Positions 1 through 64,000 of a stretch of DNA of 64,000 nt are shown one piece after another. The notes beneath the pieces are model-generated. The model made no database searches. It was not told the DNA's origin and saw only the letters and a list, made by a program, of their open reading frames with translations. The position numbers were made by a program, and so were the translations under genes. Within the stretch, counting starts at the first letter, position 1; the number at the start of each line of letters is the position of its first letter. The DNA comes from Patescibacteria group bacterium (GTDB lineage: Bacteria; Patescibacteriota; Patescibacteriia; UBA2591; JAQUPP01), in NCBI GenBank assembly GCA_041649955.1, contig JBAZMD010000001.1:68079-132078 (forward strand), in the 5' to 3' direction.

Positions 1-83
1 AGGCCGCCACCAAACCGAATCCGGCCGTAATTAAAGAAGATAATTTTTCTAAAATTTCCAACTTGAGTGATTTTTGATTTTGT

Positions 84-1199
84 TTAGACATATTTTCTCG
101 AAATTAATGAATTAATTCTGCAAACTGTTTCGTAATTAATAGTGCCTATTTTCTTGGCCAAATCATCAACTGTAATTTCATTTTTATTTTGTCTGCCGAT
201 TAAAACCACTTCTTCACCTTCTTTGATATCCGGTATTTTACTGACATCAACCATTGTTAAATTCATGCAGATTCTTCCGCGAATCGGGCAATATTTGCCG
301 CGAATTAAAACTTGGCCGCAGTTTGAAAGATGGCGATCATAACCGTCAAAATAACCGATTGGCAGAACAGCCAATTTTGTCGCCTTGTCTGTTTGATAAG
401 TTCTGTCATATCCGACAAAAGTTCCGGCCGGCACATTTTTAATTTGAATAATTTTTGTTTTCCACGATAAAGCCGGCTCAAGTTTGATTTTTTTCTTTTT
501 AGCCGATAATTCAGTATTGTTTGAAGGATAAAGGCCGTACATGCCAAGACCGACTCTGACTAAATTAAAAAATGTTTTTGAATTATTCATTGTTGAAGCC
601 GAACAACCGCTGTGAACCAAAGGTATTTTGATGCCGAAAAATCGCAACAGAGATAATATTTTTTGAAATTTTTCAGTTTGTTGATTGGTATAAGATTGGT
701 CTTTTGATTCCGATTCGGCATAATGAGTAAAAATTCCGACAATATTCAAGTTCGGCAAATTCTTAACATTTTTTATAAAATTAACCGCTTCTTCGGTGGA
801 GACACCTATTCTTGTCGCGCCAGTGTCAATTTTAATGTGGATGTTAACTTGCTTTTTAGAAAGATTGGATAAAAACTTTGCCTGCTCAAAAGTATAAACC
901 GGAAAATCTATATTTTGTTTAATCGCCTCTTTCACTTGATCTGTCATTTCCCAATAAGATAAAATAAAAATCGGGGCTTTGATTTTCGCCCGCCTAAGCA
1001 TCAGTGCTTCGTCTAAATTAACCACGCCCAGCCAATTAGCCCCTGATTTTAAGGCAATTTTGGCTATTTCAACCATTCCATGGCCGTAAGCATTGCTTTT
1101 AACCACAGCCATTAATTTCACTTTTGGGCCGATAATTTTTCTGAATTGGCCGAGATTATGTTTAATTGCCTGTTTTTTAATTTCAATCCAAGTGAACAT
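84..1199 (-). CDS. alr: alanine racemase
   Basis: 371-aa ORF; AVVKSNAYGHG PLP-lysine motif and overall alanine racemase layout. Confidence 0.85.
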   Translation of the reverse strand: MFTWIEIKKQAIKHNLGQFRKIIGPKVKLMAVVKSNAYGHGMVEIAKIALKSGANWLGVVNLDEALMLRRAKIKAPIFILSYWEMTDQVKEAIKQNIDFPVYTFEQAKFLSNLSKKQVNIHIKIDTGATRIGVSTEEAVNFIKNVKNLPNLNIVGIFTHYAESESKDQSYTNQQTEKFQKILSLLRFFGIKIPLVHSGCSASTMNNSKTFFNLVRVGLGMYGLYPSNNTELSAKKKKIKLEPALSWKTKIIQIKNVPAGTFVGYDRTYQTDKATKLAVLPIGYFDGYDRHLSNCGQVLIRGKYCPIRGRICMNLTMVDVSKIPDIKEGEEVVLIGRQNKNEITVDDLAKKIGTINYETVCRINSLISRKYV

Positions 1200-1230
1200 A
1201 CCAAATTTGTCGAAATTTATGAGTTAAGAA

Positions 1231-1385
1231 GTAGCGAAATAAATTTCGCTACAAATTTGAGTACCCCGTCTCCAAACCTGTCAACAAAATAAATATTGTT
1301 AATGTAAATAAGCCGCAGGCGTTACCGTGAGTTAAATTCACGATTATCTCAAAATTTTATTCGGGTTTGGGGCGTGGGTTAACGT
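1231..1385 (+). repeat. intergenic repeat family A, copy 1 (~155 bp; begins with agcgaaataaatttcgct hairpin, ends ttcgggtttggggcgtgggt)
   Basis: Two other copies at 38050-38202 and 40508-40657, all in plus orientation; conserved UNCG hairpin aagccgNaggcg. Confidence 0.6.
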
Positions 1386-1412
1386 GTCTATATTTTATCA
1401 GAAATAAACGAT

Positions 1413-1440
1413 TTGACAAGTATAAAATTTTTGCTATAAT
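1413..1440 (+). promoter_or_regulatory. sigma70-type promoter TTGACA-16nt-tgcTATAAT
   Basis: Consensus -35/-10 with TGn extended -10, 25 nt upstream of AAGGAGG RBS of small ORF. Confidence 0.5.
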
Positions 1441-1465
1441 AAATTTGAAATAAAGGAGGTGAAAA

Positions 1466-1642
1466 ATGATAGGCGGTATAATTCTTGTGGTAATTGGTTT
1501 TATATTATTTGAAGTTAGTTTTAGTTGGGATTTAAAAAATCTTGGTTCATTAAATCTCAATTTAATACAAGATTACGGGCCTCCAATAACAATAATATGC
1601 GCAGGCGCCATGATCTTAATAGGAATAAATAAAATCTTCTAA
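1466..1642 (+). CDS. small hydrophobic membrane protein (58 aa), below ORF-track cutoff
   Basis: ATG 7 nt after AAAGGAGGTG; two predicted TM segments; hairpin+T-run terminator after stop. Confidence 0.45.
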   Translation: MIGGIILVVIGFILFEVSFSWDLKNLGSLNLNLIQDYGPPITIICAGAMILIGINKIF

Positions 1643-1744
1643 AACTTTACCACTAAAATACAAAATAAGCATCCATTTAATATCGGGTGCTTATTTTTTT
1701 ATCCCGCACCTTCCTAATAAAAAAGATGCGGGATTTATTCTATT

Positions 1745-3073
1745 TTATTTCTTTTCAATTTTTGAAAAACCGCAATATTTTTGCAAGACTTCTGGAATCA
1801 AGATTGATCCGTCTTTTTGCTGATAATTTTCCAAAACAGCCAAAATCATTCTTCCCAAAGCCACGCCGGTATCATTAACAGTATAACAATATCCTTTTTC
1901 ATTATTATTTTTTTGATAGCGAATATTCAATCTTCTGGCTTGAAAATCAGTCGCGTTGGTGTCAGTCATTGTTTCCATAAATTCATTGGCCGCTATTCTC
2001 CAAGTTTCAACATCATATTGCTTGTGACTGGCGGCATAACCGGCATCACCGGTGCATTTTTGAATCACCCGATAAGGCATTTTAAGTTGTTGCAGCAACC
2101 ATTCATTAATAGACACCAATTCTTCAAAAATTTCATCTGCTTGCTCGGGAAGGCAAATAACGTCCATTTCCAATTTATCAAATTGATGGACTCTTTTTAT
2201 TCCGTGAACGTCTTTTCCCCAAGAACCGACCTCGCTTCTAAAACAAGAAGACAGAGAGCACATTTTAAAAGGCATATCTTTTTCTGAAAATCTTCTATCC
2301 ATTCCGTAGCCGAAAAGTGACGGCTCGGAAGAACCGACTAAAAATAATTTATTTTTATCTTCCACGTTTTCATCGCTGATTTTATAAACCTGATCATATC
2401 CTTCGGGAAAATGGCTGGTGCCAAAAAGCACTCTTTCTTTAACCATCAAAGGCACAACCATTGGCATGAACTTTCTTCTTAAAAGTTCTTTGAATAACAA
2501 ATCAATAATCGCAAATTGCAAAATAACCGCTTCTTTTTTTAAGTAACAAAATCTTGAACCCGAAGTCAGGGCGCTTTGTTCTACGTCAATAATATCCAAA
2601 TCTTTGCCCAATTCAATATGATCCTTGCCCGGAAAATCAGATTTCGGCATCTGAGCAACGACTTCAAATCCTTTTCCCAATAAAGATTTATCTAAATATC
2701 CTTTTTCCGGAGTCCAGACTCTGACATCAATATTATCGTCTTCGCTTTTGCCGATTGGCGTATCTTCGCTCATCAAATTGGGAACCCAAACAGCCAATTT
2801 GTCCATTTTAGTTTTAATTTCTTCAAGTGATTCTTCTGTGGTTTTTAATTTTTCTTTCAATTCTTTTCCTTTGGCTCTTATCGCTTCATCTTTACCGGCA
2901 GTTAAATTATTTCTCTCAGCGCGAATATTTTCCACTTCTGTTAATTTTTTTCTGTATTCTTCGTCCAATTCCAATAACGCATCCACATCAGCTTTTTGCA
3001 AATCCATTTTTCGATTGATAATATTTTGCTTGATTTTTTCTTTGTTTTCTCTGATGAATTTAATATCTAACAT
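1745..3073 (-). CDS. serS: seryl-tRNA synthetase
   Basis: 442 aa; N-terminal coiled-coil tRNA-binding arm plus class II core motifs. Confidence 0.9.
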   Translation of the reverse strand: MLDIKFIRENKEKIKQNIINRKMDLQKADVDALLELDEEYRKKLTEVENIRAERNNLTAGKDEAIRAKGKELKEKLKTTEESLEEIKTKMDKLAVWVPNLMSEDTPIGKSEDDNIDVRVWTPEKGYLDKSLLGKGFEVVAQMPKSDFPGKDHIELGKDLDIIDVEQSALTSGSRFCYLKKEAVILQFAIIDLLFKELLRRKFMPMVVPLMVKERVLFGTSHFPEGYDQVYKISDENVEDKNKLFLVGSSEPSLFGYGMDRRFSEKDMPFKMCSLSSCFRSEVGSWGKDVHGIKRVHQFDKLEMDVICLPEQADEIFEELVSINEWLLQQLKMPYRVIQKCTGDAGYAASHKQYDVETWRIAANEFMETMTDTNATDFQARRLNIRYQKNNNEKGYCYTVNDTGVALGRMILAVLENYQQKDGSILIPEVLQKYCGFSKIEKK

Positions 3074-3099
3074 AATGATTAAAAAAAATTATACATTTA

Positions 3100-3270
3100 T
3101 AGCGAAATTAGCTCGAACGAAGTCGCGGAAAAGCCTTAGAAAATTAAGGAGTTTTATTGAAAAATTCATCTGTTTGACGACCTCTTCGGGAGGAGTTATG
3201 AATTTTTCAAAATAAAACGAGTATAATTTTCAAGGTTTTGGAGCGCTGGAGTGAAAGCGAAATTCGCGGC
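3100..3270 (+). repeat. intergenic repeat family B, copy 1 (~170 bp)
   Basis: ~90% identical to 38612-38782; contains CCTCttcgGGAGG hairpin and SD-like gggaggag + ATG mini-ORF (MNFSK*). Confidence 0.6.
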
Positions 3271-3273
3271 TAT

Positions 3274-4734
3274 TTATAATTTGGGGCGCAAAATTGGGAA
3301 TAAAATAACTTCCCGAATATTGCAAGTATTGGTTAAAATAAGAGCCAATCGATCAATGCCAATTCCTTCGCCGGCTGTGGGCGGCATGCCGTATTTTAAA
3401 GCTTTAACGAAATCTTCATCAAGACCTTGCGCTTCTTGGTCCCCTTTTTCGCGCAGTTTATCTTGCTCGTCAAATCTTGATTCTTGATCCAAAGGATCGT
3501 TTAATTCTGAAAAAGCATTGCAAATTTCCATTCCGGCCACCAATAGTTGAAATCTTTCCACATAATTCGGATTATCAGGGCATTTTTTGGCCAATGGCGA
3601 AAGTTCAATCGGATGATGAATTAAAAAAGTCGGATTAATAAGTTTCGGCCTGACGCGCTCTTTAAAAAGTTCATCTAAAATTTTTCCTCTGTCCCATGAT
3701 TTTTCAACTGTTATGCCAAGTTTTTTCACTTGTTCAATCAATCCTTTTAAATCGCGGTATTCTTCAATATCAAGGCCTGTTTCATTTTTAATCGCTTGCC
3801 TGAATTCCAATCGCGGATAAGGCGGTTTGAAATTCAAAGTATTATTTTGATATTCAATGGTCAGTTTTCCTTCCAAATTAGACAACAAATATTCAAATAA
3901 TTCTTCGGTCAGTTTCATTAAAACATTATAATCGGCATAGGATTGATAAAATTCTATTTGGGTAAATTCAGGATTGTGAGAAGCATCAATGCCTTCATTG
4001 CGGAAACATTTTGCAATTTCATAAACTCTTTCAAATCCGCCGATAATCAATCTTTTTAAATAAAGTTCCGGCGCAACTCTTAAATATAAATCAATATCCA
4101 AAGCGTGATTATGAGTGACAAACGGCCTGGCAATTGCTCCGCCGGCTATTGCTTGAAGAACAGGCGTGCTGACTTCCATATAATCCCGCTGATTGAAAAA
4201 ATCTCTGATTAATTGTATCATTTTCGTCCTTTTGACAAAAATATCTCTTACTTCTTGATTGGCAATTAAATCCAAATATCTTTGACGATATCTTGTTTCC
4301 ACATCAGACAAGCCGTGCCATTTTTCAGGAAGCGGTAAAAGAGCCTTGGATAAAAGTTTCCAACTCGTCGCTTTAATTGTTTTCTCGCCTCTTTTGGTAA
4401 TAAAAAGATGACCCTTGATTTCCAAAAAATCGCCGACATCAATATTTTCATTAAAAAACTGATATTCTTTTTCTCCAACATTATCTTGAGCGAAAAAAAT
4501 CTGAAAACGGCCGGTTCCATCTTCCAGATTGGCAAAACACGCCTTGCCGTGAAGCCGCAATAAAACCAAGCGTCCGACTAAACTTACCAAAATTTCTTTT
4601 TCCGATAATTTATCAAAATCATCAATCGCTTGTTTTACGGTATGAGACCTCTCGGATAAAGCCGGATACGGATTAACTTGGCTTGATTTAATTTTTTCTA
4701 ATTTTTCTATTCTTGATTGTTCTTCGTTAGTCAT
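3274..4734 (-). CDS. lysS: lysyl-tRNA synthetase (class II)
   Basis: 486 aa; N-terminal OB anticodon-binding domain and class II catalytic motifs. Confidence 0.9.
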   Translation of the reverse strand: MTNEEQSRIEKLEKIKSSQVNPYPALSERSHTVKQAIDDFDKLSEKEILVSLVGRLVLLRLHGKACFANLEDGTGRFQIFFAQDNVGEKEYQFFNENIDVGDFLEIKGHLFITKRGEKTIKATSWKLLSKALLPLPEKWHGLSDVETRYRQRYLDLIANQEVRDIFVKRTKMIQLIRDFFNQRDYMEVSTPVLQAIAGGAIARPFVTHNHALDIDLYLRVAPELYLKRLIIGGFERVYEIAKCFRNEGIDASHNPEFTQIEFYQSYADYNVLMKLTEELFEYLLSNLEGKLTIEYQNNTLNFKPPYPRLEFRQAIKNETGLDIEEYRDLKGLIEQVKKLGITVEKSWDRGKILDELFKERVRPKLINPTFLIHHPIELSPLAKKCPDNPNYVERFQLLVAGMEICNAFSELNDPLDQESRFDEQDKLREKGDQEAQGLDEDFVKALKYGMPPTAGEGIGIDRLALILTNTCNIREVILFPILRPKL

Positions 4735-4796
4735 AAATTTATGGTTAAAATAGATGTAATTATTATAACATTATTATAAAATATTATCAACAACTA

Positions 4797-4825
4797 AAAA
4801 TGACCCTTTAAAGGGTCATTTTTAT
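4797..4825 (-). terminator. perfect hairpin aaaaatgacccttTAAagggtcattttt, bidirectional rho-independent terminator
   Basis: 11-bp stem flanked by A/T runs immediately after greA stop. Confidence 0.6.
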
Positions 4826-4841
4826 TGATAAAATAATTATT

Positions 4842-5300
4842 TTATTTAATTTCAATAATTGTAAAAGTCGTAAGACCGGTTGGAACCTGAAATTCCACTT
4901 TTTCATTAAGTCTCTTATTTAAAAGGGCTTGCCCTAATGGAGACTCATAGGAAATTCTGCCTTGCGCCGGATCTGATTCTTCACTGTCCACGATCATGAA
5001 AGTCTTAAAATCATCTTTAATTTTAAGTTTGACCGTTGAACCTATTCTAACCACATCTTTATTTTTCTGATGGCTGTCAATAATTTCAACATTTCTCAAT
5101 AAATTTTCCAGTCTTATTATCTCATTTTCTACCCATCCCTGCTCTTCCTTAGCTGTCGTATATTCCGCATTTTCGCTTAAATCACCCAGTTCTTTGGCAG
5201 CACGAATCCGGTCCGCAACTTGCGGCCTTCTTACGCTTCTTAATTCTTCCAATTCTTGTTCAATTTTTTTTCGCCCTTCAGGCGTTAAGAAAAATGTCAT
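4842..5300 (-). CDS. greA: transcription elongation factor GreA
   Basis: 152 aa; N-terminal coiled coil + C-terminal FKBP-like domain pattern. Confidence 0.85.
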   Translation of the reverse strand: MTFFLTPEGRKKIEQELEELRSVRRPQVADRIRAAKELGDLSENAEYTTAKEEQGWVENEIIRLENLLRNVEIIDSHQKNKDVVRIGSTVKLKIKDDFKTFMIVDSEESDPAQGRISYESPLGQALLNKRLNEKVEFQVPTGLTTFTIIEIK

Positions 5301-5480
5301 ATAGATTCATTATTATTTATTGTTTGTTACTCCATTCATTCCCGCCGCTACACGGCGGTATTTCTGGAGACAAACAATAAAATTAAAAAAACACCGAGTT
5401 AATTGGTATTAGTTTATATTATTATAGCAGGTATCCTGCAAAAGTCAAATCCCCTTGTGGAAAACTTTTTACTCCAAATA

Positions 5481-7406
5481 TTATTTTTTCTTTTGTTCCG
5501 CCCACCAAGATAAAATTTCTTTGGCAGCCGGTGCGGCAAAAGACGAACCTTCACCCCCATTTTCCACTAAAATAGTCAAAGCTATTTCCGGATTTTCATA
5601 AGGCGCAAAGCAAGTAAACCAAGCGTGATTGCCCTTACCTTCTACCTGAGCCGTGCCGGTTTTACCGGCGACTTGAATCGGCAGAGTATTTAAACTGCGA
5701 GCGCTGCCCGTCGTGATAGTCTGGCGCATTCCTTCTCTGACTAATTCCAAATATTTTGCATCAATAAAATTTTCTCTGATAATTTGGGGATGAATAATTA
5801 TTTTTTGGCCGGTTTCCGGATTATCAATTTCTTTGACCAAGCGAGGTTGAAAAAGAGTTTTGCCATTGGCGATTGCCGCCGTATAATTCGCCACTTGAAT
5901 CGGCGTTACCAAAATATTGCTCTGACCAATAGACAAATGATAAGTGTCGCCGATGTACCACGGTTCTTTTATAACATTTTCTTTATAAGCGGGAGTCAAT
6001 AAAAAACCGGTTGCCTCGCCTTTTAAATCAATGCCTGTCTTGCTGTTTAAACCGAAAAGTTCGGCATATTGAATAATTTTTTCCGGCCCAAGGCCTTCAA
6101 AATTTCCAAATCCTCCGCCAATATAATAAAAGAAAGTATTTACCGATTCGGCTAAAGCTTTTCTAAAATCAGTCACACCGTGCCCGCCTGTTTTCCAATC
6201 ACCGAAAAACCACTGTCCGATTCTTACTCCTCCGGTAGAAAGGATTGTTGTTTTCTCGTTGATAATGCCTTCGGCAAAAGCAGCGGCTATTTCAATCGGC
6301 TTAAAAATTGAACCGGACGGATATTGGCCGCTGATCGCCCTGAAAAATAATGGTTTGGATGGATCTTCTATTAAGGTTTTGAAATCACTGGCGCTTGCTT
6401 GAATAAAAATATTATTATCAAAAGTCGGCCAGCTGACAATAGCTAAAATCTCGCCGTTTCGCGGATCTATTGCTACGGCTGATCCGGCACGAGCGCCGGC
6501 AGCTTTAATATAATGGCTTAAAACATCAGTAACTTTTTTTTGCAAACTCGCGTCAATGGTTAAAATCAAATCTTGCCCGGTTTGAGGCGTTTTTTGGCTG
6601 GCGATTCTTTTTTCTCTTCCAAGCGAATCAACTTCAATATTTTTTTCTCCATTCTCTCCTTTCAAAATATTTTCGTAATTTAATTCCAATCCTGTTTTGC
6701 CGAGAGAATCAGTCATTGAGTATTCTTTATTATCAGCCAATTCTTCCGGAGTAATTTTACCCATATAGCCGATAACATGCGAAAAATACGTGGGATCCGA
6801 ATATTGCCTTTTCGGTTCTATGTTTACGGAAACGCCGGGCAGTTCTTCCAATTTTAATTTTATCGCTTCTTCATAACTCAAATTATCTTTTAAAATAATA
6901 GGATATATTGATTGATTGGGCTGTTCAGCCGTAAGCTTGGATAATTCCTCTTTAGTTGAATTTTCCAATGATTCTCCCAAAAAAGATAAAATTTTGTTAA
7001 CAATTTCTATTCTCGTTTCTTTATTTTTAGGCAAATCCAAAGGCGTTATTATCAAAGAAAAATTCGGCATATTTTTAACCAAAGGCGTCTGATAACGGTC
7101 ATAAATAAGCCCTCTGTCCGCTTTAATTGTTTCAACGCGGATTCTGTTGCCCTCGGCCATATTTCTGAATTCATGTCCGGAAAAAACTTGAAGCCAAAAA
7201 ATCCTGCCGAATACTATGGTTAAAATCGCAATCATTAAAAAAATAAAAATATTGAGAGATTTTTTCTCCATAGGCAAAACTATCGGCCCGGCCCAATTTT
7301 CTTCCGGCGGCCAATAATTGCCCGCGTATCGGCGCTGATTAAACCCTTCTAATTTTCCATCTCTGATATTTTTGTCTTCTTGTTTAATTTTAAACGGATC
7401 ATCCAT
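5481..7406 (-). CDS. mrdA: penicillin-binding protein 2 (peptidoglycan D,D-transpeptidase)
   Basis: 641 aa; N-terminal TM, SxxK (SIFK) and KTGT motifs; follows mreCD. Confidence 0.8.
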   Translation of the reverse strand: MDDPFKIKQEDKNIRDGKLEGFNQRRYAGNYWPPEENWAGPIVLPMEKKSLNIFIFLMIAILTIVFGRIFWLQVFSGHEFRNMAEGNRIRVETIKADRGLIYDRYQTPLVKNMPNFSLIITPLDLPKNKETRIEIVNKILSFLGESLENSTKEELSKLTAEQPNQSIYPIILKDNLSYEEAIKLKLEELPGVSVNIEPKRQYSDPTYFSHVIGYMGKITPEELADNKEYSMTDSLGKTGLELNYENILKGENGEKNIEVDSLGREKRIASQKTPQTGQDLILTIDASLQKKVTDVLSHYIKAAGARAGSAVAIDPRNGEILAIVSWPTFDNNIFIQASASDFKTLIEDPSKPLFFRAISGQYPSGSIFKPIEIAAAFAEGIINEKTTILSTGGVRIGQWFFGDWKTGGHGVTDFRKALAESVNTFFYYIGGGFGNFEGLGPEKIIQYAELFGLNSKTGIDLKGEATGFLLTPAYKENVIKEPWYIGDTYHLSIGQSNILVTPIQVANYTAAIANGKTLFQPRLVKEIDNPETGQKIIIHPQIIRENFIDAKYLELVREGMRQTITTGSARSLNTLPIQVAGKTGTAQVEGKGNHAWFTCFAPYENPEIALTILVENGGEGSSFAAPAAKEILSWWAEQKKK

Positions 7407-7429
7407 AAAAAATACTTTTTATTACTGTT

Positions 7430-7930
7430 TTATTTTTGACGCAAAGTTTTAATAATTGAATATCCAATGATTATCGCCAAGCTATTTGCCAAAACAGACC
7501 AACCAAAATTAAACCAATAAAATTTGTCCATCACCACCATAAAATCCTGAAAATTCAAAAAATAAGCCAGCCAAACAATAATTAAAATAATGGCTTGATA
7601 AGCAAGATTGCATAAAATCGCCACAATTAAAACGCTGTTTGTGGACATTTGGCTGAATTCCTTGATAATTTTATAAGAAATAACCAGAATCAATAGAAAA
7701 GTCAGAAAAAAAATGCCCGGCTTAAAAATGGAATATAAATCAAATAAAATGCCGCTTGCCAATGCGACCAAAAGGGCGAATTTAAATTTATTAAAAATAA
7801 GCAAAAGAATCATTAAAATCAAAGTCAGATTTAAATATTTTAAAACCGGAGATTTAAATAAAAAAGAAATCTGTAAAATATTTAAACAGATTATTAACAA
7901 AAACAGTAAAATAAGTTTCAGTTTAGCCAT
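7430..7930 (-). CDS. mreD: rod shape-determining protein MreD (polytopic membrane protein)
   Basis: 166 aa multi-TM protein between mreC and PBP2 in canonical order. Confidence 0.55.
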   Translation of the reverse strand: MAKLKLILLFLLIICLNILQISFLFKSPVLKYLNLTLILMILLLIFNKFKFALLVALASGILFDLYSIFKPGIFFLTFLLILVISYKIIKEFSQMSTNSVLIVAILCNLAYQAIILIIVWLAYFLNFQDFMVVMDKFYWFNFGWSVLANSLAIIIGYSIIKTLRQK

Positions 7931-7938
7931 AAATTACA

Positions 7939-8742
7939 TTATGGAAGATTTTTTAATATTATTGCCGCAACTCTCAGATCCGAAAGAGATTTGGGCGATT
8001 TGATAACCGCTTCTTGAAAAACAGCATTTGGTTTTTTGTTAATTTCGGCTATTTCGCCGATTATTAGTCCTCTCCTGATATTTTCTTCCAAACCCGAAGT
8101 GATAATAATATCCCCTGTTTTTATCGGTTTATCAAGTGGAATGTAATTCATTTTCATAGTTAAACCGTATTCTCCCTGCACTATTCCGGAAACTGAATTC
8201 GGACTCTCGCCTTTTATGATAATATCAGCGGTAATTTGCGAATGGCTGTCAAAAACCGGCTGTAAAAACGAGAGATAATCTTCAACTTTTATTATCGTAC
8301 CGACCAAGGTTCCATTTTCATCAACAACCGCCAAACCGACATTTACGCCGTCTTTTTCGCCTTTATCAAGTAGAAACCATGTATAACCGGTTTCTATTCT
8401 TTTGCCGACAATATTGGTCAAAATAAATGAATTCTTGGAATTATCCAAAAAATTCAAATGATTTTTCAGAACTTGATTTTCCGTTTGATATATTTGGAGC
8501 TTGGCATTTTCGGTTTTAAGATTATTTATTTCTTTTTCCAATACCGATTTATCATTCTGCCAATTTTGACATTCAATAAAATTTTTTGGATGGCCTGAAA
8601 TTTTATAAGACAATTTTTCAAATGGCGTTAATAAGAAAAAAAGAGCGCTTTTTCCTCCATTGGAAAAAGCGAAAAAAAGCAAAACTATTACTATAAAAAA
8701 AATAACCACTCTTTTTTTAATGATTAAATCATTTATGGACAT
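7939..8742 (-). CDS. mreC: rod shape-determining protein MreC
   Basis: 267 aa; N-terminal TM, coiled coil, C-terminal beta domains. Confidence 0.75.
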   Translation of the reverse strand: MSINDLIIKKRVVIFFIVIVLLFFAFSNGGKSALFFLLTPFEKLSYKISGHPKNFIECQNWQNDKSVLEKEINNLKTENAKLQIYQTENQVLKNHLNFLDNSKNSFILTNIVGKRIETGYTWFLLDKGEKDGVNVGLAVVDENGTLVGTIIKVEDYLSFLQPVFDSHSQITADIIIKGESPNSVSGIVQGEYGLTMKMNYIPLDKPIKTGDIIITSGLEENIRRGLIIGEIAEINKKPNAVFQEAVIKSPKSLSDLRVAAIILKNLP

Positions 8743-8759
8743 ATTGATTATTTAAAGAT

Positions 8760-10340
8760 TTATTCTGATTCATTTTCATCAATAATAGAACCATCCGGAA
8801 AAGTTTCGGTTGTTGGAATTTCTATCACATTTTCCCATTTATAACCCAATTTTTCAAAAATTTCTCCTGATTTAAAAACTCTTTTACTGCCATTTTCAAT
8901 CAAATAAACCATAGCACTATCCGGATATTTTATTAAAGTTCCATTTGGCCTTGACGAAACCGGAGCGATAAATTGAAAACTATTGATCAACATTTTGAAA
9001 GTAGTCTTAAAATTCGCTTCTTTTTCAGTGCCGACATTATATGAAATCACATAAACATTTTCGCCCTTGGAAATATAAATCGTCAAATGATCCGAACTCC
9101 AAAGAGCCGGCTGATTATTGACAATAACGGCAGTTAATGAACTTTTTTCAGTTGTCGGCGATTGTTTTGAATACCAATCAATCAAAGACAATTGATCGGG
9201 ATTCTTTTCTGCAGTCGCGCTGAAAAATTCTCCGGTATTAGTAATCACTAAAACCTCTTCATTATTGGTTTCCGGAATTGCTCTGGTTATCCATGAAGAC
9301 GGATAGAAAAAACTGTAAGAAAAAGTGGAATTAGTATAAATATTGATCAAACCGGCGGCTGAAAGCTTATTCTCGCCCGTTTGCAGCGGATCGGTTAAAT
9401 TGGCTATTTCTTGGCCGTCGCTAATGCCATCGCCGTCAGTATCAGGATTATTAACGCTGGTGCGATAGATAGTTTCTTCCGTGTCGGTCAAACTGTCTTG
9501 ATCCGAATCAACAGTGGAAGAAATTTGCGGCGCTATTTGAAATATTTCCGTTTGAGGAATTGCCTTGCTTTTTGAAACAATTAAAGCAAAAGTGTCGGAC
9601 GGCAAAAGATCCAATTGAGCAATAATTAAATTATTTTCCACGTCTTGCGTACTTGATAAAGGAGTCCAAATATTATCTTTCAAATAGCCCAAAACAATAT
9701 CATTTTCCCAATTGCTTTCAACAATTTTATTATGATAAAAAGCTCTTAAGGTTGCTGATTTTTGCAAAATAAGATTAGTGGATTGAATTTTATAAGTCCC
9801 TCCAATAACCTTGTAATCATTGAATGTATTTTCATTGGTTATCGGCTCCGAGATTAATTCAATTTTTAAATTCTGGTCAACGGCTCCGGCAGGCAGATAA
9901 AATTCCAGCCAAGAAACAGTTTCGCCCGTTTGATCTTTTATCTCGGCTTTCAAAGTTTGTTCAATTGAAACATTCGCAGCCGGAACAGAGGGAGAATTAT
10001 TTTCTTCGGGCTGAGTAATGGCAGGAATTTGAGTGACAACCGGAATATTAGGATGGTAATTGGTGATCCAAAAATAAAACGCAAAACCTCCGCCGACAAT
10101 AATAATTAGAAGGCATAAAATTAAAATAAGAGATTTATTTTTATCTTTTTTGGACAATTTACGCTGAGCTTTGCGAAATTTCTCCGGCATCACATAAATC
10201 ATTTCTCCAGTGGTTCCATATTGAGTCACTTCTTCAATAATTTCCTTTTTAGCCGCAGGAGGAGGATTAGCAAAAATATCCTGCACCGCAGAAGCGTCTG
10301 TTTTTTGAGATTCCGGTTGTATAGGTGTTTCTTCTGGCAT
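8760..10340 (-). CDS. membrane-anchored protein with thrombospondin type 3 Ca-binding repeats and a C-terminal ~50-aa module shared with the giant protein 30882-37808
   Basis: 526 aa; single TM after ~90-aa cytoplasmic N-terminus; DxDxDGxxDxxE repeats. Confidence 0.6.
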   Translation of the reverse strand: MPEETPIQPESQKTDASAVQDIFANPPPAAKKEIIEEVTQYGTTGEMIYVMPEKFRKAQRKLSKKDKNKSLILILCLLIIIVGGGFAFYFWITNYHPNIPVVTQIPAITQPEENNSPSVPAANVSIEQTLKAEIKDQTGETVSWLEFYLPAGAVDQNLKIELISEPITNENTFNDYKVIGGTYKIQSTNLILQKSATLRAFYHNKIVESNWENDIVLGYLKDNIWTPLSSTQDVENNLIIAQLDLLPSDTFALIVSKSKAIPQTEIFQIAPQISSTVDSDQDSLTDTEETIYRTSVNNPDTDGDGISDGQEIANLTDPLQTGENKLSAAGLINIYTNSTFSYSFFYPSSWITRAIPETNNEEVLVITNTGEFFSATAEKNPDQLSLIDWYSKQSPTTEKSSLTAVIVNNQPALWSSDHLTIYISKGENVYVISYNVGTEKEANFKTTFKMLINSFQFIAPVSSRPNGTLIKYPDSAMVYLIENGSKRVFKSGEIFEKLGYKWENVIEIPTTETFPDGSIIDENESE

Positions 10341-10351
10341 AGTAAAATTAT

Positions 10352-10951
10352 TTACTTTAATTTATCAATTTCTTTTTGTAAATTCAATAACTTAGCATTT
10401 GGATTGGAATTATTCGGATCGGTATTATTTTTAATTTCTTGTCCGTCACTGATGCCGTCACCGTCAGTATCAGGTTTTAAAGGATTTGTTAAATAAACCT
10501 TAACTTCTTCTCTATCAGAAAGACCATCGTTGTCAGTATCAGATTTATTTTTATCAGTGCCCAAGGTAGTTTCTTCTTCATCAGTTAAACCGTCTCCATC
10601 AGCGTCAGGAGCCATTTCAATCGGTTTGGTAATAATTATCGGTGATATCTTGTTATCTTCCGGATTTATTTGAGGCTGACCGGTTTGATTGAGTTTTTTT
10701 ATTTTCGCCTGTTCTGTTAAACTTTTGATTTTAGGCAAAGCGTAATAATAAACTCCCGCTCCGACAATCGCAATAATGATAATAATCAAAATAACGCGAA
10801 TAAAATTTTTATTGATTTTCTTGCGATTTGATGATGAATTGCCGGAATTTTTATTTTCATCAGAAATAAAATTTTTACGTTCAACGTCTTCAAAAATATC
10901 TTCCACTTGGTTAGCGGAGTTTGGATTTAAATTTTTTATTTCGTCTGGCAT
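10352..10951 (-). CDS. small membrane protein with thrombospondin type 3 repeats
   Basis: 199 aa; TM helix then [12 protein letters not shown] / [12 protein letters not shown] / [12 protein letters not shown] repeats. Confidence 0.6.
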
Positions 10952-10986
10952 AATAAATTATATTTTATAAATTTATAAAAATTCTA

Positions 10987-13900
10987 TTATTGCAAAACAC
11001 TGCCGCCTATTTCACTAGTCCATGGATCATTTTTTGTTTTCTCAATAATCGGACCATAAACAGAATTAAAACATTTAAAAGCATCTGAATTATAGCCGAA
11101 TAATTTTTGCTGGCATTTAGTCGTCCAGCCACATAAATAGTGAGTTTCACAAGTATTTCTATCCATACCACCGCAATTTGCCTGCCATTTTGAAGAATCT
11201 GTTTCAAAATTCAGATATAAACGATAATCGTCTTCACTTATGGACACATACTGATAGACAGATGAGCCAACCGGACATTCATATTTACTTGTACTTTGAT
11301 TATAACAGGTTCCGCCGCATTGGCTAGTATCGCTGCAACCGGCGCAATAACCGCTTGTCGGGTTTGAAAATTGATTAGTCGGATCATTCGGCATACTGGA
11401 AATAAATTGCCCTTGAGGATTTTTCCAAGAAGGCCATTTGGAAACGGTCATTCCTTTTATAAAACTGCCTGATTCAAGTTTCGGATAATAACCATTAGTT
11501 GATTTATAATCTGTCAGTTTTTGGTTTATTGTTTTTAAATCATAAAGACGGAATAAATCTCGCTGAATTTTTTGCTGTTCATCAGTAGTTTTATTTGTGT
11601 TAAATTGCCAATTATTAACCAATTGATTAAAAATATCAATTGTCTCAGATTTAGCGCTATCAGAATACGAGATAAGATAAATTAAACCCTCAATTTTTCC
11701 GTCATCTTTAACATTTGTTGCCCCCACATAAACCGTTCTCCCCTCTTTTACCGCTTGATAACCATTAACAATAAACGATGTCGGTGAACCGGGGTTTGGC
11801 ACATTTTTCTTATACCATTCAAAAGGAGTAAGATAATCTGGATTTTTCAAAACCTTAAGACCGATCACGTCATTGTTAGCATTATTGGTAAAAAGAAATT
11901 CTTTAACTACATTTGATTTCGTAGTATCGGTTGCAATAAGAGATGGTAAGGATGGAAAATTTTGATATTCAGTCGGTTGCGCTCCTTTTTCCAATTGAAT
12001 ATTAGTCATATGGATTACATCTTCTTTTGTGGAAGCAGTCCATAATATCCCAACCTTAATTGCGGTATCATCAGGTCCGGTGGTAAAAGTATTGGAAATT
12101 TTAGCCAAAGCGCCAGTAGAAATCGCGTTTCCGGGCCAAACTAAATTATAATATGAAGAAGCAATCTTACTTTGAACATAAATGTATGCCAAAGACGTCC
12201 CTGTTCTATTTACTAACATGGATAGAGTATACTGCGTATTTGGAGAAACCTTAATCCAATTTGTTGATATTACTCCGGGAGTGCTTTTGGATTGCTTATT
12301 CGTGACTTTTAAAACATTATAATTAGATTGTTTAACAGTTGAAATGTCTACGCTTTGATTTTTACTCCAACCATTTGTGCCATCAAACATAGCACCGTTA
12401 AAAACTAAATTTTTCTCTAAATTTCCACGGCAATATTGCAATCTAAAATGAGTTTCTGAATCTGTAAATCCCCCTTGTATCCACGGAAATTCACAAAGAA
12501 AAACTTTGGCTTGTGCCATGGCTGAAAAGCTTTTACCAATATCTGATTTGGAAGTATCGGCTGTAATCTTAGCTGTAACTTTAATCTGCGAATCACCGTT
12601 TTGATTTTGGGCCGTGGCCGTTTGCGATGAATTAGCGCTGATTGGAACTAAAACCACGTTGGGTTTTGAAGAATCCCAAGACCAAGTCCAATTATAATCA
12701 GAAACGCCGTGAATCTCGGCTCCTTTATTATCAAGAGCTTTTGTTGAAAATTTTATTGTTGAATCTTTCTTATAAAACTCCACTGATGCTGGAGAAATAA
12801 TTTTTGGTTTTCCCGGATCTGTATTTACAGGATTAACTTTTTCATCCACTTCTTCGGCGGTTATTTCCACTTTGCTTAATTTGCAAATATCCGCACCAGT
12901 GGTAAATGTCCAAGAATTATTTTCCGCCATCTCAATGCCATATTTGCTTTTTACGATATTTTCTTTACCGGCAATTTCTTCTTTACCGGAAATTTCTACT
13001 TGATAAGTGCAAGCGCCGCTGGCATCTAATAAGCCTAAACCGGAATTTAAATAAACAATGGTTTGTTTTGTGGTATTATTATCAACCGCGGAAATATCCG
13101 CTTTTAAATCATAAATAACTGTTTTTCCCGCTTCAGCTTTTTTCAGAAAAATATTTTTTAAACTATTAAAAAATCTGACAAAAATATTATTTTTCTCCAA
13201 ACTGGCTGTAGCAGGACAATATTTATACAATTTAATTGTATCTGAATTAAGCGTGGATTTGTCCATTAATTGGTCAAAAGTGGCGTAAATTACGGTATTG
13301 CGGCAAACATTACCATTAGGATAACTATTCACTACTGTCGGCTGAGTAGCGACGACTAGATGGGAACTGTCGGAAATCGGTTGTTCACCTTTTGAAGTGG
13401 TAATTGTCGTGCTCACTGTAATATCTGTTTCACCTAAATTTTTACCTTTAACAGTCGCACTCTCGTTTGGCGTACCGACAAATTCAGCGATGTTCGGCGG
13501 ATCAGCGTCACCGTCGTCCCATGACCAAGAATATTTGCTTGATTCCAAATAATTACAATTTGAAGTATAAATTTGAGGAGTGTAAACTTTGGTTTCATTT
13601 TGTAAAATTTGGTTTGTACCCGCGGAATCAAGACAAATTTTATTCAAAGGACAATCATCATTATTCGCGATAAACATCCAAGTATAATCATCTCCTTGAA
13701 CGCCATTTTTGTCTCCATCCAGTTCCAATCCGAATTTATCTTTTATGCCGTTTGATCCGCTTTTTAAAATTATGCGGTAAATTTTATTTTTTTCCAAAGA
13801 AGCAGCAGGTTTGAAATAAAAGCCATTTTTTTCAATCGTAAAAGTGCCGAGAGCTATATTACTTGTCTCATTGTCCGGACATCCAGAATTATTAAAATCA

Positions 13901-16900
13901 CTAGTGCCGCATTTTTGAATTATTATATTTTTATTGGCAGCAGTATCAGTATTATTGGTGGTATCAATCACTACTTCCCGATTAAATCGAGCCCTGATTT
14001 GCGCTTGAGTGCAAGCGTCAGTAGATTGACTGGATGGCGAAGGTGATTGATCTCCCAATTTGCATTCACTGCAACCAGATTCTTCAGATACTTGCGGCGG
14101 TCCGCCCGGAGAAACTGTCAATAAAGCGCAAGTGCGCGGCTCTGTATAAGTACATACATTATCGCCCGTCGAAGCCATAATTAAAGATTGACCAAAATCT
14201 TTGGGTTTAGCAATTGTAGATAAACCGCTTGATGGTGAAATTGTGGCAATATTTGTTTTTGCGGAAGTCCAATTAAAACTATCCACGCAAATCTGGCGGC
14301 CATTTGAATCTAAAGCTGAAGCACCAAATGTCGGTGTTTGATTTAATCCATTAACTGTTAAATCAGTCGGAATAACTTTTATTGTTGTGATACGACATGT
14401 TCCATCTCCGGTAGTAAAATCCCAAGCAGTATCGTTCATAGAAACTCCCATTTTACTTATAGCTCCGCTTCCATATATTCCTCCCTTGACCCATATTTTA
14501 TAAGTAGAATTTGGATTTAGTTGACAGCCGGAAGGATAAAAATCAGTAGTTGTTTCTTTCTTAATATTATCATCAACGCTGGTGATTCTGCCCTTAACTT
14601 GATGAGGAGCTAAAATATCTTCTTCGGTTAAAGCTTTATTATAAATACGAACTTCGTCAATAACGCCTCTAAAATTAGAGTAATAGCATGATCCAAATTT
14701 TGGATCTGGACAGAGAGAATCTGCGTAAGATTGCCGGCCGATTACCAAATTGCCGGCATTGACTAAAGATTTTTCTCCAAATGTTTTTAGTTGAATACCG
14801 TCTAATTTTCCATTAACATAAATTTTAAGATTTTCTCCGTCATAAGTTGCTGTAATGCGATAAAAAACATCTTCTGATAACCATGTTGAACCGCGTACAT
14901 TAGTAAGATCAGGATGTATTCCAGTTCCCACTACGAAACCCGGCTGCCATTGACCGGTGTTTGGGCCTTTTCTATATAAATCCAATACATAGTTATTTCT
15001 TGCCGTCATACCCTCATCCCCTTTGGCTAAAATAACCAGTCTGCCCTTGTCAGGATCAGTAGAAGTGTCTTTTTTAATTTTTATAAAAACATCTAATGTT
15101 AATTTTTGCAAATCTAAAGAAGAACTATCAGGAATAGTTATATAATCACCATCGTCGCCTAGAGCACCATCAAATTCTAAAGCTTTTCCAAATTTTCCAT
15201 TAACCCAAGCTGCTCCGGAAATTGTTCCGTCATTTAACCCTTTCGCATCTTCAACGATTAATCCTGCTCCTTTGTTAAAATGCCAAAGCGCTACCATTCC
15301 TTCTTCAAAATTAGTTTCATAACCCGGATCAACATCAGAAGACAATAATTTGATATTATCATTTAAAGAATTATGATCCATTAAATCATCGAAGGTCATT
15401 GAAACTGACGCATTTTTACAAACATTAATTTCTCCATCAGCGGGTGATTTGCTTGCATTTATTATAATTGGTTGAGGATAACAGCATTTATTCGGATCTA
15501 AGATACCGCAACCGGCGCCGGTACCGCATTGAGCATCATTTTTGCAACCGCAACAGAGACCGCGAGGATTATCCTCTGGACCCTTACAATTACCTTGATT
15601 GGCTAAACAAGTTAAACCGACAGCGCAAGAATTCTGTTGTTTAGGATTGCAGCAACAACGACAAGTGTCAGCACCGCTTAAACATTTATAAGGCGCTGAA
15701 CAACTGCCTGAATTATTCGGACAAGATACATCTTGGCATTTATCTCCGGGTTTTGGCGCTCTATGTAAAACTTCAAAAGGCAAACTATTGCTTGTCCCGC
15801 TGGAATTTTTTACCACCACATTACCCTTTTGAGCGTCAGCCGGCACAAAGACTTCTATAATTTGCGTATCAGACCAATTTGCATCTAAAAAATCAGCAAC
15901 TACTTGATTATAAAAAATTATTTTGCTGCCGTCATTTTTTGTACCGAATCTTAAACCATTAAAACTGACTTTTGTTTCGCTTGGATCGCCTTTTGGATAA
16001 CCGCTGGAAGGATTAATTGACAAAAGACACGGACCGGATGATTCACTATTATCATTAACCAAAAATTTATCCCAACTCACAGTTTCTGATTTGCTGGCAT
16101 CTCCATCATAAGTAATCCCCACTTTAACGCCCAATGAATCCGAAATATCAGTTGCCGGATCGCCAAAAACCGCAGGAATAACCGTGGTAATAAAATCCGG
16201 ACCGGATGATTCTACGATTGCATTTATTGGCCCATCTTCTCCATTTGGTCGGGACTCAGCAGGCGGAATAACCGGATATTTATCATCAAATTGAAATTTA
16301 GTTATAGTCGCCGGACGATTAGTGGTGCCAGTAAAACAGCGGCCAAAAACAGTTACGCAACTTTTTCGTGAACCGGAATCGGGCGTTACTTTATAAATTA
16401 CCGGCGAACAAGCGCATTTGGTCAAATCAGTGGTTGTAAAATCCCAATCTTTGCCGAGTTTATTTTGATCAACATCCATTATTAAATCAGTAGTTGCGCT
16501 GATATAATAAGAAGTGCCGACAGTCAAATTATTATTTAATTTAATTTCAAAAACCTTAAATTGAGTGGAAATATTTTCAATATCAGCGTCAATAACTTTA
16601 ATTTTTCCAATCGTATTTTTGCCATCTTCGGTCGTGACGGATGCTTCAATTTCTTTCGGTTTAATAGAGCCTTGGAAAACAATATTTTTTCCGATTTTAC
16701 CCTGAATCGTTACCGTATTATCGTACATACTGGTGGCGAAGCTGACGCCAATCGGTTCGTCCGGACAAACATTTTTATCCTTTGGCCAATAATCGCTGAT
16801 CCCCGGAACAATATCATTTGTTTCAAATTTCCAAGATTGCGGCGCAGCCATTGGATTACCGCATAAATCTTTAACATTGGCCACGGTGATTTTATACCAA

Positions 16901-18165
16901 GTAAACGGATCAAGTAAATTAGGATTGCTTAAAGAAACAAAAAATCCTTGATATTTATCTTTAACAATTAATATTCCATTAATTGCCGTGCCGGATTCAG
17001 CATCTCGAGAAGCTAATTTTTCTATTGTAAAACTTGTGGAAATTGGATGTCCGTCAGCATCAGCCACTGTATCAAAATCTATACTTTCGTTAAAATTCAA
17101 ATCAATAATCGGCGCTCGAGAAACCCATTGATTTGGCTTTGCCGAATCAATAGTCGGATAAGTTTTATTCAAATAAGGCGCTTCTGTGTCTACGATATTA
17201 TTAGTTTCAAAATCCCAAATAACAGTATCAGCGTTTTTTGAGCAATGATATTTTGGATTAAATCCGTTACTGCAGCCATATAAAGGAAGACTGGGAATAT
17301 AAGTATCTTTAATTGATTTTGGGACAATAACATTATATTTAGTATCCGAGTCCCATATAGTTTTAGGAGTAAATAAAACCGAACTGCCTGAAATTTTCCA
17401 AGTTCCTTCAATAGCTTTTTTATCCGCATCAGTGGCTTTAACAACTTTCAAAGTTTCGTCGGTTATTACCGCGTTTACCTCATTAGAATTTAAATTATGA
17501 TTAAAAACTGGTTTTATCTTGCTGCAGCGATAAACTTTCGCATTTGGATTTTCAACTATATTCTCTGTACTGAAAGCAGCTTCGCCGCTCTTTAAAAGTA
17601 AAGACATTGAATCGGAAGAAAAATAACAAGTATCTTCTGCTGGAATAGTACATTCGCAATTCTCATCAAATTTCATGCCTATACCATTGCCGCAGCAAGA
17701 ATCCGGCTTGCAGCACTTGCTTCCTACGCAATAAGTTGAAGGTTCGGTCACCTCCGAAAGTTTACTCATAATAAAGCTGGCAATGGCGTAAGCTAAAACA
17801 ATAATTAAAATGCCGATAATGCCGGCAATCATCAATTTTTTGGCTCCGGCAATTTTAGTTTCATCTCCACCCGAAGTCATCCATCTAAAACCGCCCATAA
17901 TTATAATAACCGCCGCCGCCAATCCGAGCACGCCTAAAACAATTCTCATTATATTACCCATGGCAGAAGGGAGGTCAGTGTTTCCATAAGTCGCATGAGT
18001 GCGAAAATTTTCCAAACCGTTATTCATTTCTTGCGCATTGGTTAAAGCCGGATTTAAAACAAAAAATAAAAATCCGGATGCCATCAATAAACATAAAAAA
18101 CCTAAAAATATATTTTTTTTAAATTGTTTTTTTTCCGCCATCCGGCGAATTATTTCAATTTTCAT
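10987..18165 (-). CDS. giant (2392 aa) cell-surface protein with N-terminal T4SS/VirB2-like pilin double-TM domain, LamG/ConA-like lectin domain, Ig-like and Cys-rich modules
   Basis: N-terminus has signal/TM + GNIMRIVLGVLGLAAAVIIIMGGFRWMTSGGDETKIAGAKKLMIAGIIGILIIVLAYAIASFI, resembling the CPR T4SS-pilin fold; uninterrupted 7.2-kb ORF. Confidence 0.7.
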   Translation of the reverse strand: MKIEIIRRMAEKKQFKKNIFLGFLCLLMASGFLFFVLNPALTNAQEMNNGLENFRTHATYGNTDLPSAMGNIMRIVLGVLGLAAAVIIIMGGFRWMTSGGDETKIAGAKKLMIAGIIGILIIVLAYAIASFIMSKLSEVTEPSTYCVGSKCCKPDSCCGNGIGMKFDENCECTIPAEDTCYFSSDSMSLLLKSGEAAFSTENIVENPNAKVYRCSKIKPVFNHNLNSNEVNAVITDETLKVVKATDADKKAIEGTWKISGSSVLFTPKTIWDSDTKYNVIVPKSIKDTYIPSLPLYGCSNGFNPKYHCSKNADTVIWDFETNNIVDTEAPYLNKTYPTIDSAKPNQWVSRAPIIDLNFNESIDFDTVADADGHPISTSFTIEKLASRDAESGTAINGILIVKDKYQGFFVSLSNPNLLDPFTWYKITVANVKDLCGNPMAAPQSWKFETNDIVPGISDYWPKDKNVCPDEPIGVSFATSMYDNTVTIQGKIGKNIVFQGSIKPKEIEASVTTEDGKNTIGKIKVIDADIENISTQFKVFEIKLNNNLTVGTSYYISATTDLIMDVDQNKLGKDWDFTTTDLTKCACSPVIYKVTPDSGSRKSCVTVFGRCFTGTTNRPATITKFQFDDKYPVIPPAESRPNGEDGPINAIVESSGPDFITTVIPAVFGDPATDISDSLGVKVGITYDGDASKSETVSWDKFLVNDNSESSGPCLLSINPSSGYPKGDPSETKVSFNGLRFGTKNDGSKIIFYNQVVADFLDANWSDTQIIEVFVPADAQKGNVVVKNSSGTSNSLPFEVLHRAPKPGDKCQDVSCPNNSGSCSAPYKCLSGADTCRCCCNPKQQNSCAVGLTCLANQGNCKGPEDNPRGLCCGCKNDAQCGTGAGCGILDPNKCCYPQPIIINASKSPADGEINVCKNASVSMTFDDLMDHNSLNDNIKLLSSDVDPGYETNFEEGMVALWHFNKGAGLIVEDAKGLNDGTISGAAWVNGKFGKALEFDGALGDDGDYITIPDSSSLDLQKLTLDVFIKIKKDTSTDPDKGRLVILAKGDEGMTARNNYVLDLYRKGPNTGQWQPGFVVGTGIHPDLTNVRGSTWLSEDVFYRITATYDGENLKIYVNGKLDGIQLKTFGEKSLVNAGNLVIGRQSYADSLCPDPKFGSCYYSNFRGVIDEVRIYNKALTEEDILAPHQVKGRITSVDDNIKKETTTDFYPSGCQLNPNSTYKIWVKGGIYGSGAISKMGVSMNDTAWDFTTGDGTCRITTIKVIPTDLTVNGLNQTPTFGASALDSNGRQICVDSFNWTSAKTNIATISPSSGLSTIAKPKDFGQSLIMASTGDNVCTYTEPRTCALLTVSPGGPPQVSEESGCSECKLGDQSPSPSSQSTDACTQAQIRARFNREVVIDTTNNTDTAANKNIIIQKCGTSDFNNSGCPDNETSNIALGTFTIEKNGFYFKPAASLEKNKIYRIILKSGSNGIKDKFGLELDGDKNGVQGDDYTWMFIANNDDCPLNKICLDSAGTNQILQNETKVYTPQIYTSNCNYLESSKYSWSWDDGDADPPNIAEFVGTPNESATVKGKNLGETDITVSTTITTSKGEQPISDSSHLVVATQPTVVNSYPNGNVCRNTVIYATFDQLMDKSTLNSDTIKLYKYCPATASLEKNNIFVRFFNSLKNIFLKKAEAGKTVIYDLKADISAVDNNTTKQTIVYLNSGLGLLDASGACTYQVEISGKEEIAGKENIVKSKYGIEMAENNSWTFTTGADICKLSKVEITAEEVDEKVNPVNTDPGKPKIISPASVEFYKKDSTIKFSTKALDNKGAEIHGVSDYNWTWSWDSSKPNVVLVPISANSSQTATAQNQNGDSQIKVTAKITADTSKSDIGKSFSAMAQAKVFLCEFPWIQGGFTDSETHFRLQYCRGNLEKNLVFNGAMFDGTNGWSKNQSVDISTVKQSNYNVLKVTNKQSKSTPGVISTNWIKVSPNTQYTLSMLVNRTGTSLAYIYVQSKIASSYYNLVWPGNAISTGALAKISNTFTTGPDDTAIKVGILWTASTKEDVIHMTNIQLEKGAQPTEYQNFPSLPSLIATDTTKSNVVKEFLFTNNANNDVIGLKVLKNPDYLTPFEWYKKNVPNPGSPTSFIVNGYQAVKEGRTVYVGATNVKDDGKIEGLIYLISYSDSAKSETIDIFNQLVNNWQFNTNKTTDEQQKIQRDLFRLYDLKTINQKLTDYKSTNGYYPKLESGSFIKGMTVSKWPSWKNPQGQFISSMPNDPTNQFSNPTSGYCAGCSDTSQCGGTCYNQSTSKYECPVGSSVYQYVSISEDDYRLYLNFETDSSKWQANCGGMDRNTCETHYLCGWTTKCQQKLFGYNSDAFKCFNSVYGPIIEKTKNDPWTSEIGGSVLQ

Positions 18166-18187
18166 AAAAAAATTTTAGGTTTAAATT

Positions 18188-18643
18188 TTAGATATTATTT
18201 AATTGTTCTTTGACTATTTGGCTGACTTGATTGCCGTCCGCTTTGCCCTTGGTTTGTTTCGCCACCAAGCCCATTACTTTGCCGAAATCCGAAGGACCGT
18301 TGGCATTGATTTCTTTAATAACATTTAAAACTATTTCTTTCACTTGATCGCCCGATAATTGTTCGGGCATATATTTAAAAAGTATTTCCAATTCTTTTTT
18401 TTCTTTGGCGGCTAATTCCGGCCGATTCCCCTTTTCATATAATTCTATCGCCTCTTTGCGTTTTTTTATTTCTCCGCCGACAATATCAACAGCCAGTTCA
18501 TCGGTTAATTCTTGTTTCTTGGGTCTTAATTCAATAGCTTTATACGCCAAGGCGGATTTTAACATACGCAAAACAGCCTTCGTGTCTTCCTCTCCTTCAC
18601 GCAAGGCTTGTTTAAAATCTTTTTCAATACGTTCGAGCAACAT
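18188..18643 (-). CDS. yqeY: GatB/YqeY domain protein
   Basis: 151 aa; typical YqeY sequence, downstream of rpsU as in Firmicutes. Confidence 0.8.
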   Translation of the reverse strand: MLLERIEKDFKQALREGEEDTKAVLRMLKSALAYKAIELRPKKQELTDELAVDIVGGEIKKRKEAIELYEKGNRPELAAKEKKELEILFKYMPEQLSGDQVKEIVLNVIKEINANGPSDFGKVMGLVAKQTKGKADGNQVSQIVKEQLNNI

Positions 18644-18649
18644 ATTTAC

Positions 18650-18812
18650 CTCATTGGGGCGAGGATTATGTCGCTAAGAAAAGTGTCTTCCGCCAAAGGG
18701 CGGATAAACTCCGGGCGAGTAGTTCGCCAGCTGGGGCGGAGAGCCCGAGAGCCAAGCGACAATTTTCCCGCTGGGAAAATTGATCGTGTCTTTTCGTGCG
18801 ACTAATCCGAAC
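18650..18812 (-). ncRNA. candidate structured RNA / GC-rich structured spacer between rpsU and yqeY
   Basis: ~160 nt of markedly higher GC than flanks, several perfect hairpins (ttttcccGCTgggaaaa, ccgccAAAGggcgg), no ORF. Confidence 0.3.
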
Positions 18813-18815
18813 CTT

Positions 18816-19034
18816 TTACTTAATTTTACCAAGTTTTCTTAAATATTCCATTTTCTCGCGAGACGATTTTCTGCACAAAGCGCTTGCTCTGCGAAGAAGC
18901 TTGCTTTGCGGTTTAACATAAAATTGGCCTTTTTTGGCAAGGTCAAGCACGCCGCTTCTTTTAATGCGTTCGCTGAATCTTCTTAAAAAAATATTTAAGG
19001 ATTCGTTTGGTTTTCTTTTAAGTTCAATACTCAT
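18816..19034 (-). CDS. rpsU: 30S ribosomal protein S21
   Basis: 72 aa, basic, canonical S21 sequence. Confidence 0.85.
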   Translation of the reverse strand: MSIELKRKPNESLNIFLRRFSERIKRSGVLDLAKKGQFYVKPQSKLLRRASALCRKSSREKMEYLRKLGKIK

Positions 19035-19256
19035 ACTTTATATTATAATATATAATAATTAAAAAGCAAGCCCCACCACATGGAAATTATTGTTTTTCTG
19101 TAAAATTACGATTTAATAAGTATAAATTAAAAAAAATATTTTAGTTAGATATTTGAAATTATTAAGCATATAAAAAAACAAGAGAACAGTAATTTTAATA
19201 ATTTCCTTGTGGTGGGGCAAGCCTATTCTAACACATATTTTTATAGACGGGAAGAA

Positions 19257-20864
19257 CTACAAATTGCTATTTTTCTCTTGATAATATTTCGCTATATTGG
19301 CGCAATGAGTGGCTATTCCTCCCAGATTAACCAAAATATCATTAAAAATCGGGCCGTCGGCCGCATTGCATTCTCGGCGGTAAAATCTCTCCAAATGTTT
19401 TTCTTTTGCCGTAATTATCATTTCTTTTATTTTTTCATTATGTCTTAAAATTTTTTCCGCTAATTCTTGATTGGGCATTTCAATTAAAATAATCAAATCT
19501 TTAATGATTTTATCCAAAAATATTTTTATGTCTTCTATTTCTTGCTTGGCCGCTTTGGAAAATTTCACTTTGCATTGAATGCGATATTTGGCCAATTCAA
19601 CCAAATTTATAATATGATCGCCTATTCTTTCTATGTCGTCAACTATGCTTGAACATTGAATCAGTTGGGCGGCATTTTTTTGAGTTAATTTATTCTTGGG
19701 TATTTTATCTATAAAATTCATTACTTCTTTTTGAAGATTATCAATAACCAATTCCAAATAATTCAAATTTCTGTATCCCCTTTCGCTAAAAACGGAAATT
19801 ATTTTAAAAGCTCTTTTAAACATTTCTTCAGTTAACTGCACTCCTCTCTTCAATTCTTTTTGAACCGCTTCCAATGCCAGGGACGGTTCTTTTAAATATT
19901 GCTTGTCTAAAAATTCCGACCAAAGCGGCAATATTTTTTCCTGACCTGGAATTACTTTTTCCAATAATTTAGCAAATGGTTTTATTAAAAAAATAAACAA
20001 GCAGGCTACTAAAATACTGAAAAAGAAATGGCTGTTTACGATTTGTTGGGCAGTATTGCCGGTCAAATGTTTTATAAAATTGACATAATAATTAAGAAAC
20101 GGAAAAAGAAGAATAACAGTTATGGATTTAAAAAATATATTGGCAATGCCAGTTCTTCTAGCGTTTATTCCCCCTCCCAAACTGAATAAAAACGGTATTA
20201 TTGTCGCGCCGATATTGGCACCTAAAATTAAAGGCAAACCGACTTCAAGAGTTATCAAAGATTGCTGGCCTAAAAGAACAAGAATACTGGTGACAATTGA
20301 GCTGGATTGAATGAGAATTGTCGCCGCAATTCCGATTAATATGCCCAAAACAGGATTTTTTATGCTTTGAAAAAAATTTAAAAAATCTTGATTTCCTTTT
20401 AAAGGAATAATGACGTTGTTAATCAAATTCAGACCGAAAAAAATAAGACCGAAATAAAAAATTACCTTGCCGATGTTCTTGAGTTTTTCCGTAGGCGCGA
20501 CGAGCCAAAATATCATGCCGATAATCAAAAAAATCGGCGCGATATTCATAATATTGAAAGCAACCAATTGGGCAGTAAGAATCGTACCGATATTAGCGCC
20601 CAAAATTATACCCAATGAATTTTCAACACTGATAACTCCGGCGCTGACTAAACCAATGGTGATAAAAATAATCGTCGCACTGCATTGAAAAATTGCCGTG
20701 GAAACAGCGCCGAGCCCCATTCCGTAAATCGGTTTTTGTGACAAATATTTAATGTATTGGCGGATTCTGGAATTAAAAACCATTTGCATCCGATAACTTA
20801 ATCGGATCATGCCGAACAACACGAACATTAAGCCCGTTAAAAATAAAATAATTTCTTGAGCCAT
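19257..20864 (-). CDS. Na+/phosphate symporter (NptA family) with C-terminal PhoU-like domain
   Basis: 535 aa; multi-TM N-terminal half plus cytoplasmic helical PhoU-like half. Confidence 0.8.
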   Translation of the reverse strand: MAQEIILFLTGLMFVLFGMIRLSYRMQMVFNSRIRQYIKYLSQKPIYGMGLGAVSTAIFQCSATIIFITIGLVSAGVISVENSLGIILGANIGTILTAQLVAFNIMNIAPIFLIIGMIFWLVAPTEKLKNIGKVIFYFGLIFFGLNLINNVIIPLKGNQDFLNFFQSIKNPVLGILIGIAATILIQSSSIVTSILVLLGQQSLITLEVGLPLILGANIGATIIPFLFSLGGGINARRTGIANIFFKSITVILLFPFLNYYVNFIKHLTGNTAQQIVNSHFFFSILVACLFIFLIKPFAKLLEKVIPGQEKILPLWSEFLDKQYLKEPSLALEAVQKELKRGVQLTEEMFKRAFKIISVFSERGYRNLNYLELVIDNLQKEVMNFIDKIPKNKLTQKNAAQLIQCSSIVDDIERIGDHIINLVELAKYRIQCKVKFSKAAKQEIEDIKIFLDKIIKDLIILIEMPNQELAEKILRHNEKIKEMIITAKEKHLERFYRRECNAADGPIFNDILVNLGGIATHCANIAKYYQEKNSNL

Positions 20865-20872
20865 AAAAAAAT

Positions 20873-21265
20873 TTATATCTCCGGTTTTACAACAATATAT
20901 TTGCCGATCTTATCCAAAATATCGGTCAAATGAACATTAGATTTAATCAAATAATCCACTGCCCCGAGCGCCTTGCCCTTGGCCACTTCTTTATCCTGTC
21001 CGAGATTTGAAAGAATAACCACCGGAATCGTACTGCCTACCGGGTCATATCTTAATTTTTCCAAAACCTCGAAACCGTTCAATTTCGGCATTGAGAGATC
21101 AAGTAAAATAAGATCCGGTTTTTCTTTAATAGCCAAATTAAGCGCTCGTTCGCCGTCTTCGGCTTGAACCACATTGTAACCGGCACTTTCAATCATGCTG
21201 GCTAAAATACCGCGCATGTCCGGTTCGTCTTCGGCAATTAAAATTTTTTTAATTGTTTCTGCCAT
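20873..21265 (-). CDS. stand-alone response regulator receiver domain
   Basis: 130 aa CheY-like: DD pair, phospho-acceptor D in LILLDLSMP, conserved K. Confidence 0.8.
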   Translation of the reverse strand: MAETIKKILIAEDEPDMRGILASMIESAGYNVVQAEDGERALNLAIKEKPDLILLDLSMPKLNGFEVLEKLRYDPVGSTIPVVILSNLGQDKEVAKGKALGAVDYLIKSNVHLTDILDKIGKYIVVKPEI

Positions 21266-21296
21266 AATTTAAAATTAATTAATTAATTAATATATT

Positions 21297-23756
21297 TTAT
21301 TTACTAATCGGCAAGGTGAAACAAAAAGTCGTGCCTTTATTTTCTTCGCTTTCAAACCAAATTTTTCCGCCGCTTACTTCCACTAACCCCTTGGCTAAAT
21401 AAAGTCCAAGACCGGTTCCCGGTTTTTGGCTAACATTATCAGCTCTGAAAAATCTGGAGAAAATTTTTTCTTGCTGGGATTTTGGTATACCCATACCCTG
21501 ATCGGAAGTTTGATAAAGTATTTCTTCTCCTTTTTGTTCAATTTTTATTTTTATTTCCGAATTATCCGGAGAATATTTAATGGCATTATCCAATAAAATA
21601 ATAATCACTTGGCGAATTTTCTCCTCGTCAATTTTAACTTTCGGTAAAAGAACTGGCGGTTTTTCCACATTTAATTTAATATTTTTCTTTTCCAAATACG
21701 GTTTATATTCGTCCAAAATAGAATTCACTAATTCTTCAATTTGTTTTTCTTCTGTTTTAAAAACCAATCTGCCTGCATCAAGCCGCGAAACATTAAGCAG
21801 ATCATTGACCAATTCCACCATCCTTTCGCTTCCGCGATGAATTCTCTCAACTTCTCCTTTTTCTTTGTCGTCTAATTTTTTACCAAGTGTTTGAAGCAAG
21901 GCTTCCGCCCCCCATTTAATAATAGTCGCCGGCGTTCTGAGCTGATGAGAAGCCAAAGAAATAAATTGAGATTTAAGTTTGTCAATTTCTCTCTCTCGAG
22001 TAATATCGCGCAATACTACCACTCCGCCGATAATTTGGCCATTTTCATCTTTCAAGGGCGCGGCTGAACTGGCAATCGGCACCTCTTTTCCGTCGCTGGT
22101 AAACAAAATAGATGGATCAATCAAATTGGTTAATTTTCCGCTTACTAAAGCTTGACTGATAAAATCTTTATTTTCCGTTTTATCTTCTTCTTTAAAAATT
22201 TTAAGAATTTGATCATAGGGCTTACCTAAACAATCTTTCTCCAGAAAACCCGTGATTCGCGTGATAGCCGGATTAATAAGAGCCAATCTTTTTTCCGAAT
22301 CAATCACAAAAACGCCGTCACCGATGCTGATTAAAATTGTTTCCAATCTGTTTTTTTCTTGTTCAATTTCCGCTTTGGCTATTCTCAATTCTTCGGTTCT
22401 TTCTTTTACTTTTTGTTCCAAAGTTTCATAATAAGCCCTCAATTTCAAAGTCATCTGATTAAAACTGTCGGCCAATTGTTCAATTTCGTCGCGGGTATTT
22501 ATTTTTATTTGATAAAATAAATTTCCTTTGCTGATTTCTTCCGCGCCTCTGGTTAATTTTTTAATCGGCGCGCTGATTGCTCTAGAACTGAAAAAAGCCA
22601 AAATAATCAAAATGATTGCCAAAACCAATAAAACAATAAAAATAAAATTTTTGGTATTTTGAGCGCTAGCAATTACCTCATTTACCGGAACCACTAATCC
22701 CAAACTCCAACCCGTATCTTTAATTGGATAATAAGCGATATATTTTTCTGATTGGTTGAATTTAATTGTTTCAATGCCGTTCTTGCCTTTAATCATGGAC
22801 ATTACCGCGTATTTCAAATCAGGATTGGAAGTTTCCAGCAAACTTGATTTTCTGATTTCGGAAATTCCCAATTGTTCGTCATTTATTCCCAAATCAGCCT
22901 GAGCTCGCACCGGCAAGCTTATTAATCTGGCTTCTTTGTCAATCATAAAAGCATAACCGGTTTTCCATAATTTAATGTCCAAAATGCGATTAGTGATATC
23001 TTCCAAAGTCAAATCAATGCCGGTTAACATTTTCATTTTATCATTTTGATAAACCGGGGCCAAAGCTGAAATCATCAAGCCATGACCGGTTACGTCAACG
23101 TATGGCGGCGTCCATTTGGCAAGTTTATTCGGATTGTTAATCTCGGTTAAATCATCCCAAAACGGAGCGGCTACGCCATCTTTATTGGCATCAGCCGGTA
23201 AAACATCCATGGCAAAACCGCCTTGATTATCAGGATTAGGATCGGAATTCGGATAAAAACGATACCAGCAATATTTATTGCCGATAATATAAATATTATC
23301 AGTATTCGGATTTTCATTTTTTATCGTCGGAAAAATAAAATCCAAATCAGCTGATAAATTCAAATCATTTTTTACTTGGTCATCAAGCGGACACCAATTA
23401 AAAACAATGACTGATGAAACTTCGTCGGCCGAATTTCCGTATTGCCCTTCCGGTCCTCTAAATAAACTGTCTGTTGACCAATAGTCCGGATGATAAAAAA
23501 GATCCGGGTTATTGAAAACATTGGTGGCAAAATCAGCCAAATTTTTGCTGGCCGAACTCACTTTTGATAATGATAAATTAATTTTATCAGCCTCGCTCTG
23601 TGAAAGACTTTTCAAGCGATTGGTGGCTTCATTCTCCAATTCTGTCGTTGTTTTGGAAATGGAAATAAAACCGATCAAAGCAATCGGCAATAAAGCAAAA
23701 AGGGTAAATATTAAAATCAATTTAATATTAAGCCCGAATTTAAACTTCTTTTTCAT
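21297..23756 (-). CDS. sensor histidine kinase (Cache-like periplasmic domain, HAMP, PAS, HisKA, HATPase_c)
   Basis: 819 aa; two TMs, H-box SHQLRTP, N/G1/G2 boxes. Confidence 0.85.
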   Translation of the reverse strand: MKKKFKFGLNIKLILIFTLFALLPIALIGFISISKTTTELENEATNRLKSLSQSEADKINLSLSKVSSASKNLADFATNVFNNPDLFYHPDYWSTDSLFRGPEGQYGNSADEVSSVIVFNWCPLDDQVKNDLNLSADLDFIFPTIKNENPNTDNIYIIGNKYCWYRFYPNSDPNPDNQGGFAMDVLPADANKDGVAAPFWDDLTEINNPNKLAKWTPPYVDVTGHGLMISALAPVYQNDKMKMLTGIDLTLEDITNRILDIKLWKTGYAFMIDKEARLISLPVRAQADLGINDEQLGISEIRKSSLLETSNPDLKYAVMSMIKGKNGIETIKFNQSEKYIAYYPIKDTGWSLGLVVPVNEVIASAQNTKNFIFIVLLVLAIILIILAFFSSRAISAPIKKLTRGAEEISKGNLFYQIKINTRDEIEQLADSFNQMTLKLRAYYETLEQKVKERTEELRIAKAEIEQEKNRLETILISIGDGVFVIDSEKRLALINPAITRITGFLEKDCLGKPYDQILKIFKEEDKTENKDFISQALVSGKLTNLIDPSILFTSDGKEVPIASSAAPLKDENGQIIGGVVVLRDITREREIDKLKSQFISLASHQLRTPATIIKWGAEALLQTLGKKLDDKEKGEVERIHRGSERMVELVNDLLNVSRLDAGRLVFKTEEKQIEELVNSILDEYKPYLEKKNIKLNVEKPPVLLPKVKIDEEKIRQVIIILLDNAIKYSPDNSEIKIKIEQKGEEILYQTSDQGMGIPKSQQEKIFSRFFRADNVSQKPGTGLGLYLAKGLVEVSGGKIWFESEENKGTTFCFTLPISK

Positions 23757-23789
23757 GCTTTAATTATACAATAATTCGGATAAAATAAA

Positions 23790-23825
23790 AGGCCTGCTTT
23801 GATAACTTCTCAAAGCAGGCTCTAA
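23790..23825 (-). terminator. rho-independent terminator after PLP-enzyme gene
   Basis: agcctgctttgaGAAGTTatcaaagcaggc hairpin followed by T-run on minus strand. Confidence 0.55.
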
Positions 23826-23838
23826 AAATGTAAATTCC

Positions 23839-25290
23839 TTATTTCACCGTCTCAATCACATCCAAAATCTTTTCCAATTCTTCTGGAGATTCATTGCCTC
23901 CGGCAATACGAATCATATCGCCAAAAACACCAACTCGGGTTTTTTCAAAAGCGAAACTGCCGCCGTATTCAACTAATCCTTTTAAACCGCCTTTTTCCAG
24001 CTTGTCCGCTGTTTCCCAAGCATTTTCACATTGGATGTAAAAAACAGCTGTCGCTCCATCGGGTAAATTCTTTTCCGTGTATTCATAATTGGGATGAGTC
24101 GGTAAATTGGGATGAGAAACAGCTGTAATTCCCATTCTTCCGATTGCTTTGGAGAAGCCCTGAGCTAAAATTTTGGTATTACTAAGGATTTGCTTATTGC
24201 GGATATTAAATTCTTTTTTGGTCGTTTCCGGCAAACGCGCTTCTGAACTTTTTGGCGGATATGTACCTTCTCTCATTCTCTCAATTTCAAGCTCAAGTAA
24301 TTTGTTAGGATCATTGCTATATGCCACACCTATTGTCGTCTTGTCTTTGGCAAAAAATTTAGTTCCCGAATCAACGACTAAAACCGACGCTTTAGTTTTT
24401 TTAATTTCTTGAGGCAAATTAAGATTTGTTTCAGTTGGCAAAGTATTATCCAAAATTAGAGTCATCGGCATTTCCCTTTTAGCCAGCCAAACCGTATCAA
24501 ATAAAGACTTTAATTCCAAAAGTGCACCTCGACGATCCTCGCTAATCATAATTGCCTCTTCTTCTAAATCCCGCAGTAAATCCTTTAGCGGCATATAACT
24601 TTGTTCTTTATTAATTTTTCGAGCAGTTCCCTCAAATTCTTTGACTAAATTTTCTAATTTGGCTTTTTGCTCAGGGCTATATTTTTCGCCTCGTCCAGCT
24701 CCTTCCCAATCGCCGGCTGTCAGCCAGTCACGAATCCAATCTTTATGAAACAATTGTTTCTCAATCAAGGTTGGCAGATTTAAATCTTTTTGATATTTTT
24801 CATTCATCTCTTCTGTTTTTTCAAAAAGATTTTTCAAATCAACCACCGGCATATCCTGAGCATTACCGACTGTTTCGGTAAAAATCGCTTTCGGACGATA
24901 CTGGTCAATCAATTTGTTCAGTTCGTCTTTTTCTCCGCTTTTAATCGGAATACATTTGACGCCGCGAATCATCAAATCTTTTTCAATAAAATTTTTTGAT
25001 TCGCCATAAGTTGAAGGACTGTAAAGTAAAACATCACCTTTGGTCAAATGCAAACTTTCTATGGCGCCATTAACTGCCGCCATACCGTCATTATAAAGTA
25101 AAACCTTGTCTGCACCAATTTCTTGGGCAACCTTCATCTGGCGTTCTCTTAAAGCGGGATAATCATAACGGGCATAAATCTCTACCGGTTCACCTTTTCC
25201 ATATTTTTCAAAAGCATCCTTCCACTCACCAAGGGTTTCATAAGTACCGGTAACGTCTAAATTTTTTTCACCAAATTTTTCTCTTTCCAT
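23839..25290 (-). CDS. PLP-dependent enzyme of the Cys/Met-metabolism (gamma-family) fold with ~110-aa insertion
   Basis: 483 aa; DSGTKFF (SxTK PLP-lysine motif), N-terminal aminotransferase-like region. Confidence 0.5.
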   Translation of the reverse strand: MEREKFGEKNLDVTGTYETLGEWKDAFEKYGKGEPVEIYARYDYPALRERQMKVAQEIGADKVLLYNDGMAAVNGAIESLHLTKGDVLLYSPSTYGESKNFIEKDLMIRGVKCIPIKSGEKDELNKLIDQYRPKAIFTETVGNAQDMPVVDLKNLFEKTEEMNEKYQKDLNLPTLIEKQLFHKDWIRDWLTAGDWEGAGRGEKYSPEQKAKLENLVKEFEGTARKINKEQSYMPLKDLLRDLEEEAIMISEDRRGALLELKSLFDTVWLAKREMPMTLILDNTLPTETNLNLPQEIKKTKASVLVVDSGTKFFAKDKTTIGVAYSNDPNKLLELEIERMREGTYPPKSSEARLPETTKKEFNIRNKQILSNTKILAQGFSKAIGRMGITAVSHPNLPTHPNYEYTEKNLPDGATAVFYIQCENAWETADKLEKGGLKGLVEYGGSFAFEKTRVGVFGDMIRIAGGNESPEELEKILDVIETVK

Positions 25291-25343
25291 AATTTTTTCC
25301 TCCTTTTTTTCCCATTATATAATGGGCTAACCTTTATAATTAA

Positions 25344-25378
25344 ATAATAGCAAAAATTTTGATTTTTGTCAATCCCCT
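25344..25378 (-). promoter_or_regulatory. stereotyped promoter GGGGATTGACAAAAATCAAAATTTTTGCTATTAT (read on minus)
   Basis: TTGACA-17-TGcTATTAT; one of >12 near-identical promoters. Confidence 0.55.
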
Positions 25379-26237
25379 ATTTTTGTTCTTCTTGCTTCCT
25401 AGATTGTACAATTATAGCTTTTTCTACTAGTTCAATATCATTAGGAAGTTTCTTCGCTTCAAAGTCGCCATTATTATCTTGTGAACTAATTTTTTCATAA
25501 AGTAACTTTAATCTATTTTGTTTTTCATCAGTAAGATTCCAACCTTTTTTGAAATCTTCCGTAGATAAAGGGATGTCATATCTGTATAAAATTTCGTTTT
25601 TAATAAAACCGGCATTTTTTAATAATTCTAATAAGGCTTGTTCATCTGTGATAAATTTTTCAACTGCTACTTTTTCTGCAATAATCTTTTCCCTTTCTGT
25701 ATAAAGATAATTAGTCATTTGATTATTTCGAACGGCCGGTGAAACTAAAGCGGATAAAATAAGCTTGCCATCATTTTTTAAAACCCTATTCACTTCTGAT
25801 AGAGCTTTTATCTGTAAGGGTTTTGGAAGATAATCTAAAACCTGTTTTATGGTAATTATGTCGACTGATTTATCATTCAGGGGAATGTCAATAATATCCC
25901 CTGGAAGTTTATCATAACCCTTTTTATCAGGAATCTCATTAAGCATGTCTAGATTCCTGTCAATAAAAATTGTTTTAATGTTAATTCCTTTGTCTTTTAA
26001 TTTCTTCTCAAATTCTTTATTAAAAAAATCCCCGCATATTCCGGGACCGCAACCAATATCAGCTAAAATAATTTCTTTTTTCTTAGCTATTTCTTCAAGA
26101 TCTAAACCGCGAAACATATTCTCTAATACGTCTTCTCTGGCCTGATAACCACGCAAGGATTCTCTATAATTTTTTATCCTCCAAGTATCTCTTGAAACAA
26201 TGTCGCCAGTTGAAACTCCTTTTTCAATATTTGTCAT
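25377..26237 (-). CDS. class I SAM-dependent methyltransferase
   Basis: 286 aa; motif I ILADIGCGPG, post-II LKNDGKLIL. Confidence 0.7.
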   Translation of the reverse strand: MTNIEKGVSTGDIVSRDTWRIKNYRESLRGYQAREDVLENMFRGLDLEEIAKKKEIILADIGCGPGICGDFFNKEFEKKLKDKGINIKTIFIDRNLDMLNEIPDKKGYDKLPGDIIDIPLNDKSVDIITIKQVLDYLPKPLQIKALSEVNRVLKNDGKLILSALVSPAVRNNQMTNYLYTEREKIIAEKVAVEKFITDEQALLELLKNAGFIKNEILYRYDIPLSTEDFKKGWNLTDEKQNRLKLLYEKISSQDNNGDFEAKKLPNDIELVEKAIIVQSRKQEEQK

Positions 26238-26266
26238 AATTTTGATTATATTTAAAAAAAATTAAG

Positions 26267-26614
26267 CTATTTTGAACCGGAATTTAATAAATTTTCAATT
26301 ATAGATAATTTATCTCCTGAAATATTCTTTAAAATTTTTGAGAAATAGTCAGTAGTAACATCATTTGTAACTTTTTTAGTTATGGCTTTAATTTCTTTTT
26401 CAGAATAATTTTCTTTAAGAAAATTATCTATTTCTTCATAGTTGAAATTTCCGTCCTTTGATTTATAACCTTTTTCTGTTAATGCTTCAACAATAATATT
26501 GGTTGATATTAAATCTCCCAATTTCTTTACGCTATTATTAATTTCGCTTTCCGAAAATTCAAGCACATTAAGAATTTTATAAATCTTTTCAATTTCTTCA
26601 GCGGCTATATTCAT
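26267..26614 (-). CDS. hypothetical protein
   Basis: 115-aa ORF, operon-like spacing. Confidence 0.4.
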   Translation of the reverse strand: MNIAAEEIEKIYKILNVLEFSESEINNSVKKLGDLISTNIIVEALTEKGYKSKDGNFNYEEIDNFLKENYSEKEIKAITKKVTNDVTTDYFSKILKNISGDKLSIIENLLNSGSK

Positions 26615-26639
26615 ATATTTGTAATGACTAAAAAATTTA

Positions 26640-27065
26640 TTATATTTTTTTTGATTTTTCCATTTTAATTTCTCTGTCCAATTTGATACGTTGAATTGCG
26701 CTCTTTATCCCCTCTGAAAAAATGAGTATTCCCATTCCTGTAACGGATATAGCAAGGGTTTCTGCTGCATGAATTTCCCCTCTTGTTAATGCTTGTCCCA
26801 TAATATTTATCATTTGTTCCTGATTTAAAAATGCTATTCTGGACATTTCTAAACCAGCAAGCGTACTAAGGGTTCCGAAAAATTTAGCAGCCGTATCTTC
26901 CAATTCATGAGGTCTGAGAATATTTAAAACATTTTTTATTTTATCAAAGACAGATTTTTGTTTTTCTTCAAAAAAATCCTTACTTAATTTTTCTGGATTT
27001 TTTTCTTGATCTATTTGTTGTTCCGGAGTTAGTATCTCTTCTGGAATTGGTTTTTCTCCGTTCAT
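26640..27065 (-). CDS. hypothetical protein
   Basis: 141-aa ORF preceded by consensus promoter at 27126-27153. Confidence 0.4.
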   Translation of the reverse strand: MNGEKPIPEEILTPEQQIDQEKNPEKLSKDFFEEKQKSVFDKIKNVLNILRPHELEDTAAKFFGTLSTLAGLEMSRIAFLNQEQMINIMGQALTRGEIHAAETLAISVTGMGILIFSEGIKSAIQRIKLDREIKMEKSKKI

Positions 27066-27196
27066 ATATTTACCTCATTAAGATTGTTTTTAAACAATCT
27101 TTTAATTGATTATTTATCTATTTTCAGAATAGCATATTTTAAGGAATTTGTCAATTAACCGTTCAGTTAACGCTAAGGAATGACAATTTCAACTGT

Positions 27197-28054
27197 CTAC
27201 TTTTTAATCTTTAAAATATAAATTGGCATAAATTCCGTATAAGTCCAACGAGGAGCTTCTACAATTGCTTTAATGGCAAAATATTTTTTAAGCATATTCT
27301 CAAATTCTTTTTTAAAAAAAGTAATATGAATGATTTTACCACCGTGTTTCTCTATATTGTGTATTTTCCAAACATCTTCTTTTCTAAGTTTTATTTCCCC
27401 TTTTTCCAAGGCAGGATTAAAAAGATCAAACATTTTTTTCACAGACCATTCTTTCGTTTTTTCGTTGTATATTTTTTTCTTCCATTTTGTATAGTATCCT
27501 AGGGCAAACCAAAACATAAGCCAAGTGGTTTTTTTCTGATTATATTGTTTTTGAAAATAAGAAAAATTTTCTTGCGGTTTCTCCGGCAAATAAATAAAAT
27601 TGCGCGTAATAAAATATCCATCGGGTTTTAAAAGTTTGTTGATGTTTTTTAATAATTCAGGATGAAGTTTAACCGGTATATTATTAAGAGAAGCATCAGC
27701 AAGTACTGCGTCAAAACAATGCTCCGGCAAAAATTGTACCATTTTTAACCAATCGCATCTCATCATTAAATTCTTATCATCGTCTCTAAATTTCATTGTT
27801 TGATACATTGATTCAATGACATTAAAACTTATATCAATTGCTAAAGTTTCGCAGCCCAAACCAATGGCCATGTCTCTTAATTCCGGCGTAGCGCCCAAAA
27901 CTAAAACACGCGGATCCTTTTTTCCCTTAATGGCTAATTTCAAATATTTTTTATAAATATCTAATTCTTCTTTTATCGGCGCTGAAGACCCTTCCCGCTT
28001 AGCGCGGGAAGAAGCTACTTTTTTTATATCCCAACGTGACAATATTGTTTTCAT
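27197..28054 (-). CDS. SAM-dependent methyltransferase, paralog of 38786-39673 and 39646-40479
   Basis: 285 aa; VLVLGATPELRD...LKPDGYF; C-terminal KYFAIKA motif shared with the two paralogs. Confidence 0.6.
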   Translation of the reverse strand: MKTILSRWDIKKVASSRAKREGSSAPIKEELDIYKKYLKLAIKGKKDPRVLVLGATPELRDMAIGLGCETLAIDISFNVIESMYQTMKFRDDDKNLMMRCDWLKMVQFLPEHCFDAVLADASLNNIPVKLHPELLKNINKLLKPDGYFITRNFIYLPEKPQENFSYFQKQYNQKKTTWLMFWFALGYYTKWKKKIYNEKTKEWSVKKMFDLFNPALEKGEIKLRKEDVWKIHNIEKHGGKIIHITFFKKEFENMLKKYFAIKAIVEAPRWTYTEFMPIYILKIKK

Positions 28055-28196
28055 ATTATTATTTATTATTTTAAACTTTTTTAGTCTTTAATTTAAAAAT
28101 AGCAAAATTTAGTCTTTTGTCAATGATAAAAATGTAAAAAAAAGAGGCCAGATGTTTCCAATGTTGAAAAACACCTGGCCTGGCAAGGGTTAATTT

Positions 28197-28433
28197 TTAA
28201 GCCCATCTTATTGTGGATCCAATTCTGAATCCACATTCTTCCGCTACTGCAGTCGCCTTTTGAAACTCTTCGTTAAATTTTTGTGCTTGAACAAGATCCT
28301 GATTATCACATGCATTCCGAACTTTAAGAGCCATTTCTTTTAATTTCTGTATAACTCTTCCACTGGCACTATTCTGAGGCCAAATTCCAAAGACGGAATG
28401 AAAATTCTTTATATTTAAATAAATTTTTTTCAT
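28197..28433 (-). CDS. hypothetical small protein
   Basis: 78-aa ORF directly downstream of stereotyped promoter at 28540-28574. Confidence 0.4.
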   Translation of the reverse strand: MKKIYLNIKNFHSVFGIWPQNSASGRVIQKLKEMALKVRNACDNQDLVQAQKFNEEFQKATAVAEECGFRIGSTIRWA

Positions 28434-28539
28434 CTTTCCTCCTTTTTCCCTTGTTTTTCAAGGGAATTTCTGAAAAATTTGATTTCTTGTTTTTAAACCC
28501 TTGTTATTAAATTACAAAGAACTTTATCTTTTATGTTAA

Positions 28540-28574
28540 AATAATAGCATATTTTTTGATTTTTGTCAACCCCT
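28540..28574 (-). promoter_or_regulatory. stereotyped promoter GGGGTTGACAAAAATCAAAAAATATGCTATTAT
   Basis: perfect -35, 17-nt A-rich spacer, TGn-extended -10. Confidence 0.6.
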
Positions 28575-28639
28575 TTATTAAAAATTCAAAAAGGCGAGAA
28601 TTAATCTCGCCTTTTTGCTTATCTAAAACCCTATATAAT

Positions 28640-30037
28640 CTATTGAGTTTTTTCTTCGTCTGTAGTCGAATCGGTGTTTTGAGTACCGAATTTCTTATCC
28701 ATTAATTGATTGAGTTTGTCTATCTTTGATTGAATAGTAGGATCTATGTTTGTTCTGTTTTTAGTGGCATAATTCATCACTTTGTTTAATTCATTACGGA
28801 CATCATTGATACTCTGGCAAGCGTCTCTGTAACCTTGATTTTCAACAGATTCAATAATCGGATCAATAATCTCTTGAATGGATTGTTTTATTTCCGGATC
28901 TTTCACTCTTAAAAGTTGTTTACTGATATCTTTAAAAGAAGTTACCACGCAATAAATATCACCCGGGTGCATACCTTCGCGCATTGGCGTTAAAGCTTCC
29001 ATTGCATCTTCTATTTCACCGGCTTGATATTTAGTATTGGCTTCAGTTAAAGCGGTTCTTACCTCAACAACATCGGCTTTAATTTTTTCCATATCCAAAC
29101 CTATTTTCTGATAATTTTTATTGACAACCAACTTCTCCGTTTTTTTAAGCTGAGTTTCTATTTGTTTGGTTTCTTTCGGAAATTCAACTTTCATTCTTAT
29201 TTCATTAAGAGTTTCCCAAAGTTGAGCGTCATAAAATTCTTGCATTGCTTCACGTTGAGTCATATCTGTCGGCGGAGTTTTAATATTTTGAGCAAAGATG
29301 TCTAATTGACTATTAATTTCTTGTAATTTAGCTCCTTCTTCGGATAAATTCGGTAATTTTTTCAAAGCAGTGGTTAAAGTTTTAATCTGCTTTTTCATGT
29401 CTTTTATCTGTTTGGTTACTCCTTTAATTTCTTGAGGGTCTACAAAATCGTTTTGATCTTGTCCTTCTTCATTCTGATCCTGATTCTGATTTACCTGAAC
29501 CTGTTTTGGTTGAGTTTGATTTGGTTTAATTTGATTTGATTGAGTGTTGTTCATCGGTTGAGGCATTTGTTGATTTTGCATCGGTTGTCCGGGTTGAGAT
29601 GTCTGTTGGCCTTCGCCTCCTGAAGTTGTTTGTCCGGGTTGTCCTGGCTGATTGATAATTATTTTCTGGCCTTGATTTTGTCCTTGATTCATTGGCTGAT
29701 TCGGCTGATTTCCATTTTGATTAAAATTCATTCCCGGCTGTTGGGTACCATTCATTGGTTGACTTTGCATTGGTTGTCCAGGCTGAAAATTTTGCTGATT
29801 GTTTGGTTGATTATTGGGTATTTGTTGGCCTTCATTTCCTTGCAAAATTTGTCCTTGCTGATTTTGCATTGGTTGATTAATAATTGTTTTCTGCTCCTGA
29901 TTTATCGGGGGCAAGGGTGATAAAATCTCAGCATTTTGAGCAATAGTCCGGCTAATTAAAACCGCGCCCGCGGCTATAGAAGCCAAACCGATCGCTAAAG
30001 GAATTTGAATAAAAGCTTTTTTGTTGTTGATTTGCAT
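28640..30037 (-). CDS. secreted/membrane-anchored protein with Gln/Pro/Asn-rich low-complexity region and C-terminal coiled coil
   Basis: Likely start MQINNKKAF... (the longer ORF-track N-terminus would overlap mpg); signal-anchor then Q/P/N-rich repeats. Confidence 0.5.
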   Translation of the reverse strand: MQINNKKAFIQIPLAIGLASIAAGAVLISRTIAQNAEILSPLPPINQEQKTIINQPMQNQQGQILQGNEGQQIPNNQPNNQQNFQPGQPMQSQPMNGTQQPGMNFNQNGNQPNQPMNQGQNQGQKIIINQPGQPGQTTSGGEGQQTSQPGQPMQNQQMPQPMNNTQSNQIKPNQTQPKQVQVNQNQDQNEEGQDQNDFVDPQEIKGVTKQIKDMKKQIKTLTTALKKLPNLSEEGAKLQEINSQLDIFAQNIKTPPTDMTQREAMQEFYDAQLWETLNEIRMKVEFPKETKQIETQLKKTEKLVVNKNYQKIGLDMEKIKADVVEVRTALTEANTKYQAGEIEDAMEALTPMREGMHPGDIYCVVTSFKDISKQLLRVKDPEIKQSIQEIIDPIIESVENQGYRDACQSINDVRNELNKVMNYATKNRTNIDPTIQSKIDKLNQLMDKKFGTQNTDSTTDEEKTQ

Positions 30038-30125
30038 AAATTTATTATTATTTAATATATTTAGAAACCTTTCTATATTTAATAGTAACCCAAAACAAAA
30101 CATTTGACAAGTGGATAAGGGTGGG

Positions 30126-30668
30126 CTAATTTTTAAGCGAAAATCTCCATTTTTTGTTTGCCCAATAAGGTCCGGCATAATCAATCCCAACTCTCTTAGT
30201 CGCAAAAATGCGGGATTTATTTATTTTTTCTCCTCTGTCTTCCAACCAAAATCTTTTGCTTTCAATAACATCTTCGCCGTAAAATGATTTGTCCAATTTT
30301 AAATATCTACAAAGTTTTCCCGGCCCGGAAGTTAAATTTTTTTCTTTAGAAGCTAGAGCGCGAATTAAAACGCATTCCGGCTTGCCTGATTTAGAAGTAG
30401 TGATATTCAATTGCCAATACATGCCATAAACCAAATAAATATAAATATGCCCGCCCTTGAAATATTCAGCAATATTTCGAGAAGTCATTCGATTGTTATA
30501 AGCATGGCAAGCTCTGTCTTTTGGGCCGACATAAGCTTCTGTTTCAATAATTTTTCCTTCTAATTTTTTATTGCCGATTTTTCTGACAATATATTTCCCC
30601 AATAATTCCTTGGCTACTTTTAAAGTCGGCCGAGTATAAAAATTTCTGGTTAATTTTTTTATTTTCAT
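30126..30668 (-). CDS. mpg: DNA-3-methyladenine glycosylase (Mpg/AAG family)
   Basis: 180 aa; ETEAYVGPKDRACHAY and GHIYIYLVYGMYW are Mpg signatures. Confidence 0.8.
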   Translation of the reverse strand: MKIKKLTRNFYTRPTLKVAKELLGKYIVRKIGNKKLEGKIIETEAYVGPKDRACHAYNNRMTSRNIAEYFKGGHIYIYLVYGMYWQLNITTSKSGKPECVLIRALASKEKNLTSGPGKLCRYLKLDKSFYGEDVIESKRFWLEDRGEKINKSRIFATKRVGIDYAGPYWANKKWRFSLKN

Positions 30669-30823
30669 CCCTCACCCTTCGACGATAATATTCGCCCTCG
30701 TATTTTCCAATTGCCTTTTATAAAATAAAAATAAATTTTCTTGAATCCAGATTAAACTGAATAAATTAGTAAAGACAGGCTCGTATTTGGAAAATAACAT
30801 CGTCGAAGGGTGAGGGATAAACT

Positions 30824-30858
30824 AAAGCCCTAGCTTTTTAATTAAGCTAGGGCTTTAA
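30824..30858 (-). terminator. perfect hairpin aaagccctagc-N12-gctagggcttt, terminator of giant gene 30882-37808
   Basis: 11-bp GC-rich stem with flanking T/A runs. Confidence 0.55.
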
Positions 30859-30881
30859 AATTAATATCCTATTCTAACAAT

Positions 30882-33800
30882 TTATTTCGCGGCTAAGAAT
30901 TTCGGCGTGACTAAATTCTCGGCAAAATCTGAAATTGTTCCGCCGTCAGAATAAGTTTCAGCCTTAGAAATAGTCATTACCGGCACTTTGCTGTAACCAT
31001 TGTTGGTTAAAGCTTTGGCGGATAATTTATATTTCTTGCCGTTCTGAATCAGATAAATCTGAGAAGTTCCCGTGTATTTAACCAATGTTCCATTAGGATG
31101 TTTAGTCGTGGAATCAATCGTATCGCCTAAAGGATAATTGAATTTGGATAATAAATCATCAGGCACCCAAGTCACCAATTTCCATTTCGGATCATTGAAA
31201 AGTTTCTGATAAATCGCTGAAGATTTAACCGGTCTCAATTTGCCGTCAGAAACCATGAATACTGCCGAAGCGCTTAAACCGTGAAGCGATGTAGTCTTGC
31301 CTCTGAATAATGAACCGTCGCGGAATGTCATTGCTACGCCTTCAGAATATTTCGCAAATTCTTCAGAAGTAACCTTCTTGACTGTTGAGAAATTGGATGG
31401 ATAACCCCAAGAGAGATAAACATTAAGATGCGGGAAAACGTGCGCCTTGCCGTCCAAAATCATATAAACCGCGCCTGGTTGAGCAGTACAAGTCGGACAA
31501 ATAACCAAATCTCTATTTTTGAGATTATAAGTTATAACTTCTGCTGTTTCTTCTGATTCAGAAATAATTATTGCTGAAATTATTGAAGAGAGATTAAAAG
31601 TCTTATCTCTGAAACGGATATAAACCACTTTTTCTCCCTTACCAACTGGTAGTAACCAAGAACGAGTAGCTTGATACGGTTCCCAATTAATACCGACAAA
31701 ATCAATCGTATTACTAATCATCATTTCCGCGGCATCAGTAGCAGTAATGTTTAAAGTAACATTTCTGGAAGTAGTTTTCGCGGCACCACTATTTATCTTT
31801 AAGGATAAATCTTTTGGACCAAGATTACCTGCATTGCCACCACCTCCTGAACTGCCACTCATTGGGGTCGAATCTCCGCCAGCAGTAACAAACTTTCCTC
31901 CGGTAATACCGCCAGGTGTAAAATGGTTTGTGGTAACAATTATAACATTATTAGTTGCATCGCGAACCACTGATTTATAATTTTCCCAAGTGTTTGTGGT
32001 GTCATCAAAATATTTTGGCGTAATATCAGCTTCAGTATATCCATAATCTGTAATTAAATCCGGATCATAAGGGAATGTAATCTTTACGTCATTATCAAAT
32101 TGAGTGATTTCTTGACCAGTAGAGTCCTTAGCCGTGAAATCATAGTTAACGCCAAGCGGTTTATCTTTAGCATCCGGTTTCACTGATACCGTAGTTTGAT
32201 TTTCATCACCAACAGTCGGCGTAATAGTTACGGTAACTGTGCCACTGCTGGCTAAAGCTCCGGCTGGAATTTCAAGCGTCAGACCATTTGTAAGTTCAAT
32301 AGTTTTACTGTCTGAAGCGTTGAAAGTCGTAGTTTTAGCTTCAGGAACGGCAAGACCTGTGGTAACAAGAGTTAAATTCTTAGTTTGAGCGCCTGCTACG
32401 GTTATAACTTCAGTCGCAGCGCTTTCATAAAGGACTCCATCAATTTTGGCCGTGGCCTTAACATACCATGTTTCACCGGACTTAACTTTTAAAGTATAAG
32501 TTCCGTCAGAAGCCATTGTACCGGTTCCCTTATCCTCAGACCAAGCTTGTATCATTGCTTGTTTTCTAACGCTGTCTAAAGTAACCTCACCGGTGATAGT
32601 GGCATCTGATAAACTGAATTGAAGATCCTTACCTGTTACATTGGAATCGCCAACCGTCACACTGAGTAATGGCGGGTTAATCAAATCTCTCGCATCCCAA
32701 GGAGGAATACCGGCACCAATTTTGAAAGTACCACTGGTAACATTTAAAGTATAAGTGCCGTCATTTCCGGTAAAAGTACCAACACCCAAACCGCCCGGAC
32801 CCTTAAAATCATTTTTGGTCGTTTCATCACCAAAGTCAGCATAGACCCAAACTCCACTCATACCAACATCATCCGGATCCGTGATTGTACCGCTGATTGT
32901 TTTATCAAGTTTTTTAAGTTGGAAATTACGAGTAGTTGTACTATCGGCAATAACGGTTGATTTTACGTCTTCGGCTACTATTTTGTATTTATCATTATCA
33001 TCTCCAAAATTCATCATCGGATCAATAAAAGCGTCAACGTACCAACTGCCTGCTGAAACTTTTAATGAATATTTATCATTAACACTGCTTGGAGCAAATT
33101 CTGTTTGCGACCAGCCGCCATTTTCTTTATCACCATTGATAAAAGCGCGAACTCCTGTCACAACCGTATCTGTTCCTGCAGTATAAGAACTATCGCTATT
33201 AGTATCAAGATAAAATTTACCTTCAATCGTAGCATTATTCGGTGCCACCACTAAATCAATTTCTTTACATCCGGTTGTTTCGTCAGTACAAGTATCGCTT
33301 TCACCAACAGTAACAGTTTTAGTTACGGTTAAAGTATATTTAGAACCCGGAGGCGTATTTAAACCTAATTCATAACTGCCGAGCGGAACTTTAATTTCAG
33401 TATAACCATTAGCTAATCCTCCGCCGGCAAAACCACCTTTATCCATACCTGCTCCCATTGCTCCGCCGCCACCGCTGCCGCCACCTACAGCTGTTCCACC
33501 ACTACCTGCATCGCCGCTTCCACCTGCCATCATTTTCGGATCACCGAAATCAATAAAATCATTTACTGTCGGATCCGTATCTTTAACCCAAACTCCACCC
33601 CAAATATCGGAAACACGATTACCGTCAGCATCCACTACATTTACTTTAAGCAGACCATCGGCTACCTTTAATAAAAAGTCATTATTATCAGAAGTTTGAT
33701 TGGCGGTTATTGTTACTTGTTGCGGACCACCTTGATAAATATATTGAGTTGACATTGGCATAATCATTACGCCCCAATTTCCTTCACTGACAGTTAAATC

Positions 33801-36800
33801 AAATCTGCCGGTATTAGAATCTGTTTGTGTATTAGCCCAGCCCGGTCCATTCATTTGCCAAGCATTAACCATCACACTGCCAATTGCATTACCGGCCGAA
33901 TCTGTAACCGTTCCTTTAATATGAGCATTCTTTGCTGTTAAAATAAGTGTGCCTGCGTCAGTTGTTTGTTCAGAAATAGCTTTGATTTTAACCGGAGTGG
34001 AACCGCCATAACTCTGACCTTGTTCGCCCCAGTTTGGATTAGCCACCAAATCATAAGTACCAGCTGGAACTTTAAAAGTAAAACGTCCATCAGAATCAGT
34101 ATTGGCACCATTGCCACCACCCATCATACCGCCGCTATTGGCCATTACCCAAGAATTGGCAATTGCCGTAGCACCGGTTGGATCTTTAACTAAACCTGTA
34201 ATAATAGCATTGGCCACTTGAACTTCAAAATCCAAACCAGCATCAAGTATAGTAGCGCCTCCCGGACAATTTCCCACTGTACCGCGGCATTCCGTGCTGC
34301 CATCTTCGGTAAAAGTAGTTCTCTTTGGAGATTCATTATAAACCCAATCAGGTTGACCCATGCTCCAATCAGGATTTACACTTAACCACCAGCCGCCGCC
34401 GGCAAGTTTTAAAGTATATTCACCACTTGAATTTGTTAATGTTTCAAAATGTCCACCTCCCATATCGCGATTAGCTTGAACGCGGGCATTAGCGACTAAT
34501 GCACCGCTGCCCTTTTTAGTCACTGTACCGGTTAAAGTTTTTGTTGGGACAGTTAAGGTAATTAAATTATTTGCCTGAGCCACATTGGCCACTTTAACTG
34601 TGCCTACGTCATCAGCAACATCAACGGTTAATCCGCTTGGTTGAATCCAAGCTTTTTCACCGCCCCAAGGCAAATTGATTTCCATGGATAATCCGGTGGC
34701 ATTGGTTAAACCGCCGATTCGGAAATAACCTTGATCATCAGTTGAAGCACCACCCTGATTTTGCCACATTTGATCATGAATCATAATCCAAGACCATTGG
34801 ACAGGTTGATCATCCGCAGTTCCGGCAACTTCATCCGCACCCGGATTCATTACTCTTCCGGTAACTTGCGGCGTACCAAGTATGAGTTTACCGCCGGTTC
34901 CATAAGTCACACCTAAATCTAAATTAGAAGTTCCGGCAGCTACGGCAGAGGAAATTGTAATATTAGAATATTTTTTTGTTGAATAATTACGATAAACAGC
35001 TTGTTCTTCAGGCGTCCCCCAACGTGGAGCTTCAATTTCTAAAGCATAAGTTCCTGCTGTCACACCACCAAAAGAGAATTGACCGTTCTGATTAGTGTTT
35101 GTGCCATACCAACCACCCGTAGTACCGCCTTGCATTGGTCCTTCAATATGGAAATTAATCCAAGCATTAGCCACAGTTGTAGTAGTATTTGGAATAACAA
35201 CCGTACCGCTAATATTCGGAGTGCTTAAAATTATATTTTTGGTTCTGCTTGATTGAGAACTGGTAACTGTAACATTCTGAACAAGTTTTCTCCCGCAAGT
35301 AATATTTCCGCAACCATTCCAAGGATTTGCTTCCACTTCATAAGTACCAATAGTCACACCGCCAATGGCATAATTTCCATTAGCATCTGTTTGTGACCAT
35401 TGAGAACCGGACATTGAACCTTGTGATCGCATATTAATACCAACATTAGTTGCACCGATATCAGGATAACCCACCGGATCATCGCATTCAGCTTGAGTCA
35501 CAGTTGAATTGTCGTCATGTTTCGGTTTGCAAACACGACCGGTTAAACCATTAACTGTCGGGTCGCTTAACAAAACAAGTAAACTATTATTAGCAATTGT
35601 CAAAGCAGTACCCGGATCTGATACCTCGGTAATAGTAGTTCCGGCAACACTTACTACCATGCCTTGCGGCGCAGCATAAAGACTGCCGTATTGAGTATTG
35701 ACATTAAAATTCCAGCTGCCCGTAGGAACATTTAAACTAAATGTTCCATCACTTTGAGCACTGGCGCCATAACAACTACCGGCTGATTGATAAGGACAAA
35801 AATCAATCCAAATTCCGCTTTGTCCGGTTGTACCGGTTGGATCTTTAACTACACCAGTAACATTGGGTGCTGATAAAGTAAATGCGTCATCATCAACGCT
35901 ATCAAGAGTGTCAGCTTGATCTTTTAAATCATTAGAAGTAGTTGAAGTAATGGAAACTGAAAAATTACCGCTGGCACAAGCACTGCCGCTCGCCGGTTGA
36001 ATTCGAAGATTATAAGTACCAAGTGCCACGCCACCAAGAGAAAAATTACCACTATCATCAGTATTTACACCATACCAAGAACCATCTTTATCCATATTTA
36101 TCCAAGCGACGGTTGTTACACCACCGCATTTTACTTTTCCAAAAACATTTGGCAAAGCAAAAGTTTTATTTCCCAAATCAGTAATTTGTCCATCCGTAAC
36201 ATCAATGGCAAATTCAGCAGTTCTTGTTCTTGGATAACTTCTAAAGTCGCCGCTGTATGGCGGCTCAATTTCTAAAATATAATGAGTACTGTCTGTCACT
36301 CCGCCAAAATAAACTATGCCATCAGCATCGGTCTGTGCCCATTGATTGTAAGACCAATCCATAGTATGAAGACCAATATTGGCATAAGGCACTGGCAAAC
36401 CAGGCTGAGGATTACTTGCCGTAGCAGTATCACCTAAAGTACCAGGAGCCTTAATCGTTACTTTAACATTTTGAGCGGATAAATTGATATTAATGCCGGT
36501 TGCAGTTTGACCTGAAGTTAAACATTGAGAAGTTCTAACGCTTTTATATTGTAAAACTCTGTCTTGATAATCTTTGGGTCTGGCTTCAATTTCATAACAT
36601 TGGCTGCTGGTATCATTTGGAACATAAAGTTTCCATGTTCCGTTTGGACCGGTTGTTGTTCTTTGCTCATAGTCCCAAGTATAAGGACGAGCAACCACTT
36701 CTACGCCTTCCAATAATGTTGCGCCACTGGGAGATTTAACCGTACCGGAAAGAGTGGCTGTTCTAAAAGCTTGGGTGGCTAGTGTTGCCACTGAACCCAC

Positions 36801-37808
36801 CGTAGCTGTTTGACTGCTTAACTTGGAGGGCGCCACATAAGTCGCGCCGGCCGGGGTGCTGAATTGTATATTATAACTTCCGGTCGCACTTAATAATAAA
36901 GCATATTTGCCATTGGAATGAGTTTCCCCAAGCACGACATTTCCCATTTGTCCGGGCGTAAAAGATTCAACCTGGACTCTATCTATGTCACCGGCCGTAT
37001 CTGAGGTAAGACTACCTATAAATATGCCTTGCGTGCTATTCCAAATTATAAATGGTCGTGAATCTGAAACACGACGCGTATTCAAATCACTAATTATTAT
37101 ATCTACGCGGCCGTTTAATCCGGTTGGAATTGTAGCCGTAAGTTCAGTAGCTCCGGCAGTTGCAGGCGTGGATGTTACACTTCCTCCGTTAAAATTCCAA
37201 TATATTTCTGTTGCGTCAGTTGAGGTGGAATAATTAGAACCGGTAATCGTTACTGTATCGCCGACATTGCCGCACGGATAACCATTGCAAAGATCAGACT
37301 CAGTAGTATTGGTTATATAATTGATAATCGGATCAATAGAAGCGCTAACAGTATTGTTGGCAGTAAAATCTTCTATAGTTTGAGTTCCTGCTAAATTTTT
37401 AATATCTCCGGCTGTCATCTGCCAAGTTTGTCCTTCGCTTAATTTTAAATTTTTTAAACCGTAAATTCTTAAACGATAATCATTCTCGCCCGCCTGAATA
37501 CTTTGAGTTGACATATCATAAGGACTGAATCGACTTAATGTTCTGTCTGTTAATCCCGCTCCTGTTTCAAAAATAAAATTACGCAAATCTGTCGCGTAAT
37601 TGGTTGCACTTCCTGCTTCGGTTGTTGAAGATGGGGTTGTTTCTGCGGAAAATTGTCCGTTGAATGTAATTTCCGCTGAAGTTGTCGAGACCGTAATATC
37701 GGTCACGGCTATTGGTGCTAATGCACTCACTGATGTGGACAGCCCCATTGACCACAACATGGTCGTGGCTGTCACAAAAATTGAAAAAAACTTTTTTGTG
37801 TTGTTCAT
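30882..37808 (-). CDS. giant (2308 aa) secreted surface protein with many Ig-like/CarboxypepD_reg-like beta-sandwich repeats, Gly-rich segment and triple C-terminal ~50-aa module
   Basis: N-terminal signal peptide; SGTVKSPSGATLLEGVEVVA-type repeats; C-terminal GxLxKxxxSxxVYxIxNGxK modules shared with 8760-10340. Confidence 0.7.
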   Translation of the reverse strand: MNNTKKFFSIFVTATTMLWSMGLSTSVSALAPIAVTDITVSTTSAEITFNGQFSAETTPSSTTEAGSATNYATDLRNFIFETGAGLTDRTLSRFSPYDMSTQSIQAGENDYRLRIYGLKNLKLSEGQTWQMTAGDIKNLAGTQTIEDFTANNTVSASIDPIINYITNTTESDLCNGYPCGNVGDTVTITGSNYSTSTDATEIYWNFNGGSVTSTPATAGATELTATIPTGLNGRVDIIISDLNTRRVSDSRPFIIWNSTQGIFIGSLTSDTAGDIDRVQVESFTPGQMGNVVLGETHSNGKYALLLSATGSYNIQFSTPAGATYVAPSKLSSQTATVGSVATLATQAFRTATLSGTVKSPSGATLLEGVEVVARPYTWDYEQRTTTGPNGTWKLYVPNDTSSQCYEIEARPKDYQDRVLQYKSVRTSQCLTSGQTATGININLSAQNVKVTIKAPGTLGDTATASNPQPGLPVPYANIGLHTMDWSYNQWAQTDADGIVYFGGVTDSTHYILEIEPPYSGDFRSYPRTRTAEFAIDVTDGQITDLGNKTFALPNVFGKVKCGGVTTVAWINMDKDGSWYGVNTDDSGNFSLGGVALGTYNLRIQPASGSACASGNFSVSITSTTSNDLKDQADTLDSVDDDAFTLSAPNVTGVVKDPTGTTGQSGIWIDFCPYQSAGSCYGASAQSDGTFSLNVPTGSWNFNVNTQYGSLYAAPQGMVVSVAGTTITEVSDPGTALTIANNSLLVLLSDPTVNGLTGRVCKPKHDDNSTVTQAECDDPVGYPDIGATNVGINMRSQGSMSGSQWSQTDANGNYAIGGVTIGTYEVEANPWNGCGNITCGRKLVQNVTVTSSQSSRTKNIILSTPNISGTVVIPNTTTTVANAWINFHIEGPMQGGTTGGWYGTNTNQNGQFSFGGVTAGTYALEIEAPRWGTPEEQAVYRNYSTKKYSNITISSAVAAGTSNLDLGVTYGTGGKLILGTPQVTGRVMNPGADEVAGTADDQPVQWSWIMIHDQMWQNQGGASTDDQGYFRIGGLTNATGLSMEINLPWGGEKAWIQPSGLTVDVADDVGTVKVANVAQANNLITLTVPTKTLTGTVTKKGSGALVANARVQANRDMGGGHFETLTNSSGEYTLKLAGGGWWLSVNPDWSMGQPDWVYNESPKRTTFTEDGSTECRGTVGNCPGGATILDAGLDFEVQVANAIITGLVKDPTGATAIANSWVMANSGGMMGGGNGANTDSDGRFTFKVPAGTYDLVANPNWGEQGQSYGGSTPVKIKAISEQTTDAGTLILTAKNAHIKGTVTDSAGNAIGSVMVNAWQMNGPGWANTQTDSNTGRFDLTVSEGNWGVMIMPMSTQYIYQGGPQQVTITANQTSDNNDFLLKVADGLLKVNVVDADGNRVSDIWGGVWVKDTDPTVNDFIDFGDPKMMAGGSGDAGSGGTAVGGGSGGGGAMGAGMDKGGFAGGGLANGYTEIKVPLGSYELGLNTPPGSKYTLTVTKTVTVGESDTCTDETTGCKEIDLVVAPNNATIEGKFYLDTNSDSSYTAGTDTVVTGVRAFINGDKENGGWSQTEFAPSSVNDKYSLKVSAGSWYVDAFIDPMMNFGDDNDKYKIVAEDVKSTVIADSTTTRNFQLKKLDKTISGTITDPDDVGMSGVWVYADFGDETTKNDFKGPGGLGVGTFTGNDGTYTLNVTSGTFKIGAGIPPWDARDLINPPLLSVTVGDSNVTGKDLQFSLSDATITGEVTLDSVRKQAMIQAWSEDKGTGTMASDGTYTLKVKSGETWYVKATAKIDGVLYESAATEVITVAGAQTKNLTLVTTGLAVPEAKTTTFNASDSKTIELTNGLTLEIPAGALASSGTVTVTITPTVGDENQTTVSVKPDAKDKPLGVNYDFTAKDSTGQEITQFDNDVKITFPYDPDLITDYGYTEADITPKYFDDTTNTWENYKSVVRDATNNVIIVTTNHFTPGGITGGKFVTAGGDSTPMSGSSGGGGNAGNLGPKDLSLKINSGAAKTTSRNVTLNITATDAAEMMISNTIDFVGINWEPYQATRSWLLPVGKGEKVVYIRFRDKTFNLSSIISAIIISESEETAEVITYNLKNRDLVICPTCTAQPGAVYMILDGKAHVFPHLNVYLSWGYPSNFSTVKKVTSEEFAKYSEGVAMTFRDGSLFRGKTTSLHGLSASAVFMVSDGKLRPVKSSAIYQKLFNDPKWKLVTWVPDDLLSKFNYPLGDTIDSTTKHPNGTLVKYTGTSQIYLIQNGKKYKLSAKALTNNGYSKVPVMTISKAETYSDGGTISDFAENLVTPKFLAAK

Positions 37809-38049
37809 AGTTTTTCTAAAAAATAAATTTAATAAAAATATATTTAAAATTTCTAATTAGTAAAAACTCCCCCTATCTAAATAATCTTATTTTAATTTAC
37901 GAGTGAGTGAAAGAAAAGCAAAATTAATTTACTTTTTCAAATGAAGAAAATATAAAATTTAATGTCTTTTTATTATAACACTTTAAAAAATGAAAGGGTG
38001 GGGATGGTTGTGGATAACTTCCAAGGTTATCAAAAATTGCGAGTTTAAA

Positions 38050-38202
38050 AAACAAAGCAATTTTTGCTATAACCTTGAGAATCCCGCTTCAAATCTCTGA
38101 ATAAAATTGGTTTAAAAACCAAAGTAAGCCGAAGGCGTTTCCGCGGGATAAATTAAATTATTTTTAAAAAACTTTTTTTGGATTTGAGGCGTGGGTTACC
38201 GT
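38050..38202 (+). repeat. intergenic repeat family A, copy 2
   Basis: Aligns with 1231-1385 and 40508-40657. Confidence 0.55.
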
Positions 38203-38224
38203 AAATTTTAGTCCCCTTTTATTA

Positions 38225-38252
38225 GTTGACACATTTTTTAAATATGCTATTA
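38225..38252 (+). promoter_or_regulatory. promoter TTGACA-16-TGcTATTAT for the Lrp-like gene
   Basis: consensus boxes 45 nt upstream of AAGGAGG RBS. Confidence 0.5.
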
Positions 38253-38299
38253 TATATAAATAATTATTTTAAAAATCAAAATAATTAAAAGGAGGAGAA

Positions 38300-38542
38300 A
38301 TGGAAAAAGTAGAGGCTCATGTCTTTTTAAAAGTAAAAACTTCGGAAGAGGCAGCGGAAAAAATATTGAAAACATTACGCTCTATTGAAGGAGTGGTTAG
38401 GGCGAATATGGTAACGGGGATTTACGATATGATTGTCAATGTTAAGAGTGAAAATCTCAAAACGCTGGGAGAACTTATTGCATGTAAAATCAGTAATATA
38501 GAAAATGTAATATCCAGTATTACCTGTATTGTTGTAAAATAG
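38300..38542 (+). CDS. stand-alone Lrp/AsnC C-terminal (RAM) ligand-binding domain protein
   Basis: 80 aa; VFLKVK...IEGVVRANMVTGIYDMIV pattern typical of RAM domain. Confidence 0.65.
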   Translation: MEKVEAHVFLKVKTSEEAAEKILKTLRSIEGVVRANMVTGIYDMIVNVKSENLKTLGELIACKISNIENVISSITCIVVK

Positions 38543-38554
38543 CCCAGACAAAAA

Positions 38555-38590
38555 AGGTCCTGCAAGAAATTGCAGGCCTTTGATTTTTAA
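38555..38590 (+). terminator. rho-independent terminator aggtcctgcaaGAAAttgcaggcct + T-run
   Basis: 10-bp stem followed by ttgattttt. Confidence 0.65.
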
Positions 38591-38611
38591 TCCTTCATCC
38601 CTCCACGCTTG

Positions 38612-38782
38612 TGGCGAAATTCGCCTGAACGATGTCGCGGAAAAACCTTAGAAAATTAAGGAGTTTTATTGAAAAACTCATCTGTTTGACGACCTATTTG
38701 GGAGGAGTTATGAATTTTTCAGAATAAAACGAATATAATTTTCAAGGATTTAGAGCGTTGAGTGAAGGTGAATTTTGCAACA
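38612..38782 (+). repeat. intergenic repeat family B, copy 2
   Basis: ~90% identity to 3100-3270. Confidence 0.6.
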
Positions 38783-38785
38783 CTT

Positions 38786-39673
38786 TTATTTTTTTCTTAA
38801 TTGATAAATGGTGTAGAATTTGGAAAAAGCGGGATGTTTAACCGGCTCTTTTATTTTTTTAACAATCGTAAAATATTTTTTAACCAGCCGGTCAAACATT
38901 TTTTCCGGCAGCATAGTAACGCGATGCGGCTGATTGTAAAAATCAAAAGTCATTAAATCATATTCTTTTTGAGTGATTTCTTTGTTTTTTAATTTCTCGC
39001 CTAAAAACAGATTAAATTTGTTCATCTCGGTAGTGTATTCTTTCTTGTTGTAAAATCGCGGATCTGAATAAGCGCAGCTTTCCCAAATATAAATTTTATT
39101 ATTCAATGATTTGAAATAATTCGGCTGGCGCTTGCATTTTTCAATCACGCTTTCCGCGGTCTGCAATATCGGACTCGCGTTGGTAACGGTAATAATCAAT
39201 TCTCCTCCCGGTTTCAGAATAGTTTTCATTGCCTTAAAAAATTGTTCGTACAACTCAAGATTGACCAAATTATTGGTTACGGCATGGCCGATAATGCAAT
39301 CAAATGTTTTGGGAAGAAAATATTTTGTCGCTTCTGTCCAAAGACCGTTGGTTATTTTTTCTTTGCTTTCTATTTTTTTTAAACCGTTCATTGTTTCAAC
39401 CATATTTTGGCTGAATTCCAAAAGCGTGACCTTAAATTTCATTTTTGCCAGACAATCCCGAATGGCCGGCGTACAGCCTAAAACCAAGGCCTTATTGCCT
39501 GATTTCTTTTTAATGATTTTTAAAATTTTAGCGCAAGCGGCAATATGCTTTTTTGAAGGCACAAAAGGCGGCGGAATTTTGGCATAGGTTTGAGTATACC
39601 CTTCTTGCCACACTTTTTTATTTATTGCTTCTTTTTCCATGTTAGTTATTTTTTTAAAAAATAAATTGGGCAT
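38786..39673 (-). CDS. SAM-dependent methyltransferase (paralog group with 27197-28054, 39646-40479)
   Basis: 295 aa; ALVLGCTPAIRD...LKPGGELIIT. Confidence 0.6.
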   Translation of the reverse strand: MPNLFFKKITNMEKEAINKKVWQEGYTQTYAKIPPPFVPSKKHIAACAKILKIIKKKSGNKALVLGCTPAIRDCLAKMKFKVTLLEFSQNMVETMNGLKKIESKEKITNGLWTEATKYFLPKTFDCIIGHAVTNNLVNLELYEQFFKAMKTILKPGGELIITVTNASPILQTAESVIEKCKRQPNYFKSLNNKIYIWESCAYSDPRFYNKKEYTTEMNKFNLFLGEKLKNKEITQKEYDLMTFDFYNQPHRVTMLPEKMFDRLVKKYFTIVKKIKEPVKHPAFSKFYTIYQLRKK

Positions 39674-40479
39674 TGGTGAACAAAAGGATGATCTGTACCG
39701 TATTTAACGGCAGAAATCTTGAAATATTTTTTCATCATTTTCTCCCCTTCTTTTTCCGGCAGAGTCCACCAAGTTTTGCCCAACGGCCATTGTTGATGAA
39801 AAATCTTAATCAATTTGGCTATTTGCTTTTTTCTGGCCGCGTTCTTTTCATCTTGCCAAGATTTTTTAAGCGCTGAACTGATGCCGTCCGTACTCGTACT
39901 ACTGTCTTTTGCTTTCCAAACAACAAATAATCCGCCATAAGCAAATTCACTGATACTTTCTTGATTAAATTTTTTCTTAATCACGAGATTAATAAATTCT
40001 TGAATTGATTTTTTGGGAAAAATAGGAAAAAGATGGCGGGTAATAAAACAACCGCCCGGCTTTAAAACCTCTCTGATTTTAGCCAAAAATTTCGGCTGTA
40101 ATTTAATCGGAATATTACAAATAACAAAATCTCCCAGAACAAAATCATAATAATTTTGAGCCACGGGCATAGTCAGCCAGCCGGCCTTAATCCAAGTTTC
40201 CTTGTCTGCATTTTTTTGATATTTCACCCATTTGGTCATAGCCATTAGCATATCCAAACTAATATCAACGCAAGTCACTTCTGCTTTTTGGCGATGCACC
40301 AAGTCGCGAAATTCGGGCGTTCCGCCTAAAATCAAAATTTTAGCCGGTTTTTTATGTTGAGCAATGAATTTTTCTATAATCTGGCATTCGCTTTTTGACG
40401 GCCGGTTGGGCGGAGTATAAACTTGCCATTGATGTGCCATTTTTTGCGCGTGATAATAAGCTACTTTTGGTTCTGCCAT
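39646..40479 (-). CDS. SAM-dependent methyltransferase (paralog)
   Basis: 277 aa; ILILGGTPEFRD...LKPGGCFIT; overlaps downstream paralog by 28 nt. Confidence 0.6.
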   Translation of the reverse strand: MAEPKVAYYHAQKMAHQWQVYTPPNRPSKSECQIIEKFIAQHKKPAKILILGGTPEFRDLVHRQKAEVTCVDISLDMLMAMTKWVKYQKNADKETWIKAGWLTMPVAQNYYDFVLGDFVICNIPIKLQPKFLAKIREVLKPGGCFITRHLFPIFPKKSIQEFINLVIKKKFNQESISEFAYGGLFVVWKAKDSSTSTDGISSALKKSWQDEKNAARKKQIAKLIKIFHQQWPLGKTWWTLPEKEGEKMMKKYFKISAVKYGTDHPFVHQCPIYFLKK

Positions 40480-40507
40480 AATTGTCGATTTAGATCCGCC
40501 AACTGGC

Positions 40508-40657
40508 GGAGAAATAAATTTTCGCTACAATTTATGAGCACCCTGCTTCAAACCTCTAAACAAAATCAGTTCAAAGATAGCGTAAGCCGAAGGCGTTTCC
40601 ATGAATTAAATTAATTATTTTTTCACGAACCTTCTTCGGGTTTGGGGCGTGGGTCGC
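40508..40657 (+). repeat. intergenic repeat family A, copy 3
   Basis: Between two MTase genes; conserved gaaataaattttcgctac and ttcgggtttggggcgtgggt. Confidence 0.55.
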
Positions 40658-40669
40658 CATAAAATAATT

Positions 40670-41506
40670 TTAATTATATTTTTGAAGAATAAAATAAAAA
40701 TATTTTCTTTTTCCATTTTTAAATGAATTGCATAACTCTGAATCTTTAACTCCCGCGAATTGCTTGCCGAGATTTTGCAAAAATTTCGGCAAAAATTGCC
40801 TAACAAGTTTCATCCTTCTTTCATTATCCAAATTCAATGCCCTAAAAACATTTTCCGTTATATCTTCTTTTTTTATTATTTTCAATTTTGATTTATTAAT
40901 GGAGTCAAAAAAAGATTGAATTAATTCCCGGCTTCTGAAATCGGCGAATAAAAAATATCCTTTAGGTTTTAATATTCTTTTCGCTTCCTGTAAAAATTTA
41001 TTAAAATTAGGGTAAGAATGAGAAGATTCTATGTTTATCGCCGCGTCAAAACTTTCATCTTCAAAAGGAATTTTTATGGCGTTTCCGTATTCAAATTTTA
41101 AATTTTTTTCATAATGATGCTCTCTGTCAAATTTTATTTCTGCTTTGGAATTATCTATGCCGACGATCAGTTTGGGCTTGAAATATCTGGCAATGAAAGA
41201 AGTTCCGCCGCCCTTCCCGCATCCTACTTCTAAAACTTTTTTATCTTTTATATTAATAGAACTCACTACCTTATGATACAACTGGGCGCAATATCTGTTT
41301 TCTTCATCAATTTTTTCCAATCTTAATTTTTCCCGGTATTGATATCCGTAATTCAAAAAAATCACCTCTCCTTTTGAATCAATTTTTGAAAGATGATTAT
41401 ACCACTTATTCACCACTAAAGACTGGCCCTTAAGATAAATCTTGTTGACTAAATTAAAAAAATTTAATATCTTTATTAATTTTTTAATCCAATCTTTCTT
41501 CGTCAT
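40670..41506 (-). CDS. class I SAM-dependent methyltransferase
   Basis: 278 aa; motif I VLEVGCGKGGGTSF, LKPKGYFLFAD. Confidence 0.7.
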   Translation of the reverse strand: MTKKDWIKKLIKILNFFNLVNKIYLKGQSLVVNKWYNHLSKIDSKGEVIFLNYGYQYREKLRLEKIDEENRYCAQLYHKVVSSINIKDKKVLEVGCGKGGGTSFIARYFKPKLIVGIDNSKAEIKFDREHHYEKNLKFEYGNAIKIPFEDESFDAAINIESSHSYPNFNKFLQEAKRILKPKGYFLFADFRSRELIQSFFDSINKSKLKIIKKEDITENVFRALNLDNERRMKLVRQFLPKFLQNLGKQFAGVKDSELCNSFKNGKRKYFYFILQKYN

Positions 41507-41513
41507 ATATTTT

Positions 41514-42962
41514 TTATTTTCGCCCTCTTTTAATTATTATAACCTTCCCGTGTGTTGCGTCAACTTCTATCAAATCACCGTCTTTCAAAACCTTAGTGGC
41601 GATTTTGGTGCCGATAATACACGGCTTTCCCATTTCACGGGCAATGATAGCCGCATGACAAGTTAATCCGCCATCATTTGTAATTATTGCTTTAGTTTTT
41701 GAAATTGCCCCCATAAAATCTGGAGTTGTCATAAAAGTAACAAGAATTTCTCCTTTTTTCATTTTAGATATTTCGGCCGCATTTCTGATAATTCTAACTC
41801 TACCCTTAACATAACCGGCCGAGGCTGACACACCTTTAATAATCCGTATTAAAGAATCTTTAACAATTTTATTCTTGGGTATAAAAATTTTTATTTTTCC
41901 TTTATGTAATCTTATAAAATAATTATTGTTTCTTTTTTTAAGCTCGGGGGTGGAAATTAAAAGTTTTCCAATTTTTAAACTGGCAATTAATTCATCTGAA
42001 GTCAAATTAGTTAAATCAGTATAATCAACAGAAAGTCGCTTGCCAACTTCTGAAAAAAAGAATCTCATTAAGTATTCCGAGTTTTCTATGAAAGAAAGCA
42101 TTTCTGTTCTATAAAAAGACAGATTAGCTAAATCTTTAAATAATTTTTTTGTAATTTTATCAATTGCATATTTTTTATATAATGCCTTCTTGTCAGAAGC
42201 TAAATCAATTTTCATTTTGGGATAATTTTTTTTCTTTAGAGCAATTTTTATTTCCTCAATGGTGTCTATAATTGTAGGGTATTTATCAGTAGTAAAAAAG
42301 ACACAACCCATTCTCACATATTTTTGATGAAATTTATTTATTATTTTTTTTAGTCTTTTGGGGGAATTATCAATTATTTCATTCAATTTTCTATTAAACA
42401 ATTTTTGGTATTTCGCTCTTCTGATAAAATTAACGATTTTTTGCAAATCATCCTGCTTTTTTTCGATATAATTTTTTCTAGAGGACTGCATTAATATCCC
42501 AAATTCTTCATCTTCTTGTTTTTTATTAACAACTGATAGCAAATTTTTAGTAAGTGCATCAATGCTAAAATTTCCTGTATACACATAACCTATAAAACGC
42601 GCATAATAATCTGTCCAAGCTGTAAATAATTTTATCAATTTTCTATTTGAATACTTCTCTATTTTATAGGAGCTGACCTTTTTACTGAATTTATATAATT
42701 TCCTTCCATATTTTTTGTATTCAGCAAAAAGTTTTTTTAATTTACCATTTTTAATATTCTTCAATATTTCATGATGCGCAACCTCTATATCTTCTAACCC
42801 AAAATAAGCTTGAGCTTTAATCTGACTATTTATATATTTATAATCTTGGATTATCCTGCTATGCAAGGGTGTTTTAGAAACATAACCCGCTAAGGCGTAT
42901 TTAGTGGCTATATATCTGGGAAGCAGAGGTAGGGCCTTTTGTGTTGTAGCTATCCATTTCAT
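41514..42962 (-). CDS. PEP-utilizing-enzyme mobile (swivel phosphohistidine) domain protein with novel ~380-aa N-terminal region (P1)
   Basis: 482 aa; C-terminus ILVTFMTTPDFMGAISKTKAIITNDGGLTCHAAIIAREMGKPCIIG matches the PpsA/PPDK His domain; no ATP-grasp or TIM barrel. Confidence 0.75.
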   Translation of the reverse strand: MKWIATTQKALPLLPRYIATKYALAGYVSKTPLHSRIIQDYKYINSQIKAQAYFGLEDIEVAHHEILKNIKNGKLKKLFAEYKKYGRKLYKFSKKVSSYKIEKYSNRKLIKLFTAWTDYYARFIGYVYTGNFSIDALTKNLLSVVNKKQEDEEFGILMQSSRKNYIEKKQDDLQKIVNFIRRAKYQKLFNRKLNEIIDNSPKRLKKIINKFHQKYVRMGCVFFTTDKYPTIIDTIEEIKIALKKKNYPKMKIDLASDKKALYKKYAIDKITKKLFKDLANLSFYRTEMLSFIENSEYLMRFFFSEVGKRLSVDYTDLTNLTSDELIASLKIGKLLISTPELKKRNNNYFIRLHKGKIKIFIPKNKIVKDSLIRIIKGVSASAGYVKGRVRIIRNAAEISKMKKGEILVTFMTTPDFMGAISKTKAIITNDGGLTCHAAIIAREMGKPCIIGTKIATKVLKDGDLIEVDATHGKVIIIKRGRK

Positions 42963-42980
42963 AATTTAATTTTAAATTAT

Positions 42981-43925
42981 TTACAAAGTCGTAATCGGCC
43001 TACTTTGTACGATATAGAACTTTTTATTTTCCAAAGCCCACTCAATATCGCAGGGAAATTTATAATGTTTTTCAATTTGAGCGCACAATTTAGCCAATTC
43101 AATAATTTGTTTGTTGTTGAATTTTTGTTTAGCACGCAATTTATTCGGCACTTTTACCCATTCGCTGCCAATGCCTGATTTTTTCTGAACAATCATTTTT
43201 TCTTGCTCTGAAATATTAATATCAATAATTTTCCATGTTTTTTTATTAATCACATAACTGTCAGGCGTAATATGTCCGCCGACAATCGCCTCTCCCAAAC
43301 CCCAACCGGCTTCAATAATCAGCTGGTTTTTATCTTTTGTAACAGGATGAGTGGTAAAACAAATGCCTGAAATTTCCGATTGAATCATTTTCTGAATTAC
43401 CACGGCCACGGAAACTTTTGATTTTCTCATTCCTTGTTCCCGGCGATAAACAATTGCTCTTTGAGTAAAAAGCGAAGACCAGCAATCTTTAACTCGACCT
43501 AATAAATTCTGCCGAGTTGTATTGAGATAACTTTCCAGTTCTCCGGCCCATGAAGCGACTGACGAATCTTCGGCTGTCGCGCTGCTCCGAACCGCCACAT
43601 GTTTTGCTTTTAATTTATCAAAATCAATTAAAATTTCTTGCTGTAAATCTTTAGGCATTTTTGCGTCATGAATTAAATCGCGAATTAATTTTGATGCCTG
43701 ATCAACCGAATTAACATCTTTATAATTCACTTTATTTAAAGCCGATTCAATTTCAACATCTATATCAGTTTCTGTTAAAAATCTTTCAAAGGCATCAGCC
43801 AAAACCACAAATCCCGGCGGCACTTGAATTCCCGCTTGTGTCATTTCTCCCAACGACGCCCCCTTGCCTCCGGCAATTCCAACATCTTTTTTTGATAATT
43901 GTTTAAAATTTTTAGTAAATTTCAT
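42981..43925 (-). CDS. stand-alone PEP synthase/PPDK N-terminal ATP-binding (ATP-grasp, PPDK_N) domain protein
   Basis: 314 aa; AGGKGASLGEM, AVRSSATAEDSSVASWAG, AGWGLGEAIVGG, IEKHYKFPCDIEWA, YIVQSRP all parallel the E. coli PpsA N-terminal domain. Confidence 0.85.
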   Translation of the reverse strand: MKFTKNFKQLSKKDVGIAGGKGASLGEMTQAGIQVPPGFVVLADAFERFLTETDIDVEIESALNKVNYKDVNSVDQASKLIRDLIHDAKMPKDLQQEILIDFDKLKAKHVAVRSSATAEDSSVASWAGELESYLNTTRQNLLGRVKDCWSSLFTQRAIVYRREQGMRKSKVSVAVVIQKMIQSEISGICFTTHPVTKDKNQLIIEAGWGLGEAIVGGHITPDSYVINKKTWKIIDINISEQEKMIVQKKSGIGSEWVKVPNKLRAKQKFNNKQIIELAKLCAQIEKHYKFPCDIEWALENKKFYIVQSRPITTL

Positions 43926-43945
43926 ATATTTTTATTTTAATTTAT

Positions 43946-45397
43946 TTATTTATTTTTTAAAATTTTGACTAATCCATGATTTGCATTAACTTCCACCAAA
44001 TCACCGTCTTTCAAAACCTTAGTGGCAATTTTGGTGCCAACCAAGCACGGAATCCCTAATTCCCTTGAAACAATAGCCGCGTGGCAAGTTAATCCTCCTT
44101 CGTCGGTAATAACCGCCCCTGCTTTTTTTATTGCCACAATAAATTCAGGCGAAGTCATTGGGGCAACCAAAATTTCACCTTGCTTCATTTTATTTAGATT
44201 ACGGGGTGTTAATAATATTCTGACTCTTCCCTGAATTTTACCGCAACCGGCGCTGACAACCATACCATTTATTATCCCAGATTCTCTATTGACTTCCTTT
44301 TTCAAGAAAGGCCTGATTAAATTTATCTGTTTTTTCCCGCTCTTGAGAGTCAAAACATTTTTATAATAATGAATTAAGGCAAATTTTTTTCTATTTGCTA
44401 TTTCTTTAGAAGATACTTTTGCGCCATTTTTTAATAATTTGATAATTTCATTCGGCCAATAAAACATTAAATCGGAAAAATTAATTTTTTTTCTTCTGGA
44501 AATCTCTTTCAAGAATAAATCAACATAATGATTGGCGATAAAAATTTCTTTTTTCCTCGTATCCTGCCACCAGATTGAAGCCGAAAGCCTTTTAACTGTC
44601 TTAATGGTTTTTGCGTTAAGTTTATATTTTCTGAATAATTGATTTTTTTGAAAAATTATTTTTCTCGGCAAATTTTTGATTTCCTTTATTTTTTGATTAA
44701 CTTGCCTGATGCCTGATAATATTTTTTTAAAATACTCCGCTTTCAATTGTTTTTGTTCAAAATAACTGTTTCTAATCCAAAAATATCGTCGGATATGTTT
44801 TTCAATCAATTGATCAAATTTTTTTGTTCCCTGATATTTTTTTATTTCCAATAAATCCAATTCTTCTTTTTGATAAAAAGAAAGATTTTCCGGAGCGGCT
44901 AATTTTTCAAGGGCTGAAATAAATTCTTTTTGGTTGTCAATTTGCTTGGATAATTCTTCTTTTAAAATTTCTTCACCGCCCAAATTGGCAAGTTCCGGAA
45001 CTAATCCCACTCCCCAAAAATTTATATACAAATTGTGCCATTTATTGTAAGTATCGGCGAAGGCCTTATCAGTCAATAAACCGAGAGATTTTTCTGAAAT
45101 TTTCGTCTGGAAATTTTTTAATTTATTCAAGGCTTTTTTATAATCAGCTTGAACTTTTTTAAAATTTAAATCATTCAAAATCCATGTATTAAAATGTTTT
45201 CTTCCGGCTGTCCTGACATTTTTTTCATCGGAAATAAAAGTCATTTTATCTTTTGTAAAATAAAACAAAATCTCGGGCCAGTGATATTTGTAATAACGGG
45301 GCAAGTTCGTGGCAATCCCTATCATAAAATAGGATATATAAATCATTCTCCCGTCAATCGGTCCCCAAATCCAAAGTTTTTTTTGTGAATTAATCAT
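43946..45397 (-). CDS. PEP-utilizing-enzyme mobile domain protein, paralog P2
   Basis: 483 aa; C-terminus ILVAPMTSPEFIVAIKKAGAVITDEGGLTCHAAIVSRELGIPCLVG. Confidence 0.75.
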   Translation of the reverse strand: MINSQKKLWIWGPIDGRMIYISYFMIGIATNLPRYYKYHWPEILFYFTKDKMTFISDEKNVRTAGRKHFNTWILNDLNFKKVQADYKKALNKLKNFQTKISEKSLGLLTDKAFADTYNKWHNLYINFWGVGLVPELANLGGEEILKEELSKQIDNQKEFISALEKLAAPENLSFYQKEELDLLEIKKYQGTKKFDQLIEKHIRRYFWIRNSYFEQKQLKAEYFKKILSGIRQVNQKIKEIKNLPRKIIFQKNQLFRKYKLNAKTIKTVKRLSASIWWQDTRKKEIFIANHYVDLFLKEISRRKKINFSDLMFYWPNEIIKLLKNGAKVSSKEIANRKKFALIHYYKNVLTLKSGKKQINLIRPFLKKEVNRESGIINGMVVSAGCGKIQGRVRILLTPRNLNKMKQGEILVAPMTSPEFIVAIKKAGAVITDEGGLTCHAAIVSRELGIPCLVGTKIATKVLKDGDLVEVNANHGLVKILKNK

Positions 45398-46868
45398 TGT
45401 TTAAATGTTTTAAAATTTTAACAATTCCCCTGTTCGCATCCACCTCCACCAAATCCCCGTTACGTAATGTCCCTGTTAAACCGTGAATTCCTACTATACA
45501 AGGTGTTTTCAACTCTCGCGAAACAATGGCCGCATGAGAAGTGATACCACCCCTTTCGGTTAAAATCGCTTTTGCTTGCTTCATAAGAAAGATATAATCC
45601 GGCGTAGTGTGGGAGGCAACCAATATAGCTCCCTTTTTAAATTTAGAAAAATCTCTTTCTGATTTTATAATTAAAACTTGGCCGATAACGTTTCCAGGAT
45701 AAACGGCTGCCCCGCAAAGAACCTTTTTCTTTTCTTGGCGCAATAAAATTGATCTTATTTTCAGAGCTGACTCACCTTCTAATAATGAGTAATCTTTATC
45801 AATCCCCAAAAAGATAATGGTGGATTTTTGTCTTTTTTTAATAAGATTTAAAAAATTATTTTTATTTTTTAAATTTATCTGCAACTGCTCTTCCCAAGTT
45901 AACCATCTGAATTTTTCGTAATCCAGCGCATAATTTTTTGCCACTCTTTTAAGCCAAGTCTTAATGGGTATTGTTGTTTGTAAATTAAAAGCTTTTCTTT
46001 GGTCTCTTAATTTATACAGAATATCAAGAAAATTAATCAATTTTTTAATATTTTCAGGTTTTGTTTTTAAAATTTTTCTCTTCTTTTTTCTTTGTTTTTC
46101 CGAACATTTTATTTTTTCCCACTCATTTTTAAAATTCTGTGCCAAATCTATACCATGTTCTATAAATAAAATTTCTTTTGGCAAAGCGTGCGACTTAAAA
46201 TTTAAAAATACCCAACCCCATTTTTGAGCGTGAAAAATAATTTTTTTACTTAAAATCTCATATTTTGCCAAATCTCGTACTCCGCTTTTTAGCTTTTTAA
46301 ATTCTTCAGACGGCAAACTTTTAATCAATTCTAATAAATTTTTATGTTCTTCCATTACAAAAGAGTCCTGTAAGGGCGTCATCAGCAACATTAATTCTTT
46401 CTCGTCTTTAATGGTTTCTTTGATTTTTATTTCCAAATATTTTTCAACAGCTTCACAGGTATTCATTAATAAAGCCATCCACTTCTGAATAACTTCTACA
46501 AAATTCGTATATATTTTTTTGTCTATCTTTGCTGATTTTTCTAATCTATCAAGAGCTTGCCAATTTTTTTTCGTCAGATTAATAAATTCTTTTTCTAATT
46601 GAATTGGATTATTCTTATATTTCAAATAAAATACCTGGCCCAATTTTAATAATGATTTTTTATCCAAACAATAATAAAAAGAATCTTTGTCATAAATTTG
46701 AATTAATTTAGCGCAGATTCCAAACATTTTTTTCTGAAGAGTACAGCTTCTCTTAAAACCCAAGTCCGTCCACCAAAAAAAATCAGCGTCATATTTGCCG
46801 ATTTCAAGATCGTCTTTTATCTTTTTTATTTTATTGATAAAGCTAGACACAAGTTTCTTTTCGGACAT
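45390..46868 (-). CDS. PEP-utilizing-enzyme mobile domain protein, paralog P3
   Basis: 492 aa; C-terminus ILVASHTTPDYIFLMKQAKAILTERGGITSHAAIVSRELKTPCIVG. Confidence 0.75.
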   Translation of the reverse strand: MSEKKLVSSFINKIKKIKDDLEIGKYDADFFWWTDLGFKRSCTLQKKMFGICAKLIQIYDKDSFYYCLDKKSLLKLGQVFYLKYKNNPIQLEKEFINLTKKNWQALDRLEKSAKIDKKIYTNFVEVIQKWMALLMNTCEAVEKYLEIKIKETIKDEKELMLLMTPLQDSFVMEEHKNLLELIKSLPSEEFKKLKSGVRDLAKYEILSKKIIFHAQKWGWVFLNFKSHALPKEILFIEHGIDLAQNFKNEWEKIKCSEKQRKKKRKILKTKPENIKKLINFLDILYKLRDQRKAFNLQTTIPIKTWLKRVAKNYALDYEKFRWLTWEEQLQINLKNKNNFLNLIKKRQKSTIIFLGIDKDYSLLEGESALKIRSILLRQEKKKVLCGAAVYPGNVIGQVLIIKSERDFSKFKKGAILVASHTTPDYIFLMKQAKAILTERGGITSHAAIVSRELKTPCIVGIHGLTGTLRNGDLVEVDANRGIVKILKHLNND

Positions 46869-46872
46869 ATTT

Positions 46873-47787
46873 TTATGGTTGTAAAATATCTTCTGTTCGG
46901 CCGTTAATGGAAATAGTCACATTTTGAACGGTCGGAAATTGTTTTAATGTTTCAATAATTTGGGCTCTGATGGCTGATACTTTACAAGAACCGCCGACTT
47001 GAAATTCCAATTGCTTGTCAAAATCAACTTTTGCCGTTCCATTGTTAATGGTCAATTTTTGAATTTTTACGCCCGAATTGATACTGGAAAAAAATCCTTG
47101 CGCTTTTTCCGCTTCAGTCGCTCCTTTTAATAATTCTTCCAAAGCAGCCCGGCCGATTGCTTCTGTTTTAATTATTTTTCTTTCAACCGGAAAAACTTTA
47201 TTGCAGGAAATTTCCGGATCTAATTTATTATTATTGAAATAAACTTTTATTGTCGTCATTTCAGTTGGATTGATAACAACCGGCACTCGCAATTCATCGG
47301 CATTTTGCGGCAAACCCGAAGGATTATCTTTTTCTAAAATTAAAATACCTTTAGTTTCGATTGGTGCGTTAAATTGCAAGGTGGCCGTGAAAGGCACAAA
47401 ATTTTCCGTCATCCAATCGCTTTTGGCCTGAGCAATTCCTTTGGCAATTTCTGCACCCGAAGAATCCAAAAGTTTAATTGGAAAACTTGCTTCAAAAAAC
47501 CAATTTCCTCTCGCCTCGCCTTCAATTTCCAAAGGACTGGAAATAATTTCATCCGGCTGAGGTTTTGTCACTTTTATATCAGCGGTTTTATTTTCTGTCT
47601 GTTGATTATTTTTTACAGCACTATTGCACGATTGAGTCGGCATTGACGCGCTGGGATTTCCATGTTTTATCCATTGGCCGTTTGAACAAATCCAATTATC
47701 TTCCGGTCCGCCGATTAAAAATCTTAGAACTAAAACAATAATTACTAAAATCAACGGGCTTAATATTATTAATCTTTTTTTTATCAT
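46873..47787 (-). CDS. GerMN/Gmad2 domain lipoprotein-like protein
   Basis: 304 aa; N-terminal TM, Gmad2 Ig-like segment, C-terminal GerMN-like segment. Confidence 0.55.
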   Translation of the reverse strand: MIKKRLIILSPLILVIIVLVLRFLIGGPEDNWICSNGQWIKHGNPSASMPTQSCNSAVKNNQQTENKTADIKVTKPQPDEIISSPLEIEGEARGNWFFEASFPIKLLDSSGAEIAKGIAQAKSDWMTENFVPFTATLQFNAPIETKGILILEKDNPSGLPQNADELRVPVVINPTEMTTIKVYFNNNKLDPEISCNKVFPVERKIIKTEAIGRAALEELLKGATEAEKAQGFFSSINSGVKIQKLTINNGTAKVDFDKQLEFQVGGSCKVSAIRAQIIETLKQFPTVQNVTISINGRTEDILQP

Positions 47788-47813
47788 ACTTATCAGCTTA
47801 TCTACTTATTAAC

Positions 47814-48086
47814 TTATCTACTTACCCAAAAAATGTCAGCTTCTTTTTCCATTTTATCCAATCTGGTGTAATAATCCGGAAATTCGTTTAAGTGCGCCAA
47901 AGCAATTTTACCGGTGGTTGTCAAATCATCATTGGTCACATTGGTGTGATCGTCACGTAAGCCGTGTTCTAGTTCCACATCCATTCCCATTCTAAATTGC
48001 TCAACATCAAATTTAGTCCAATCAATACCCAATGACTCGCCTATTTGCTTGGCTTCTTCAATTGTAAAACTTTTTCTTAATTCCAT
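47814..48086 (-). CDS. hypothetical protein
   Basis: 90-aa ORF. Confidence 0.4.
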   Translation of the reverse strand: MELRKSFTIEEAKQIGESLGIDWTKFDVEQFRMGMDVELEHGLRDDHTNVTNDDLTTTGKIALAHLNEFPDYYTRLDKMEKEADIFWVSR

Positions 48087-48127
48087 GTTTTTATCTTACA
48101 CTAAAAATCAACGACAGTCAATTTTTT

Positions 48128-48183
48128 AAAAATACAAAGAGCGAGTCATCCCCAAAGGGGGCCCCTTGGGCTTGACTCGCTCT
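48128..48183 (-). terminator. nested GC-rich hairpin terminator (agagcgagtca...tgactcgctct around ccccaaagggggccccttgggc)
   Basis: 11-bp outer stem + inner palindrome, T-run on minus strand after RRM gene stop. Confidence 0.55.
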
Positions 48184-48210
48184 TTGCTAAACGAATTTAC
48201 GTTCTGTGGA

Positions 48211-48561
48211 CTAATTGTCCCGTCCGTATCCGCCTCTGCTTCCACCGCCGTATCCACCGCGGCTTCCGCCACCACCACCAAATCCTCTTCCACCACCGGT
48301 TCTTGGTCTTTCTTCTCTTGGTCTAGCTTCGCTGACCTTAAGATTGCGGCCGTCGATTGGTTGGTTGTTGAACATTTCAATGGCTTTTGCGGCTTCGTCT
48401 TCTGTGGACATTTCCACAAAACCGAATCCTTTGCTTCTACCGGAATATTTATCGGTAATAATACTCGCTGAGACAACTGTTCCGGCCTGGCCGAAAGTTT
48501 CTTTCAATTGATCGTCAGTGAGATTATATGATAAATTTCCGATGTAAAGTTTCTTTTCCAT
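48211..48561 (-). CDS. glycine-rich RNA-binding protein (RRM domain)
   Basis: 116 aa; RNP2 LYIGNL, RNP1 KGFGFVEM, C-terminal RGG/GGYGGG tail. Confidence 0.85.
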   Translation of the reverse strand: MEKKLYIGNLSYNLTDDQLKETFGQAGTVVSASIITDKYSGRSKGFGFVEMSTEDEAAKAIEMFNNQPIDGRNLKVSEARPREERPRTGGGRGFGGGGGSRGGYGGGSRGGYGRDN

Positions 48562-48817
48562 ATAACTCTAACATTTTATGCGCGGGTAAGTTTTAACACT
48601 TATAAGCGCAACTCTTTTAAATTAATTTTCCCTGAACTCGACCGCGCATCATATTTAGATGCGTAATATTAAATTATATTAACTACAGGGCTACTTTTCC
48701 AATATATACCTTTTTAGATAATTGTCAAAAAAAGTTATTAACAGCTTTTACATCATTTATTTGTACACTTATTTTTCACGGCCGTGTAAAATAAGTGTAT
48801 ATTCCAAAAAATTCGAG

Positions 48818-48850
48818 AGAGTAGGTTTCGTCTACTCTCTAAATACAGAG
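48818..48850 (-). terminator. rho-independent terminator gagagtagacGAAAcctactctctc + T-run (minus)
   Basis: hairpin right after stop of 48875-49225. Confidence 0.55.
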
Positions 48851-48874
48851 ATTTGATTTTAAAATTTAGTTTTT

Positions 48875-49225
48875 TTATTTATCTCTTTGTAAAAATATTT
48901 TTTCTAAATCAGCCACTGTTTTCTCTAAAAGGTCAAAATAATGATTCTTTTTTTTATTGTTAATTTCTTTTTCGCAAAAGGTGTCATATTTCCATAAAAG
49001 AAGATGAATTAGCTCGTGTAAAATAATAGTATTATCTTTACCTGTTTTTTCTTTGGTGATTAAAATAATTGCTGATTTATTTTTTAAATTAATCTTAATA
49101 TCACCTGATTGTACAAAATCAGTTCTTTTAAAGTCAACTAATTTAACTTTTAATTTCCACTGGCTTAATTCAAAAACTCTTTGCCAGTATTTTAAATATT
49201 GATTTATTTTTTCTAATCTATCCAT
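48875..49225 (-). CDS. small hypothetical protein with HELIH motif
   Basis: 116-aa ORF; IILHELIHLL. Confidence 0.4.
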   Translation of the reverse strand: MDRLEKINQYLKYWQRVFELSQWKLKVKLVDFKRTDFVQSGDIKINLKNKSAIILITKEKTGKDNTIILHELIHLLLWKYDTFCEKEINNKKKNHYFDLLEKTVADLEKIFLQRDK

Positions 49226-49249
49226 ATTTTCAAAAACTAAATAAAGGAT

Positions 49250-50491
49250 TTACTCATAACGCAAAGCTTCAATCGGATTTTTCAAAGATGCTCGGCGAGC
49301 CGGATAAATTCCAAAAACTAAACCGACAAAAGCCGACACTCCCAAACCAAGTAAGGCGCCGGAAACAGGAAAAGCAAAAGTCCAATTCAAAGCCATTATT
49401 TTTGACAAAATCAATGAAATCAAAAACGAAAAACCCGCTCCCAAAAGAATGCCGATGATTCCGCCGATAATGGTCAGCATCATAGATTCTATTAAAAACT
49501 GGCTTAAAATATCCTGATTGGTCGCGCCCAAAGCTTTGCGCAAACCGATTTCGTGAGTTCTTTCCGTTACCGAAACCAACATTATATTCATAATTCCGAC
49601 CCCGCCGACAATCAGAGAAATAGCGGCCATGGCTGTCAAAAAAAGAGTCAAGGTATTCATTACTGTTCCAACCATTTCCATTACTTGAGCTTGGGTTTCA
49701 AGAAAAAAATCGTCTTTGTCCGGATCGGTAATATTGTGATTATTGCGCAAAGTTATTTTAATATCTTCTATCGTCCGATCAACATTTTTTTCTTCATCAA
49801 CTTCCACGACAAGACGATTATAATATTTAATGCCGAAAATATATTGCTGAGCGGTTGAATAAGGAACGATTAAAGCGTCGTCAAAACTGATAAAAGAAAA
49901 TTGTCCTTTTTTCGGAAGAACGCCGATAATGCGCAAATTCTGATTTTTAACTTTTATTTTTTGGCCCAAAACTTGTTCGTCAGTTTCAAATAATTTTTCT
50001 TTTATTTTTGAACCGATAATCACTACGGCTGATTTGGAAGCGATTTCTTCGTCAGTAAAAAGGCGCCCTTCTTCCGGATAAATATCATAAATTTGAGCGA
50101 AAAAATTATTAACGCCGAAAATCGTAGTTTGATGAATTTTATTTTCCCGAGTGGCCGATTCCGAACCGAAAACTATGGGCATAATTTTGGCCAGATGCGG
50201 CACGTTTGATTTTTTTTGCAAATCTTCCACATCTTTATTTTTTAACGAGTCGGTAAAAGTGTTAAGCGAATCAGTCATACCGCTGGGCTGGCGGCCCGGA
50301 GCAATGGCAATCGTTTTGGAACCCATGCTTTGAATCTGCCCTAAAATTAAATTTTGCGCCCCTCTCCCCAAAGACATGACCAAAATAATAGCCGTAATGC
50401 CGATGACAATACCTAAAATAGTCAAGAATGATCTTGATTTATTTGTTTTCAATCCGGTTAAAGATGTTTTGATGCTGTATTTTATGTTCAT
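49250..50491 (-). CDS. ABC transporter permease, MacB/FtsX-like
   Basis: 413 aa; N-terminal TM, large periplasmic MacB_PCD-like domain, C-terminal FtsX 3-TM bundle. Confidence 0.8.
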   Translation of the reverse strand: MNIKYSIKTSLTGLKTNKSRSFLTILGIVIGITAIILVMSLGRGAQNLILGQIQSMGSKTIAIAPGRQPSGMTDSLNTFTDSLKNKDVEDLQKKSNVPHLAKIMPIVFGSESATRENKIHQTTIFGVNNFFAQIYDIYPEEGRLFTDEEIASKSAVVIIGSKIKEKLFETDEQVLGQKIKVKNQNLRIIGVLPKKGQFSFISFDDALIVPYSTAQQYIFGIKYYNRLVVEVDEEKNVDRTIEDIKITLRNNHNITDPDKDDFFLETQAQVMEMVGTVMNTLTLFLTAMAAISLIVGGVGIMNIMLVSVTERTHEIGLRKALGATNQDILSQFLIESMMLTIIGGIIGILLGAGFSFLISLILSKIMALNWTFAFPVSGALLGLGVSAFVGLVFGIYPARRASLKNPIEALRYE

Positions 50492-50494
50492 GAT

Positions 50495-51214
50495 TTATTT
50501 GCTAAACGAATCCGTAGCTCGACGAGGAGCGCTAACCATTTTATCACTGTCAATTTGCCCATCCAACATATGAATAATTCTCTGAGCGTGTTCGGCCGTT
50601 TGAGTTTCATGGGTGATTAAAATAATTGTCTTGCCTTCTTTCTCATTTAATCGCTGAATGATTTCCATAATAATTTGTCCTGATTTTGAATCAAGATTGC
50701 CGGTCGGTTCATCGGCAAAAATAACTTGCGGATTATTAATCAAAGCTCTGGCAATGGCCACTCTTTGTTTTTCTCCGCCGGAAAGCTGCGAAGGCAAATG
50801 ATTGATTCTATGTGAAAGCCCGACTGACTCAATCGCCTTTTTCGCCATTTCATTCCAAAGCGATTCTTTAACATCGGAATAAAGAAGGGGTAATTTTACA
50901 TTTTCCAAAACAGTAGTTCGGCTGAGCAAATTGAAAGTCTGAAAAATAAATCCCATTTTTTTATTTCTGACCATGGCTATTTCTTTTTGCGAATAATCGC
51001 TGAATGGTTTTCCGTCAAAATAATATTCGCCGCCGGTCGGTTCATCTAAAAATCCCAAAATATGAAGCAAGGTTGATTTCCCCGAACCCGATGGTCCCAT
51101 TATCGCCACAAATTGACCCTCTTCTATTTTAAAAGAAGTATCAATCAAGGCCGGCGTTTCCACGCTGTCCGTATGATAAATTTTTTCCAAATTTTTAACT
51201 TCAATTAAAGACAT
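50495..51214 (-). CDS. ABC transporter ATP-binding protein (MacB/LolD-type)
   Basis: 239 aa; Walker [10 protein letters not shown], signature LSGGEKQR, Walker B IIFADEPT. Confidence 0.85.
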
Positions 51215-51348
51215 ATTAAAATTTCTAATTTTTAATTTCTAATTGACCTAAATAAATCCCAATGACCAATCAATTCTCAATTTCTAATTTGGGATTTGGA
51301 GCTTGGGTCATTATTTAGAAATTAGGTTAATTAGGTCAATTTATGTTA

Positions 51349-52983
51349 TTACTTCTGCGAAGTAATAACCTTGTCTCCTTCATTAAGTCCTTTAATAATT
51401 TCTATTTCTCCTTCCGAACCGCGCATTCCGGTTTCCACTTCAATTTCTTTAAATCCATCACCATCAACAATCTTTACTATTTTTTTGCCGTCTTTATCAA
51501 TAATCGCTCTTTGCGGAACGGCAATAACATTTTCATGTTGAGCGGCAATAATATCAATATTGGCTGTCATTCCGGACTTAACTCTTTCATCTTCATTTTT
51601 AAATTGAAAATTTGTTTTGTAAGTTGAAACTCCCTCAACCATTGTTTCAGCCGGATCAATTTTTACCAATTCGGCCTGCCAAACAACGCTTGCGCCATAA
51701 GCGTCAAGAGTCACATTAGCCAGATTGCCGATTTTAACTTTGGCAATATCCGCCTCGGGAATATTTGTTTCAATTTCAAAATTTTTATCGCTCATTATTC
51801 CAACCATCACGGTATTGGCCATAACAAATTCTCCTACTTTGGCTTCTTGTTTAGTGATCACGCCTGCAATCGGCGAACGCAAAATTAGTTTTTCCATTTG
51901 AACTCTGGTATTTTCCACGCTTGCTTCAGCTTGATTAATTTTTGCTTGCTGCGAAACAACATTGGCCTCGGCTTGTTTTACTTGAAATTTTTGAGAATCA
52001 ATTTGTTCTTTAATTGTTCCCGCCTTGCTTAAAATAAGCTCTTGCTCCGCCAAATTAAGACTTGACTGAGCGGTTTTAAGTCCTTCTTCCGCGGCGCTTA
52101 AATTAACGACTGCCGTATTCATATTTGTTCTGGCGATTGAAGTATTTGATTTATAAGTATCAATTGTCGTTTGTGAAATTCCTGAAATCGCCGGCGTTAA
52201 ACCGTTAACCACATTGGCGATTTGTTCTAGAAAAGAATTGATTTGATCTAAGTTTTTTTCAGCCTGAGATGAATAAATATCAAAATCGCTTGAAGCGGAA
52301 ATTTTATTTAAAGAATCATTCCAATCAATCAGCATATTTTCAATTAACATCCTGTCTTGTTCAAGTTTTATTTCTAAACTGAAATTATTCAATGAAAAAT
52401 TAAATTGCGGATCTGAGGTAGTCGGATCATCAAACATTTGGTCAATTTTATTTTTAATTGAATCATCTGATTTTGTGTAAGCATCTTTTAATTTATCAAT
52501 CAAATCGTTTTTGGCGTTTGCCAAAGATATTTTGGCATTTGCCACTTTGATTTCTTGAACCTGAATTTCTTCTATTCTTGTGCCGCTTTCCATTTCAGTC
52601 AATTTTGATTTTTGCGAGTCAAGCGCGGCTTGATATTGACTAAGCTGGGCTTGGGCACTTTCCAAATTGGCTTGGTTTTGATGAAGTTCGGTTAAAACTT
52701 CCGTACTATCAAGTTTAACCAATACTTTTCCTTTTTCTATTTTATCGCCGATTTTTACGTTAATTTCAATTACTTTGCCGTTTTTTTCAAAAGCCAGATC
52801 AACTGTTTCCACGGGCTTAATATGACCGGTAACACTGACTTCTTGAATAATATTTTGCTTGCTCAGTGTTATGGATTCAAATTGCTGTTTCTGCGGCCGG
52901 CGCGAAATAATAAAACCGCCGATCGCCAAAATAATAATGACTATTAAAATGATTAATTTTTTGTTTAATTTGGGTAAATGCAT
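51349..52983 (-). CDS. HlyD/MacA-family periplasmic adaptor (membrane fusion) protein
   Basis: 544 aa; N-terminal TM, barrel-sandwich/lipoyl halves flanking a very long coiled-coil hairpin. Confidence 0.75.
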   Translation of the reverse strand: MHLPKLNKKLIILIVIIILAIGGFIISRRPQKQQFESITLSKQNIIQEVSVTGHIKPVETVDLAFEKNGKVIEINVKIGDKIEKGKVLVKLDSTEVLTELHQNQANLESAQAQLSQYQAALDSQKSKLTEMESGTRIEEIQVQEIKVANAKISLANAKNDLIDKLKDAYTKSDDSIKNKIDQMFDDPTTSDPQFNFSLNNFSLEIKLEQDRMLIENMLIDWNDSLNKISASSDFDIYSSQAEKNLDQINSFLEQIANVVNGLTPAISGISQTTIDTYKSNTSIARTNMNTAVVNLSAAEEGLKTAQSSLNLAEQELILSKAGTIKEQIDSQKFQVKQAEANVVSQQAKINQAEASVENTRVQMEKLILRSPIAGVITKQEAKVGEFVMANTVMVGIMSDKNFEIETNIPEADIAKVKIGNLANVTLDAYGASVVWQAELVKIDPAETMVEGVSTYKTNFQFKNEDERVKSGMTANIDIIAAQHENVIAVPQRAIIDKDGKKIVKIVDGDGFKEIEVETGMRGSEGEIEIIKGLNEGDKVITSQK

Positions 52984-53001
52984 ATTTTATTTATTTGTTA
53001 A

Positions 53002-53238
53002 TTATTTAATTAATTCTGTTAATTTATCAAGTTTTTTATGAAACACGGAAACAATCTTGCCGAATTGATTGCTCGGAATAAGAATTATTGTTTCTGCCGG
53101 AGTCAAAAAAGCCACCAGCTTATCGCCGCTTTTTATTTTCAATTTTTTGCGGATTTCGGCCGGAACTACAATCTGTCCCCGTTCGCCGACTGTGGCGGTA
53201 TCAAAACAAATTATGCTTTCAAAAAAATCTTTTTTCAT
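53002..53238 (-). CDS. AbrB/MazE/SpoVT-family DNA-binding protein
   Basis: 78 aa; swapped-hairpin motif GQIVVPAEIRKKLKIKSGDKLV. Confidence 0.75.
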   Translation of the reverse strand: MKKDFFESIICFDTATVGERGQIVVPAEIRKKLKIKSGDKLVAFLTPAETIILIPSNQFGKIVSVFHKKLDKLTELIK

Positions 53239-53329
53239 AAATTTTTATATTAAATAATATGATTTATATGATACTTCATACAAATCATATTATAGCTAAT
53301 CTAAAATCTTCGTCAACCCCCACACCAAA

Positions 53330-53730
53330 CTTAGCGCTTGATTTACATATTATAAAAGTCGTAAGACGGAAGCCGCTTCGCTCTTATCTCTTCATATTAA
53401 AAAAGCCTTACGTTGAGTTGTGGTGTGGGGGTCAACCCCTCTGTGGACAAATTACAAATAACTCTAACAAAATAAATAGGGGTGAGAGAACTTGTCTCAC
53501 ACCCCCCTGGAGGATAACAGTGTATAAAGCTGTTATATCGATATTAGTGTTTTAAGGCGGTATTCCCCTATAATGGGACATGAGGACCTCCTATTTTTAG
53601 CAATTTAGGTAGCGCTCAAATTTGATCCCTTTCAGGATCTGGCTAGCGCTAAGCCATTGCTTTCATAAAAACCACCTCCTTTATATTATGATATAAACGA
53701 GTATATCACATTTTAAAATTTTGTCAACTC
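53330..53730 (-). ncRNA. candidate non-coding/leader transcription unit (promoter, two SD-preceded tiny ORFs MKAMA* and MSHYRGIPP*, multiple hairpins)
   Basis: minus strand: TTGACA-16-TATACT promoter at ~53712-53684, then AAGGAGGTG-8nt-ATG and ATAGGAGG-6nt-ATG; no ORF >10 aa on this strand. Confidence 0.3.
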
Positions 53731-53733
53731 TTT

Positions 53734-54135
53734 TTATTTAATTTTATCCACATTTCCATTGAGAATAATCGGTTTCATCGCTTCTATTTCATCCGTATAA
53801 TTCATTTTGGGAATCTGGTTTAATAAAAATATCTTTTTATTCAAGATATGCGCAAAAGCCATTTCTATCAAACTATTGCCGCCGATATAATTTTTAATAC
53901 CTTGCTTGTCTTTATTAATAACCAGTATCGCGTCGCACTTTTTTATTTCTTCAAAATATTCTTTAAAAACATCACCTTCAATTTTTGACCATTTATCTTC
54001 ATGATTAACTTCACCCTCGGCGTATTTTAAAATATCCTTTGGTGCAATCGCAATTAATCCTTTTGCTTCAAGGATTTTTTGAGTTTCCAATATTTCTTTT
54101 GAAAAGGCAATACTGCCGCAAATCGCAATTTTCAT
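53734..54135 (-). CDS. nucleoside 2-deoxyribosyltransferase-like (Rossmann-like) protein
   Basis: Start reassigned to MKIAICGSIAF (the ORF-track N-terminus translates a palindromic promoter region); ILVINKD...GGNSLIEMAFAH pattern. Confidence 0.45.
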   Translation of the reverse strand: MKIAICGSIAFSKEILETQKILEAKGLIAIAPKDILKYAEGEVNHEDKWSKIEGDVFKEYFEEIKKCDAILVINKDKQGIKNYIGGNSLIEMAFAHILNKKIFLLNQIPKMNYTDEIEAMKPIILNGNVDKIK

Positions 54136-54166
54136 ATTTTTAGTATAATATTTTTTAAAATTATGT

Positions 54167-54227
54167 CCACCCCACCACCAAGAAATTATACTTCGCGTTA
54201 AAAAAATATAATTTCTAGGTGGCGGGG
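54167..54227 (-). promoter_or_regulatory. palindromic operator-like site (ccaccccaccaccaagaaattata / tataatttctaggtggcgggg) overlapping promoter of 53734-54135
   Basis: ~21-bp inverted arms separated by 16 nt; -35 TTGACC and -10-like boxes within. Confidence 0.4.
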
Positions 54228-54281
54228 TCAATAAAAAAAATTGGGTGCAGACTAGTCAAACTAGTTCTGCACCCTGATATG

Positions 54282-54695
54282 TTATATACTCGCTATTTGG
54301 ATATTTAGCTCTTCCTGTTGTCTTCTTAGTGTGTCTCTAGCTTGAAAAACTAGAGAATTCTTATCTTCAATTCTAACCTTATTCAAAGATAAAGTTGAAG
54401 AGTTCTCAACAGAATTGACCGGTTTTACTATATTCACCTTTAGAATATTGAATTCGATTTTTCCAATCTCTTTTTTTACCGGTTTTACTAAAACCTGCGA
54501 AACTAATTCAACGGGCTGAGCAACGGTAGATAAATCATTATTACTTATCTCTATACTCATCGGCAATACTTCTGGCATTGTTGTTACCTTGCTTACAACC
54601 GGTGTAAATTTGTTTTCCAAATTTGTAGTAGAAGCATAAGCTCCTATGGCAGTAAACACAACAACAACTAACAGAATTTTTTGAAATTTATTCAT
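54282..54695 (-). CDS. secreted hypothetical protein
   Basis: 137 aa with N-terminal signal peptide; stereotyped promoter upstream at 54786-54818. Confidence 0.45.
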   Translation of the reverse strand: MNKFQKILLVVVVFTAIGAYASTTNLENKFTPVVSKVTTMPEVLPMSIEISNNDLSTVAQPVELVSQVLVKPVKKEIGKIEFNILKVNIVKPVNSVENSSTLSLNKVRIEDKNSLVFQARDTLRRQQEELNIQIASI

Positions 54696-55029
54696 TTAAG
54701 ACCTCCCGTCTTATTAGTTTTGCGAATCCTTTCTTTTTAGCCCGGATTCGCTTCGGCTATTTACAAAGAACTATTGTGTTATATATAATAGCATATTTTT
54801 GAATTTTGTCAACCCCCTCACATGTGGAAAACCATAAAGGGCATACTGTCTTTCGTTTTTTTATATATACACTGATTTTATCTTATCTATATGCTTATTT
54901 TTAACTTTATGCCTATTAAACTGTAATTTCCAAGAAAGACAATGGTTTTCCTTGTGAGGGGGCCAAGAGCAAATTTGGGGATAAATAAAAGGGGCGATTT
55001 CTCGCCCCCCGTTTAAATACTTACTATTC

Positions 55030-55473
55030 CTATTCTTTTAGCTTCTTCATCCATGCCTTTAAACATTCTTCTACTTTTGGAAAGTCCTGAAACGTTGTGT
55101 TATCAGGACAGGAGATAATAATGACCATACTCTTACGTTCTATGACCGGATGCACCAGAACGCACATATCTTCCATGTCAAAGATGTTAAATTGATCATT
55201 ATCAATATCCCCAACATTTACATATGAAGCTGTCTTCCTGTGCTGCTTATACTGAAAAGTAAGAATAATGCCGGTATCTCGCGCAACTTTAGGATTTAAA
55301 ACTTCATAATCCATTATCTCTTCAATTTTCTCGGCTCCATAGAACATCAACTTGCCCACTTTTATTTTCCGCTGCTCTAATAAAATATATTTAAGCGCGG
55401 GAATATTATTCAGCTCCTCATCTATCTTTTCCGAATCTACTAATACATTATTCACTGCTGTTGTTGCGCCCAT
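55030..55473 (-). CDS. hypothetical protein
   Basis: 147-aa ORF; stereotyped promoter at 55527-55558; GC hairpin terminator ggggggcgagaaatcgcccc downstream. Confidence 0.45.
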   Translation of the reverse strand: MGATTAVNNVLVDSEKIDEELNNIPALKYILLEQRKIKVGKLMFYGAEKIEEIMDYEVLNPKVARDTGIILTFQYKQHRKTASYVNVGDIDNDQFNIFDMEDMCVLVHPVIERKSMVIIISCPDNTTFQDFPKVEECLKAWMKKLKE

Positions 55474-55585
55474 TATTGCCCCCCCCTTTTTTTTCTATTC
55501 AACGAACTTTAATTTTTATATGTTTTAATTATAGCATATTTTTGATTTTTGTCAATAGATTGAAAAAAGGCGCTTAATTATTTAA

Positions 55586-55795
55586 TTAATACGCCTTCTT
55601 ATTCATACAGGCCTCCAAGATTTCTCTGAATGTCCTTTTATCCGATTTATCCGCATTGGGACAATGAGAAATTGGTTCTATTGGTAAAATTCCTAATCCC
55701 CTTAAAGTTTTCCTAACCTCATCCGCTTTAATCGCAGAATTGGGATTAGTAGGAATCTGCCAATAACCTGGATGGTTATTATCAAAAATGTCCAT
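55586..55795 (-). CDS. hypothetical small protein
   Basis: 69-aa ORF with promoter at 55811-55844. Confidence 0.4.
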   Translation of the reverse strand: MDIFDNNHPGYWQIPTNPNSAIKADEVRKTLRGLGILPIEPISHCPNADKSDKRTFREILEACMNKKAY

Positions 55796-55897
55796 TTTTC
55801 CTCCTTTATATTAATAGCATAGCATAAAATTGAGAAATGTCAAGATAGTTAAATTTAACTGTAATTTTCAGAAAAATAATAATCCCCATATGGGGAC

Positions 55898-55926
55898 TTG
55901 ACAAAAATCGGAAAATATGATATTTT
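55898..55926 (+). promoter_or_regulatory. plus-strand stereotyped promoter TTGACAAAAATCGGAAAATATGATATTTT preceded by ccccatatgggg palindrome
   Basis: Same motif as the minus-strand promoters; AAGGAGG RBS 8 nt before ATG 55997. Confidence 0.5.
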
Positions 55927-55996
55927 AAATGTATATAAATCAGTTATTTGAAAACCAAAAAAAAGTAAGAAGTAAAGAAAGAAGGAGGAGGTGAAC

Positions 55997-56473
55997 ATGT
56001 TTAATTTATTGGTGGCAGCAATGCTTATAGCCGCTCCCAAGACATATACAGTTCAAGGGGGTCCGGGACTTAGTTGCGACGGTTTCATATTTAGGGGTTC
56101 GGTAGACTACGGAAAGGTTGGTCTACAAATTTCGGAGTCCATATATTACAACATCGAGAAGAGTTACAACTTTCTTCACAGAGCAGAGTTCAGAACACTG
56201 CTTACCGGGACTGATTGTGACTATTTCTTTGTAGGGGGAGCTATCAATGAAACCAAAGGAAAGATTCCTACTACTGGTGTGGGAATAAGTGCCGGAGTGG
56301 GAGGTAGATTCACTTCTTGGTTCATTATAGAAGTGGGTCTTATCTGGGAAGTGTTCGGGGAATTCGGCGGAACATACAAATATGTATGTGACCGCAATTC
56401 ATTTGATAACTCATCCAGTAATAAATCAAAGTACGGTTGCATTTTCAATGTAACTGTTCCTCTGATAAGGTGA
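55997..56473 (+). CDS. secreted hypothetical protein (the only substantial plus-strand gene in this island)
   Basis: Start at ATG 55997 (AAGGAGG 8 nt upstream) rather than GTG 55991; signal peptide MFNLLVAAMLIAAPKTYT; visibly less AT-rich than neighbours. Confidence 0.55.
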   Translation: MFNLLVAAMLIAAPKTYTVQGGPGLSCDGFIFRGSVDYGKVGLQISESIYYNIEKSYNFLHRAEFRTLLTGTDCDYFFVGGAINETKGKIPTTGVGISAGVGGRFTSWFIIEVGLIWEVFGEFGGTYKYVCDRNSFDNSSSNKSKYGCIFNVTVPLIR

Positions 56474-56479
56474 GAATTT

Positions 56480-56535
56480 TAGGGCCTTAGTCTATACACA
56501 TAATAGTATAGATTGAGGCCCGTTTTTTTATCTAA
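56480..56535 (+). terminator. rho-independent terminator gggcct...aggccc + T7
   Basis: hairpin followed by gttttttta. Confidence 0.6.
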
Positions 56536-56573
56536 AAAGCGTAATGGGCGACAGATTTTCTGTCGCCCATTGA

Positions 56574-56969
56574 TTATATTTGACATCCGGGATATCGCTC
56601 TGTGGGGATTCTTTCCCCGCCATTGTGATTTTGCGTCATTGCAATCTTTCGTTCAATGTTATCGCACCTTATACATTGAACACTGCCAAGTTTTTGAACC
56701 AATCGCAGAAATATACAGCAATCTTTCCCTCTGCCTCCTCCGCATTTTTTGATGTCGGTGATCTTTATTTCTTTTTCAAGTTCTATAACTTTCAGTTCAT
56801 CAGTTTTTACCGCTATTGCCGCAATAATGCCATCTCCAAAAAACAACACCGCTGTTTCGTCCAAATTGCAATGAGAAAATACACCTTGTATCGGACCTAC
56901 TAAATTACCACAACTGATACCTTCCATTCCTTTATAGGATACTACTGTTTGTTTCGGAATTTGTTCCAT
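56574..56969 (-). CDS. hypothetical protein with Cys-rich C-terminal half
   Basis: 131 aa; CGGGRGKDCC...CIRCDN; promoter motif at 57034-57067 supports this strand over the antisense ORF. Confidence 0.45.
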   Translation of the reverse strand: MEQIPKQTVVSYKGMEGISCGNLVGPIQGVFSHCNLDETAVLFFGDGIIAAIAVKTDELKVIELEKEIKITDIKKCGGGRGKDCCIFLRLVQKLGSVQCIRCDNIERKIAMTQNHNGGERIPTERYPGCQI

Positions 56970-57078
56970 TCATCCCACCTCCTTTTAAAAGATGCTTTTA
57001 AATCCTTAATTATTAGATTTAATTTGTTACTATTATTTAAGCAAATTTTTTGATTTTTGTCAACCCCTATTACAAAAA

Positions 57079-57825
57079 TTATTCTTTGACCAATTCAACA
57101 GACAAGCTTTCAAGAGGGATTCCTTGATATTGCTTTTTGCTTATCTCTTTATTTTCCAATAAAATATTGGCAATAAATCCCACTTTTTTTATTTTATTCA
57201 AATAATCTTCTTTTAATAACGCTCCTGCCACGCAACCGGATAATAACTCTTCATTATTTCTTTGCTCGTCCGATAATTCTTTTAATAAAACAATATCAGA
57301 AACATACATTCTGCCTCCTCTTTTCAAAACCCTATAAGCTTCTTTAAACGTTTTTTCTTTATCCGGAGTAAGATTTATGACGCAGTTTGTTATTATAACA
57401 TCCACGGTATTGTCTTTAATCGGCAGATTTTCTATTTCTCCTAAAATAAATTCTAAATTTTTTAAATTATTATTTTTGGCGATTGATTTTGCTCTTTCAA
57501 CCATTGCCTCGGTCATATCTATTCCGATAACTTTGCCGTTTTCACCAACTTTTTTTGCGGCCAAGAAACAATCAATACCAGCCCCTGATCCCAAATCCAA
57601 AACCGTATCCCCTTCTTTTATCTTGCTTAGAGCTACCGGATTCCCGCAGCCAAGACCAAGATTCGCGCTCCCTGCTACTTTGAGATCATTTTCCGAATAT
57701 CCTATATCTTTTGAAATATTAACGCCTTTTCCGCAACTACAGCTGCAACCGCATTGAGAACCGCTCTTCGCCAATTCTTCATATTTACTTTTTACGATTT
57801 GTTTTATATCTTTAGAATTTTTCAT
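57079..57825 (-). CDS. arsM: arsenite S-adenosylmethionine methyltransferase-like (ArsM family)
   Basis: 248 aa; N-terminal Cys cluster CGCSCSCG, NLGLGCGNP, motif I LDLGSGAGID, conserved C in LSGCVAGAL. Confidence 0.75.
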   Translation of the reverse strand: MKNSKDIKQIVKSKYEELAKSGSQCGCSCSCGKGVNISKDIGYSENDLKVAGSANLGLGCGNPVALSKIKEGDTVLDLGSGAGIDCFLAAKKVGENGKVIGIDMTEAMVERAKSIAKNNNLKNLEFILGEIENLPIKDNTVDVIITNCVINLTPDKEKTFKEAYRVLKRGGRMYVSDIVLLKELSDEQRNNEELLSGCVAGALLKEDYLNKIKKVGFIANILLENKEISKKQYQGIPLESLSVELVKE

Positions 57826-57952
57826 AATTTAATTTTGCTTATAATATTTTATATTTTTAGTATAGCAAATTTAAATAAAAAAATATAGCAGCTTGTTTTG
57901 AATAAATTTTAAATGGGGAAAAGCTTTTGCCTTTCCCCATTTCCTTCAATTA

Positions 57953-58384
57953 TTATTTTCTAAATGTCAGAGAAGAGAAGAAAGCAGGCAAGGCCTCAAT
58001 AATACGGCGCCGAAAATCAGCCTCTACTTCTAAAAATGGTTTCTCTTCTTGGATAGCCACTTTTAACATCCCGAATGTATTACCAATTAGAGCTCGGTGA
58101 CCCATTTCGTCTTCTACTTCCTTAAGTTCATCCTGATATTTCTGAAGTCCTAATTTGATGCTCATTACCAAACCATCTATCCTGGCAGGCTGATTTGAGA
58201 ATTTAACAATTTGCAAGACCTGGTATATATGTTTTAAGGTATCTTCCTGAATCCGCTTAACTTCTACTGTATAAAAATTACTATTTTTTTGGGCTAACCT
58301 TAATACATCTTGTTCTCTTTCCAGAATTTCTTTTATCTCTTCCCACTGTTTTTGATAAAGAACTTCTTTGCTCATTTCAATCAC
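57953..58384 (-). CDS. hypothetical protein
   Basis: 143-aa ORF with promoter at 58411-58435 and hairpin terminator 57912-57942. Confidence 0.45.
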   Translation of the reverse strand: MIEMSKEVLYQKQWEEIKEILEREQDVLRLAQKNSNFYTVEVKRIQEDTLKHIYQVLQIVKFSNQPARIDGLVMSIKLGLQKYQDELKEVEDEMGHRALIGNTFGMLKVAIQEEKPFLEVEADFRRRIIEALPAFFSSLTFRK

Positions 58385-58475
58385 CCCCTTTTTTTAATTA
58401 TTTAAAATATATCATAATTTTTACTTTTTGTCAAGACATTTTTGAATAATAAAAAAAGATTTAAAGAATCTAGTT

Positions 58476-59066
58476 TTATACAGTGGCATCTCTCCTTTCT
58501 TTCACAAATCCTATCCGCTTGTTTTGTGCTGTCATTTTTATAAAGTAAGCGAGCGTTTTTTTATACATATCCATATGGTGCTGTTTGCGATCCTCAATAT
58601 ATGCAATTCTAATGCGCCGATATGAGAGCGGAAATGCTTGAAAATATTTCCAAGCATTCTTATTCCTCCGCAACGCCTTATAAATATCTTTGGGAACTGC
58701 AAATTTATTAGTTTCATCTATTTTCGGATTGAATGCATGCGCGATAGCTTTAAGTCCATATTTTGTCATCTTTTTTTCTTTTATGAGCTCATATATGCGC
58801 TCTCTATTCATCTGCGAAAGCCCGCTTCTTGATTTGCGCGGTGAAAAACGTTGCGCAAAACGCTCTTTGTCAATCTTTTTAACAGTGCTGTCAATCCACC
58901 CATAGCAAAGAGCTTCCAGGACCGCATCGTCATATGAAATACGAGGTTTCCCGGTTTCTTTGCGATAATATATAAGCCATATTTCTTTTTGGTTTTTATG
59001 ATTTTTTATCAGCCATTTCCGCCAATTTTTCCTATTGGTTACGTAAAGTGTATTTTTAATTTCCAT
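58476..59066 (-). CDS. YdeI/OmpD-associated family protein (DUF1801-like)
   Basis: 196 aa; WRKWL...EIWL, ALCYGWIDS, FKAL motifs typical of YdeI family. Confidence 0.75.
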   Translation of the reverse strand: MEIKNTLYVTNRKNWRKWLIKNHKNQKEIWLIYYRKETGKPRISYDDAVLEALCYGWIDSTVKKIDKERFAQRFSPRKSRSGLSQMNRERIYELIKEKKMTKYGLKAIAHAFNPKIDETNKFAVPKDIYKALRRNKNAWKYFQAFPLSYRRIRIAYIEDRKQHHMDMYKKTLAYFIKMTAQNKRIGFVKERRDATV

Positions 59067-59156
59067 ATTTTTATAATATCATTTTTTGTTCAAAAGTACC
59101 AGATTTAAAAAAAATCAGGGGCGAACATAAGTTCGCCCCTTTATAATTCTCTCCTT

Positions 59157-60914
59157 TCATTTAAGATTATCGTTTATCGCTTTATAAGCCTTTTGAATAT
59201 TCCAGCCATCTCTATTACAGAGATGGTAAACAAAATTGTGGAGTTCTTTAAGATCGTATTCATCGTAGATAGAAATAAGCTTTCGAGTAAGAACAAAAAG
59301 ATGTTCTGCTATCAAATCATTGTCTGTCCTTTTTGTATCCACGTGAAGTTTCCCGCTTTCTGTGACCGTGATAATACTTGCGGCCATCAGCTTATTCAAA
59401 ATTCCCATGCATTCGTTGACGTATGGAGCCACGGTTGGATTATTAAAATTACTCTGTTCCAACATTCTGATTAAGTGAGAAATAATCATGGCAGCAAGAC
59501 TTGAGAAAGCTTCTTTTCTAATTTCATCACTGAGCGAACCATTTTCAATTGCCTGACGAACCCCTTCAATATCAAGCAGTGTTGCTTTCATTTCCTCAAC
59601 CTTTGACTTATTATCGCCAAAGACCTCAATTAAACGTTCATTAATACAGAAACAATGTCCAAATTCGTGGCCAAAGACGTCCAAGTAAGCGAATTCTTCT
59701 TTCAAAAATTTCATGGCCCAAGTTGAACTTTCCGGGTCAAGCACTTTTTGAATAAGACTCTGAAATCCGTGAAAACGCTGTTTCATGGATTCTTGATCTA
59801 AAAAAACTTTCATTCCCAGTGCTTGCGCTTCCGGATAATTTGGCACTGACTGACCGGCTAAACGAAAATCAATATTGGAACCGCTAGCCAAAATAGTCAG
59901 AAAAACTCCCACATCAGTTCTCTTAATCTTTTCAACGGCCCTTGGGTCAAATTTCTTTGCGAGATCGCTCATTTCTTTGCGCATAAGACCCAATTCTTTC
60001 GCATGACAACCTGTTCGCCATAATAAACGGTATTCCGGCGCTACGCGAATTGGAACCTCATAATCACTTTCCATCATATGAACAGGAATAAGACGACGGT
60101 CAGAACTGATTTCTATCCATTTTTTATCAACTTCTATCCAAAGAGTTTCCATTTGTTCCAAATCCTTATTAATCAAAGCAGTGCGAAGTGCTAAAAAATA
60201 TTCCCGATAATCAGTATCATCCGGCAAATTCTTTGCCAGTTGTTTTAGAATCTTGGCAATTCCATTAATTTCAATCGGAAACATCTCGACAAGCGGAATT
60301 TGTTTTGCCTTTTCAATTTGCTTTGCAGTAAGCGGTTTGGTATAAGGATTATTTGGACCCCTGGCAAGTACTGAATACTTATCGGTTTTCCCAAATTTTT
60401 GAATCAATTCCTTAAGTTCATCCGCACTCAACTTGCTTGTCCGAAACGGAATGACAACCCATTTCCACCACTTGCTGAAAAGATCATCAAAAAGCGTGCC
60501 TATTTTGTATCCGGCCTCGGCAATAAAATTTTCTTCATCAAACGCCAAAATATTAGGGCATGCCATACAGACATCTTTTAGGGCTGCGTGAATCGCATCC
60601 TGACATGGACGGACGACCAGCGAATAAAAAAATGACAACTTAACGGCGTCATCTTTTGGCAGTTGAGCACCTGCCGTATTGGTTCTTCTGGCCGCGTATT
60701 CCACTGCCAAATCAACCGGCACATTGAAATCAATTGCAATTATAATTTTTGCAATTTGATTTCTGATTTTCTTATCATTTATAAGAAAATAGTCAACACT
60801 GTCCATCATTTCCTTGAGTACCTCTGTGGGTTCTGACAAAATAAATTCTTTCGGCCTTTCTTTCAAAATCTCAATTAACTCCGCAGAGTATTCCTTTGCT
60901 TTTTTCAAATCCAT
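59157..60914 (-). CDS. large hypothetical protein with HExxH (HEFGH) zincin-like motif
   Basis: 585 aa soluble protein; DVFGHEFGHCF. Confidence 0.45.
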   Translation of the reverse strand: MDLKKAKEYSAELIEILKERPKEFILSEPTEVLKEMMDSVDYFLINDKKIRNQIAKIIIAIDFNVPVDLAVEYAARRTNTAGAQLPKDDAVKLSFFYSLVVRPCQDAIHAALKDVCMACPNILAFDEENFIAEAGYKIGTLFDDLFSKWWKWVVIPFRTSKLSADELKELIQKFGKTDKYSVLARGPNNPYTKPLTAKQIEKAKQIPLVEMFPIEINGIAKILKQLAKNLPDDTDYREYFLALRTALINKDLEQMETLWIEVDKKWIEISSDRRLIPVHMMESDYEVPIRVAPEYRLLWRTGCHAKELGLMRKEMSDLAKKFDPRAVEKIKRTDVGVFLTILASGSNIDFRLAGQSVPNYPEAQALGMKVFLDQESMKQRFHGFQSLIQKVLDPESSTWAMKFLKEEFAYLDVFGHEFGHCFCINERLIEVFGDNKSKVEEMKATLLDIEGVRQAIENGSLSDEIRKEAFSSLAAMIISHLIRMLEQSNFNNPTVAPYVNECMGILNKLMAASIITVTESGKLHVDTKRTDNDLIAEHLFVLTRKLISIYDEYDLKELHNFVYHLCNRDGWNIQKAYKAINDNLK

Positions 60915-61130
60915 CTCCCACCTCCTTGTGGTTAAATTTAATTTTTTTCAATGAACAACTATTCCTCCTTTAATTTAATTATTTATATATTAATTTATTT
61001 TTTGGAAAATGTCAATATCAAAAAAAGACATTATTACTGCAGGTATTATTGATTGCACGAAAACCATTTGAATAAATTTTGAATAATAATACCGGGTTAA
61101 TCGCTTAACCCGGTAAATACTTATTTTTTA

Positions 61131-61523
61131 TTACGCCCACCTGAAAGCGGAATTTTCCAACTTCGCAATATCCTCTTTTGAGAGAACGGTCATAACCGGT
61201 CTTTCACCCCAATCAGGATTAGAAATACTGAGATATTCCAGAGAAATAGCCTGCTTACTATCGGGACTAACGAGAAGCGGCAATTCTTTTATCTCATTCC
61301 TTGTTTTCGGAAGTTTTTTAAGCACTTCCGGAAATAAACTGCAATCAGCGCAGAAAAACGGCTCATGCGACTTATGACCATTAAGCTTTACAAGAGCAGG
61401 AAGGAAACTTCCCATACCGTGTTTTTTCTCTATCAATCCACCTTTGACAATCCTCCAGCCATTAAGCTTTACGCCCTGCAATTCGCCTAATTTTTTAGGG
61501 TACTCATTTTTTAAATTTTTCAT
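61131..61523 (-). CDS. hypothetical protein
   Basis: 130-aa ORF; promoter 61546-61574; hairpin terminator accgggttaaTCGCttaacccggt at 61092-61116. Confidence 0.45.
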   Translation of the reverse strand: MKNLKNEYPKKLGELQGVKLNGWRIVKGGLIEKKHGMGSFLPALVKLNGHKSHEPFFCADCSLFPEVLKKLPKTRNEIKELPLLVSPDSKQAISLEYLSISNPDWGERPVMTVLSKEDIAKLENSAFRWA

Positions 61524-61589
61524 CTTTACCTCCTTCTAGATAAAAAGATAACATAAAAATATTTTTTTGTCAATATCAAAAAAAGCCCT

Positions 61590-61943
61590 CTATGAAGGCT
61601 CTTTTTTAAAAATTTGCTTTTGTGCCAACAATAAACTTATTAATACTAAAATATTTAAAATCAGAGAAATGACATCAAAAATACCGACTTCATCTGTTAT
61701 TGATAATATTGCGTTAAATAGGGAGAAAATAATTGAGAATACGAAAATTATTTTAATTCTTTTTATTAATCCAAAAAGCGCAATGGCAAAAAATAAGGGT
61801 TCAAGAAATAATAATATTTTAAGTATTAAATAATTTTCGTAGGAAGCAAATTTAAAAAATGAAAAATAAACGGCGATTATGCTCCAAAAAATAATGCTTA
61901 TTATCAGAAGTATCTTGCATAAAATTAAAGGAAAAAATTTCAT
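61590..61943 (-). CDS. hypothetical integral membrane protein
   Basis: 117 aa, 3-4 predicted TM helices. Confidence 0.45.
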   Translation of the reverse strand: MKFFPLILCKILLIISIIFWSIIAVYFSFFKFASYENYLILKILLFLEPLFFAIALFGLIKRIKIIFVFSIIFSLFNAILSITDEVGIFDVISLILNILVLISLLLAQKQIFKKEPS

Positions 61944-61960
61944 AATTTTAACTTTCGGCT

Positions 61961-62434
61961 TTATTTTTTTCTAAAAACTTTAATTTCTGAAAGATATTTT
62001 CTGCTCAAAAAAAGAGCGCCCAGTATAATAGCCGGAATAGATATGATCATTGATTCAAAACGGGAAAGAATAAGCATCAATAATCCAATGATAAGAAAAA
62101 TAAATCCTCCCAGTCGCTCATGTTTCCATGCAACGATAATCAGTATAAGCAAAGCAAATGACGGCAATAAATGCATAAAAAGAGGTAGAATAACTCTCCA
62201 GCCGCTGTATTCAGAAAACACATCAAGCGAAAACAAAGATAAAAATACGACAAATCCAATGCTTAAAATTCTCGGCAGCCAATAAATAATTTTATTCATA
62301 TGATTAATATATTTATTTATAAAGATTGATTTAATCATAGCAAAAATGGAAAAAATAACAAGGTGAAATAAAATAGCGAATCTACGTTTGGTATTATAAA
62401 TTTTAATTATTCCATTCCTACAATTTGGCCTCAT
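61961..62434 (-). CDS. hypothetical integral membrane protein
   Basis: 157 aa, 4 predicted TM helices. Confidence 0.45.
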   Translation of the reverse strand: MRPNCRNGIIKIYNTKRRFAILFHLVIFSIFAMIKSIFINKYINHMNKIIYWLPRILSIGFVVFLSLFSLDVFSEYSGWRVILPLFMHLLPSFALLILIIVAWKHERLGGFIFLIIGLLMLILSRFESMIISIPAIILGALFLSRKYLSEIKVFRKK

Positions 62435-62515
62435 TTGGAAACCGCGGCTTTAATTTAATAAAGATTAAAAAAACCGCCCTAATTTTCATTAGTGGCGGTT
62501 TAAATTCGAATTTAA

Positions 62516-62758
62516 TTACATTTTAAGAAATGTCCATCCATACTTTACAAACATGCCTATCATAGCCAGGATACTTCCAAAAACCATTCCGATTCCGGCG
62601 ATACAGGTAACATTGAATGATTGATGAAATTTGGCCCAATCTTTTATAATTGGCCAGTAGCTCCCTTTTACTCCGTCTGTGAACATTGAGATAGCGAATA
62701 CTATGAATGAAAGTATCAGTATACCCAAACCCATCTTAACGAGAAAAAAATTAGTCAT
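62516..62758 (-). CDS. small membrane protein (start reassigned to MTNFFLVKMGL)
   Basis: ORF-track N-terminus overlaps the promoter at 62815-62844; two TM helices. Confidence 0.4.
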   Translation of the reverse strand: MTNFFLVKMGLGILILSFIVFAISMFTDGVKGSYWPIIKDWAKFHQSFNVTCIAGIGMVFGSILAMIGMFVKYGWTFLKM

Positions 62759-62896
62759 CTCTCCCCCTTTATTGCTTTTTAAAAAACTATTGTTAGTTTT
62801 TATATTATATTTAAATAATAGCACATTTTTCACTTTTTGTCAAGTGTAATTATCTCTAATTTTAAAAAATAACCGCTTAAATAAACGGTTATTTTT

Positions 62897-62970
62897 TGGC
62901 TGCGGGAGATGGATTCGAACCATCATAGCCAGCTCCAAAGGCTGGAGTCCTACCATTAGACGATCCCGCA
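62897..62970 (-). tRNA. tRNA-Gln (anticodon UUG), CCA encoded
   Basis: Manual fold: acceptor TGCGGGA/TCCCGCA (U1:A72), D-arm GTCT/GGAC, anticodon stem CCAGC/GCTGG with loop CTTTGGA, T-arm GATGG-TTCGAAT-CCATC, discriminator G73. Confidence 0.85.
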
Positions 62971-62979
62971 ATATATATT

Positions 62980-63234
62980 TTATATTATTTTATTTTTAAG
63001 TATTCTTTTACCTTTCGCGGTCTTATAAAATCTTTCCATTCTATAAGCTTCATATTTATCAGGGTAATTTTCAAAATAAATTAACTTTATCGGCAACCTA
63101 CTACGAGTAGAAAAAACTTTTTTACTTTTATGTTCTATTAATCTCTTCTGTAAATTAGAAGTACAGCCTATATATAAATTATCATCTTTTAGACTTCTTA
63201 AAACATAGATTGTATGCATTGTTTTATTTACCAT
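62980..63234 (-). CDS. small GIY-YIG nuclease family protein (YhbQ/UPF0213-like)
   Basis: 84 aa; IYVLRSLKDDNLYIGCTSNLQKRLIEH = GIY...YIG...R...H catalytic core. Confidence 0.75.
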   Translation of the reverse strand: MVNKTMHTIYVLRSLKDDNLYIGCTSNLQKRLIEHKSKKVFSTRSRLPIKLIYFENYPDKYEAYRMERFYKTAKGKRILKNKII

Positions 63235-63293
63235 TAGCCTCGCCCGTAGGCAGTAGCCTACTGGCTACGGCCGTCTCACCCGTAGGTTACGAC

Positions 63294-63313
63294 CGAGGGA
63301 GGGACGATCCCGC
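63294..63313 (-). repeat. direct repeat of the tRNA-Gln 5' end (gggacgatcccgcaatat), att-like partial duplication
   Basis: 13-17 nt identical to 62958-62975; flanks the GIY-YIG gene with the tRNA. Confidence 0.5.
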
Positions 63314-63354
63314 AATATTCAAATTATTATAACAAATTTTAAAAATTTGGCAAA

Positions 63355-63993
63355 TTATTTACCTCGCCATTTCCAAAAATATTTAATCCCGCTGGCAATA
63401 TGAATCCATGTAATTTTAGATAATAAAGTCGGACTAGTGCTGCGTTCCGCAGAAAGCCGCTGATGGAAATGATACATATGAGCTTCGGGAAAATAATAAA
63501 CTTTTTTGCCGAATTTCCAAATCCGCCGCGCCAAATCAGTGTCTTCAAAATAAAGAAAAAATCTTTCATCAAAATAATTAATTTTTTCCAAAACTTCTTT
63601 TTTAATCATTAAGGCCGCGCCCAAAAGCCAATCCACTTCTTTTGTTTCATTGTGTTGCCAATCTGACATTAAATATCTGCCTAATTTCTTTTTCAAAAAA
63701 GGAAGTTTTCCTAAAAAAGTTCGGCGGAGAATCGGCATATACCAACAAGGAAATTGACAGCTGGAATACTGGATTGTTCCATTGGGATTTAATAGTTTGG
63801 GTCCGACCATCGCCGCTTCATTATTTTCTTCTAAAAATTTATAAAGTTTTTCCACTGAATCTTTTAAAACAATCACGTCCGGATTTAAAATTAAAACATA
63901 TTTTCCCTGAGCCAATTTAATCCCCTGATTATTCGCCCGGGCAAAACCATAATTCTTATTATTTAAAATAACCCTAAGTTTTAAAGACGGCAT
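63355..63993 (-). CDS. family 2 glycosyltransferase (N-terminally truncated by window edge)
   Basis: GFARANNQG, LNPDVI, DED-type fragments of the GT-A fold; ORF runs to window end. Confidence 0.65.
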   Translation of the reverse strand: MPSLKLRVILNNKNYGFARANNQGIKLAQGKYVLILNPDVIVLKDSVEKLYKFLEENNEAAMVGPKLLNPNGTIQYSSCQFPCWYMPILRRTFLGKLPFLKKKLGRYLMSDWQHNETKEVDWLLGAALMIKKEVLEKINYFDERFFLYFEDTDLARRIWKFGKKVYYFPEAHMYHFHQRLSAERSTSPTLLSKITWIHIASGIKYFWKWRGK

Positions 63994-64000
63994 ATTAAGT

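Follow-up and report, generated by a model that had tools for sequence, protein, structure and literature searches.

Two families of repeats, A and B, in a 64,000-nt stretch of DNA from a Patescibacteria group bacterium (GCA_041649955.1 JBAZMD010000001.1:68079-132078; the whole stretch is called the window) are probably small, non-coding, non-autonomous insertion elements of a narrow Patescibacteria lineage. They belong to a known kind of small mobile element rather than to a new class of RNA. Every copy forms a discrete block of 170-190 nt that some strains carry and close relatives lack at the corresponding site. A sequence-only reading had described three copies of A and two of B, all in the same orientation, and both families stand far above chance; the A signature words TAAGCCGNAGGCGTT and GGRTTTGRGGCGTGGGT occur three times each, compared with 0.2-0.3 expected. 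The three A copies are 176-190 nt long and about 75-80% alike (mean column identity of about 80%), and the two B copies are 171-174 nt long and about 90% identical; all are on the + strand (Table 1). The true extent of A goes further 5' than the core first delimited. A fourth A locus, A4, is known in the locus L003. The assignments of the surrounding genes (alr, serS, lysS, methyltransferases, and an 80-aa protein with an AsnC/Lrp ligand domain) were confirmed.

Table 1. Copies of A and B, their internal features, and adjoining promoters (window positions).
Feature	Position	Strand	Remark
A1 with 5' extension	1200..1385	+	start approximate; core of the sequence-only reading 1231-1385
A1 internal palindrome AGCGAAAT-AA-ATTTCGCT	1233-1250	+	
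A1 closing helix	1262-1277 pairs with 1364-1380	+	
Back-to-back promoter pair adjoining A1	1392..1440	both	
Minus promoter TTGTCA-16-TAAAAT	1419 to 1392	-	reads into the A1 reverse complement, then alr
Plus promoter TTGACA-16-TATAAT	1413-1440	+	predicted to drive the small membrane ORF
B1	about 3097/3101..3270/3271	+	171-nt insertion
A2	38009..38202	+	core 38050-38202
A2 5' extension hairpin GATAAC...GTTATC	38013-38031	+	otherwise found only in A4 of L003
Promoter pair after A2, equivalent to that at A1	38205-38253		
B2	about 38609/38610..38782/38783	+	
A3	40480..40655	+	176-nt insertion; core of the sequence-only reading 40508-40657/60

Empty-site DNA was compared for two insertions, A3 and B1, both of which are flanked by short direct repeats of the target DNA (5 bp and 6 bp, respectively). 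Such short repeats are the usual footprint of staggered-cut transposition, either cut-and-paste or replicative. A3 lies between two perfect copies of GCCAT (40475-40479 and 40656-40660, 5/5), the left of which is the reverse complement of ATGGC, i.e. the start codon of the methyltransferase gene MTase2 plus 2 nt. The A3 site is empty in two relatives. In L004, the DNA reads CTGCCAT followed directly by AAAATAA, and in the ERZ1426824 strain, as judged from spacer length, 9 nt precede MTase2 compared with 190 nt here, the difference of 181 nt being equal to 176 + 5. B1, which is missing from the lysS-serS spacer of the sister strains L002 and L005, is flanked by ATTTAT as read from the sequence (3095-3100 and 3272-3277, 6/6), and the second copy holds the lysS stop codon.

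The footprints of the other copies are less clean. The flanking pentamers of A1, AACAT (1195-1199, holding the alr start codon) and AACGT (1381-1385), match at 4/5 positions in a register read by homology to A3. The right hexamer of B2, TTTTAT (38784-38789), holds the stop codon of MTase1 in the same register as at B1, and its left hexamer, GCTTGT, is a decayed repeat that matches at 3/6 positions here and 4/6 in L004, where the same-site copy of B2 (516-707) is 92% identical. At A2 and A4, no clear flanking repeat is seen. Clean flanking direct repeats are limited to A3 and B1, and a 5-bp repeat could also stem from microhomology-mediated insertion or deletion. The insertions lie exactly at gene boundaries: because the duplicated target contains a start codon (A3 and probably A1) or a stop codon (B1, with B2 in the same register), the neighbouring ORFs are intact. 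The earlier statement that B copies lie 3 nt past the lysS and MTase1 stop codons is correct. The parallel statement that A copies lie just 5' of minus-strand starts applies to A1 and A3, at roughly 30 nt from the start codons of alr and MTase2, and fails for A2, which is 240 nt from the nearest minus-strand start.

The distribution among strains is patchy. In the ERZ1426824 strain, the gene order is as here (lysS-serS-small ORF-alr and MTase2-MTase1-AsnC-like), and A1, A3, B1, and B2 are apparently absent, judging from gene coordinates and spacer lengths (52 vs 200 nt at the B1 site, 111 vs 266 nt at the A1 site, and 65 vs 243 nt between MTase1 and the AsnC-like gene at the B2 site). L002 and L005 carry A1. 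In more distant relatives, lysS-alr or serS-alr are adjacent with spacers of 13-17 nt and neither A nor B; where Alr is about 62% identical, lysS adjoins alr with nothing between, and A was not found in next-level-out relatives (Alr 61-65% identical). A and B are confined to one narrow, species-level to genus-level group of Patescibacteria. All the material scanned holds four distinct A loci and two B loci, a copy number that looks low and is unusual for an active MITE family, and the counts are biased downward because assemblies break inside A. Covariance models found no further copy of A or B in the window or within 10 kb past its left end.

The proposal that the repeats are MITE-like fits B well. 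Both families are under about 500 bp, non-coding, and present or absent at the same sites. B also has imperfect terminal inverted repeats of 12-13 nt built on GCGAAATTNGC, which in B1 read AGCGAAATTAGCT on the left and AGCGAAATTCGCG on the right of the + strand. AGCGAAATTAGCT matches the reverse-complemented right end, CGCGAATTTCGCT, at 10/13 positions, and the corresponding match in B2 is 10/12. Over its full length, the element folds as a single hairpin of roughly 60 bp (MFE of -54.8 kcal/mol, z = -4). Because of these terminal repeats and the single long hairpin, in addition to the 6-bp duplication and the presence/absence pattern, we regard B as MITE-like. Smaller features that had been noted in B have fared less well. 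Of the two copies, only B1 has an intact CCTC-ttcg-GGAGG hairpin, which a C-to-A change disrupts in B2. A mini-ORF with a Shine-Dalgarno-like sequence is unsupported because all substitutions are non-synonymous (5/5 differences between B1 and B2 in the 31-aa ORF, with no coding signal there). The missing Shine-Dalgarno sequence before serS carries no meaning, since most genes in the window also lack one.

For A, the MITE label applies in part: it is a discrete insertion with a 5-bp repeat, but the ends set by the empty site of A3 (AATTGTCG... and ...GGCGTGGGTC) are not inverted repeats, and the left arm of its 16-bp inverted repeat is internal. Without terminal inverted repeats, A falls outside the classical MITEs. 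The A core is closed by a 16-bp helix that is fully paired on the + strand only (64/64 cells, compared with 53/64 on the minus strand). It pairs in all four known copies, with two compensatory columns, and the one-sided changes are all C/U interchanges opposite G. The covariation support for the helix is weak (four sequences; 29-42 of 500 shuffles attain the observed values). Two conserved blocks, TAAGCCGNAGGCGTT and AAYAAAAT, remain unpaired. A has no coding potential, with stops in all frames, and carries an internal back-to-back pair of a GCGAAAT half-site that, from the sequence, is common to A and B; the GATAAC and GCGAAAT palindromes are confined to the elements. The "perfect" 5' hairpin first described is perfect in A1 (8 bp), shorter and in another register in A2 (5 bp), and interrupted in A3. 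The "UNCG-type" hairpin actually has a GNA triloop, not UNCG, on a 3-bp GCC/GGC stem.

All four known A copies, including A4, are antisense to the surrounding genes. Because every copy of both families lies antisense within a co-directional gene run, transcripts of the host genes probably run through the reverse complement of each element. The A transcript would then form a 5' leader or intercistronic spacer (alr, MTase2, a giant gene, and rny), and the B transcript a long 3'-UTR hairpin (lysS and MTase1). On the minus strand, a -10-like TAAAAT reads 2-12 nt before the A element, and A2 and A4 end in a hairpin with a U-rich tail. On the + strand, neither a sigma-70-like promoter upstream of any A copy nor a convincing terminator was found. 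GC skew indicates that the minus strand is the leading strand, opposite to the folding strand of A. At A1, 6 nt separate the -10 box TAAAAT from the upstream repeat copy, in which ATG has become ACG, and the insertion appears to have separated a leaderless alr from its promoter. The region of the back-to-back promoter pair is 98-100% conserved between strains. The small ORF adjoining A1 is a mosaic or hypervariable locus, implying frequent recombination there.

A Pfam search found no transposase, integrase, or reverse transcriptase encoded in the window, including no RAYT, TnpA, or Y1 transposase. A wider search of the window, 19 loci, GTDB representatives, and JGI metagenomes, with strict exact-match patterns for A only, yielded only the four A and two B loci rather than the many dispersed copies typical of MITEs, and an autonomous parent element with ends matching those of A or B was not found. 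A weak Y1_Tnp-like gene is present in the relative L008. We suggest that A and B are moved by a transposase encoded elsewhere in the genome or population, possibly one enzyme for both families because the GCGAAAT half-site is shared.

The region 1168-1433, which includes A1, shows no mismatch to L002 and L005 (three strains), in which alr is 93% identical, serS 95%, and the adjacent terminator region 83-91%. The 3' 97 nt of A2 are 100% identical to L004, where the flanking coding sequence is 83-93% and the surroundings overall 80-93% identical. Overall, same-site copies of A are identical over 186-266 nt beside neighbouring coding sequences of 83-95% and other intergenic DNA of 80-91% identity. 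The identity tracts end within 32 nt to the left and 48 nt to the right of A1, and about 30 nt from A2. One sample holds two strain types with identical A2, and assemblies break inside A2. Copies of A within one genome differ by 20-25%, and complete same-site identity beside such a difference would not be expected if old insertions had simply decayed neutrally. Perfect identity amid 5-17% divergence of neighbouring genes implies either selection or recent spread: after insertion, A may have come under selection, e.g. as an obligatory leader, or may have spread very recently by recombination.

These two possibilities underlie different accounts of A. In one, which we consider possible but clearly less probable than the reading given at the outset, A is a young selfish element that moved horizontally between co-occurring strains very recently, by homologous recombination or homing-like copying into empty alleles; the identity of its same-site copies then stems from this spread and not from function, and the identity tract is a co-conversion tract. 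The short tracts ending near A1 and A2, the patchy distribution among similarly diverged strains, the identical A2 of two co-occurring strain types with its assembly breaks, and the recombining small ORF beside A1 are consistent with it. However, recombination would have had to break off very nearly at the borders of the element at each of two independent loci. The A1 tract also extends over promoters and the opening codons of alr, where constraint is to be expected in any case; neither a nuclease nor a guide was identified, and the flanks are not complementary to the element interior. In another account, which we think rather unlikely, A is a small family of functional structured RNAs kept by purifying selection, with the insertion history being the way in which the family spread. 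Read on the + strand, A would encode an sRNA antisense to the leaders of alr, MTase2, and the giant gene; read on the minus strand, it would instead be a shared regulatory element of the 5' leader. Consistent with this account are the same identity in less conserved surroundings, the + strand helix with its compensatory columns, the conserved unpaired blocks, and the -10-like and U-tailed signals of the minus strand. Against it, the + strand lacks a promoter and a convincing terminator, the best-folding strand differs from the one expected to be transcribed, close relatives keep the same genes without the element and next-level relatives also lack A, the downstream genes are functionally unrelated, the covariation is weak, and no Rfam family matches. 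The small-RNA family that had been proposed for A thus retains a strand-specific helix and perfect same-site conservation, but not the promoter and terminator of the folding strand or presence at the same sites in close relatives.

In a third account, A (on the left) and B (on the right) delimit a single composite element or cassette that carried the genes between them (A1...small ORF and serS...B1; A2...AsnC-like gene...B2). The two blocks do share order and orientation, lysS is directly beside alr in the relatives with Alr about 62% identical, and the GCGAAAT half-site occurs in both families. Nevertheless, the ERZ1426824 strain has the same gene order with spacers too short for A1, B1, and B2 (gene coordinates only), L002 and L005 carry A1 without B1, A3 and A4 have no B partner, and A3 and B1 have flanking repeats of their own. 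The cassette is largely refuted and highly improbable, and the bracketing is coincidental. Insertion as separate small mobile elements remains the preferred reading. A more elaborate form of it, which we consider speculative, would make A an undescribed mobile element without terminal inverted repeats, in which the folded + strand is part of movement, and which inserts precisely at start codons and supplies a ready-made leader. Such an element would spread between co-occurring strains by a homing-like or co-conversion process, or would instead have undergone domestication to an antisense RNA or to an obligatory leader with a regulatory role, with B as a MITE that the same enzyme mobilizes via the GCGAAAT half-site. 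Homing-like spread, if true, would explain 100% same-site identity in genomes that are 5-17% diverged.

Several known classes were considered. Searches on both strands matched neither A nor B to an Rfam family, whether at the gathering threshold or with E<=10, and the sensitivity of Rfam is limited in this phylum, because an apparent RNase P RNA in L012 was also missed. REP/REPIN elements were rejected because the units are 170-190 nt and low-copy and the window lacks a Y1 transposase; REP/BOX-type repeats, as had been proposed, are unsupported because size, copy number, and architecture are wrong. Integron attC sites or gene cassettes were rejected because the RYYYAAC / GTTRRRY core motifs are absent from the ends of A and B and the window has no integrase. 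An IS200/IS605-derived PATE was rejected because a 5-bp repeat flanks A3, the + strand folds while the minus strand is leading, and the window has no TnpA. An independent sRNA gene is not supported: no + strand promoter-like site precedes any A copy, and the elements are absent from close and distant relatives.

A resembles multi-copy bacterial sRNA families and riboswitch-like leaders in having few copies per genome that are 75-80% alike, perfect same-site conservation, and a helix kept by wobble and compensatory changes. A and B differ from them in that the folding strand has no promoter or terminator of its own, near relatives lack them at the corresponding sites, an insertion footprint is present, and there is no shared downstream function or Rfam match. 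Like PATEs and the REP/REPIN-RAYT system, A forms strand-specific hairpins, lacks terminal inverted repeats, keeps a single orientation, and codes for nothing. PATEs and REP-type elements cause no target duplication and insert beside a fixed tetra- or pentanucleotide, and REPs are very numerous units of 20-40 nt. The folding strand of A, opposite to the leading strand, is the reverse of the IS608 bias. A is also similar to pneumococcal BOX and other "small mobile sequences" without terminal inverted repeats in being modular, non-coding, and intergenic with a stable predicted structure. BOX-type sequences are co-oriented and co-transcribed with flanking genes, and their way of moving is not known. 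In contrast to BOX, A has no boxA/B/C modular homology, is flanked by a 5-bp repeat, and is low-copy.

The bacterial MITEs, such as Neisseria Correia elements (CREE/NEMIS), pneumococcal RUP, and enterobacterial ERIC/IRU, are non-coding intergenic sequences of 100-200 nt that form a long hairpin when co-transcribed. Their presence varies among strains, and they can supply or displace regulatory signals of their neighbours. A and B have no sequence similarity to them and number a handful of copies rather than tens to hundreds. In addition, A lacks terminal inverted repeats, the insertion sites coincide exactly with start and stop codons, the host is a Patescibacterium with a reduced genome, and the parent IS of A and B is not known. 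In size, non-coding content, intergenic position, and presence/absence among strains, A and B are nonetheless like these MITEs, and B also shares their terminal inverted repeats and short target duplication.

All copies of families A and B in the window lie on the plus strand (see the table), and the sequence-only reading of three A and two B copies in a single orientation was borne out. Each A signature word occurs three times (0.2–0.3 expected in shuffled sequence) and the B core twice (0 expected). The gene calls of that reading agree with Pfam, which identified alr, a 58-aa membrane ORF, serS, and lysS, as well as an 80-aa protein with an AsnC/Lrp ligand-binding domain and three class-I methyltransferases (MTase1, MTase2, and MTase3). 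The host is a Patescibacteria (CPR) bacterium, and the window has a G+C content of 35% with almost all genes on the minus strand. Because the GC skew of the plus strand is negative throughout, the minus strand is the leading strand.

Positions of the repeats and of other features in the window and in loci of related strains or metagenome contigs (L numbers)
Feature	Location	Strand	Remarks
A1	window 1231-1385	+	three A copies: mean column identity ~80%
A2	window 38050-38202	+
A3	window 40508-40660	+
B1	window ~3097-3270	+	B1 and B2 ~90% identical
B2	window 38609-38782	+
A1 same-site copy	L005
A2 same-site copy	L004		cut by contig end; B2 also present
A4	L003, between rbfA and rny		antisense to genes
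A1 closing helix	window 1262-1277 with 1364-1380	+
Region of small membrane ORF	window 1441-1700 (ORF 1466-1642)	+
Counterpart of membrane ORF	L002 4718-4912
Counterpart of membrane ORF	L005 2466-2630
Genes with TATAAT-like hexamer (examples)	window 21297-23756, 25377-26237, 18816-19034, 58476-59066
Word-repeat spacer	window 51215-51345		weak match at 51292
Word-repeat spacer	L012 13950-14070		weak match at 13954-14064; TTAACGAG palindrome
Word-repeat spacer	L002 6340-6395
Word-repeat spacer	L003 4060-4150		weak match at 4049-4156
REP-like repeat	L014 12950-13120		more distant relative; inverted copies of AACCCCGTTAGAAAT upstream of groES
RNase P RNA-like sequence	L012 7530-8010		~2.5 kb left of window start, same genome; hallmark GGAGGAAAGUCCG plus word-repeat insertion
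DGR-type reverse transcriptase	L003 64-1450		348 aa, LGNLTSQ motif; ~0.5 kb from A4; adjoins 82-aa four-helix-bundle Avd-like gene
MTase3	window 40670-41506		missing from L004; separate indel adjoining A3
PEP-utilizer/PPDK-fragment paralogues	window 41514-46868		several genes downstream of MTase3 with internal repeats (families D1, D7); copy number differs among strains
Non-coding region upstream of alr	L017 30-230		Alr 65% identical; G+C-rich, ~200 nt, apparently structured; annotated as 59-aa gene; unrelated to A; no Rfam match

Judged from the aligned sites of related strains, both families are insertions. The filled A3 site in the window reads CTGCCAT, an insert running from AATTGTCG to GGCGTGGGTC, GCCAT, and AAAATAATTTT; the empty site in L004 passes directly from CTGCCAT to AAAATAAATTAT. 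A3 is a 176-nt insert with a 5-bp direct repeat on its flanks, which in the opposite strand reads ATGGC and comprises the start codon of MTase2 and the next two bases. In a second strain, ENA ERZ1426824, known from gene coordinates alone, the spacer ahead of MTase2 measures 9 nt, versus 190 nt in the window. The difference of 181 nt is exactly 176 + 5, and the window without the insert likewise retains 9 nt. B1 (171 nt) is missing from the lysS-serS spacer of strains L002 and L005, and it is bounded in the window by perfect ATTTAT repeats (3095-3100 and 3272-3277), the second of which contains the lysS stop codon. In B2, the right hexamer, TTTTAT, includes the stop codon of MTase1 at the corresponding position, and the left hexamer has decayed to a 3–4/6 match. 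The ERZ1426824 contigs keep the gene order with much shorter spacers (52 versus 200, 111 versus 266, 9 versus 190, and 65 versus 243 nt), from which this strain appears to lack B1, A1, A3, and B2. In relatives with Alr 61–65% identical, lysS or serS adjoins alr across spacers of 13–17 nt that contain neither A nor B. The site-by-site presence and absence in relatives indicates that the A and B copies bracketing genes are independent insertions at gene borders and not cassette ends. A composite A...B cassette was rejected on the lack of B1 in L002 and L005 and on the ERZ1426824 spacers.

B folds into a single end-to-end hairpin of approximately 60 bp (−54.8 kcal/mol, z = −4), with 57–59/60 cells paired on the plus strand versus 53–56/60 on the minus strand, a slight plus-strand advantage, and with one compensatory pair and several disruptions. 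Its termini are imperfect inverted repeats (TIRs) built on GCGAAATTNGC, which match at 10/13 positions in B1 and 10/12 in B2. The core of A is closed by a 16-bp helix, in which all 64 cells of the four distinct copies are standard pairs on the plus strand. On the minus strand, 53/64 cells pair, since the other 11 are plus-strand U-G pairs. Two columns changed on both sides, from C-G to U-A, and the one-sided changes are all C<->U opposite a conserved G. Minimum-free-energy folding recovers the helix in 4/4 copies for the plus strand and in just one or two for the minus strand. The observed values were attained in 29–42 of 500 shuffles, so that these controls on four sequences are suggestive only. 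The perfect 5′ hairpin described for A holds in A1 and not in the other copies, the supposed UNCG-type hairpin is actually a GCC/GGC stem with a GNA triloop, and the CCTC...GGAGG hairpin of B is intact in B1 and broken in B2. A1 contains the terminal half-site of B as an internal back-to-back pair (AGCGAAAT-AA-ATTTCGCT), and the GCGAAAT half-site shared by both families hints at a common mobilising enzyme.

Further copies are few. One exact-pattern scan of the GTDB species representatives gave a single match, the A1 same-site copy in the sister strain L002, and one such scan of the JGI metagenomes yielded the three loci listed in the table. The covariance models built on A (R1) and B (R2) found no new A or B in the window, in 10 kb past its left end, or in 18 loci. 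Their weak matches in L003, L012, and the window were rejected as word-repeat spacers or as the palindrome, and that in L014 (12953-13070, 21 bits), which arose because its 5′ arm resembles that of the A helix (ACCCCGTCTCCAAACC), was rejected as a different REP-like repeat. The word-repeat spacers are a third type of intergenic filler, which differs among strains and consists of short repeated words, frequently in palindromic arrangement (AATTTCTAA, TTAACGAG/TTAACGGA, AGCTTAT/AGCTAAG). The AsnC-like protein and MTase1 had too few homologues for additional same-site loci to be recovered.

A search with 4227 Rfam models, as the sequence-only reading had proposed, gave no match to A or B on either strand, at the gathering threshold across the whole window or at E<=10 over both repeat regions. 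Rfam at the gathering threshold also failed to report the RNase P RNA-like sequence in L012, and its sensitivity is therefore limited in this lineage. ARAGORN detected tRNA-Gln alone. A has stop codons in 6/6 frames. B contains a 31–47-aa ORF whose end is the 5-codon MNFSK/E mini-ORF highlighted earlier. Neither is conserved coding sequence, because all substitutions are non-synonymous: 5/5 B1/B2 differences within the ORF and an ATTG-to-GCAA change in L004. Pfam identified no transposase, integrase, or reverse transcriptase gene within the window, blastn searches of phage and plasmid collections with A1 and B1 gave nothing meaningful, and an exact-pattern scan of viral contigs matched neither family. 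RNA-guided targeting of the bridge-RNA or omega-RNA type was rejected, since flank-interior complementarity was not beyond chance. A connection with the DGR reverse transcriptase beside A4 was also rejected, as the differences among the A copies show no TR/VR-like adenine specificity.

With the register taken from A3, A1 lies between AACAT, which reads ATGTT on the minus strand and begins alr, and AACGT; the two agree at 4/5 positions. The upstream copy is ACGTT in minus-strand reading and comes 6 nt after a TGnTAAAAT −10 box of that strand with TTGTCA as the −35 element. Before insertion, the alr ATG would have been at the expected transcription start, i.e., alr would have been leaderless, as many genes here probably are. 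After insertion, its leader would be approximately 186 nt, the reverse complement of A1, with the upstream ATG now ACG. A1 seems from this arrangement to have converted a leaderless essential gene to a leadered one. Across the window, an SD is absent from most genes, and the lack of an SD at serS, noted earlier, thus carries no weight. In many genes a TATAAT-like hexamer precedes the ATG by 5–9 nt, suggesting that leaderless mRNAs are widespread in this genome. A perfect GGAGG is found at a minority of genes, among them both plus-strand genes adjoining A. Because every copy is antisense within co-directional gene runs, the reverse complements of A and B are probably co-transcribed with host genes, in which A would form a leader or intercistronic spacer and B a 3′-UTR hairpin. 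The proposed position of A copies just 5′ of minus-strand starts fails for A2, where the next such start is 240 nt away.

The same-site copies of A are strikingly conserved. Positions 1168-1433, spanning A1, a 5′ extension, and back-to-back promoters, show zero differences across three strains, in which identity is 93% for alr, 95% for serS, 83–91% for the terminator region nearby, and 49–65% for the adjacent small ORF. In L004, the available 97 nt of A2 are identical, the surrounding coding sequences are 83–93% and the next spacer 80% identical, and B2 is an unremarkable 92%. A copies inside one genome differ by 18–25%. At A1 and A2 alike, the identity tract stops within 30–50 nt of the element. 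One sample contains two strain types whose A2 is identical, and three independent contigs (L001, L019, and L004) terminate inside A2 (window ~38091-38106), which fits an assembly-graph branch at a segment identical in co-occurring strains. Identity of the same-site copies amid diverged surroundings points to either strong selection or very recent exchange between strains. The small two-helix membrane ORF 3′ of A1 is hypervariable (32% amino-acid and 49–65% nucleotide identity between strains; flanking genes, 93–95%). The strains diverge from just past the conserved −10 box as far as the terminator, a pattern suggestive of cassette-like replacement or strong diversifying selection.

We consider it probable that A and B are small non-autonomous insertion elements. 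B conforms to the MITE pattern in its TIRs, whole-element hairpin, 5–6-bp duplication, and strain polymorphism, and A, with its strand-specific folded core and 5-bp flanking repeat, is a TIR-less relative or associate. Two other readings of A are compatible with this insertion history. Selection on a functional RNA family would account for the same-site conservation and the closing helix, but the folding strand has no promoter, A is missing from near relatives, and the genes downstream are functionally unrelated, so that we regard this reading as unlikely. That A is a very recent, homing-like spreader, the exchange side of the same alternative, is somewhat less doubtful, though still not the reading we would expect to hold.

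The genomes of Patescibacteria (candidate phyla radiation) are very small and densely packed, and to our knowledge little seems known of the mobile DNA of this group beyond introns and diversity-generating retroelements. Our literature searches found no account of such repeats. As small insertion elements, A and B illustrate that spacers of merely 9–30 nt can take insertions of approximately 180 nt as long as the duplicated target restores the start or stop codon. Their interest lies in the host, in the insertion exactly on start and stop codons, and in the perfect conservation of same-site copies of A. If this conservation reflects function, A would exemplify a mobile element co-opted by a minimal genome as a leader RNA. 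Such repeats also break metagenome assemblies, as at A2, will be under-counted in them, may be taken for sRNA genes, and mark strain-level variation. Among known systems, an IS200/IS605-derived PATE was rejected because the strand bias is wrong (the plus strand folds, and the minus strand is leading), an integron attC because its core motifs are missing, and REP/REPIN and the Rfam families because each fails a tested defining feature. The nearest known elements to B are the bacterial MITEs (Correia, RUP, and ERIC), and the nearest to A are TIR-less small mobile sequences such as BOX. We regard A and B as additions to the known small mobile elements, with A bordering on a distinct variant.

Follow-up and report, generated by a model that had tools for sequence, protein, structure and literature searches.

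The 64-kb stretch of Patescibacteria DNA analysed here (the window) carries a previously undescribed three-gene cell-surface module that is conserved across many lineages of the ultra-small Patescibacteria (CPR), and we found no published description of it. The module comprises a giant multidomain protein, a small TSP3 protein (TSPs), and a large TSP3 protein (TSPL), and in the window it is followed by the genes mreC-mreD-mrdA. The likeliest reading is a self-contained unit for the envelope or for adhesion that is expressed behind rpsU-yqeY. The module and the mreC-mreD-mrdA block are probably two separate entities that lie side by side in this lineage. Their coupling is better explained, in our judgement, as a by-product of compact-genome gene order than as a conserved link between adhesion and elongation.

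All genes of the string are encoded on the minus strand, in the order rpsU, yqeY, giant, TSPs, TSPL, mreC, mreD, and mrdA. The conserved string is headed by rpsU (18816..19034; ribosomal protein S21, Pfam Ribosomal_S21) and yqeY (18188..18643; GatB/YqeY-domain protein, Pfam YqeY 151.9 bits). The giant gene (10987..18165) encodes 2392 aa, predicted to form a membrane-anchored multidomain surface protein, and is followed by TSPs (10352..10951; 199 aa, Pfam TSP3_bac 78.1 bits) and TSPL (8760..10340; 526 aa, TSP3_bac 26.6 bits with a cut-off of 25). The last three genes are mreC (7939..8742; Pfam MreC 99.2 bits, TIGR00219 102.6 bits with a cut-off of 92.75), an mreD-like gene (7430..7930), and mrdA (5481..7406), which encodes the PBP2 transpeptidase (TIGR03423 566.6 bits with a cut-off of 455; Pfam PBP_dimer and Transpeptidase). 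The mrdA gene falls just beyond the interval 7430-19034 and closes the tight string. The gene identities proposed in an earlier note on this DNA were confirmed with Pfam and NCBIfam, mreD alone being under its cut-off (TIGR03426 19.1 bits versus 34.85). The mreD-like gene had no Pfam match, but it aligned over its full length, has five hydrophobic segments, and is also found between mreC and mrdA in 13 related loci.

The gaps of 22 nt (yqeY to giant), 35 nt (giant to TSPs), 11 nt (TSPs to TSPL), and 17 nt (TSPL to mreC) that the earlier note had reported were reproduced exactly on recounting, with 172 nt between rpsU and yqeY, 8 nt between mreC and mreD, and 23 nt between mreD and mrdA. The window is compact: 40% of its same-strand gaps do not exceed 35 nt (median 88 nt), so that short gaps by themselves are weak evidence. 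The stretch from yqeY to mrdA is the longest run of such gaps in the window (six gaps), and relatives have short gaps as well. As the note had also stated, mreB does not precede mreC. Neither mreB nor rodA was found near the mreC-mreD-mrdA string, and tblastn and Pfam searches found no gene for MreB, FtsA, or FtsZ in the 64-kb window or in the 10 kb past its low end. Misassembly does not explain the arrangement, because two independent assemblies agree on it: an ENA assembly matched the string over 13.8 kb at 100% identity, and a JGI assembly had an unchanged gene order with a diverged giant gene.

The comparison covered 85 related Patescibacteria loci, 83 of them usable for counting 3′ neighbours; 80 of the loci came from a pattern scan as its best tblastn hits among the matches listed, and they therefore cannot be taken as an unbiased sampling of the phylum. 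In the 85 loci listed, the stable unit was (rpsU-yqeY)-giant-TSPs-TSPL, with one to three TSPs copies and gaps mostly below 30 nt. Of the 22 related loci that reached that far, 18 had S21 followed by YqeY directly 5′ of the giant gene. Downstream, 64 of the 83 loci listed continued to (ybeY-dgkA)-ftsA-ftsZ, while mreC-mreD-mrdA was the 3′ neighbour in 16/83, all close relatives with TSPL at least 45% identical and mostly short gaps between TSPL and mreC. YbeY alone (1/83) and unrelated genes (2/83) made up the other loci listed. The same order in 16 related loci indicates that the arrangement is genuine and inherited and fits a single transcript, and to this extent the earlier note is supported. 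The adjacency to mreC-mreD-mrdA is nevertheless a rearrangement that, among the loci listed, is confined to the clade of the window, and the specific coupling of an adhesin system to the elongasome that the note had suggested is not supported by the comparison in the form stated.

A recombination tract begins where these two blocks meet. The region from about 5000 to 8803 (3.8 kb) is 100% identical to strain L001 in the mismatch map, although this strain, a member of the same species group, is otherwise about 10% diverged, including in the module beside the tract. On its upstream side the tract starts within TSPL, 45 nt before the 3′ end of the gene, and it takes in mreC-mreD-mrdA. Consistently, dS against L001 was 0 for mreC, mreD, and mrdA and 0.3–0.68 for rpsU, yqeY, giant, TSPs, and TSPL. 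This is a recent recombination tract, and since its edge falls at the TSPL/mreC junction next to a module that is about 10% diverged, the two blocks recombine as separate units.

Both TSP3 proteins are membrane proteins, as the note had stated, with one transmembrane segment each by hydropathy. TSPs is predicted to combine a cytoplasmic N-terminus and one transmembrane segment (50-68) with three Ca-binding TSP3 repeats on the outer side of the membrane, and has DxDxDGxxD motifs at residues 116, 138, and 161. Near its N-terminus it carries the cytoplasmic peptide VEDIF (10892..10906, minus strand; family consensus [EP][ED]DIF). This motif precedes the transmembrane segment in 64 of 84 TSPs-like ORFs, those without it being an extra small paralogue or mislabelled ORFs. 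Within the window, the DIF form occurs only in the two TSP3 genes. The looser scan pattern had one other match in the window, PKDIL in the ORF at 53734-54231.

TSPL is laid out as a disordered cytoplasmic N-terminus, a transmembrane segment (70-88), a beta-sandwich, two TSP3 repeats, a PsbP-like domain, and a small C-terminal beta domain (AF2 model pLDDT 78.7). Its cytoplasmic peptide IYVMPEKF (10176..10199, minus strand; consensus h-x-[VT]-[MI]-P-[ED]-K-[FY]) includes M51, which is invariant in the alignment, and F55, which is nearly so. The strict pattern was found in 65 of 88 ORFs, the remainder being slight variants or mislabelled FtsA, and the motif scan gave VQDIF as a second TSPL motif (10272..10286, minus strand). 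The PsbP/Mog1-like domain of TSPL (residues 330-457; 8970..9353, minus strand) is supported by AF2, Foldseek, and hhalign results. Its PsbP_2 match of 21.1 bits is under the Pfam cut-off; Foldseek retrieved CyanoP (2xb3, E 4.4e-5), as well as ZU5-like matches for the beta-sandwich. About 60 full-length TSPL homologues were found, and where named, all are from Patescibacteria. The TSPL domain and a domain of the giant protein align with an hhalign probability of 97.6% (E 4.6e-12), and the two are homologous.

Bitopic proteins with a short conserved cytoplasmic motif are typical of divisome and elongasome adaptors. The most serious alternative is that the module is functionally coupled to morphogenesis, as an envelope-spanning structure coordinated with the divisome or elongasome; we regard this as unlikely. 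It is equally doubtful that the EDIF and YVMPEKF peptides bind FtsA, FtsZ, or an MreB-type filament and thereby account for the gene adjacency. The N-terminal motifs of the bitopic TSPs and TSPL are short and strongly conserved, EDIF has a loose similarity to the acidic I/F core at the C-terminus of FtsZ in these genomes (peptide ELEIPAFI), and every product from the giant protein through mrdA is an envelope protein. Moreover, in 80 of the 83 loci listed the module directly precedes ftsA-ftsZ (64) or mreC-mreD-mrdA (16), with short gaps or overlaps. This placement upstream of division or shape genes could reflect function rather than inheritance. However, ybeY and dgkA, whose functions are unrelated, stand between the module and ftsA in 60 loci listed. 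Two relatives at 39–43% identity have unrelated 3′ neighbours, namely glycosyltransferases (L005) and rsmI-like, metG, and ribosomal protein genes (L020). The 5′ rpsU-yqeY link (18/22) compared with the 3′ division or shape neighbour (80/83 loci listed) points to gene order conserved over a long block and not to a specific pairing. The tract edge at the TSPL/mreC junction also argues against coupling, and the likeness to the FtsZ peptide is loose, with Pro-Ala missing from EDIF.

The giant protein has Pfam matches to T4SS_pilin, Big_5 (four), TIG, Laminin_G_3, and CBM_4_9. The pilin-type N-terminus announced in the earlier note was recovered as a VirB2/TrbC-like two-helix hairpin (PF18895; residues 67-132; 17770..17967, minus strand) that barely exceeds its cut-off (28.5 versus 26.6 bits), and the NCBIfam pilin-like conjugal transfer family scored under its own cut-off. 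By hydropathy, the only hydrophobic segments are residues 19-37, which resemble a signal peptide ahead of the hairpin, 75-93, and 111-129. The VirB2-like hairpin is probably the membrane anchor; the giant protein has no LPxTG, and its anchor is therefore not of the sortase type. Further features on the minus strand are a Cys-rich stretch with 23 Cys (residues 810-916; 15418..15738), a Laminin_G_3/concanavalin-A-like lectin domain (residues 1005-1184; 14614..15153; 66.3 bits), and a CBM_4_9 carbohydrate-binding module (residues 1918-2037; 12055..12414; 39.1 bits). The lectin domain and the carbohydrate-binding module are both clade-specific inserts: residues ~960-1200 are uncovered in 57 distant loci, which also give almost no coverage of CBM_4_9. 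The best-conserved block, residues ~2080-2320 (11206..11928, minus strand), is covered in 47–55 of these 57 loci and consists of the PsbP/Mog1-like domain, a long helix, and a disulfide-rich hairpin, with an AF2 pLDDT of 74–95 across residues 25-170 of the modelled segment. This conserved domain was found in 1409 cluster representatives, 1308 of them with E<1e-10. Orthologues of the giant protein range from 1600 to 3750 aa, all contain PF18895, with the hairpin kept in distant orthologues, and they are named only "Ig-like domain-containing" or, in JGI, "cysteine-rich repeat protein". With a dN/dS of 0.27–0.45 compared with 0.01–0.22 for its neighbours, the ectodomain evolves fast, and the domain content is suggestive of an adhesin.

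Modular pilins with large C-terminal modules exist among type IV pili. The VirB2-like domain could be polymerised by a Patescibacteria T4SS, with the giant extension as a tip or side adhesin, but we consider this quite improbable. In its favour are the PF18895 score, the VirB2 layout of a signal peptide and two helices, and the wide distribution in Patescibacteria of VirB2-like pilins and T4SS, which matter for the epibiotic lifestyle (PMC12102498). On the other hand, no large ORF of ATPase size in the 64-kb window matched a T4SS family, the conserved string of the 85 loci listed leaves no room for virB4 or virB6, giant fusions are not reported among the pilins of PMC12102498, and an extension of 2250 residues per subunit would be hard to fit into a tightly packed VirB2 filament. 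Least probable of all is a major envelope or S-layer-type protein, with the giant protein as a constitutive wall component and the Ca2+-binding TSP3 proteins as anchors: S-layers commonly depend on Ca2+ and have hypervariable exposed regions, and the gene occurs in many lineages as one copy whose housekeeping position, after a ribosomal protein gene, is fixed, with conserved N- and C-terminal parts, a variable middle (distant loci, n=57), and rapid divergence between strains, but Pfam and NCBIfam gave no SLH or similar family match, and the lectin and CBM inserts suggest ligand binding.

The spacers of 8–35 nt between the string genes are pure A+T and contain no hairpin, which makes read-through transcription from yqeY to mrdA likely, and co-transcription of the module with mreCD-mrdA is plausible. 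Strong promoter-like sites were located in the long gaps that follow mrdA and greA; the promoter scan found none in the short gaps of the string. The first strong site, a sigma-70-like match (TTGACT-16-TGcTATAAT, 11/12; 5421..5448, minus strand), sits in the 180-nt gap after mrdA and before greA, and is probably the start of the next transcription unit. Weak matches (9–10/12), which fall within the 3′ end of the giant gene and the giant-TSPs spacer, make internal promoters possible. The module stays immediately downstream of rpsU-yqeY, and its expression is therefore probably driven by the housekeeping promoter of these genes.

We infer that the signal peptide of the giant protein is cleaved and that the two-helix hairpin probably holds the protein in the cytoplasmic membrane. 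About 2250 residues would then project outward with Ig-like, TIG, Cys-rich, lectin (LamG), and carbohydrate-binding domains, of which the fast-evolving outer ones may bind glycans on host or partner cells. The giant protein, TSPs, and TSPL may form one surface complex, in which the TSP3 proteins would be partners or scaffolds, anchored in the membrane and stiffened by Ca2+, while the N-terminal peptides EDIF (TSPs) and YVMPEKF (TSPL) probably dock a cytoplasmic partner. In the window's clade, mreC-mreD-mrdA would have replaced the usual downstream (ybeY-dgkA)-ftsA-ftsZ.

Among known systems, the T4SS_pilin proteins (PMC12102498; Microb Genom 2025) belong to the family matched by residues 67-132 of the giant protein, and share with it a signal peptide and two hydrophobic helices with a short charged loop between them. 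However, known members are small, stand-alone, and often in tandem arrays near virB4, whereas here the domain forms the first 6% of a 2392-aa protein in a housekeeping string with no nearby T4SS genes. Omnitrophota encode membrane-anchored "Dockerin-type" giant adhesins with TSP3 repeats (bioRxiv 10.1101/2023.11.21.568195). Both systems combine a very large extracellular protein carrying Ig-like, lectin, and carbohydrate-binding modules with Ca2+-binding TSP3 repeats and a putative attachment role. In the window, by contrast, the TSP3 repeats lie on two separate small partner proteins, and the giant protein has a VirB2-like hairpin anchor, no LPxTG, no adjacent type II/IV-like secretion locus, and a fixed, conserved chromosomal position. 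As in the canonical mreB-mreC-mreD-mrdA-rodA operon, mreC, the mreD-like gene, and mrdA adjoin one another in this order, with MreC and PBP2 over equivalog cut-offs, but mreB is missing before mreC and rodA after mrdA; the surface module lies ahead of the block and greA behind it. The PsbP/Mog1-like fold also occurs in the bacterial envelope proteins CyanoP, M. tuberculosis LpqN and Apa, DcrB, and Tsi3, whereas the two CPR domains constitute a family of their own, are embedded in much larger proteins, and resemble Pfam PsbP_2 only under its cut-off. In Bacillus subtilis, rpsU-yqeY lie upstream of the phoH-ybeY-dgkA-(cdd)-era group. This group is syntenic in Terrabacteria (Front Mol Biosci 2023, PMC10582724). 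The ends of that string, which is old in Terrabacteria, are rpsU-yqeY and ybeY-dgkA, between which the module stands in most Patescibacteria among the loci listed. The intervening genes in Bacillus are yqfA-D, phoH, and pgpH, whereas in Patescibacteria the giant-TSP3-TSP3 module takes this position and ftsA-ftsZ come after dgkA.

Three adjacent genes, encoding a 2392-aa multidomain protein (the giant), a 199-aa small TSP3 protein (TSPs), and a 526-aa large TSP3 protein (TSPL), form a module that is best read as a self-contained surface complex, as suggested by its sequence, fold, and synteny. On the minus strand of the window, which belongs to a Patescibacteria (CPR) MAG, the module follows rpsU (19034-18816) and yqeY (18643-18188), both clearly assigned by Pfam (S21 and YqeY), and comprises the ORF of the giant with its Pfam domains (18165-10987) and the TSP3_bac genes TSPs (10951-10352) and TSPL (10340-8760). 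It is followed by mreC (8742-7939), an mreD-like gene (7930-7430), and mrdA/PBP2 (7406-5481). The spacer between rpsU and yqeY measured 172 nt, and the gaps from yqeY through mrdA were 22, 35, 11, 17, 8, and 23 nt, all of them pure A+T and free of hairpins. The gene string and the first four of these gaps had been listed in the earlier note, and every observed detail was confirmed by ORF calls, Pfam, and NCBIfam.

That note had also proposed co-transcription of the module with the rod-shape genes. No other run of short gaps in the window was as long as that from yqeY to mrdA, and the next gap, the 180 nt between mrdA and greA, contained the region's best match to a promoter (TTGACT-16-TGcTATAAT). 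Same-strand gaps in the window had a median of 88 nt, and 40% were no longer than 35 nt. With short gaps this frequent in the genome, short spacing alone is weak evidence, and as a caution on the original question, close packing of genes in a compact genome is no evidence that they are functionally linked. The terminator scan returned 17 sites, none of them in the short spacers, compared with 15 ± 4 in shuffled sequences, a count so close to expectation that the scan was uninformative. Read-through into mreC-mreD-mrdA is likely in the window's clade, but it would be incidental.

MreC scored 102.6 bits with TIGR00219 (cut-off 92.75) and PBP2 566.6 bits with TIGR03423 (cut-off 455), and these two equivalogs of an elongasome operon lie adjacent. 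The mreD-like ORF reached 19.1 bits with TIGR03426, below the cut-off of 34.85, and had no Pfam match; it aligned over its full length, contained five hydrophobic segments, and occupied a conserved position between mreC and mrdA. No match to MreB, FtsA, or FtsZ and no RodA-sized match was found in the 64-kb window or within 10 kb past its low end, which agrees with the previous observation that mreB is not upstream of mreC. MreB was also not found in the 16 loci of the same clade searched with 10-kb flanks. The order mreBCD-mrdA-rodA is not kept here, with no mreB upstream of mreC and with greA rather than rodA downstream of mrdA.

For the synteny comparison proposed earlier, an alignment of the TSPL family was used to retrieve the best 80 matching loci from species-representative genomes, five further loci were added via exact-protein look-ups, and all 85 were mapped by tblastn and ORF calls. 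The stable unit in this set (the best 80 plus five) was the giant, TSPs in one to three copies, and then TSPL, with S21-YqeY directly 5′ of the module in 18 of the 22 loci reaching that far. Among the 83 usable loci of the set, the 3′ neighbor was ftsA-ftsZ in 64, usually with tiny gaps or overlapping genes and mostly preceded by ybeY-dgkA; YbeY was detected in 60 loci of this type. The order module-mreC-mreD-mrdA(-greA-lysS-serS) was found in 16, all carrying a TSPL at least 45% identical to that of the window. One locus had ybeY only, and two had wholly different 3′ genes, namely glycosyltransferases in L005 and an rsmI-like methylase, metG, and L3-L4-L23-L2-S19 ribosomal genes in L020. The loci compared ranged from Paceibacteria to ABY1 lineages plus a Microgenomatus genome, and the named genomes with the module were Paceibacter, Falkow-, Uhr-, Magasanik-, Komeili-, and Kerfeldbacteria, and a Microgenomatus.

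The junction with mreC is accordingly a derived arrangement, inherited within one clade. Of the proposed coupling between an adhesin and the elongasome, the junction itself proved real, while the majority of usable loci have ftsA-ftsZ instead. Misassembly or chance adjacency was ruled out by two independent assemblies and 16 related species-level genomes, so that the arrangement is not peculiar to the assembly studied: the ENA assembly was 100% identical across 13.8 kb of the string, and the JGI assembly had the gene order of the window with a diverged giant gene. In Bacillus subtilis, rpsU-yqeY lies upstream of the ybeY-dgkA syntenic group. The ybeY-dgkA pair is part of an old Terrabacterial syntenic group (PMC10582724). 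From these two circumstances, the gene frame of the module looks old, and the string rpsU-yqeY-module-(ybeY-dgkA)-ftsA-ftsZ can serve as a clean marker of synteny for tracing how gene order has evolved in the phylum.

Comparison of the window with strain L001 gave dS values of 0.30-0.68 for rpsU, yqeY, the giant, TSPs, and TSPL, whereas mreC, mreD, and mrdA were identical at each nucleotide. The identical tract spans 3.8 kb of the window (~8803-5000; L001 8389-13953), starting 45 nt short of the TSPL end and reaching into greA, and thus includes the TSPL 3′ end, mreC, mreD, mrdA, and the 5′ part of greA; on either side of it, mismatches number about 20 per 200 nt. A fully identical tract between diverged flanks indicates that homologous recombination took place recently in an uncultured CPR population, and with the edge of the tract falling at the boundary between the module and mreC, the module and the mre block behave as separate units. 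The dN/dS of the giant was 0.27-0.45 in three comparisons versus 0.01-0.22 for its neighbors, and TSPs and TSPL, at 0.08-0.12, were constrained as strongly as housekeeping genes.

Tandem DxDxDGxxDxxE Ca2+-binding repeats scored above the TSP3_bac (PF18884) cut-off of 25 bits in both TSP3 proteins, with 78.1 bits and three repeats in TSPs (residues 116, 138, and 161) and 26.6 bits and two repeats in TSPL (residues 278 and 300). In the structure model of TSPL (pLDDT 78.7), the cytoplasmic N-terminus was disordered and was followed by one TM helix, a beta-sandwich, the pair of TSP3 repeats, a PsbP-like domain (CyanoP, E 4.4e-5), and a small beta domain. The PsbP-like domain was modelled as an alpha-beta-alpha sandwich superimposable on CyanoP/Mog1. 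In a profile-profile comparison, it was homologous to the PsbP-like domain of the giant (probability 97.6%, E 4.6e-12; 91 columns aligned at 30% identity), which, adjacency aside, is the strongest sign that the giant and TSPL work together.

Ahead of the TM helix, TSPs carries the peptide [EP][ED]DIF (EDIF) and TSPL the peptide h-x-[VT]-[MI]-P-[ED]-K-[FY] (YVMPEKF), and both are kept across the loci compared, from the window's own clade out to the most distant. In the window, the DIF form occurred only in the two TSP3 genes, and the ORF at 53734-54231 fitted a looser scan pattern with PKDIL. An extra small TSP3-like membrane protein (120-330 aa, TM near the N-terminus, no EDIF) was seen between the giant and the EDIF-type gene in loci L022, L023, L037, L049, L059, L064, L066, L070, L083, L084, and L086, and adds to the module a third member that is lineage-specific. 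As a separate observation, the C-terminal peptide of FtsZ was almost invariant in 58 related loci (e.g., L022 14724-15830), reading EEEELEIPAFIRKKMM, and in its acidic-I-x-x-F core it bears a loose resemblance to the EDIF of TSPs.

Through these peptides, the module could be truly coordinated with the divisome or elongasome, an attractive idea given that the module adjoins ftsAZ or mreCD-mrdA in 80 of the 83 usable loci (best 80 plus five). It is weakened by the intervening ybeY-dgkA, by the two loci with unrelated neighbors, and by the recombination edge at the junction, and we consider it unlikely.

The only hydrophobic segments of the giant are N-terminal, with a signal-peptide-like stretch (19-37) followed by a VirB2-like hairpin (75-93 and 111-129) whose two helices are joined by the short polar loop WMTSGGDETKIAGAKK, in keeping with the VirB2-type layout of a signal peptide and two helices. 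Residues 67-132 matched PF18895 (T4SS_pilin) with 28.5 bits, a small margin over the cut-off of 26.6, covering positions 7-71 of the 71-position profile. The remaining Pfam matches were four Big_5 stretches, TIG, Laminin_G_3 (1005-1184), and CBM_4_9 (1918-2037), and the protein contained neither an LP.[TSA]G motif nor a C-terminal hydrophobic segment or anchor. Residues 1-960 and ~1360-1920 were conserved in distant orthologues, and the LamG and CBM4_9 domains were clade-specific inserts. The most conserved block, residues ~2080-2320, belongs to no Pfam family and matched 1409 cluster representatives in an exhaustive search of representatives, 1308 of them at E<1e-10; a query of the C-terminal 332 aa alone gave 0 matches though the full protein is in the collection, for which a word-index effect is suspected. 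The model of the conserved segment, built on an alignment of full-length database proteins, was partly confident (pLDDT 65 overall, last 70 residues unreliable). Neither the family nor the fold test supported a type IV pilin or T2SS pseudopilin head (T2SSG, PF08334) for the conserved helix segment QRDLxRLxDL...NGxYP. PT-HINT and Intein_splicing matches in the 3043-aa giant orthologue of a relative at 51% identity (L004 231-9362 and L013) indicate an intein-like insertion within the gene. The window also holds a second giant gene (30882-37808, minus) of 2308 aa with CarboxypepD_reg, SpaA, and SdrD-like beta-sandwich repeats and no T4SS_pilin domain, a different kind of large surface protein.

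The PF18895 match would also fit a modular T4SS pilin, but this is distinctly improbable. No family match to T4SS machinery (virB4, virB6, and others) was found among the window ORFs scanned, the conserved string of the 85 loci (best 80 plus five) contained only S21, YqeY, the module, YbeY, DgkA, and either FtsA/Z or MreC/D with PBP2, and the VirB2-like pilins published for CPR are small (PMC12102498). The supplement of PMC10936435 contains several PF18895 proteins with gene lengths of 1.2-1.5 kb, none linked to the giant family. An S-layer-type wall protein is unsupported by any family evidence and is the least probable alternative, very unlikely indeed.

In the preferred reading, that of a self-contained surface complex, a giant fibre would be anchored by the VirB2-like hairpin, and two Ca2+-binding bitopic proteins would partner it via the shared PsbP-like domain. 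The outer lectin, CBM, and Ig modules would diversify fast, as expected of a ligand- or host-binding surface, and the module would be expressed behind rpsU-yqeY. A bolder and rather improbable extension is a Patescibacteria-specific, envelope-spanning attachment organelle, a VirB2-anchored fibre with Ca2+-binding bitopic partners whose EDIF and YVMPEKF peptides would be wired to the division or elongation cytoskeleton. Such an organelle would explain the position beside ftsA-ftsZ or mreC-mreD-mrdA in nearly all usable loci, and if it were real, ultra-small epibionts would build or position a host-contact structure in step with cell division.

Database names for these proteins were only "Ig-like domain-containing", "cysteine-rich repeat protein", and "thrombospondin type 3 repeat-containing". 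Neither the module nor its shared domain, motifs, and fixed position were described in the literature consulted, including the CPR T4SS survey, the Pam pilus preprint, the CPR protein-family study, and the giant-gene preprint. Most Patescibacteria appear to live attached to other cells, and to our knowledge, host contact has so far been tied only to type IV pili, a T4SS, and the Pam pili, the last of these described only recently. The group (CPR) is estimated to make up ~15-50% of bacterial species (bioRxiv 10.64898/2026.03.03.709456). As one positionally fixed three-gene unit with a fast-evolving giant, a shared unannotated domain family, and two putative docking peptides, the module is a specific candidate core surface structure that can be put to the test.

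Several other elements of the window were recorded. The rpsU-yqeY spacer (18644-18815, minus) is G+C-rich in a genome of 34% G+C, is single-copy in the window, and folds into multiple stems (-68.5 kcal/mol). Only ~55 nt separate the two genes in L001 and L007, which suggests that ~120 nt are a strain-specific insertion; possible identities for the spacer are a small mobile element, a structured RNA, or an attenuator. Upstream of rpsU, a ~165-nt insertion (19070-19233) missing from both L001 and L007 is bounded by a 22-nt inverted repeat (19070-19091/19197-19218, core CCCCACCACAAGGAAATTATT); its layout is MITE-like, with no second copy in the window. Neither the spacer nor the region upstream of rpsU matched Rfam. 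At 41514-46868 (minus), three paralogues of ~480-490 aa, each with a terminal PEP-utilizers mobile domain, have a separate 314-aa PPDK_N (ATP-grasp) gene interleaved among them and are adjoined by three methyltransferase genes, an unusual split or duplicated pyruvate-phosphate-dikinase-like set. Essentially all substantial ORFs of the window (1-64000) are on the minus strand, 53 of them covering 88% of the sequence, and GC skew was negative in all 2-kb bins but one, which places the window within one replichore whose genes are co-oriented to an extreme degree.

Compared with known systems, the rod-shape genes share the adjacency of MreC and PBP2 with the canonical mreBCD-mrdA-rodA operon and differ in lacking flanking mreB and rodA. 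Subunits of T4SS pilins (VirB2/TrbC-like) are stand-alone proteins of ~100-130 aa, whereas the giant has 2392 aa and its orthologues 1600-3750 aa. Unlike sortase-anchored (LPxTG) Gram-positive adhesins, the giant has neither the motif nor the hydrophobic tail. Judged from its domains, the module would be rated as a giant surface adhesin with accessory proteins, of which the anchor and the partners are the unusual parts.

Follow-up and report, generated by a model that had tools for sequence, protein, structure and literature searches.

A structured, patchily distributed element in the rpsU-yqeY operon of Patescibacteria, possibly an intercistronic RNA module

The spacer between rpsU, which encodes ribosomal protein S21, and yqeY in a Patescibacteria genome contains an element that is a member of a previously undescribed, patchy, position-variable structured family in Patescibacteria. 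Comparison of its sequence with that of a homologue in a second lineage indicates that the element is real and that selection acts on the structure of at least one hairpin and on the sequence of the basal helix. By analogy with known intercistronic hairpins, our best guess, to which we would give a probability of about 0.4, is that it acts in cis as an intercistronic RNA module for processing or stability. In what follows, the window is the entire 64-kb stretch of DNA that was analysed.

A first-pass annotation of the window had drawn attention to a GC-rich island of about 160 nt between the S21 and YqeY genes, and both its coordinates and its composition were borne out: the GC fraction is 0.546 at positions 18650-18812, versus 0.342 in the flanking 3.7 kb and 0.352 in the whole window, and the spacer taken as a whole (172 nt) has ~54% GC between flanks of 34%. 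The island also lies on the transcribed strand, as annotated, both genes being on the minus strand, and a promoter-like sequence (TTGCTT-16-TATAAT) is found directly upstream of rpsU. The features of the locus are as follows, in the order of transcription of rpsU and yqeY (L050 is the locus carrying the homologous copy described below):

18816-19034, minus strand: rpsU (S21), the upstream cistron, Pfam PF01165 (Ribosomal_S21)
18644-18815, minus strand: the rpsU-yqeY spacer, 172 nt, which contains the element, as defined by the ORF map, sequence and composition
18811-18813, minus strand: 5′ strand of P0 (GGU), 2 nt after the rpsU stop codon, with the GCC of the conserved tail as its partner
18663-18808, minus strand: core of the element, 146 nt, from the 5′ strand to the 3′ strand of P1, as defined by the minimum-energy fold and the region of covariance models R1 and R2
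18791-18805, minus strand: conserved 5′ block UUAGUCGCACGAAAA, the 5′ strands of P1 and P2, identical in L050
18760-18782, minus strand: hairpin H1, CAAUUUUCCC-AGC-GGGAAAAUUG, the same as the ttttcccGCTgggaaaa hairpin of the first-pass annotation
18685-18753, minus strand: variable, GC-rich apical hairpins H2 (18729-18753), H3 (18714-18728) and H4 (18685-18709)
18666-18682, minus strand: conserved 3′ block UUUUCUUAGCGACAUAA, the 3′ strands of P2 and P1, identical in L050
18657-18664, minus strand: conserved tail CCUCGCCC, in which CC closes P1, UC is an internal loop and GCC is a strand of P0
18649-18652, minus strand: Shine-Dalgarno (SD) sequence of yqeY (GAGG), 5 nt upstream of the ATG
18188-18643, minus strand: yqeY, the downstream cistron, Pfam PF09424 (YqeY)
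10987-18165: giant surface-protein gene (2392 aa), 22 nt after yqeY

Only four 120-nt stretches in the 64 kb exceed 55% GC, and the spacer island is the sole non-coding one. The other three were considered as sister elements and rejected, since all of them lie inside coding genes, two within a giant gene and one in the glycine-rich tail of an RRM protein. The RRM protein is small, of the RNA-binding type and RGG-rich in its tail; it is encoded on the minus strand at 48211-48561 and accounts for the GC-rich island in the region 48087-48561, where a very stable hairpin (48132-48188), probably its terminator, follows its gene. There are two giant genes in the window (10987-18165, 2392 aa; 30882-37808, 2308 aa), both coding for surface-type proteins with a T4SS_pilin-like N-terminus and Big_5 and Laminin_G_3 domains, and the first of the two is syntenic with rpsU-yqeY across lineages in which YqeY is only 61% identical.

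No known RNA family corresponds to the element. When the window copy was compared with the 4227 families of Rfam 15 (E ≤ 10, relaxed filters), only noise was obtained (11-18 bits, E 2.7-8.3), and the same was true of the L050 copy. The families without a match included 6S, SRP, tmRNA and RNase P, to none of which the first-pass annotation had been able to fit the island by eye, as well as riboswitches, ribozymes, r-protein leaders and HEARO. At the Rfam gathering threshold the whole 64-kb window yielded a tRNA-Gln alone, and ARAGORN reported neither a tRNA nor a tmRNA at the element. Integron attC, dif/Xer, parS, retron msr-msd, K-turn and hammerhead core motifs were discarded by inspection. 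Furthermore, a scan of both strands revealed no promoter-like or terminator-like sites flanking the window copy, and no U-tract follows any hairpin of the element; the suggestion that the island might be a discrete, unannotated small-RNA gene is therefore not supported.

Folding of the spacer gave -68.5 kcal/mol on the operon strand (z -5.26) and -72.4 kcal/mol on the opposite strand (z -4.59), and none of 200 shuffles folded as well. However, z values of -5 to -9 were obtained for many regions in a survey of the intergenic sequences of the window, so that it is the composition, and not the fold statistic alone, that makes the spacer distinctive. The most strongly folding intergenic region of the window (30664-30821, z ~-8.9) consists of a 29-nt inverted repeat (90% complementary) around 100 nt, in the spacer upstream of the gene for the 2308-aa protein.

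In the predicted structure, a basal helix of ~20 bp is formed successively by P0 (GGY/GCC), a UC/UC loop, P1 (11 bp with a bulged A), an AC/UUA loop and P2 (6 bp), with the UUA internal loop and the bulged A both contained in the UUUUCUUAGCGACAUAA block. The ttttcccGCTgggaaaa and ccgccAAAGggcgg hairpins noticed in the first-pass annotation are present, at 18763-18779 and 18690-18703, respectively, the latter being H4 (UCCGCC-CUUU-GGCGGA). The long-range pairing proposed alongside them holds only in part: tgtcgct (18669) and agcgaca (18755) are complementary, but the homologue conserves another closing helix, in which 18798-18808 is paired with 18663-18674. The SD sequence of yqeY, which came along with the replaced spacer (see below), has an unpaired probability of 0.92-0.97 in the predicted ensemble, which argues that the element is not a translational off-switch. 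A riboswitch or translational cis-regulator of yqeY was accordingly rejected, given the unpaired SD sequence, the absence of a terminator and the lack of the element in orthologous 5′ regions. As to the strand on which the structure would matter, the helices are nearly all Watson-Crick and the mirrored structure is equally stable on the other strand; moreover, the wobble/A-C asymmetry (counts of G-U versus A-C) favours neither strand. For function on the transcribed strand there is one hint only, and a weak one, namely that the two copies share their orientation.

The homologue was identified when all collected loci were searched with covariance model R1, whose only input was the window copy in its minimum-energy structure. 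One strong full-length match was obtained, at L050 1661-1809 (40.5 bits, E ~1e-8, model positions 1-146), and three further loci (L051, L056 and L057) bear copies identical to that of L050. The L050 lineage is distant from that of the window, with YqeY 61% identical at the protein level and rpsU and yqeY 63% and 67-69% identical, respectively, at the nucleotide level. There, the rpsU-yqeY spacer is only 4 nt long and the element is located after yqeY, ~58 nt in front of a gene for a 2316-aa protein homologous to the giant gene of the window. That is, both copies reside within a syntenic rpsU-yqeY-giant-gene operon, on the operon strand, and begin 2-3 nt beyond the upstream gene's stop codon, an association with the yqeY operon that is partly an ascertainment effect, since the sequence searched was that around yqeY only.

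The two copies are 65-73% identical overall and share exact blocks of 15, 17 and 8 nt (UUAGUCGCACGAAAA, UUUUCUUAGCGACAUAA and CCUCGCCC) in the same order and with the same spacing. Across the two loci, the 15- and 17-nt blocks rank among the longest exact matches; the blocks are mutually complementary and form the basal helix. Differences within the helix preserve pairing: the window has GGU/GCC in P0 where L050 has GGC/GCC, and the last pair of P2 switches from G-C to C-G between the copies. H1 aligns position for position with a 23-nt hairpin of L050 (CUCCGACCCC-AGC-GAGGUCGGAG), in which 6 of the 10 pairs are changed on both sides while the loop context CCCAGCG is kept. In total, nine pairs are doubly changed (six of them in H1), as against 0-2 in slid controls, and none of 500 shuffles reached the observed covariation values, these statistics representing one pairwise comparison of two lineages in an alignment fitted to the model. 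The interior behaves differently. A hairpin with a stem identical to that of H4 exists in L050, but at a different position, meaning that the interior is not alignable with confidence; in addition, a 12-nt direct repeat lies inside the L050 copy, which has alternative pairings and, when folded alone, prefers a different minimum-energy structure.

The first-pass annotation had read the island as a probable structural RNA. What stands of this reading is that the element is structured, unannotated, located on the transcribed strand, without an Rfam match and marked by compensatory changes; what does not follow is function as RNA rather than as DNA, compensatory changes being equally expected for a DNA hairpin.

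Wider searches left the family at these two lineages. The spacer had no match by blastn and nhmmer in 33 GTDB yqeY loci (L050 was not among them, and the blocks it shares with the window are short), and blastn of both copies against phage and plasmid collections returned nothing, or chance matches with E = 0.5. Scans of IMG/VR with 20-23-mers, a terminal-repeat pattern and a conserved-block pattern were also negative, and a metagenome scan with the internal 20-mer GGCGAACTACTCGCCCGGAG, which is not a conserved block, produced three chance matches in GC-rich contigs. An improved covariance model (R2) and a mismatch-tolerant block scan, applied to 263 kb of sequence, revealed no third member; a weak covariance-model match at L056 5301-5448 (13.8 bits) lacks the conserved ends and was not counted as one. 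Finally, a concatenate of pseudo-ORFs from all six frames gave no match at E ≤ 1 among 5.8 billion proteins, and on this ground the idea that a GC-rich donor had contributed a piece of one of its protein genes was rejected.

The distribution of the element among relatives is patchy. While an ENA contig is identical to the window across the locus, three or four sister lineages with YqeY 95-97% identical (rpsU ~95% and yqeY ~90% identical at the nucleotide level) lack the element and have an AT-rich rpsU-yqeY spacer of 53-58 nt instead. Presence or absence therefore differs among close relatives. The AT-rich spacer is conserved between two of the sisters and shows no similarity to that of the window, indicating wholesale replacement of the spacer and not simple insertion. 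The four lineages (window and sisters) form a star-like phylogeny, in which gain in the window lineage is more parsimonious than the alternative, loss in the common ancestor of the others. Among more distant relatives, represented by 25 GTDB loci and seven other lineages, rpsU and yqeY are arranged anywhere from overlapping to 174 nt apart, and none of these spacers was similar to that of the window by blastn or nhmmer. 

Some of the distant spacers are themselves GC-rich or hairpin-forming (L002, L014 and L047) and were examined and rejected as homologues of the element. In L014 a long hairpin of 90 nt (z -4.1) occupies the same rpsU-yqeY position, and in L047 (YqeY 62% identical) an unrelated 99-nt hairpin spacer with 55% GC (1102-1200; z -2.8) separates the two genes. 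Structured spacers may therefore arise repeatedly at this position. The AT-rich sister spacer, which is of the ancestral type, contains a promoter-like sequence (TTGTCA-16-TAAATT; L036 1452-1479) that was lost in the window lineage. Replacement of the spacer may thus have deprived yqeY and the giant gene of an internal promoter, although the sequence fits a promoter no better than would be expected by chance.

Immediately upstream of the rpsU promoter there is a second indel (19061-19227), in which a 31-nt imperfect inverted repeat (AAAAAGCAAGCCCCACCACATGGAAATTATT / AATAATTTCCTTGTGGTGGGGCAAGCCTATT) surrounds ~105 nt of AT-rich DNA. This repeat is absent from the sisters, of which L036 has an 81-nt spacer and L040 an unrelated 193-nt spacer, and a similar hairpin of the GCCCCCACACC...GGTGTGGGGG type is found upstream of rpsU in L050 (~700-750). 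Together with the replacement of the rpsU-yqeY spacer, this indel points to fast intergenic turnover in the clade.

Several other intergenic repeats were recorded in the window. Two copies of a 152-nt element that folds into a long palindrome, 90% identical (3097-3248 and 38609-38760; z ~-5), represent a candidate repeated MITE-like element or structured RNA; they contain AGTCGCGGAAAAG, which is reminiscent of AGTCGCACGAAAAG in the element described here, although the covariance models did not match them. Another repeat (GTAAGCCGAAGGCGTTTCC ... GGGTTTGGGGCGTGGGTTACCGT) has three copies that are 74-83% identical (38124-38205, 40582-40663 and 1351-1385). A further motif, TTGACAAAAATCAAAAAATATGCTATTAT, occurs on the minus strand at 25344-25377, 28541-28574, 54785-54818, 57035-57068, 58406-58439 and 62815-62848; it appears to be the strong promoter consensus of this genome (TTGACA, 17 nt, TATTAT-like, extended upstream) and could help define transcription units.

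Lacking its own promoter and terminator, the element is most likely part of the rpsU-yqeY-giant-gene polycistronic mRNA. For the intercistronic RNA module that we favour, a purely hypothetical course of events can be sketched. The basal helix, in which the sequence-conserved ends are predicted to pair, would close off the variable, GC-rich cluster of hairpins and might itself be a site for a double-strand-specific nuclease or a binding site for a protein. The compact fold just past the upstream stop codon could then shield the upstream cistron or cistrons from 3′ exonucleases, and the abundance of S21 (and YqeY) would thereby be uncoupled from that of the 7-kb downstream message. Its occurrence in two distant lineages and its absence from the closest relatives imply that the element has been gained, lost or moved within the operon; it is dispensable and patchily distributed, and since sister species do without it, any function for the host must be non-essential.

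A serious rival, which we regard as somewhat less probable, sees in the element a MITE-like or selfish DNA palindrome whose ends would be terminal inverted repeats for a transposase or recombinase. The interior would then be free to vary, insertion would be intergenic, and any effect on RNA would be a by-product, as with the Correia, ERIC and RUP elements. The imperfect inverted termini of ~20 bp (GGATTAGTCGCACGAAAAG / CTTTTCTTAGCGACATAATCC), which are conserved in both lineages around a diverged interior, favour such a reading, as do the differences in presence among close relatives and in position within the operon, a GC content far above that of the host, the strand symmetry of the structure and the existence of other intergenic palindromic repeats in the genome. 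The interior is not simply neutral, however, as the pairing of H1 has been kept through six double changes. Possible flanking 5-bp direct repeats can be found (GTAAA in the window, TAATT in L050), but as target-site duplications they need flexible boundaries, and AT-rich 5-mers are likely to recur by chance. Neither do the numbers and placement of copies fit well: there is a single copy in the 64-kb window and a single one in the 16.5-kb L056 contig, orientation and operon are shared by the two copies, and no transposase gene is nearby. Moreover, the ancestral spacer was replaced and not interrupted, leaving no clean empty site, and the element has diverged about as far as its flanking genes have, which gives no indication of recent spread.

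Compared with the intercistronic module, it is also rather improbable that the element is a stable small RNA, or an RNA partner of YqeY or S21, which would be excised via the basal stem and have a role in trans or in binding or autoregulation. The pairing of the 5′ and 3′ ends does resemble the processing stems of stable RNAs, and in the helix and internal loops the sequence is conserved and not just the pairing, suggesting recognition by a protein. However, the sisters keep S21 and YqeY while lacking the element, at least five other lineages lack it as well, conservation of the interior is poor, and neither a promoter nor a terminator belongs to the element itself. In both cases yqeY is the gene closest to it, the element being immediately upstream of yqeY in the window and immediately downstream in L050, but the loci examined were all yqeY loci, which confounds this adjacency. 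The more specific version, a new functional RNA class particular to Patescibacteria that would be freed via the basal helix and work with an RNA-binding protein of the operon, is more doubtful still. For such a role the most attractive candidate partner is YqeY, an uncharacterised, GatB-C-terminal-like putative tRNA-binding protein.

The first-pass annotation had also raised the idea of an S21 autoregulatory 3′ element, that is, a structure just downstream of rpsU to which S21 binds and thereby controls the operon. In its favour, only 2 nt separate the rpsU stop codon from the start of the window copy, and an anti-SD-like CCUC is present in the conserved 3′ block. Nevertheless, this idea did not survive the comparison with relatives and is now very unlikely: sisters with an identical or near-identical S21 protein have an unrelated spacer, and in L050 the element lies after yqeY, with just 4 nt left between rpsU and yqeY. 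Regulation of S21, besides, is known to act at the 5′ translation-initiation region and is not known to act at the 3′ end.

Least credible of all is a small protein gene on the opposite (plus) strand, an ORF of 45-46 codons (MSLRK...VFSCD*) whose frame, stop and start context (GAGG-N5-ATG) are intact in both copies: only the five N-terminal and five C-terminal residues are conserved, and these are encoded by the two mutually complementary blocks, so that the helix explains them, while the residues in between are unrelated, hydrophilic and low in complexity. At 60% GC about one-quarter of frames would be expected to stay open for 45 codons; neither a plus-strand promoter nor a homologue among the 5.8 billion proteins searched was found, and gene callers do not call the ORF. 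We take it to be a side effect of helix conservation.

In the tiny genomes of Patescibacteria (CPR), the annotation of non-coding features is poor. The element, which is conserved and branched, shows compensatory changes and matches nothing in Rfam, offers a concrete candidate for a new RNA or mobile-element family in this group, and its patchy occurrence shows how fast a spacer can be replaced wholesale between species that are ~90% identical at the nucleotide level. If the element is active as RNA, it would constitute a portable intercistronic module by which the amounts of a ribosomal protein and a giant surface protein are set relative to each other. Should it be a MITE, it would to our knowledge be among the first described in CPR, and if an RNA partner of YqeY were to prove true, it would be the first such partner and provide a functional handle for the YqeY family. 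With two lineages so far, its present significance is moderate.

Two groups of known elements invite comparison. The Correia elements of Neisseria, ERIC/IRU and RUP are, like the element, 100-160 nt long, with inverted termini that form a long helix, and they too are found between the genes of operons, are co-transcribed and differ in presence between close relatives; the Correia hairpin is a substrate of RNase III and alters mRNA stability. They differ in having tens to hundreds of copies per genome, clear target-site duplications and a single long hairpin, whereas our element was found once in each genome region sampled, has an interior of several hairpins that shows compensatory changes, and occupies the same operon in the same orientation in the two lineages.

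The second group comprises intercistronic stabiliser or processing elements, such as the REP sequences in malE-malF, the RNase III hairpin of rpsO-pnp and the E. coli rpsU-dnaG spacer of the macromolecular-synthesis operon. In polycistronic mRNAs, such elements govern how strongly a highly expressed ribosomal gene, or another upstream gene, is expressed relative to the downstream genes. By analogy, the element may be likened to them as a structure placed directly after the upstream cistron. Those elements, however, are simple hairpins or terminators with no homology in sequence or structure to the one described here, which combines a sequence-conserved basal helix with a branched apical domain. 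Unlike riboswitches and r-protein leaders, it is not conserved at an orthologous position. In its high GC content, long intergenic region, strong fold, closing stem and covarying hairpins it is like the candidate structured RNAs, Rfam motif families among them, that emerged as GC-rich islands of AT-rich genomes from intergenic-region surveys in the style of the Breaker laboratory.

Follow-up and report, generated by a model that had tools for sequence, protein, structure and literature searches.

We propose a model in which the paired G/C-rich arms of a 64,000-nucleotide stretch of Patescibacteria DNA (the window) are the ends of non-autonomous, gene-less, MITE-like elements carried by a narrow lineage of Patescibacteria, and we place the probability of this reading at about 0.7. 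On our best reading they form a new family within a well-known class of elements, marked by 5'-CCCC...GGGG-3' termini and a bias towards TTGA and the -35 box, and not a new regulatory system. Whole units are gained and lost at orthologous sites. The original prediction had offered three readings of the arms (operator half-sites for a looping regulator, cruciform promoter elements, or the terminal inverted repeats (TIRs) of small MITEs), and it is the third that is supported, by presence/absence differences, target duplications, a homologue at a second locus, internal deletions and inversion of an interior.

Inverted repeats with related termini

All five inverted repeats of the original prediction are present, where it placed them or within a few bases. 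They are named A to E below, with core arm coordinates on the plus strand.

19071..19217, minus strand: element A (type 1), 147 bp, CCCCACCACAAGGAAATTATT...AATAATTTCCATGTGGTGGGG, interior 15% G+C, without an ORF; arms 19071-19091 / 19197-19217, 21 nt, 1 mismatch, loop 105
19218..19221, minus strand: upstream copy of the target duplication CTTG at A (plus strand caag)
19042..19070, minus strand: downstream copy of CTTG at A (19070-19067) with the rpsU promoter, which the repeat overlaps
30669..30816, minus strand: element B (type 4), 148 bp, CCCTCACCCTTCGACGAT...ATCGTCGAAGGGTGAGGG; arms 30669-30692 / 30793-30816, 24 nt, loop 100
53317..53431, minus strand: element C (type 3), 115 bp, CCCCCACACCACAAC...GTTTGGTGTGGGGG; arms 53317-53329 / 53419-53431, loop 89
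53431..53439, minus strand: upstream copy of the direct repeat GGGGTTGAC at C, its first G being the element's last G (plus strand)
53289..53320, minus strand: downstream copy of GGGGTTGAC at C (53320-53312), including the -35 of TTGACG-16-TATAAT
54170..54227, minus strand: element D (type 1), 58 bp, an internal-deletion derivative of an El element of ~135 bp; arms 54170-54190 / 54207-54227, 21 nt, loop 16
54813..54962, minus strand: element E (type 2), 150 bp, CCCCCTCACAAGGAAAACCAT...ATGGTTTTCCACATGTGAGGGGG; arms 54813-54835 / 54941-54962, with a 1-nt/3-nt internal loop 10 bp in from the end
55858..55895, plus strand: truncated A-type element, right arm CCCCATATGGGG (55884-55895) and ~25 nt of interior
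5451..5466, minus strand: solo arm-like relic GTTTTCCACAAGGGG, 2 nt before the -35 TTGACT (5448), resembling the E 3' arm

The additional bases once counted into the arms of A (aagcaag and caagcc) and E (gtcaa) belong to direct repeats on the flanks and not to the arms. The arms themselves, 13-24 nt long with at most 2 mismatches, always run 5'-CCC(C)...(G)GGG-3' and are not self-complementary. Enrichment over shuffled sequence, on which the original prediction was to stand or fall, is seen within the window: inverted repeats of CCC...GGG polarity (arm of at least 12, at most 2 mismatches, loop of 3-260) occur at 5 loci, whereas 200 local shuffles averaged 0.68 and never exceeded 4. Only 2 inverted repeats have the opposite polarity, GGG...CCC, and GGGGNTGAC is counted 6 times against 0.59 expected. 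The proposed relatedness of the arms holds in part, as A and D agree at 18 of 20 positions and E and C share the terminus CCCC[A/T]CAC, while B has only CCCTCAC in common with E. No homology was found among the loops of A-E. All elements fold far better than their shuffles (z -3.4 to -9.1), with a helix irregularity ~10-11 bp from the base that is conserved in types 1-3. They measure 58-150 bp in the window and 72-278 bp in relatives, their interiors are AT-rich (8-35% G+C), and none contains an ORF of 40 aa or more.

Position relative to promoters and terminators

Nearly all genes of the window lie on the minus strand. Rather than bracketing promoters, as first described, A, C, D and E sit on that strand between an upstream terminator and a -35 box, and it is their GGGG end that adjoins the -35, in agreement with the original prediction. 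Promoters begin directly outside the 3' arm of E (TTGACA-16-TATTAT, 54812-54785), of C (TTGACG-16-TATAAT, 53316-53289, with 11/12 consensus matches, driving an AbrB-like/HlyD/MacB operon) and of D (TGGACA, 54169-54142, the -35 itself at 54169-54164 forming the right flank). The left flank of D is a TTGA straight after a terminator T-run; D itself looks like the product of a deletion between TATAA microhomologies within the palindrome. At A the rpsU promoter, read by eye, comprises TTGCTT (19069-19064), a 16-nt spacer and TATAAT (19047-19042) ahead of the ATG at 19034; a consensus scan missed it because its -35 agrees at only 3/6 positions. In 7 independent cases the flanking repeat matches the opening bases of a -35 hexamer of sigma-70 type. 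As the duplicated target is the start of the -35, its duplication rebuilds the -35, and the G-rich end of the element occupies -36 to about -56.

Element B is placed differently, its 3' arm adjoining the ATG (30668) of a methylpurine-DNA glycosylase gene and not a -35 box. Its arm type recurs with two mirrored changes in L004 (8780-8913), where it adjoins the parB ATG, and neither B nor this L004 relative shows a target duplication; whether B belongs to the family is uncertain. Upstream of the repeat at C lies an older arm-like sequence, TTTGTCCACAGAGGGG (53436-53451), which resembles the E 3' arm TTTTCCACATGTGAGGGGG, and a relic arm stands upstream of E together with a separate terminator. 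The ccccatatgggg at 55886, once taken for a compact version of the motif, is instead the leftover right arm of an A-type element that is full-length in L098, and this arm (55884-55895) ends 2 nt ahead of the -35 TTGACA (55898) of the plus-strand gene 55991-56473.

The possibility, raised with the original prediction, that each repeat is an ordinary terminator does not agree with these positions, as separate canonical terminators stand upstream of B (30860-30828), D (54281-54232) and E (55010-54989). The loops of the elements span 16-105 nt, no T-run follows an element, and the flanking genes each have their own consensus promoter and terminator.

Presence and absence at orthologous sites

Comparison with five related Patescibacteria genomes (80-95% nucleotide identity), a check suggested at the outset, revealed whole-unit differences at orthologous sites in both directions. 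Element A is filled in the window and empty in L002 and L096, the empty site reading ggtaTTGcttttt (ggtaTTGcttt) and the filled one aggCTTG[element]CTTGcttttt. Element C is filled in the window, L035 and L099 and empty in L049 (...cacagaGGGGTTGACgaaaat...) and L098, that is GGGGTTGACgaa when empty against GGGGTTGAC[C]GGGGTTGACgaa when filled. At the 55886 site a full-length A-like element is found in L098 (2400-2539), the same truncated remnant in the window, L035 and L049, and an empty site in L099 (tttttatccaCTTGAcaaaaatcg); here atccaCTTGAcaaaa (empty) compares with atccaCTTGAg[...]CTTGAcaaaa (filled). Conversely, a type-5 element between histidine-kinase and response-regulator genes is filled in L002 and L093, the window and L096 having the empty site. 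Because all distances between the genomes are roughly alike, the polarity of gain against clean loss cannot be set.

The rpsU promoter at A and the operon promoter at C are present when the site is empty. Indeed, for A, C and the 55886 site identical promoters stand intact at the empty sites of relatives, which means that the elements arrive at existing promoters instead of carrying promoters in, and the description promoter-carrying is not supported for these three. Element E is present in L035, L049, L098 and L099. B is absent from L002, L096 and L093, where the glycosylase gene has decayed too, and at the D junction L035, L099 and L049 carry full-length El1 and El2 flanking an extra gene.

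Target duplications, copies and decay

Empty sites hold one copy of a 4-5-bp sequence (CTTG, TTGA(C), CTTGA) that is present on both sides when the site is filled, and further independent copies have TTGA or TATG on both flanks. The length of the repeat varies from 2 nt (GT) at the histidine-kinase/response-regulator site, through 4-5 at most sites, to 9 (GGGGTTGAC) at three. The interior of A matches that of the L098 element at 2400-2539 over 102 nt (73.5%, E 2e-12; 51.8 bits against a shuffle maximum of 32.8 bits), and the two occupy different loci. D, El1 and El2 have a common interior, and type-4 and type-5 arms recur in several genomes, whereas E and C are single-copy within the DNA sampled. 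The interiors of A and El1 score 25.6 bits, within the shuffle range; most copies that share termini, the type-5 copies and this pair included, thus have unrelated interiors, which is unusual for a MITE family. In ~82 kb of the source genome (the window, L091 and L110) there are about 6 full copies and 3 relics of five arm types, and among 53 metagenome stretches the exact type-1 arm pattern (2 real) is confined to this lineage.

Decay takes three forms: internal deletion (D, the 55886 remnant and a 72-bp copy in L049), a clean loss from between the flanking repeats (C in L049), and inversion of the interior between the arms (El1). The El1 interior is flipped between genomes at one site, and type-1 arm position 11 has the mismatch T.G in El1 but C.A in El2. 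The mismatch type and the flipped interior indicate that no strand is fixed, which argues for an element acting at the level of DNA.

Assignment and candidate mechanism

Prokaryotic MITEs are defined as AT-rich intergenic sequences of <500 bp with TIRs, direct repeats in young copies and no transposase (PMC10969869, PMC11602168). Judged against limits of 50-800 bp in prokaryotes, TIRs of at least 10-15 bp and a target-site duplication of 2-10 bp, the elements agree in size and TIRs, have a flanking duplication (three empty/filled pairs), an ORF-free AT-rich interior, and mobility. A transposase or recombinase supplied in trans would recognise the arms, making a 4-5-bp staggered target cut with a preference for (C/T)TTGA; alternatively, selection may have retained only those insertions that spare a promoter. 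Effects on transcription (insulation, an altered upstream-element region, a hairpin in read-through RNA) would be a by-product, and cruciform or RNA-hairpin effects are possible as consequences that do not explain the distribution.

Pfam searches identified no transposase, integrase or HUH domain in 40 window proteins, and none is listed in gene tables covering about 300 kb from the lineage; no autonomous partner or insertion sequence with the same termini was found in that DNA. Arms in lineage DNA occur neither singly nor >300 bp apart, save in the El1-gene-El2 composite. Relic MITE families without a parent are known, and a missing parent does not exclude membership. At the gathering threshold no element matched Rfam 15 (which returned only tRNA-Gln), and E-value scans yielded nothing beyond sub-threshold miRNA-hairpin noise, on D.

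We suggest, tentatively and with more doubt than belief, that the elements home to the -35, taking (C/T)TTGA(C) as their target, preferably beside the G-run of an older copy. Every insertion would then divide the -35 and restore it, and repeated rounds of insertion and decay would have written the 'GGGG-TTGACA' architecture that some 8 of the roughly 21 strong promoters of the window display. A selfish hairpin may in this way have shaped promoter-upstream regions in a streamlined CPR genome and marked cassette-swap junctions. Gene X, the 210-aa gene and the MPG/Band_7 site are candidate junctions of this kind.

Alternative explanations

It is improbable that a site-specific (tyrosine or serine) recombinase, and not a transposase, moves the elements as small integrative modules. 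Their circle junction would read ...GGGG-TTGA-CCCC..., inverted half-sites around a 4-nt overlap, and its recombination with a chromosomal GGGG-TTGA-C core at promoters would leave the core on both sides. Three independent insertions have the 9-nt repeat GGGGTTGAC, namely C in the window, the type-5 copy at L035 8473, and E in L098, where its left flank is GGGGGTTGA (L049 has the 7/8 variant GGGGTTGG). This repeat is consistent with such a core, as are the variable length of flanking identity, which recalls att cores, the common solo promoters carrying GGGGTTGACA, and the exact loss of C in L049. However, sites without GGGG are used too, at A (ggtaTTG), L098-2400 (atccaCTTGA) and El1/El2 (a T-run, then TTGA), and intercistronic type-5 copies are flanked only by TTAA/TGAA or TTCA/TAAA. 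Furthermore, no recombinase gene was seen in the sampled lineage DNA, and the upstream GGGG is equally explained by re-insertion beside an older decayed element, of which 53436-53451 and the arm upstream of E are relics.

We also give little credence to the hairpins being selected cis-elements (insulators, RNase III sites, mRNA stabilisers or RBS-sequestering stems) for which the mobile pattern is secondary. The strong folding would be expected of them, and copies between cistrons (L002 7531, L091 5293) would be transcribed, the L091 copy retaining its pairing via two G.U pairs on the sense strand; but A, C, D and E lie downstream of canonical terminators and upstream of the -35, where little transcription is expected, and the same promoters exist in close relatives without elements. 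Wobble and mismatch do not favour one strand consistently (El1/El2, L093 A.C, L049 C.A), and the inner helix of E is not maintained by compensatory change. The 3' arms of the B type (AAGG(G/T)GAGGG-ATG) resemble a Shine-Dalgarno sequence and the 5' arms an anti-SD, with two mirrored changes between two genomes, yet such changes are equally expected of TIRs bound by one protein. Nor is the 92-97% identity between orthologous copies of C and of E special, as intergenic DNA among the relatives is generally 80-96% identical.

Less credible again are REPIN-like or IS200/IS605-type (HUH/Y1) elements, in which single-stranded hairpins would insert 3' of TTGA. Although the long hairpins with their conserved irregularity, the nearly invariable TTGA on the left flank and the conserved termini with a variable remainder invite this comparison, the arms are not palindromic and have no REP 5' GTAG/GTGG head, subterminal hairpins are absent from either end, and no Y1_Tnp match occurs in the sampled genes. 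The empty/filled pairs also show a target duplication, which HUH elements do not make.

Finally, the looping-operator reading of the original prediction, with CCCCACCAC-type arms as half-sites for a transcription factor, or its cruciform variant, is barely tenable, for although the arms adjoin the -35, A and D share a near-identical 20-nt arm at two unrelated promoters, and GGGG is strongly enriched before the -35, there are at least five unrelated arm types, loops of 16 to about 250 nt without helical phasing, the rpsU and AbrB-operon promoters free of any element in 88-95% identical relatives, copies that sit at stop or start codons or between cistrons, and flanking target duplications that have no role in it.

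Significance

The genomes of Patescibacteria (CPR), which are small, are regarded as poor in mobile DNA. A MITE-like family with ~1 copy per 12-14 kb and turnover between ~90% identical genomes would point to ongoing small-scale flux in CPR genomes. The elements also turn up at the junctions where strains carry different whole gene cassettes. Annotation calls for caution, as such hairpins can be mistaken for regulatory sites, sRNA genes or terminators. Their precise landing at the -35 gives promoter positions in this uncultured lineage an independent line of comparative support. Should real target choice lie behind that landing, this would be an unusual route by which a transposon inserts without silencing genes.

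Comparison with known systems

Integron attC sites are likewise imperfect inverted repeats (57-141 bp) with conserved ends and structure and a variable centre, located at junctions where gene cassettes differ between strains. The present elements differ in having no RYYYAAC/GTTRRRY core sites, the outermost pairs being CCCC/GGGG, and in being flanked by direct TTGA...TTGA repeats, not inverted ones; in place of an array of promoterless cassettes next to intI/attI/Pc, the neighbouring genes each possess a promoter and a terminator, the Pfam scans show no integrase that could be IntI, and at A, C and the 55886 site the gene-less element alone is the unit gained or lost. REP/REPIN sequences (RAYT) are also intergenic hairpin-forming inverted-repeat doublets, often after genes, with arms more conserved than spacers, but REP units are imperfect palindromes with a GTAG/GTGG head and no target duplication, neither of which is seen here, and no RAYT gene occurs among the sampled genes (parts of genomes). 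Precise excision of the Tn10/Tn5 type, by slippage between target duplications, resembles the loss of C in L049 between 9-bp repeats at the foot of the hairpin, and D resembles a TATAA-microhomology deletion; being a host replication process, it explains losses only, not origin or spread.

The closest likeness is to MITEs. The literature searched contained no report of such a family in Patescibacteria. Generic MITEs (RUP, ERIC, MITEAba12, Nezha and others) resemble the present elements in size, in their TIRs and direct repeats, and in an AT-rich non-coding interior; they too are intergenic, give hairpin-forming transcripts and depend on a transposase in trans. Here no parent insertion sequence was found in the sampled lineage DNA, several arm subtypes have only the CCCC terminus in common, and the positional bias towards the -35 is strong. 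Correia elements (CREE/NEMIS, Neisseria) are non-autonomous, 100-155 bp long with ~26-bp TIRs, and lie mostly just upstream of genes, where the duplicated target joins a promoter hexamer; their interior can invert and their hairpin can be transcribed (in part after PMC10969869). They occur as hundreds of near-identical copies with an IHF site, whereas the present copies are few and their interiors mostly unrelated. Furthermore, Correia elements duplicate TA and provide -10/-35 boxes from their own ends, whereas the elements described here do not supply the promoter, and their 4-5-bp duplication (TTGA, CTTG(A)) restores an existing -35.

Inverted repeats related through their arms

The five inverted repeats of the original prediction are real and non-random, and all five were confirmed in the sequence of the window, where G+C is ~35% and nearly all genes lie on the minus strand. 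We refer to them as units A to E and, unless noted otherwise, describe them on the minus (gene-sense) strand.

Inverted-repeat units (plus-strand coordinates)
19071-19217: unit A, 147 bp
30669-30816: unit B, 148 bp
53317-53431: unit C, 115 bp
54170-54227: unit D, 58 bp
54813-54962: unit E, 150 bp

When the window was searched for CCC...GGG inverted repeats (arm ≥12, ≤2 mismatches, loop 3-260), exactly these five loci came up; in 200 local shuffles the mean was 0.68 and the highest count 4. The same scan with the polarity reversed gave two hits. GGGGNTGAC occurs six times against 0.59 expected, and all units fold far better than their shuffles (z -4.8 to -9.1). The proposed relatedness of the arms holds in part, the arms of A and D being nearly identical and those of E and C having the end CCCC[A/T]CAC in common, while B shares only CCCTCAC. 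A common interior was rejected, as alignment and blastn-short of the five units found no alignable homology among the interiors and relatedness is confined to the arms.

Presence and absence between genomes

Neighbouring proteins led to close relatives among MAGs with the label 'Patescibacteria group bacterium', and five of these related genomes form the comparison set, with 80-95% DNA identity to the window and about 73-78% at four-fold sites; contig L001 is 100% identical to the window and thus uninformative as a relative.

Related genomes compared, by contig stretch
L002/L099: GCA_028717225
L035/L096: JGI Ga0376277_0000367
L049: Ga0265297
L093: GCA_028713475
L098: GCA_028716665

The presence/absence comparison suggested with the original prediction found the units to be insertion/deletion polymorphisms, whole units being present or missing at orthologous sites. 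Element A is missing in L002 and L096, where the rpsU promoter is intact and the empty site reads ...ggtaTTGcttttttaatt..., the filled site in the window being ...aggCTTG[A]CTTGctttttaatt.... Element C is present in L035 and L099 and missing in L049 and L098; the empty site of L049 (...cacagaGGGGTTGACgaaaat...) is identical to the window's two C flanks joined, and GGGGTTGAC stands on both sides of C in the window. An 80-bp unit (CCCCGTTAGAAGTT...AACTTCTAACGGGG) between histidine-kinase and response-regulator genes is present in L002 and L093 and absent from the window and L096. B is missing from L002, L096 and L093, a comparison confounded by decay of the adjacent methylpurine-DNA glycosylase (MPG) gene, which is intact only in the window and reduced to a few tens of bases in those three; L093 has a Band_7 gene at this site.

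A also has a copy at a second locus, a 140-bp unit (L098 2400-2539) homologous to A over its full length. Once the arms are taken off, the two interiors still align over 102 nt at 73.5% identity (51.8 bits, E 2e-12; shuffles reach at most 32.8 bits). This copy lies at the promoter of the orthologue of the plus-strand gene 55991-56473, a site that is empty in L099 (tttttatccaCTTGAcaaaaatcg), filled in L098 (tttttatccaCTTGAg[...]CTTGAcaaaaatcg) and reduced to the right arm and ~25 nt in the window (55858-55895), L035 and L049. 'ccccatatgggg', taken originally for a compact version of the motif, is thus the remnant right arm of the unit that is full-length in L098.

At the D junction, L035, L099 and L049 hold full-length 133-135-bp copies, El1 and El2; an additional 135-aa gene lies between them, with one copy on its promoter and the other copy on the next promoter. 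The window's D corresponds to just ~40 nt at the start and ~20 nt at the end of the El element and is therefore an internal-deletion derivative, the additional gene being gone from the window. At one and the same site the interior of El1 is inverted between L035/L099 and L049/L098, and El1 of L049 is a separate 72-bp deletion derivative.

Whole promoter-gene-terminator cassettes differ between relatives at element-bearing junctions (L035 7440-7847 and 8660-9292; L093 3063-3689; window 30126-30668), and in L035 a 210-aa gene follows a type-5 element. Two giant genes at window 10987-18165 and 30882-37808 (2392 and 2308 aa) encode proteins with a membrane segment at the N-terminus, of the kind typical for CPR surface giants; in the relatives' gene tables one has pilin-like/Big_5 hits and the other CarboxypepD_reg-type hits. 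An element-bearing or cassette-swapping junction comes directly after each. A further ~6.4 kb (window 40481-46867), encoding a methyltransferase, a PPDK_N (ATP-binding) protein and three paralogous proteins with the PEP-utilisers mobile domain, is missing at the syntenic position of L035/L036.

Placement on the -35 hexamer

The arms were thought to bracket promoters. The promoters instead lie just outside: for units A, C, D and E, GGGG closes the 3' arm, and the base after it is the first of the -35 hexamer in a strong promoter of sigma-70 type.

Promoters adjoining the units (all minus strand)
54812-54785: TTGACA-16-TATTAT, after E
53316-53289: TTGACG-16-TATAAT, after C
54169-54142: TGGACA-16-TATACT, after D
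19069-19042: TTGCTT-16-TATAAT, rpsU promoter after A, read by eye from the sequence

Six promoters of the window are stereotyped, spacer included (TTGACAAAAATCAAAAAATATGCTATAAT, extended -10 TG; 28569, 25372, 54812, 55555 and 57063 on the minus strand, 55898 on the plus strand), and GGG(G) directly precedes the -35 in ~8 of ~21 strong promoters; those at 28569, 25372 and 57063 have no recognisable arm, just ATA-GGGG. In rpsU (region 19034-19047) and the 134-aa gene 53734-54138 (region 54136-54147), both minus, the gene begins 6-7 nt past the -10 box, which implies leaderless or near-leaderless mRNAs.

Three pairs of empty and filled sites show directly the duplication of a short target (CTTG, TTGA(C) and CTTGA). 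The left flank is TTGA for independent promoter-proximal copies (C, D/El2, El1, a copy at L035-8473, and E in L098), TTGG for E in the window, and CTTG(A) for A and the L098-2400 copy, and in promoter-proximal copies the right flank is the -35 itself. The left copy plays no part in the promoter and is therefore best taken as a target-site duplication, one that would rebuild the -35. Two units in contig stretch L004 have TATG on either side, and a start codon lies within the right-hand copy. Flanking identity varies from 2 nt at the histidine-kinase/response-regulator site to 9 nt (GGGGTTGAC) at three sites, and the latter would be explained if the unit had inserted beside the G-rich terminus of an earlier copy, since decayed; relics resembling arms are found just upstream of C (TTTGTCCACAGAGGGG, 53436-53451), at 5451-5466, and upstream of E in L049 and L098 (CCCCAAA..GGGG). 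The flanking identity could still be an att-like recombination core. G.U-extended helices from TTGA/TTGA and TATG/TATG were set aside, since TCAA, which would be the perfect complement, is never the left flank, and CTTG/CTTG of A is unable to pair.

Terminators, RNA and element B

Ordinary rho-independent terminators, the explanation that was to refute the original prediction, were rejected because separate canonical terminators lie upstream of B, D and E and the arms have no trailing T-run. A known RNA family was likewise rejected, Rfam giving no match for the units at gathering or E-value thresholds. The covariation check proposed for the arms found no compensatory change among orthologous copies and wobbles or mismatches on no fixed strand, which argues against an RNA gene. 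Orthologous identity between genomes is 97% for C and 92-94% for E (four-fold sites 73-78%), and special purifying selection on their loops was withdrawn, as ordinary intergenic DNA is 80-96% identical in the same comparisons.

Unlike the 3' arms of A, C, D and E, that of B adjoins the ATG of the glycosylase gene. B and its L004 counterpart have no flanking duplication and always adjoin ATG; their 3' and 5' arms resemble SD and anti-SD sequences and differ between the two genomes by two mirrored changes, and B may be a hairpin sequestering the ribosome binding site rather than a member of the family.

Long G/C-rich palindromes around CCCCAAAGGGG/CCCCTTTGGGG lie 3' of genes (window 48135-48186, following the RRM-domain gene 48211-48561; L091 13973-14047) and look like elaborate terminators outside the CCCC...GGGG family. 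A separate, exclusively AT-rich family of inverted or tandem repeats (AAAATGxAAAATG-type) occurs beside rpsU/yqeY of two relatives (L093 11600-11720, L003 6750-6862), in L093 where the window has element A. A small transcription unit (53440-53733, minus) lies upstream of AbrB/MazE-like, HlyD-like and MacB-type ABC genes.

Features of the 53440-53733 unit (minus strand)
53727-53700: promoter, TTGACA-16-TATACT
53666-53649: tiny SD-preceded ORF, MKAMA*
53581-53552: tiny SD-preceded ORF, MSHYRGIPP*
~53510-53478: terminator

The corresponding place in L035 has one tiny ORF, MLLKGIPP*, and the conserved ...GIPP-stop suggests a leader-peptide attenuator of the efflux operon.

A probable MITE-like family

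Prokaryotic MITEs are short, AT-rich, intergenic elements without transposase, with terminal inverted repeats and, in young copies, flanking direct repeats (PMC10969869, PMC11602168). As the units match this definition and vary in presence, and A has a copy at a second locus, we read them as belonging to a new MITE-like family, or to several related ones, whose termini are 5'-CCC(C)...(G)GGG-3'. The suggestion of promoter-carrying MITEs was right in kind, although promoters are hit, not brought, by the element. At least five arm types can be distinguished, and interiors are mostly unrelated among copies with the same termini, which is unusual for MITEs.

Arm types (5' arm; members)
Type 1: CCCCACCAC(C/A)nnGAAATTAT; A, D, El1, El2, with a related variant arm (CCCCCCACATGGGGATTATT) in L098-2400
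Type 2: CCCCCTCACAAGGAAAACCAT; E
Type 3: CCCCCACACCACAAC; C
Type 4: CCCTCACCCT...; B, L004 8780
Type 5: CCCCGTTAGA...; L091 5293 (source genome), L002/L093, L035/L098/L099

A scan of metagenomes with the type-1 arm pattern gave 53 stretches, two of them real and both of this lineage, the other 51 being chance matches in unrelated coding DNA. The kind of element is known, and no description of such repeats in Patescibacteria came up in the literature library searched; the parts worth following are the placement exact to the -35 and the link to cassette-swapping junctions.

Mechanism and comparison with known systems

Among these genomes the units are seen to come and go whole, to duplicate their target, to decay by internal deletion, to be lost exactly and to have their interiors inverted. 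We infer that a trans-acting enzyme would bind the arms and cut the target with a 4-5-nt stagger; it may prefer (C/T)TTGA, or selection in a compact genome may keep only promoter-sparing insertions. The IS1380 and ISH3 families of the ISfinder table have 4-5-bp duplications and C-starting ends, and may on this ground serve as leads. In ~300 kb of lineage DNA neither a parent element nor a transposase came to light: the El1-gene-El2 composite was the only CCC...GGG inverted repeat of long range (≤4 kb), no single arms turned up, and there was no transposase among 40 proteins scanned with Pfam. Three pattern scans of viral contigs likewise yielded nothing beyond single chance hits.

Among known systems, attC sites were rejected because R boxes are missing, the flanks are direct repeats and neighbouring genes have their own promoters, and REP/REPIN because the arms here do not form palindromes and the units have their target duplicated. 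In behaviour the elements are closest to the Correia elements of Neisseria, likewise small elements with terminal inverted repeats at promoters, whose target duplication forms part of a promoter hexamer and whose interior is invertible, although those described here differ in duplication length, do not supply the promoter, are low in copy number and have heterogeneous interiors.
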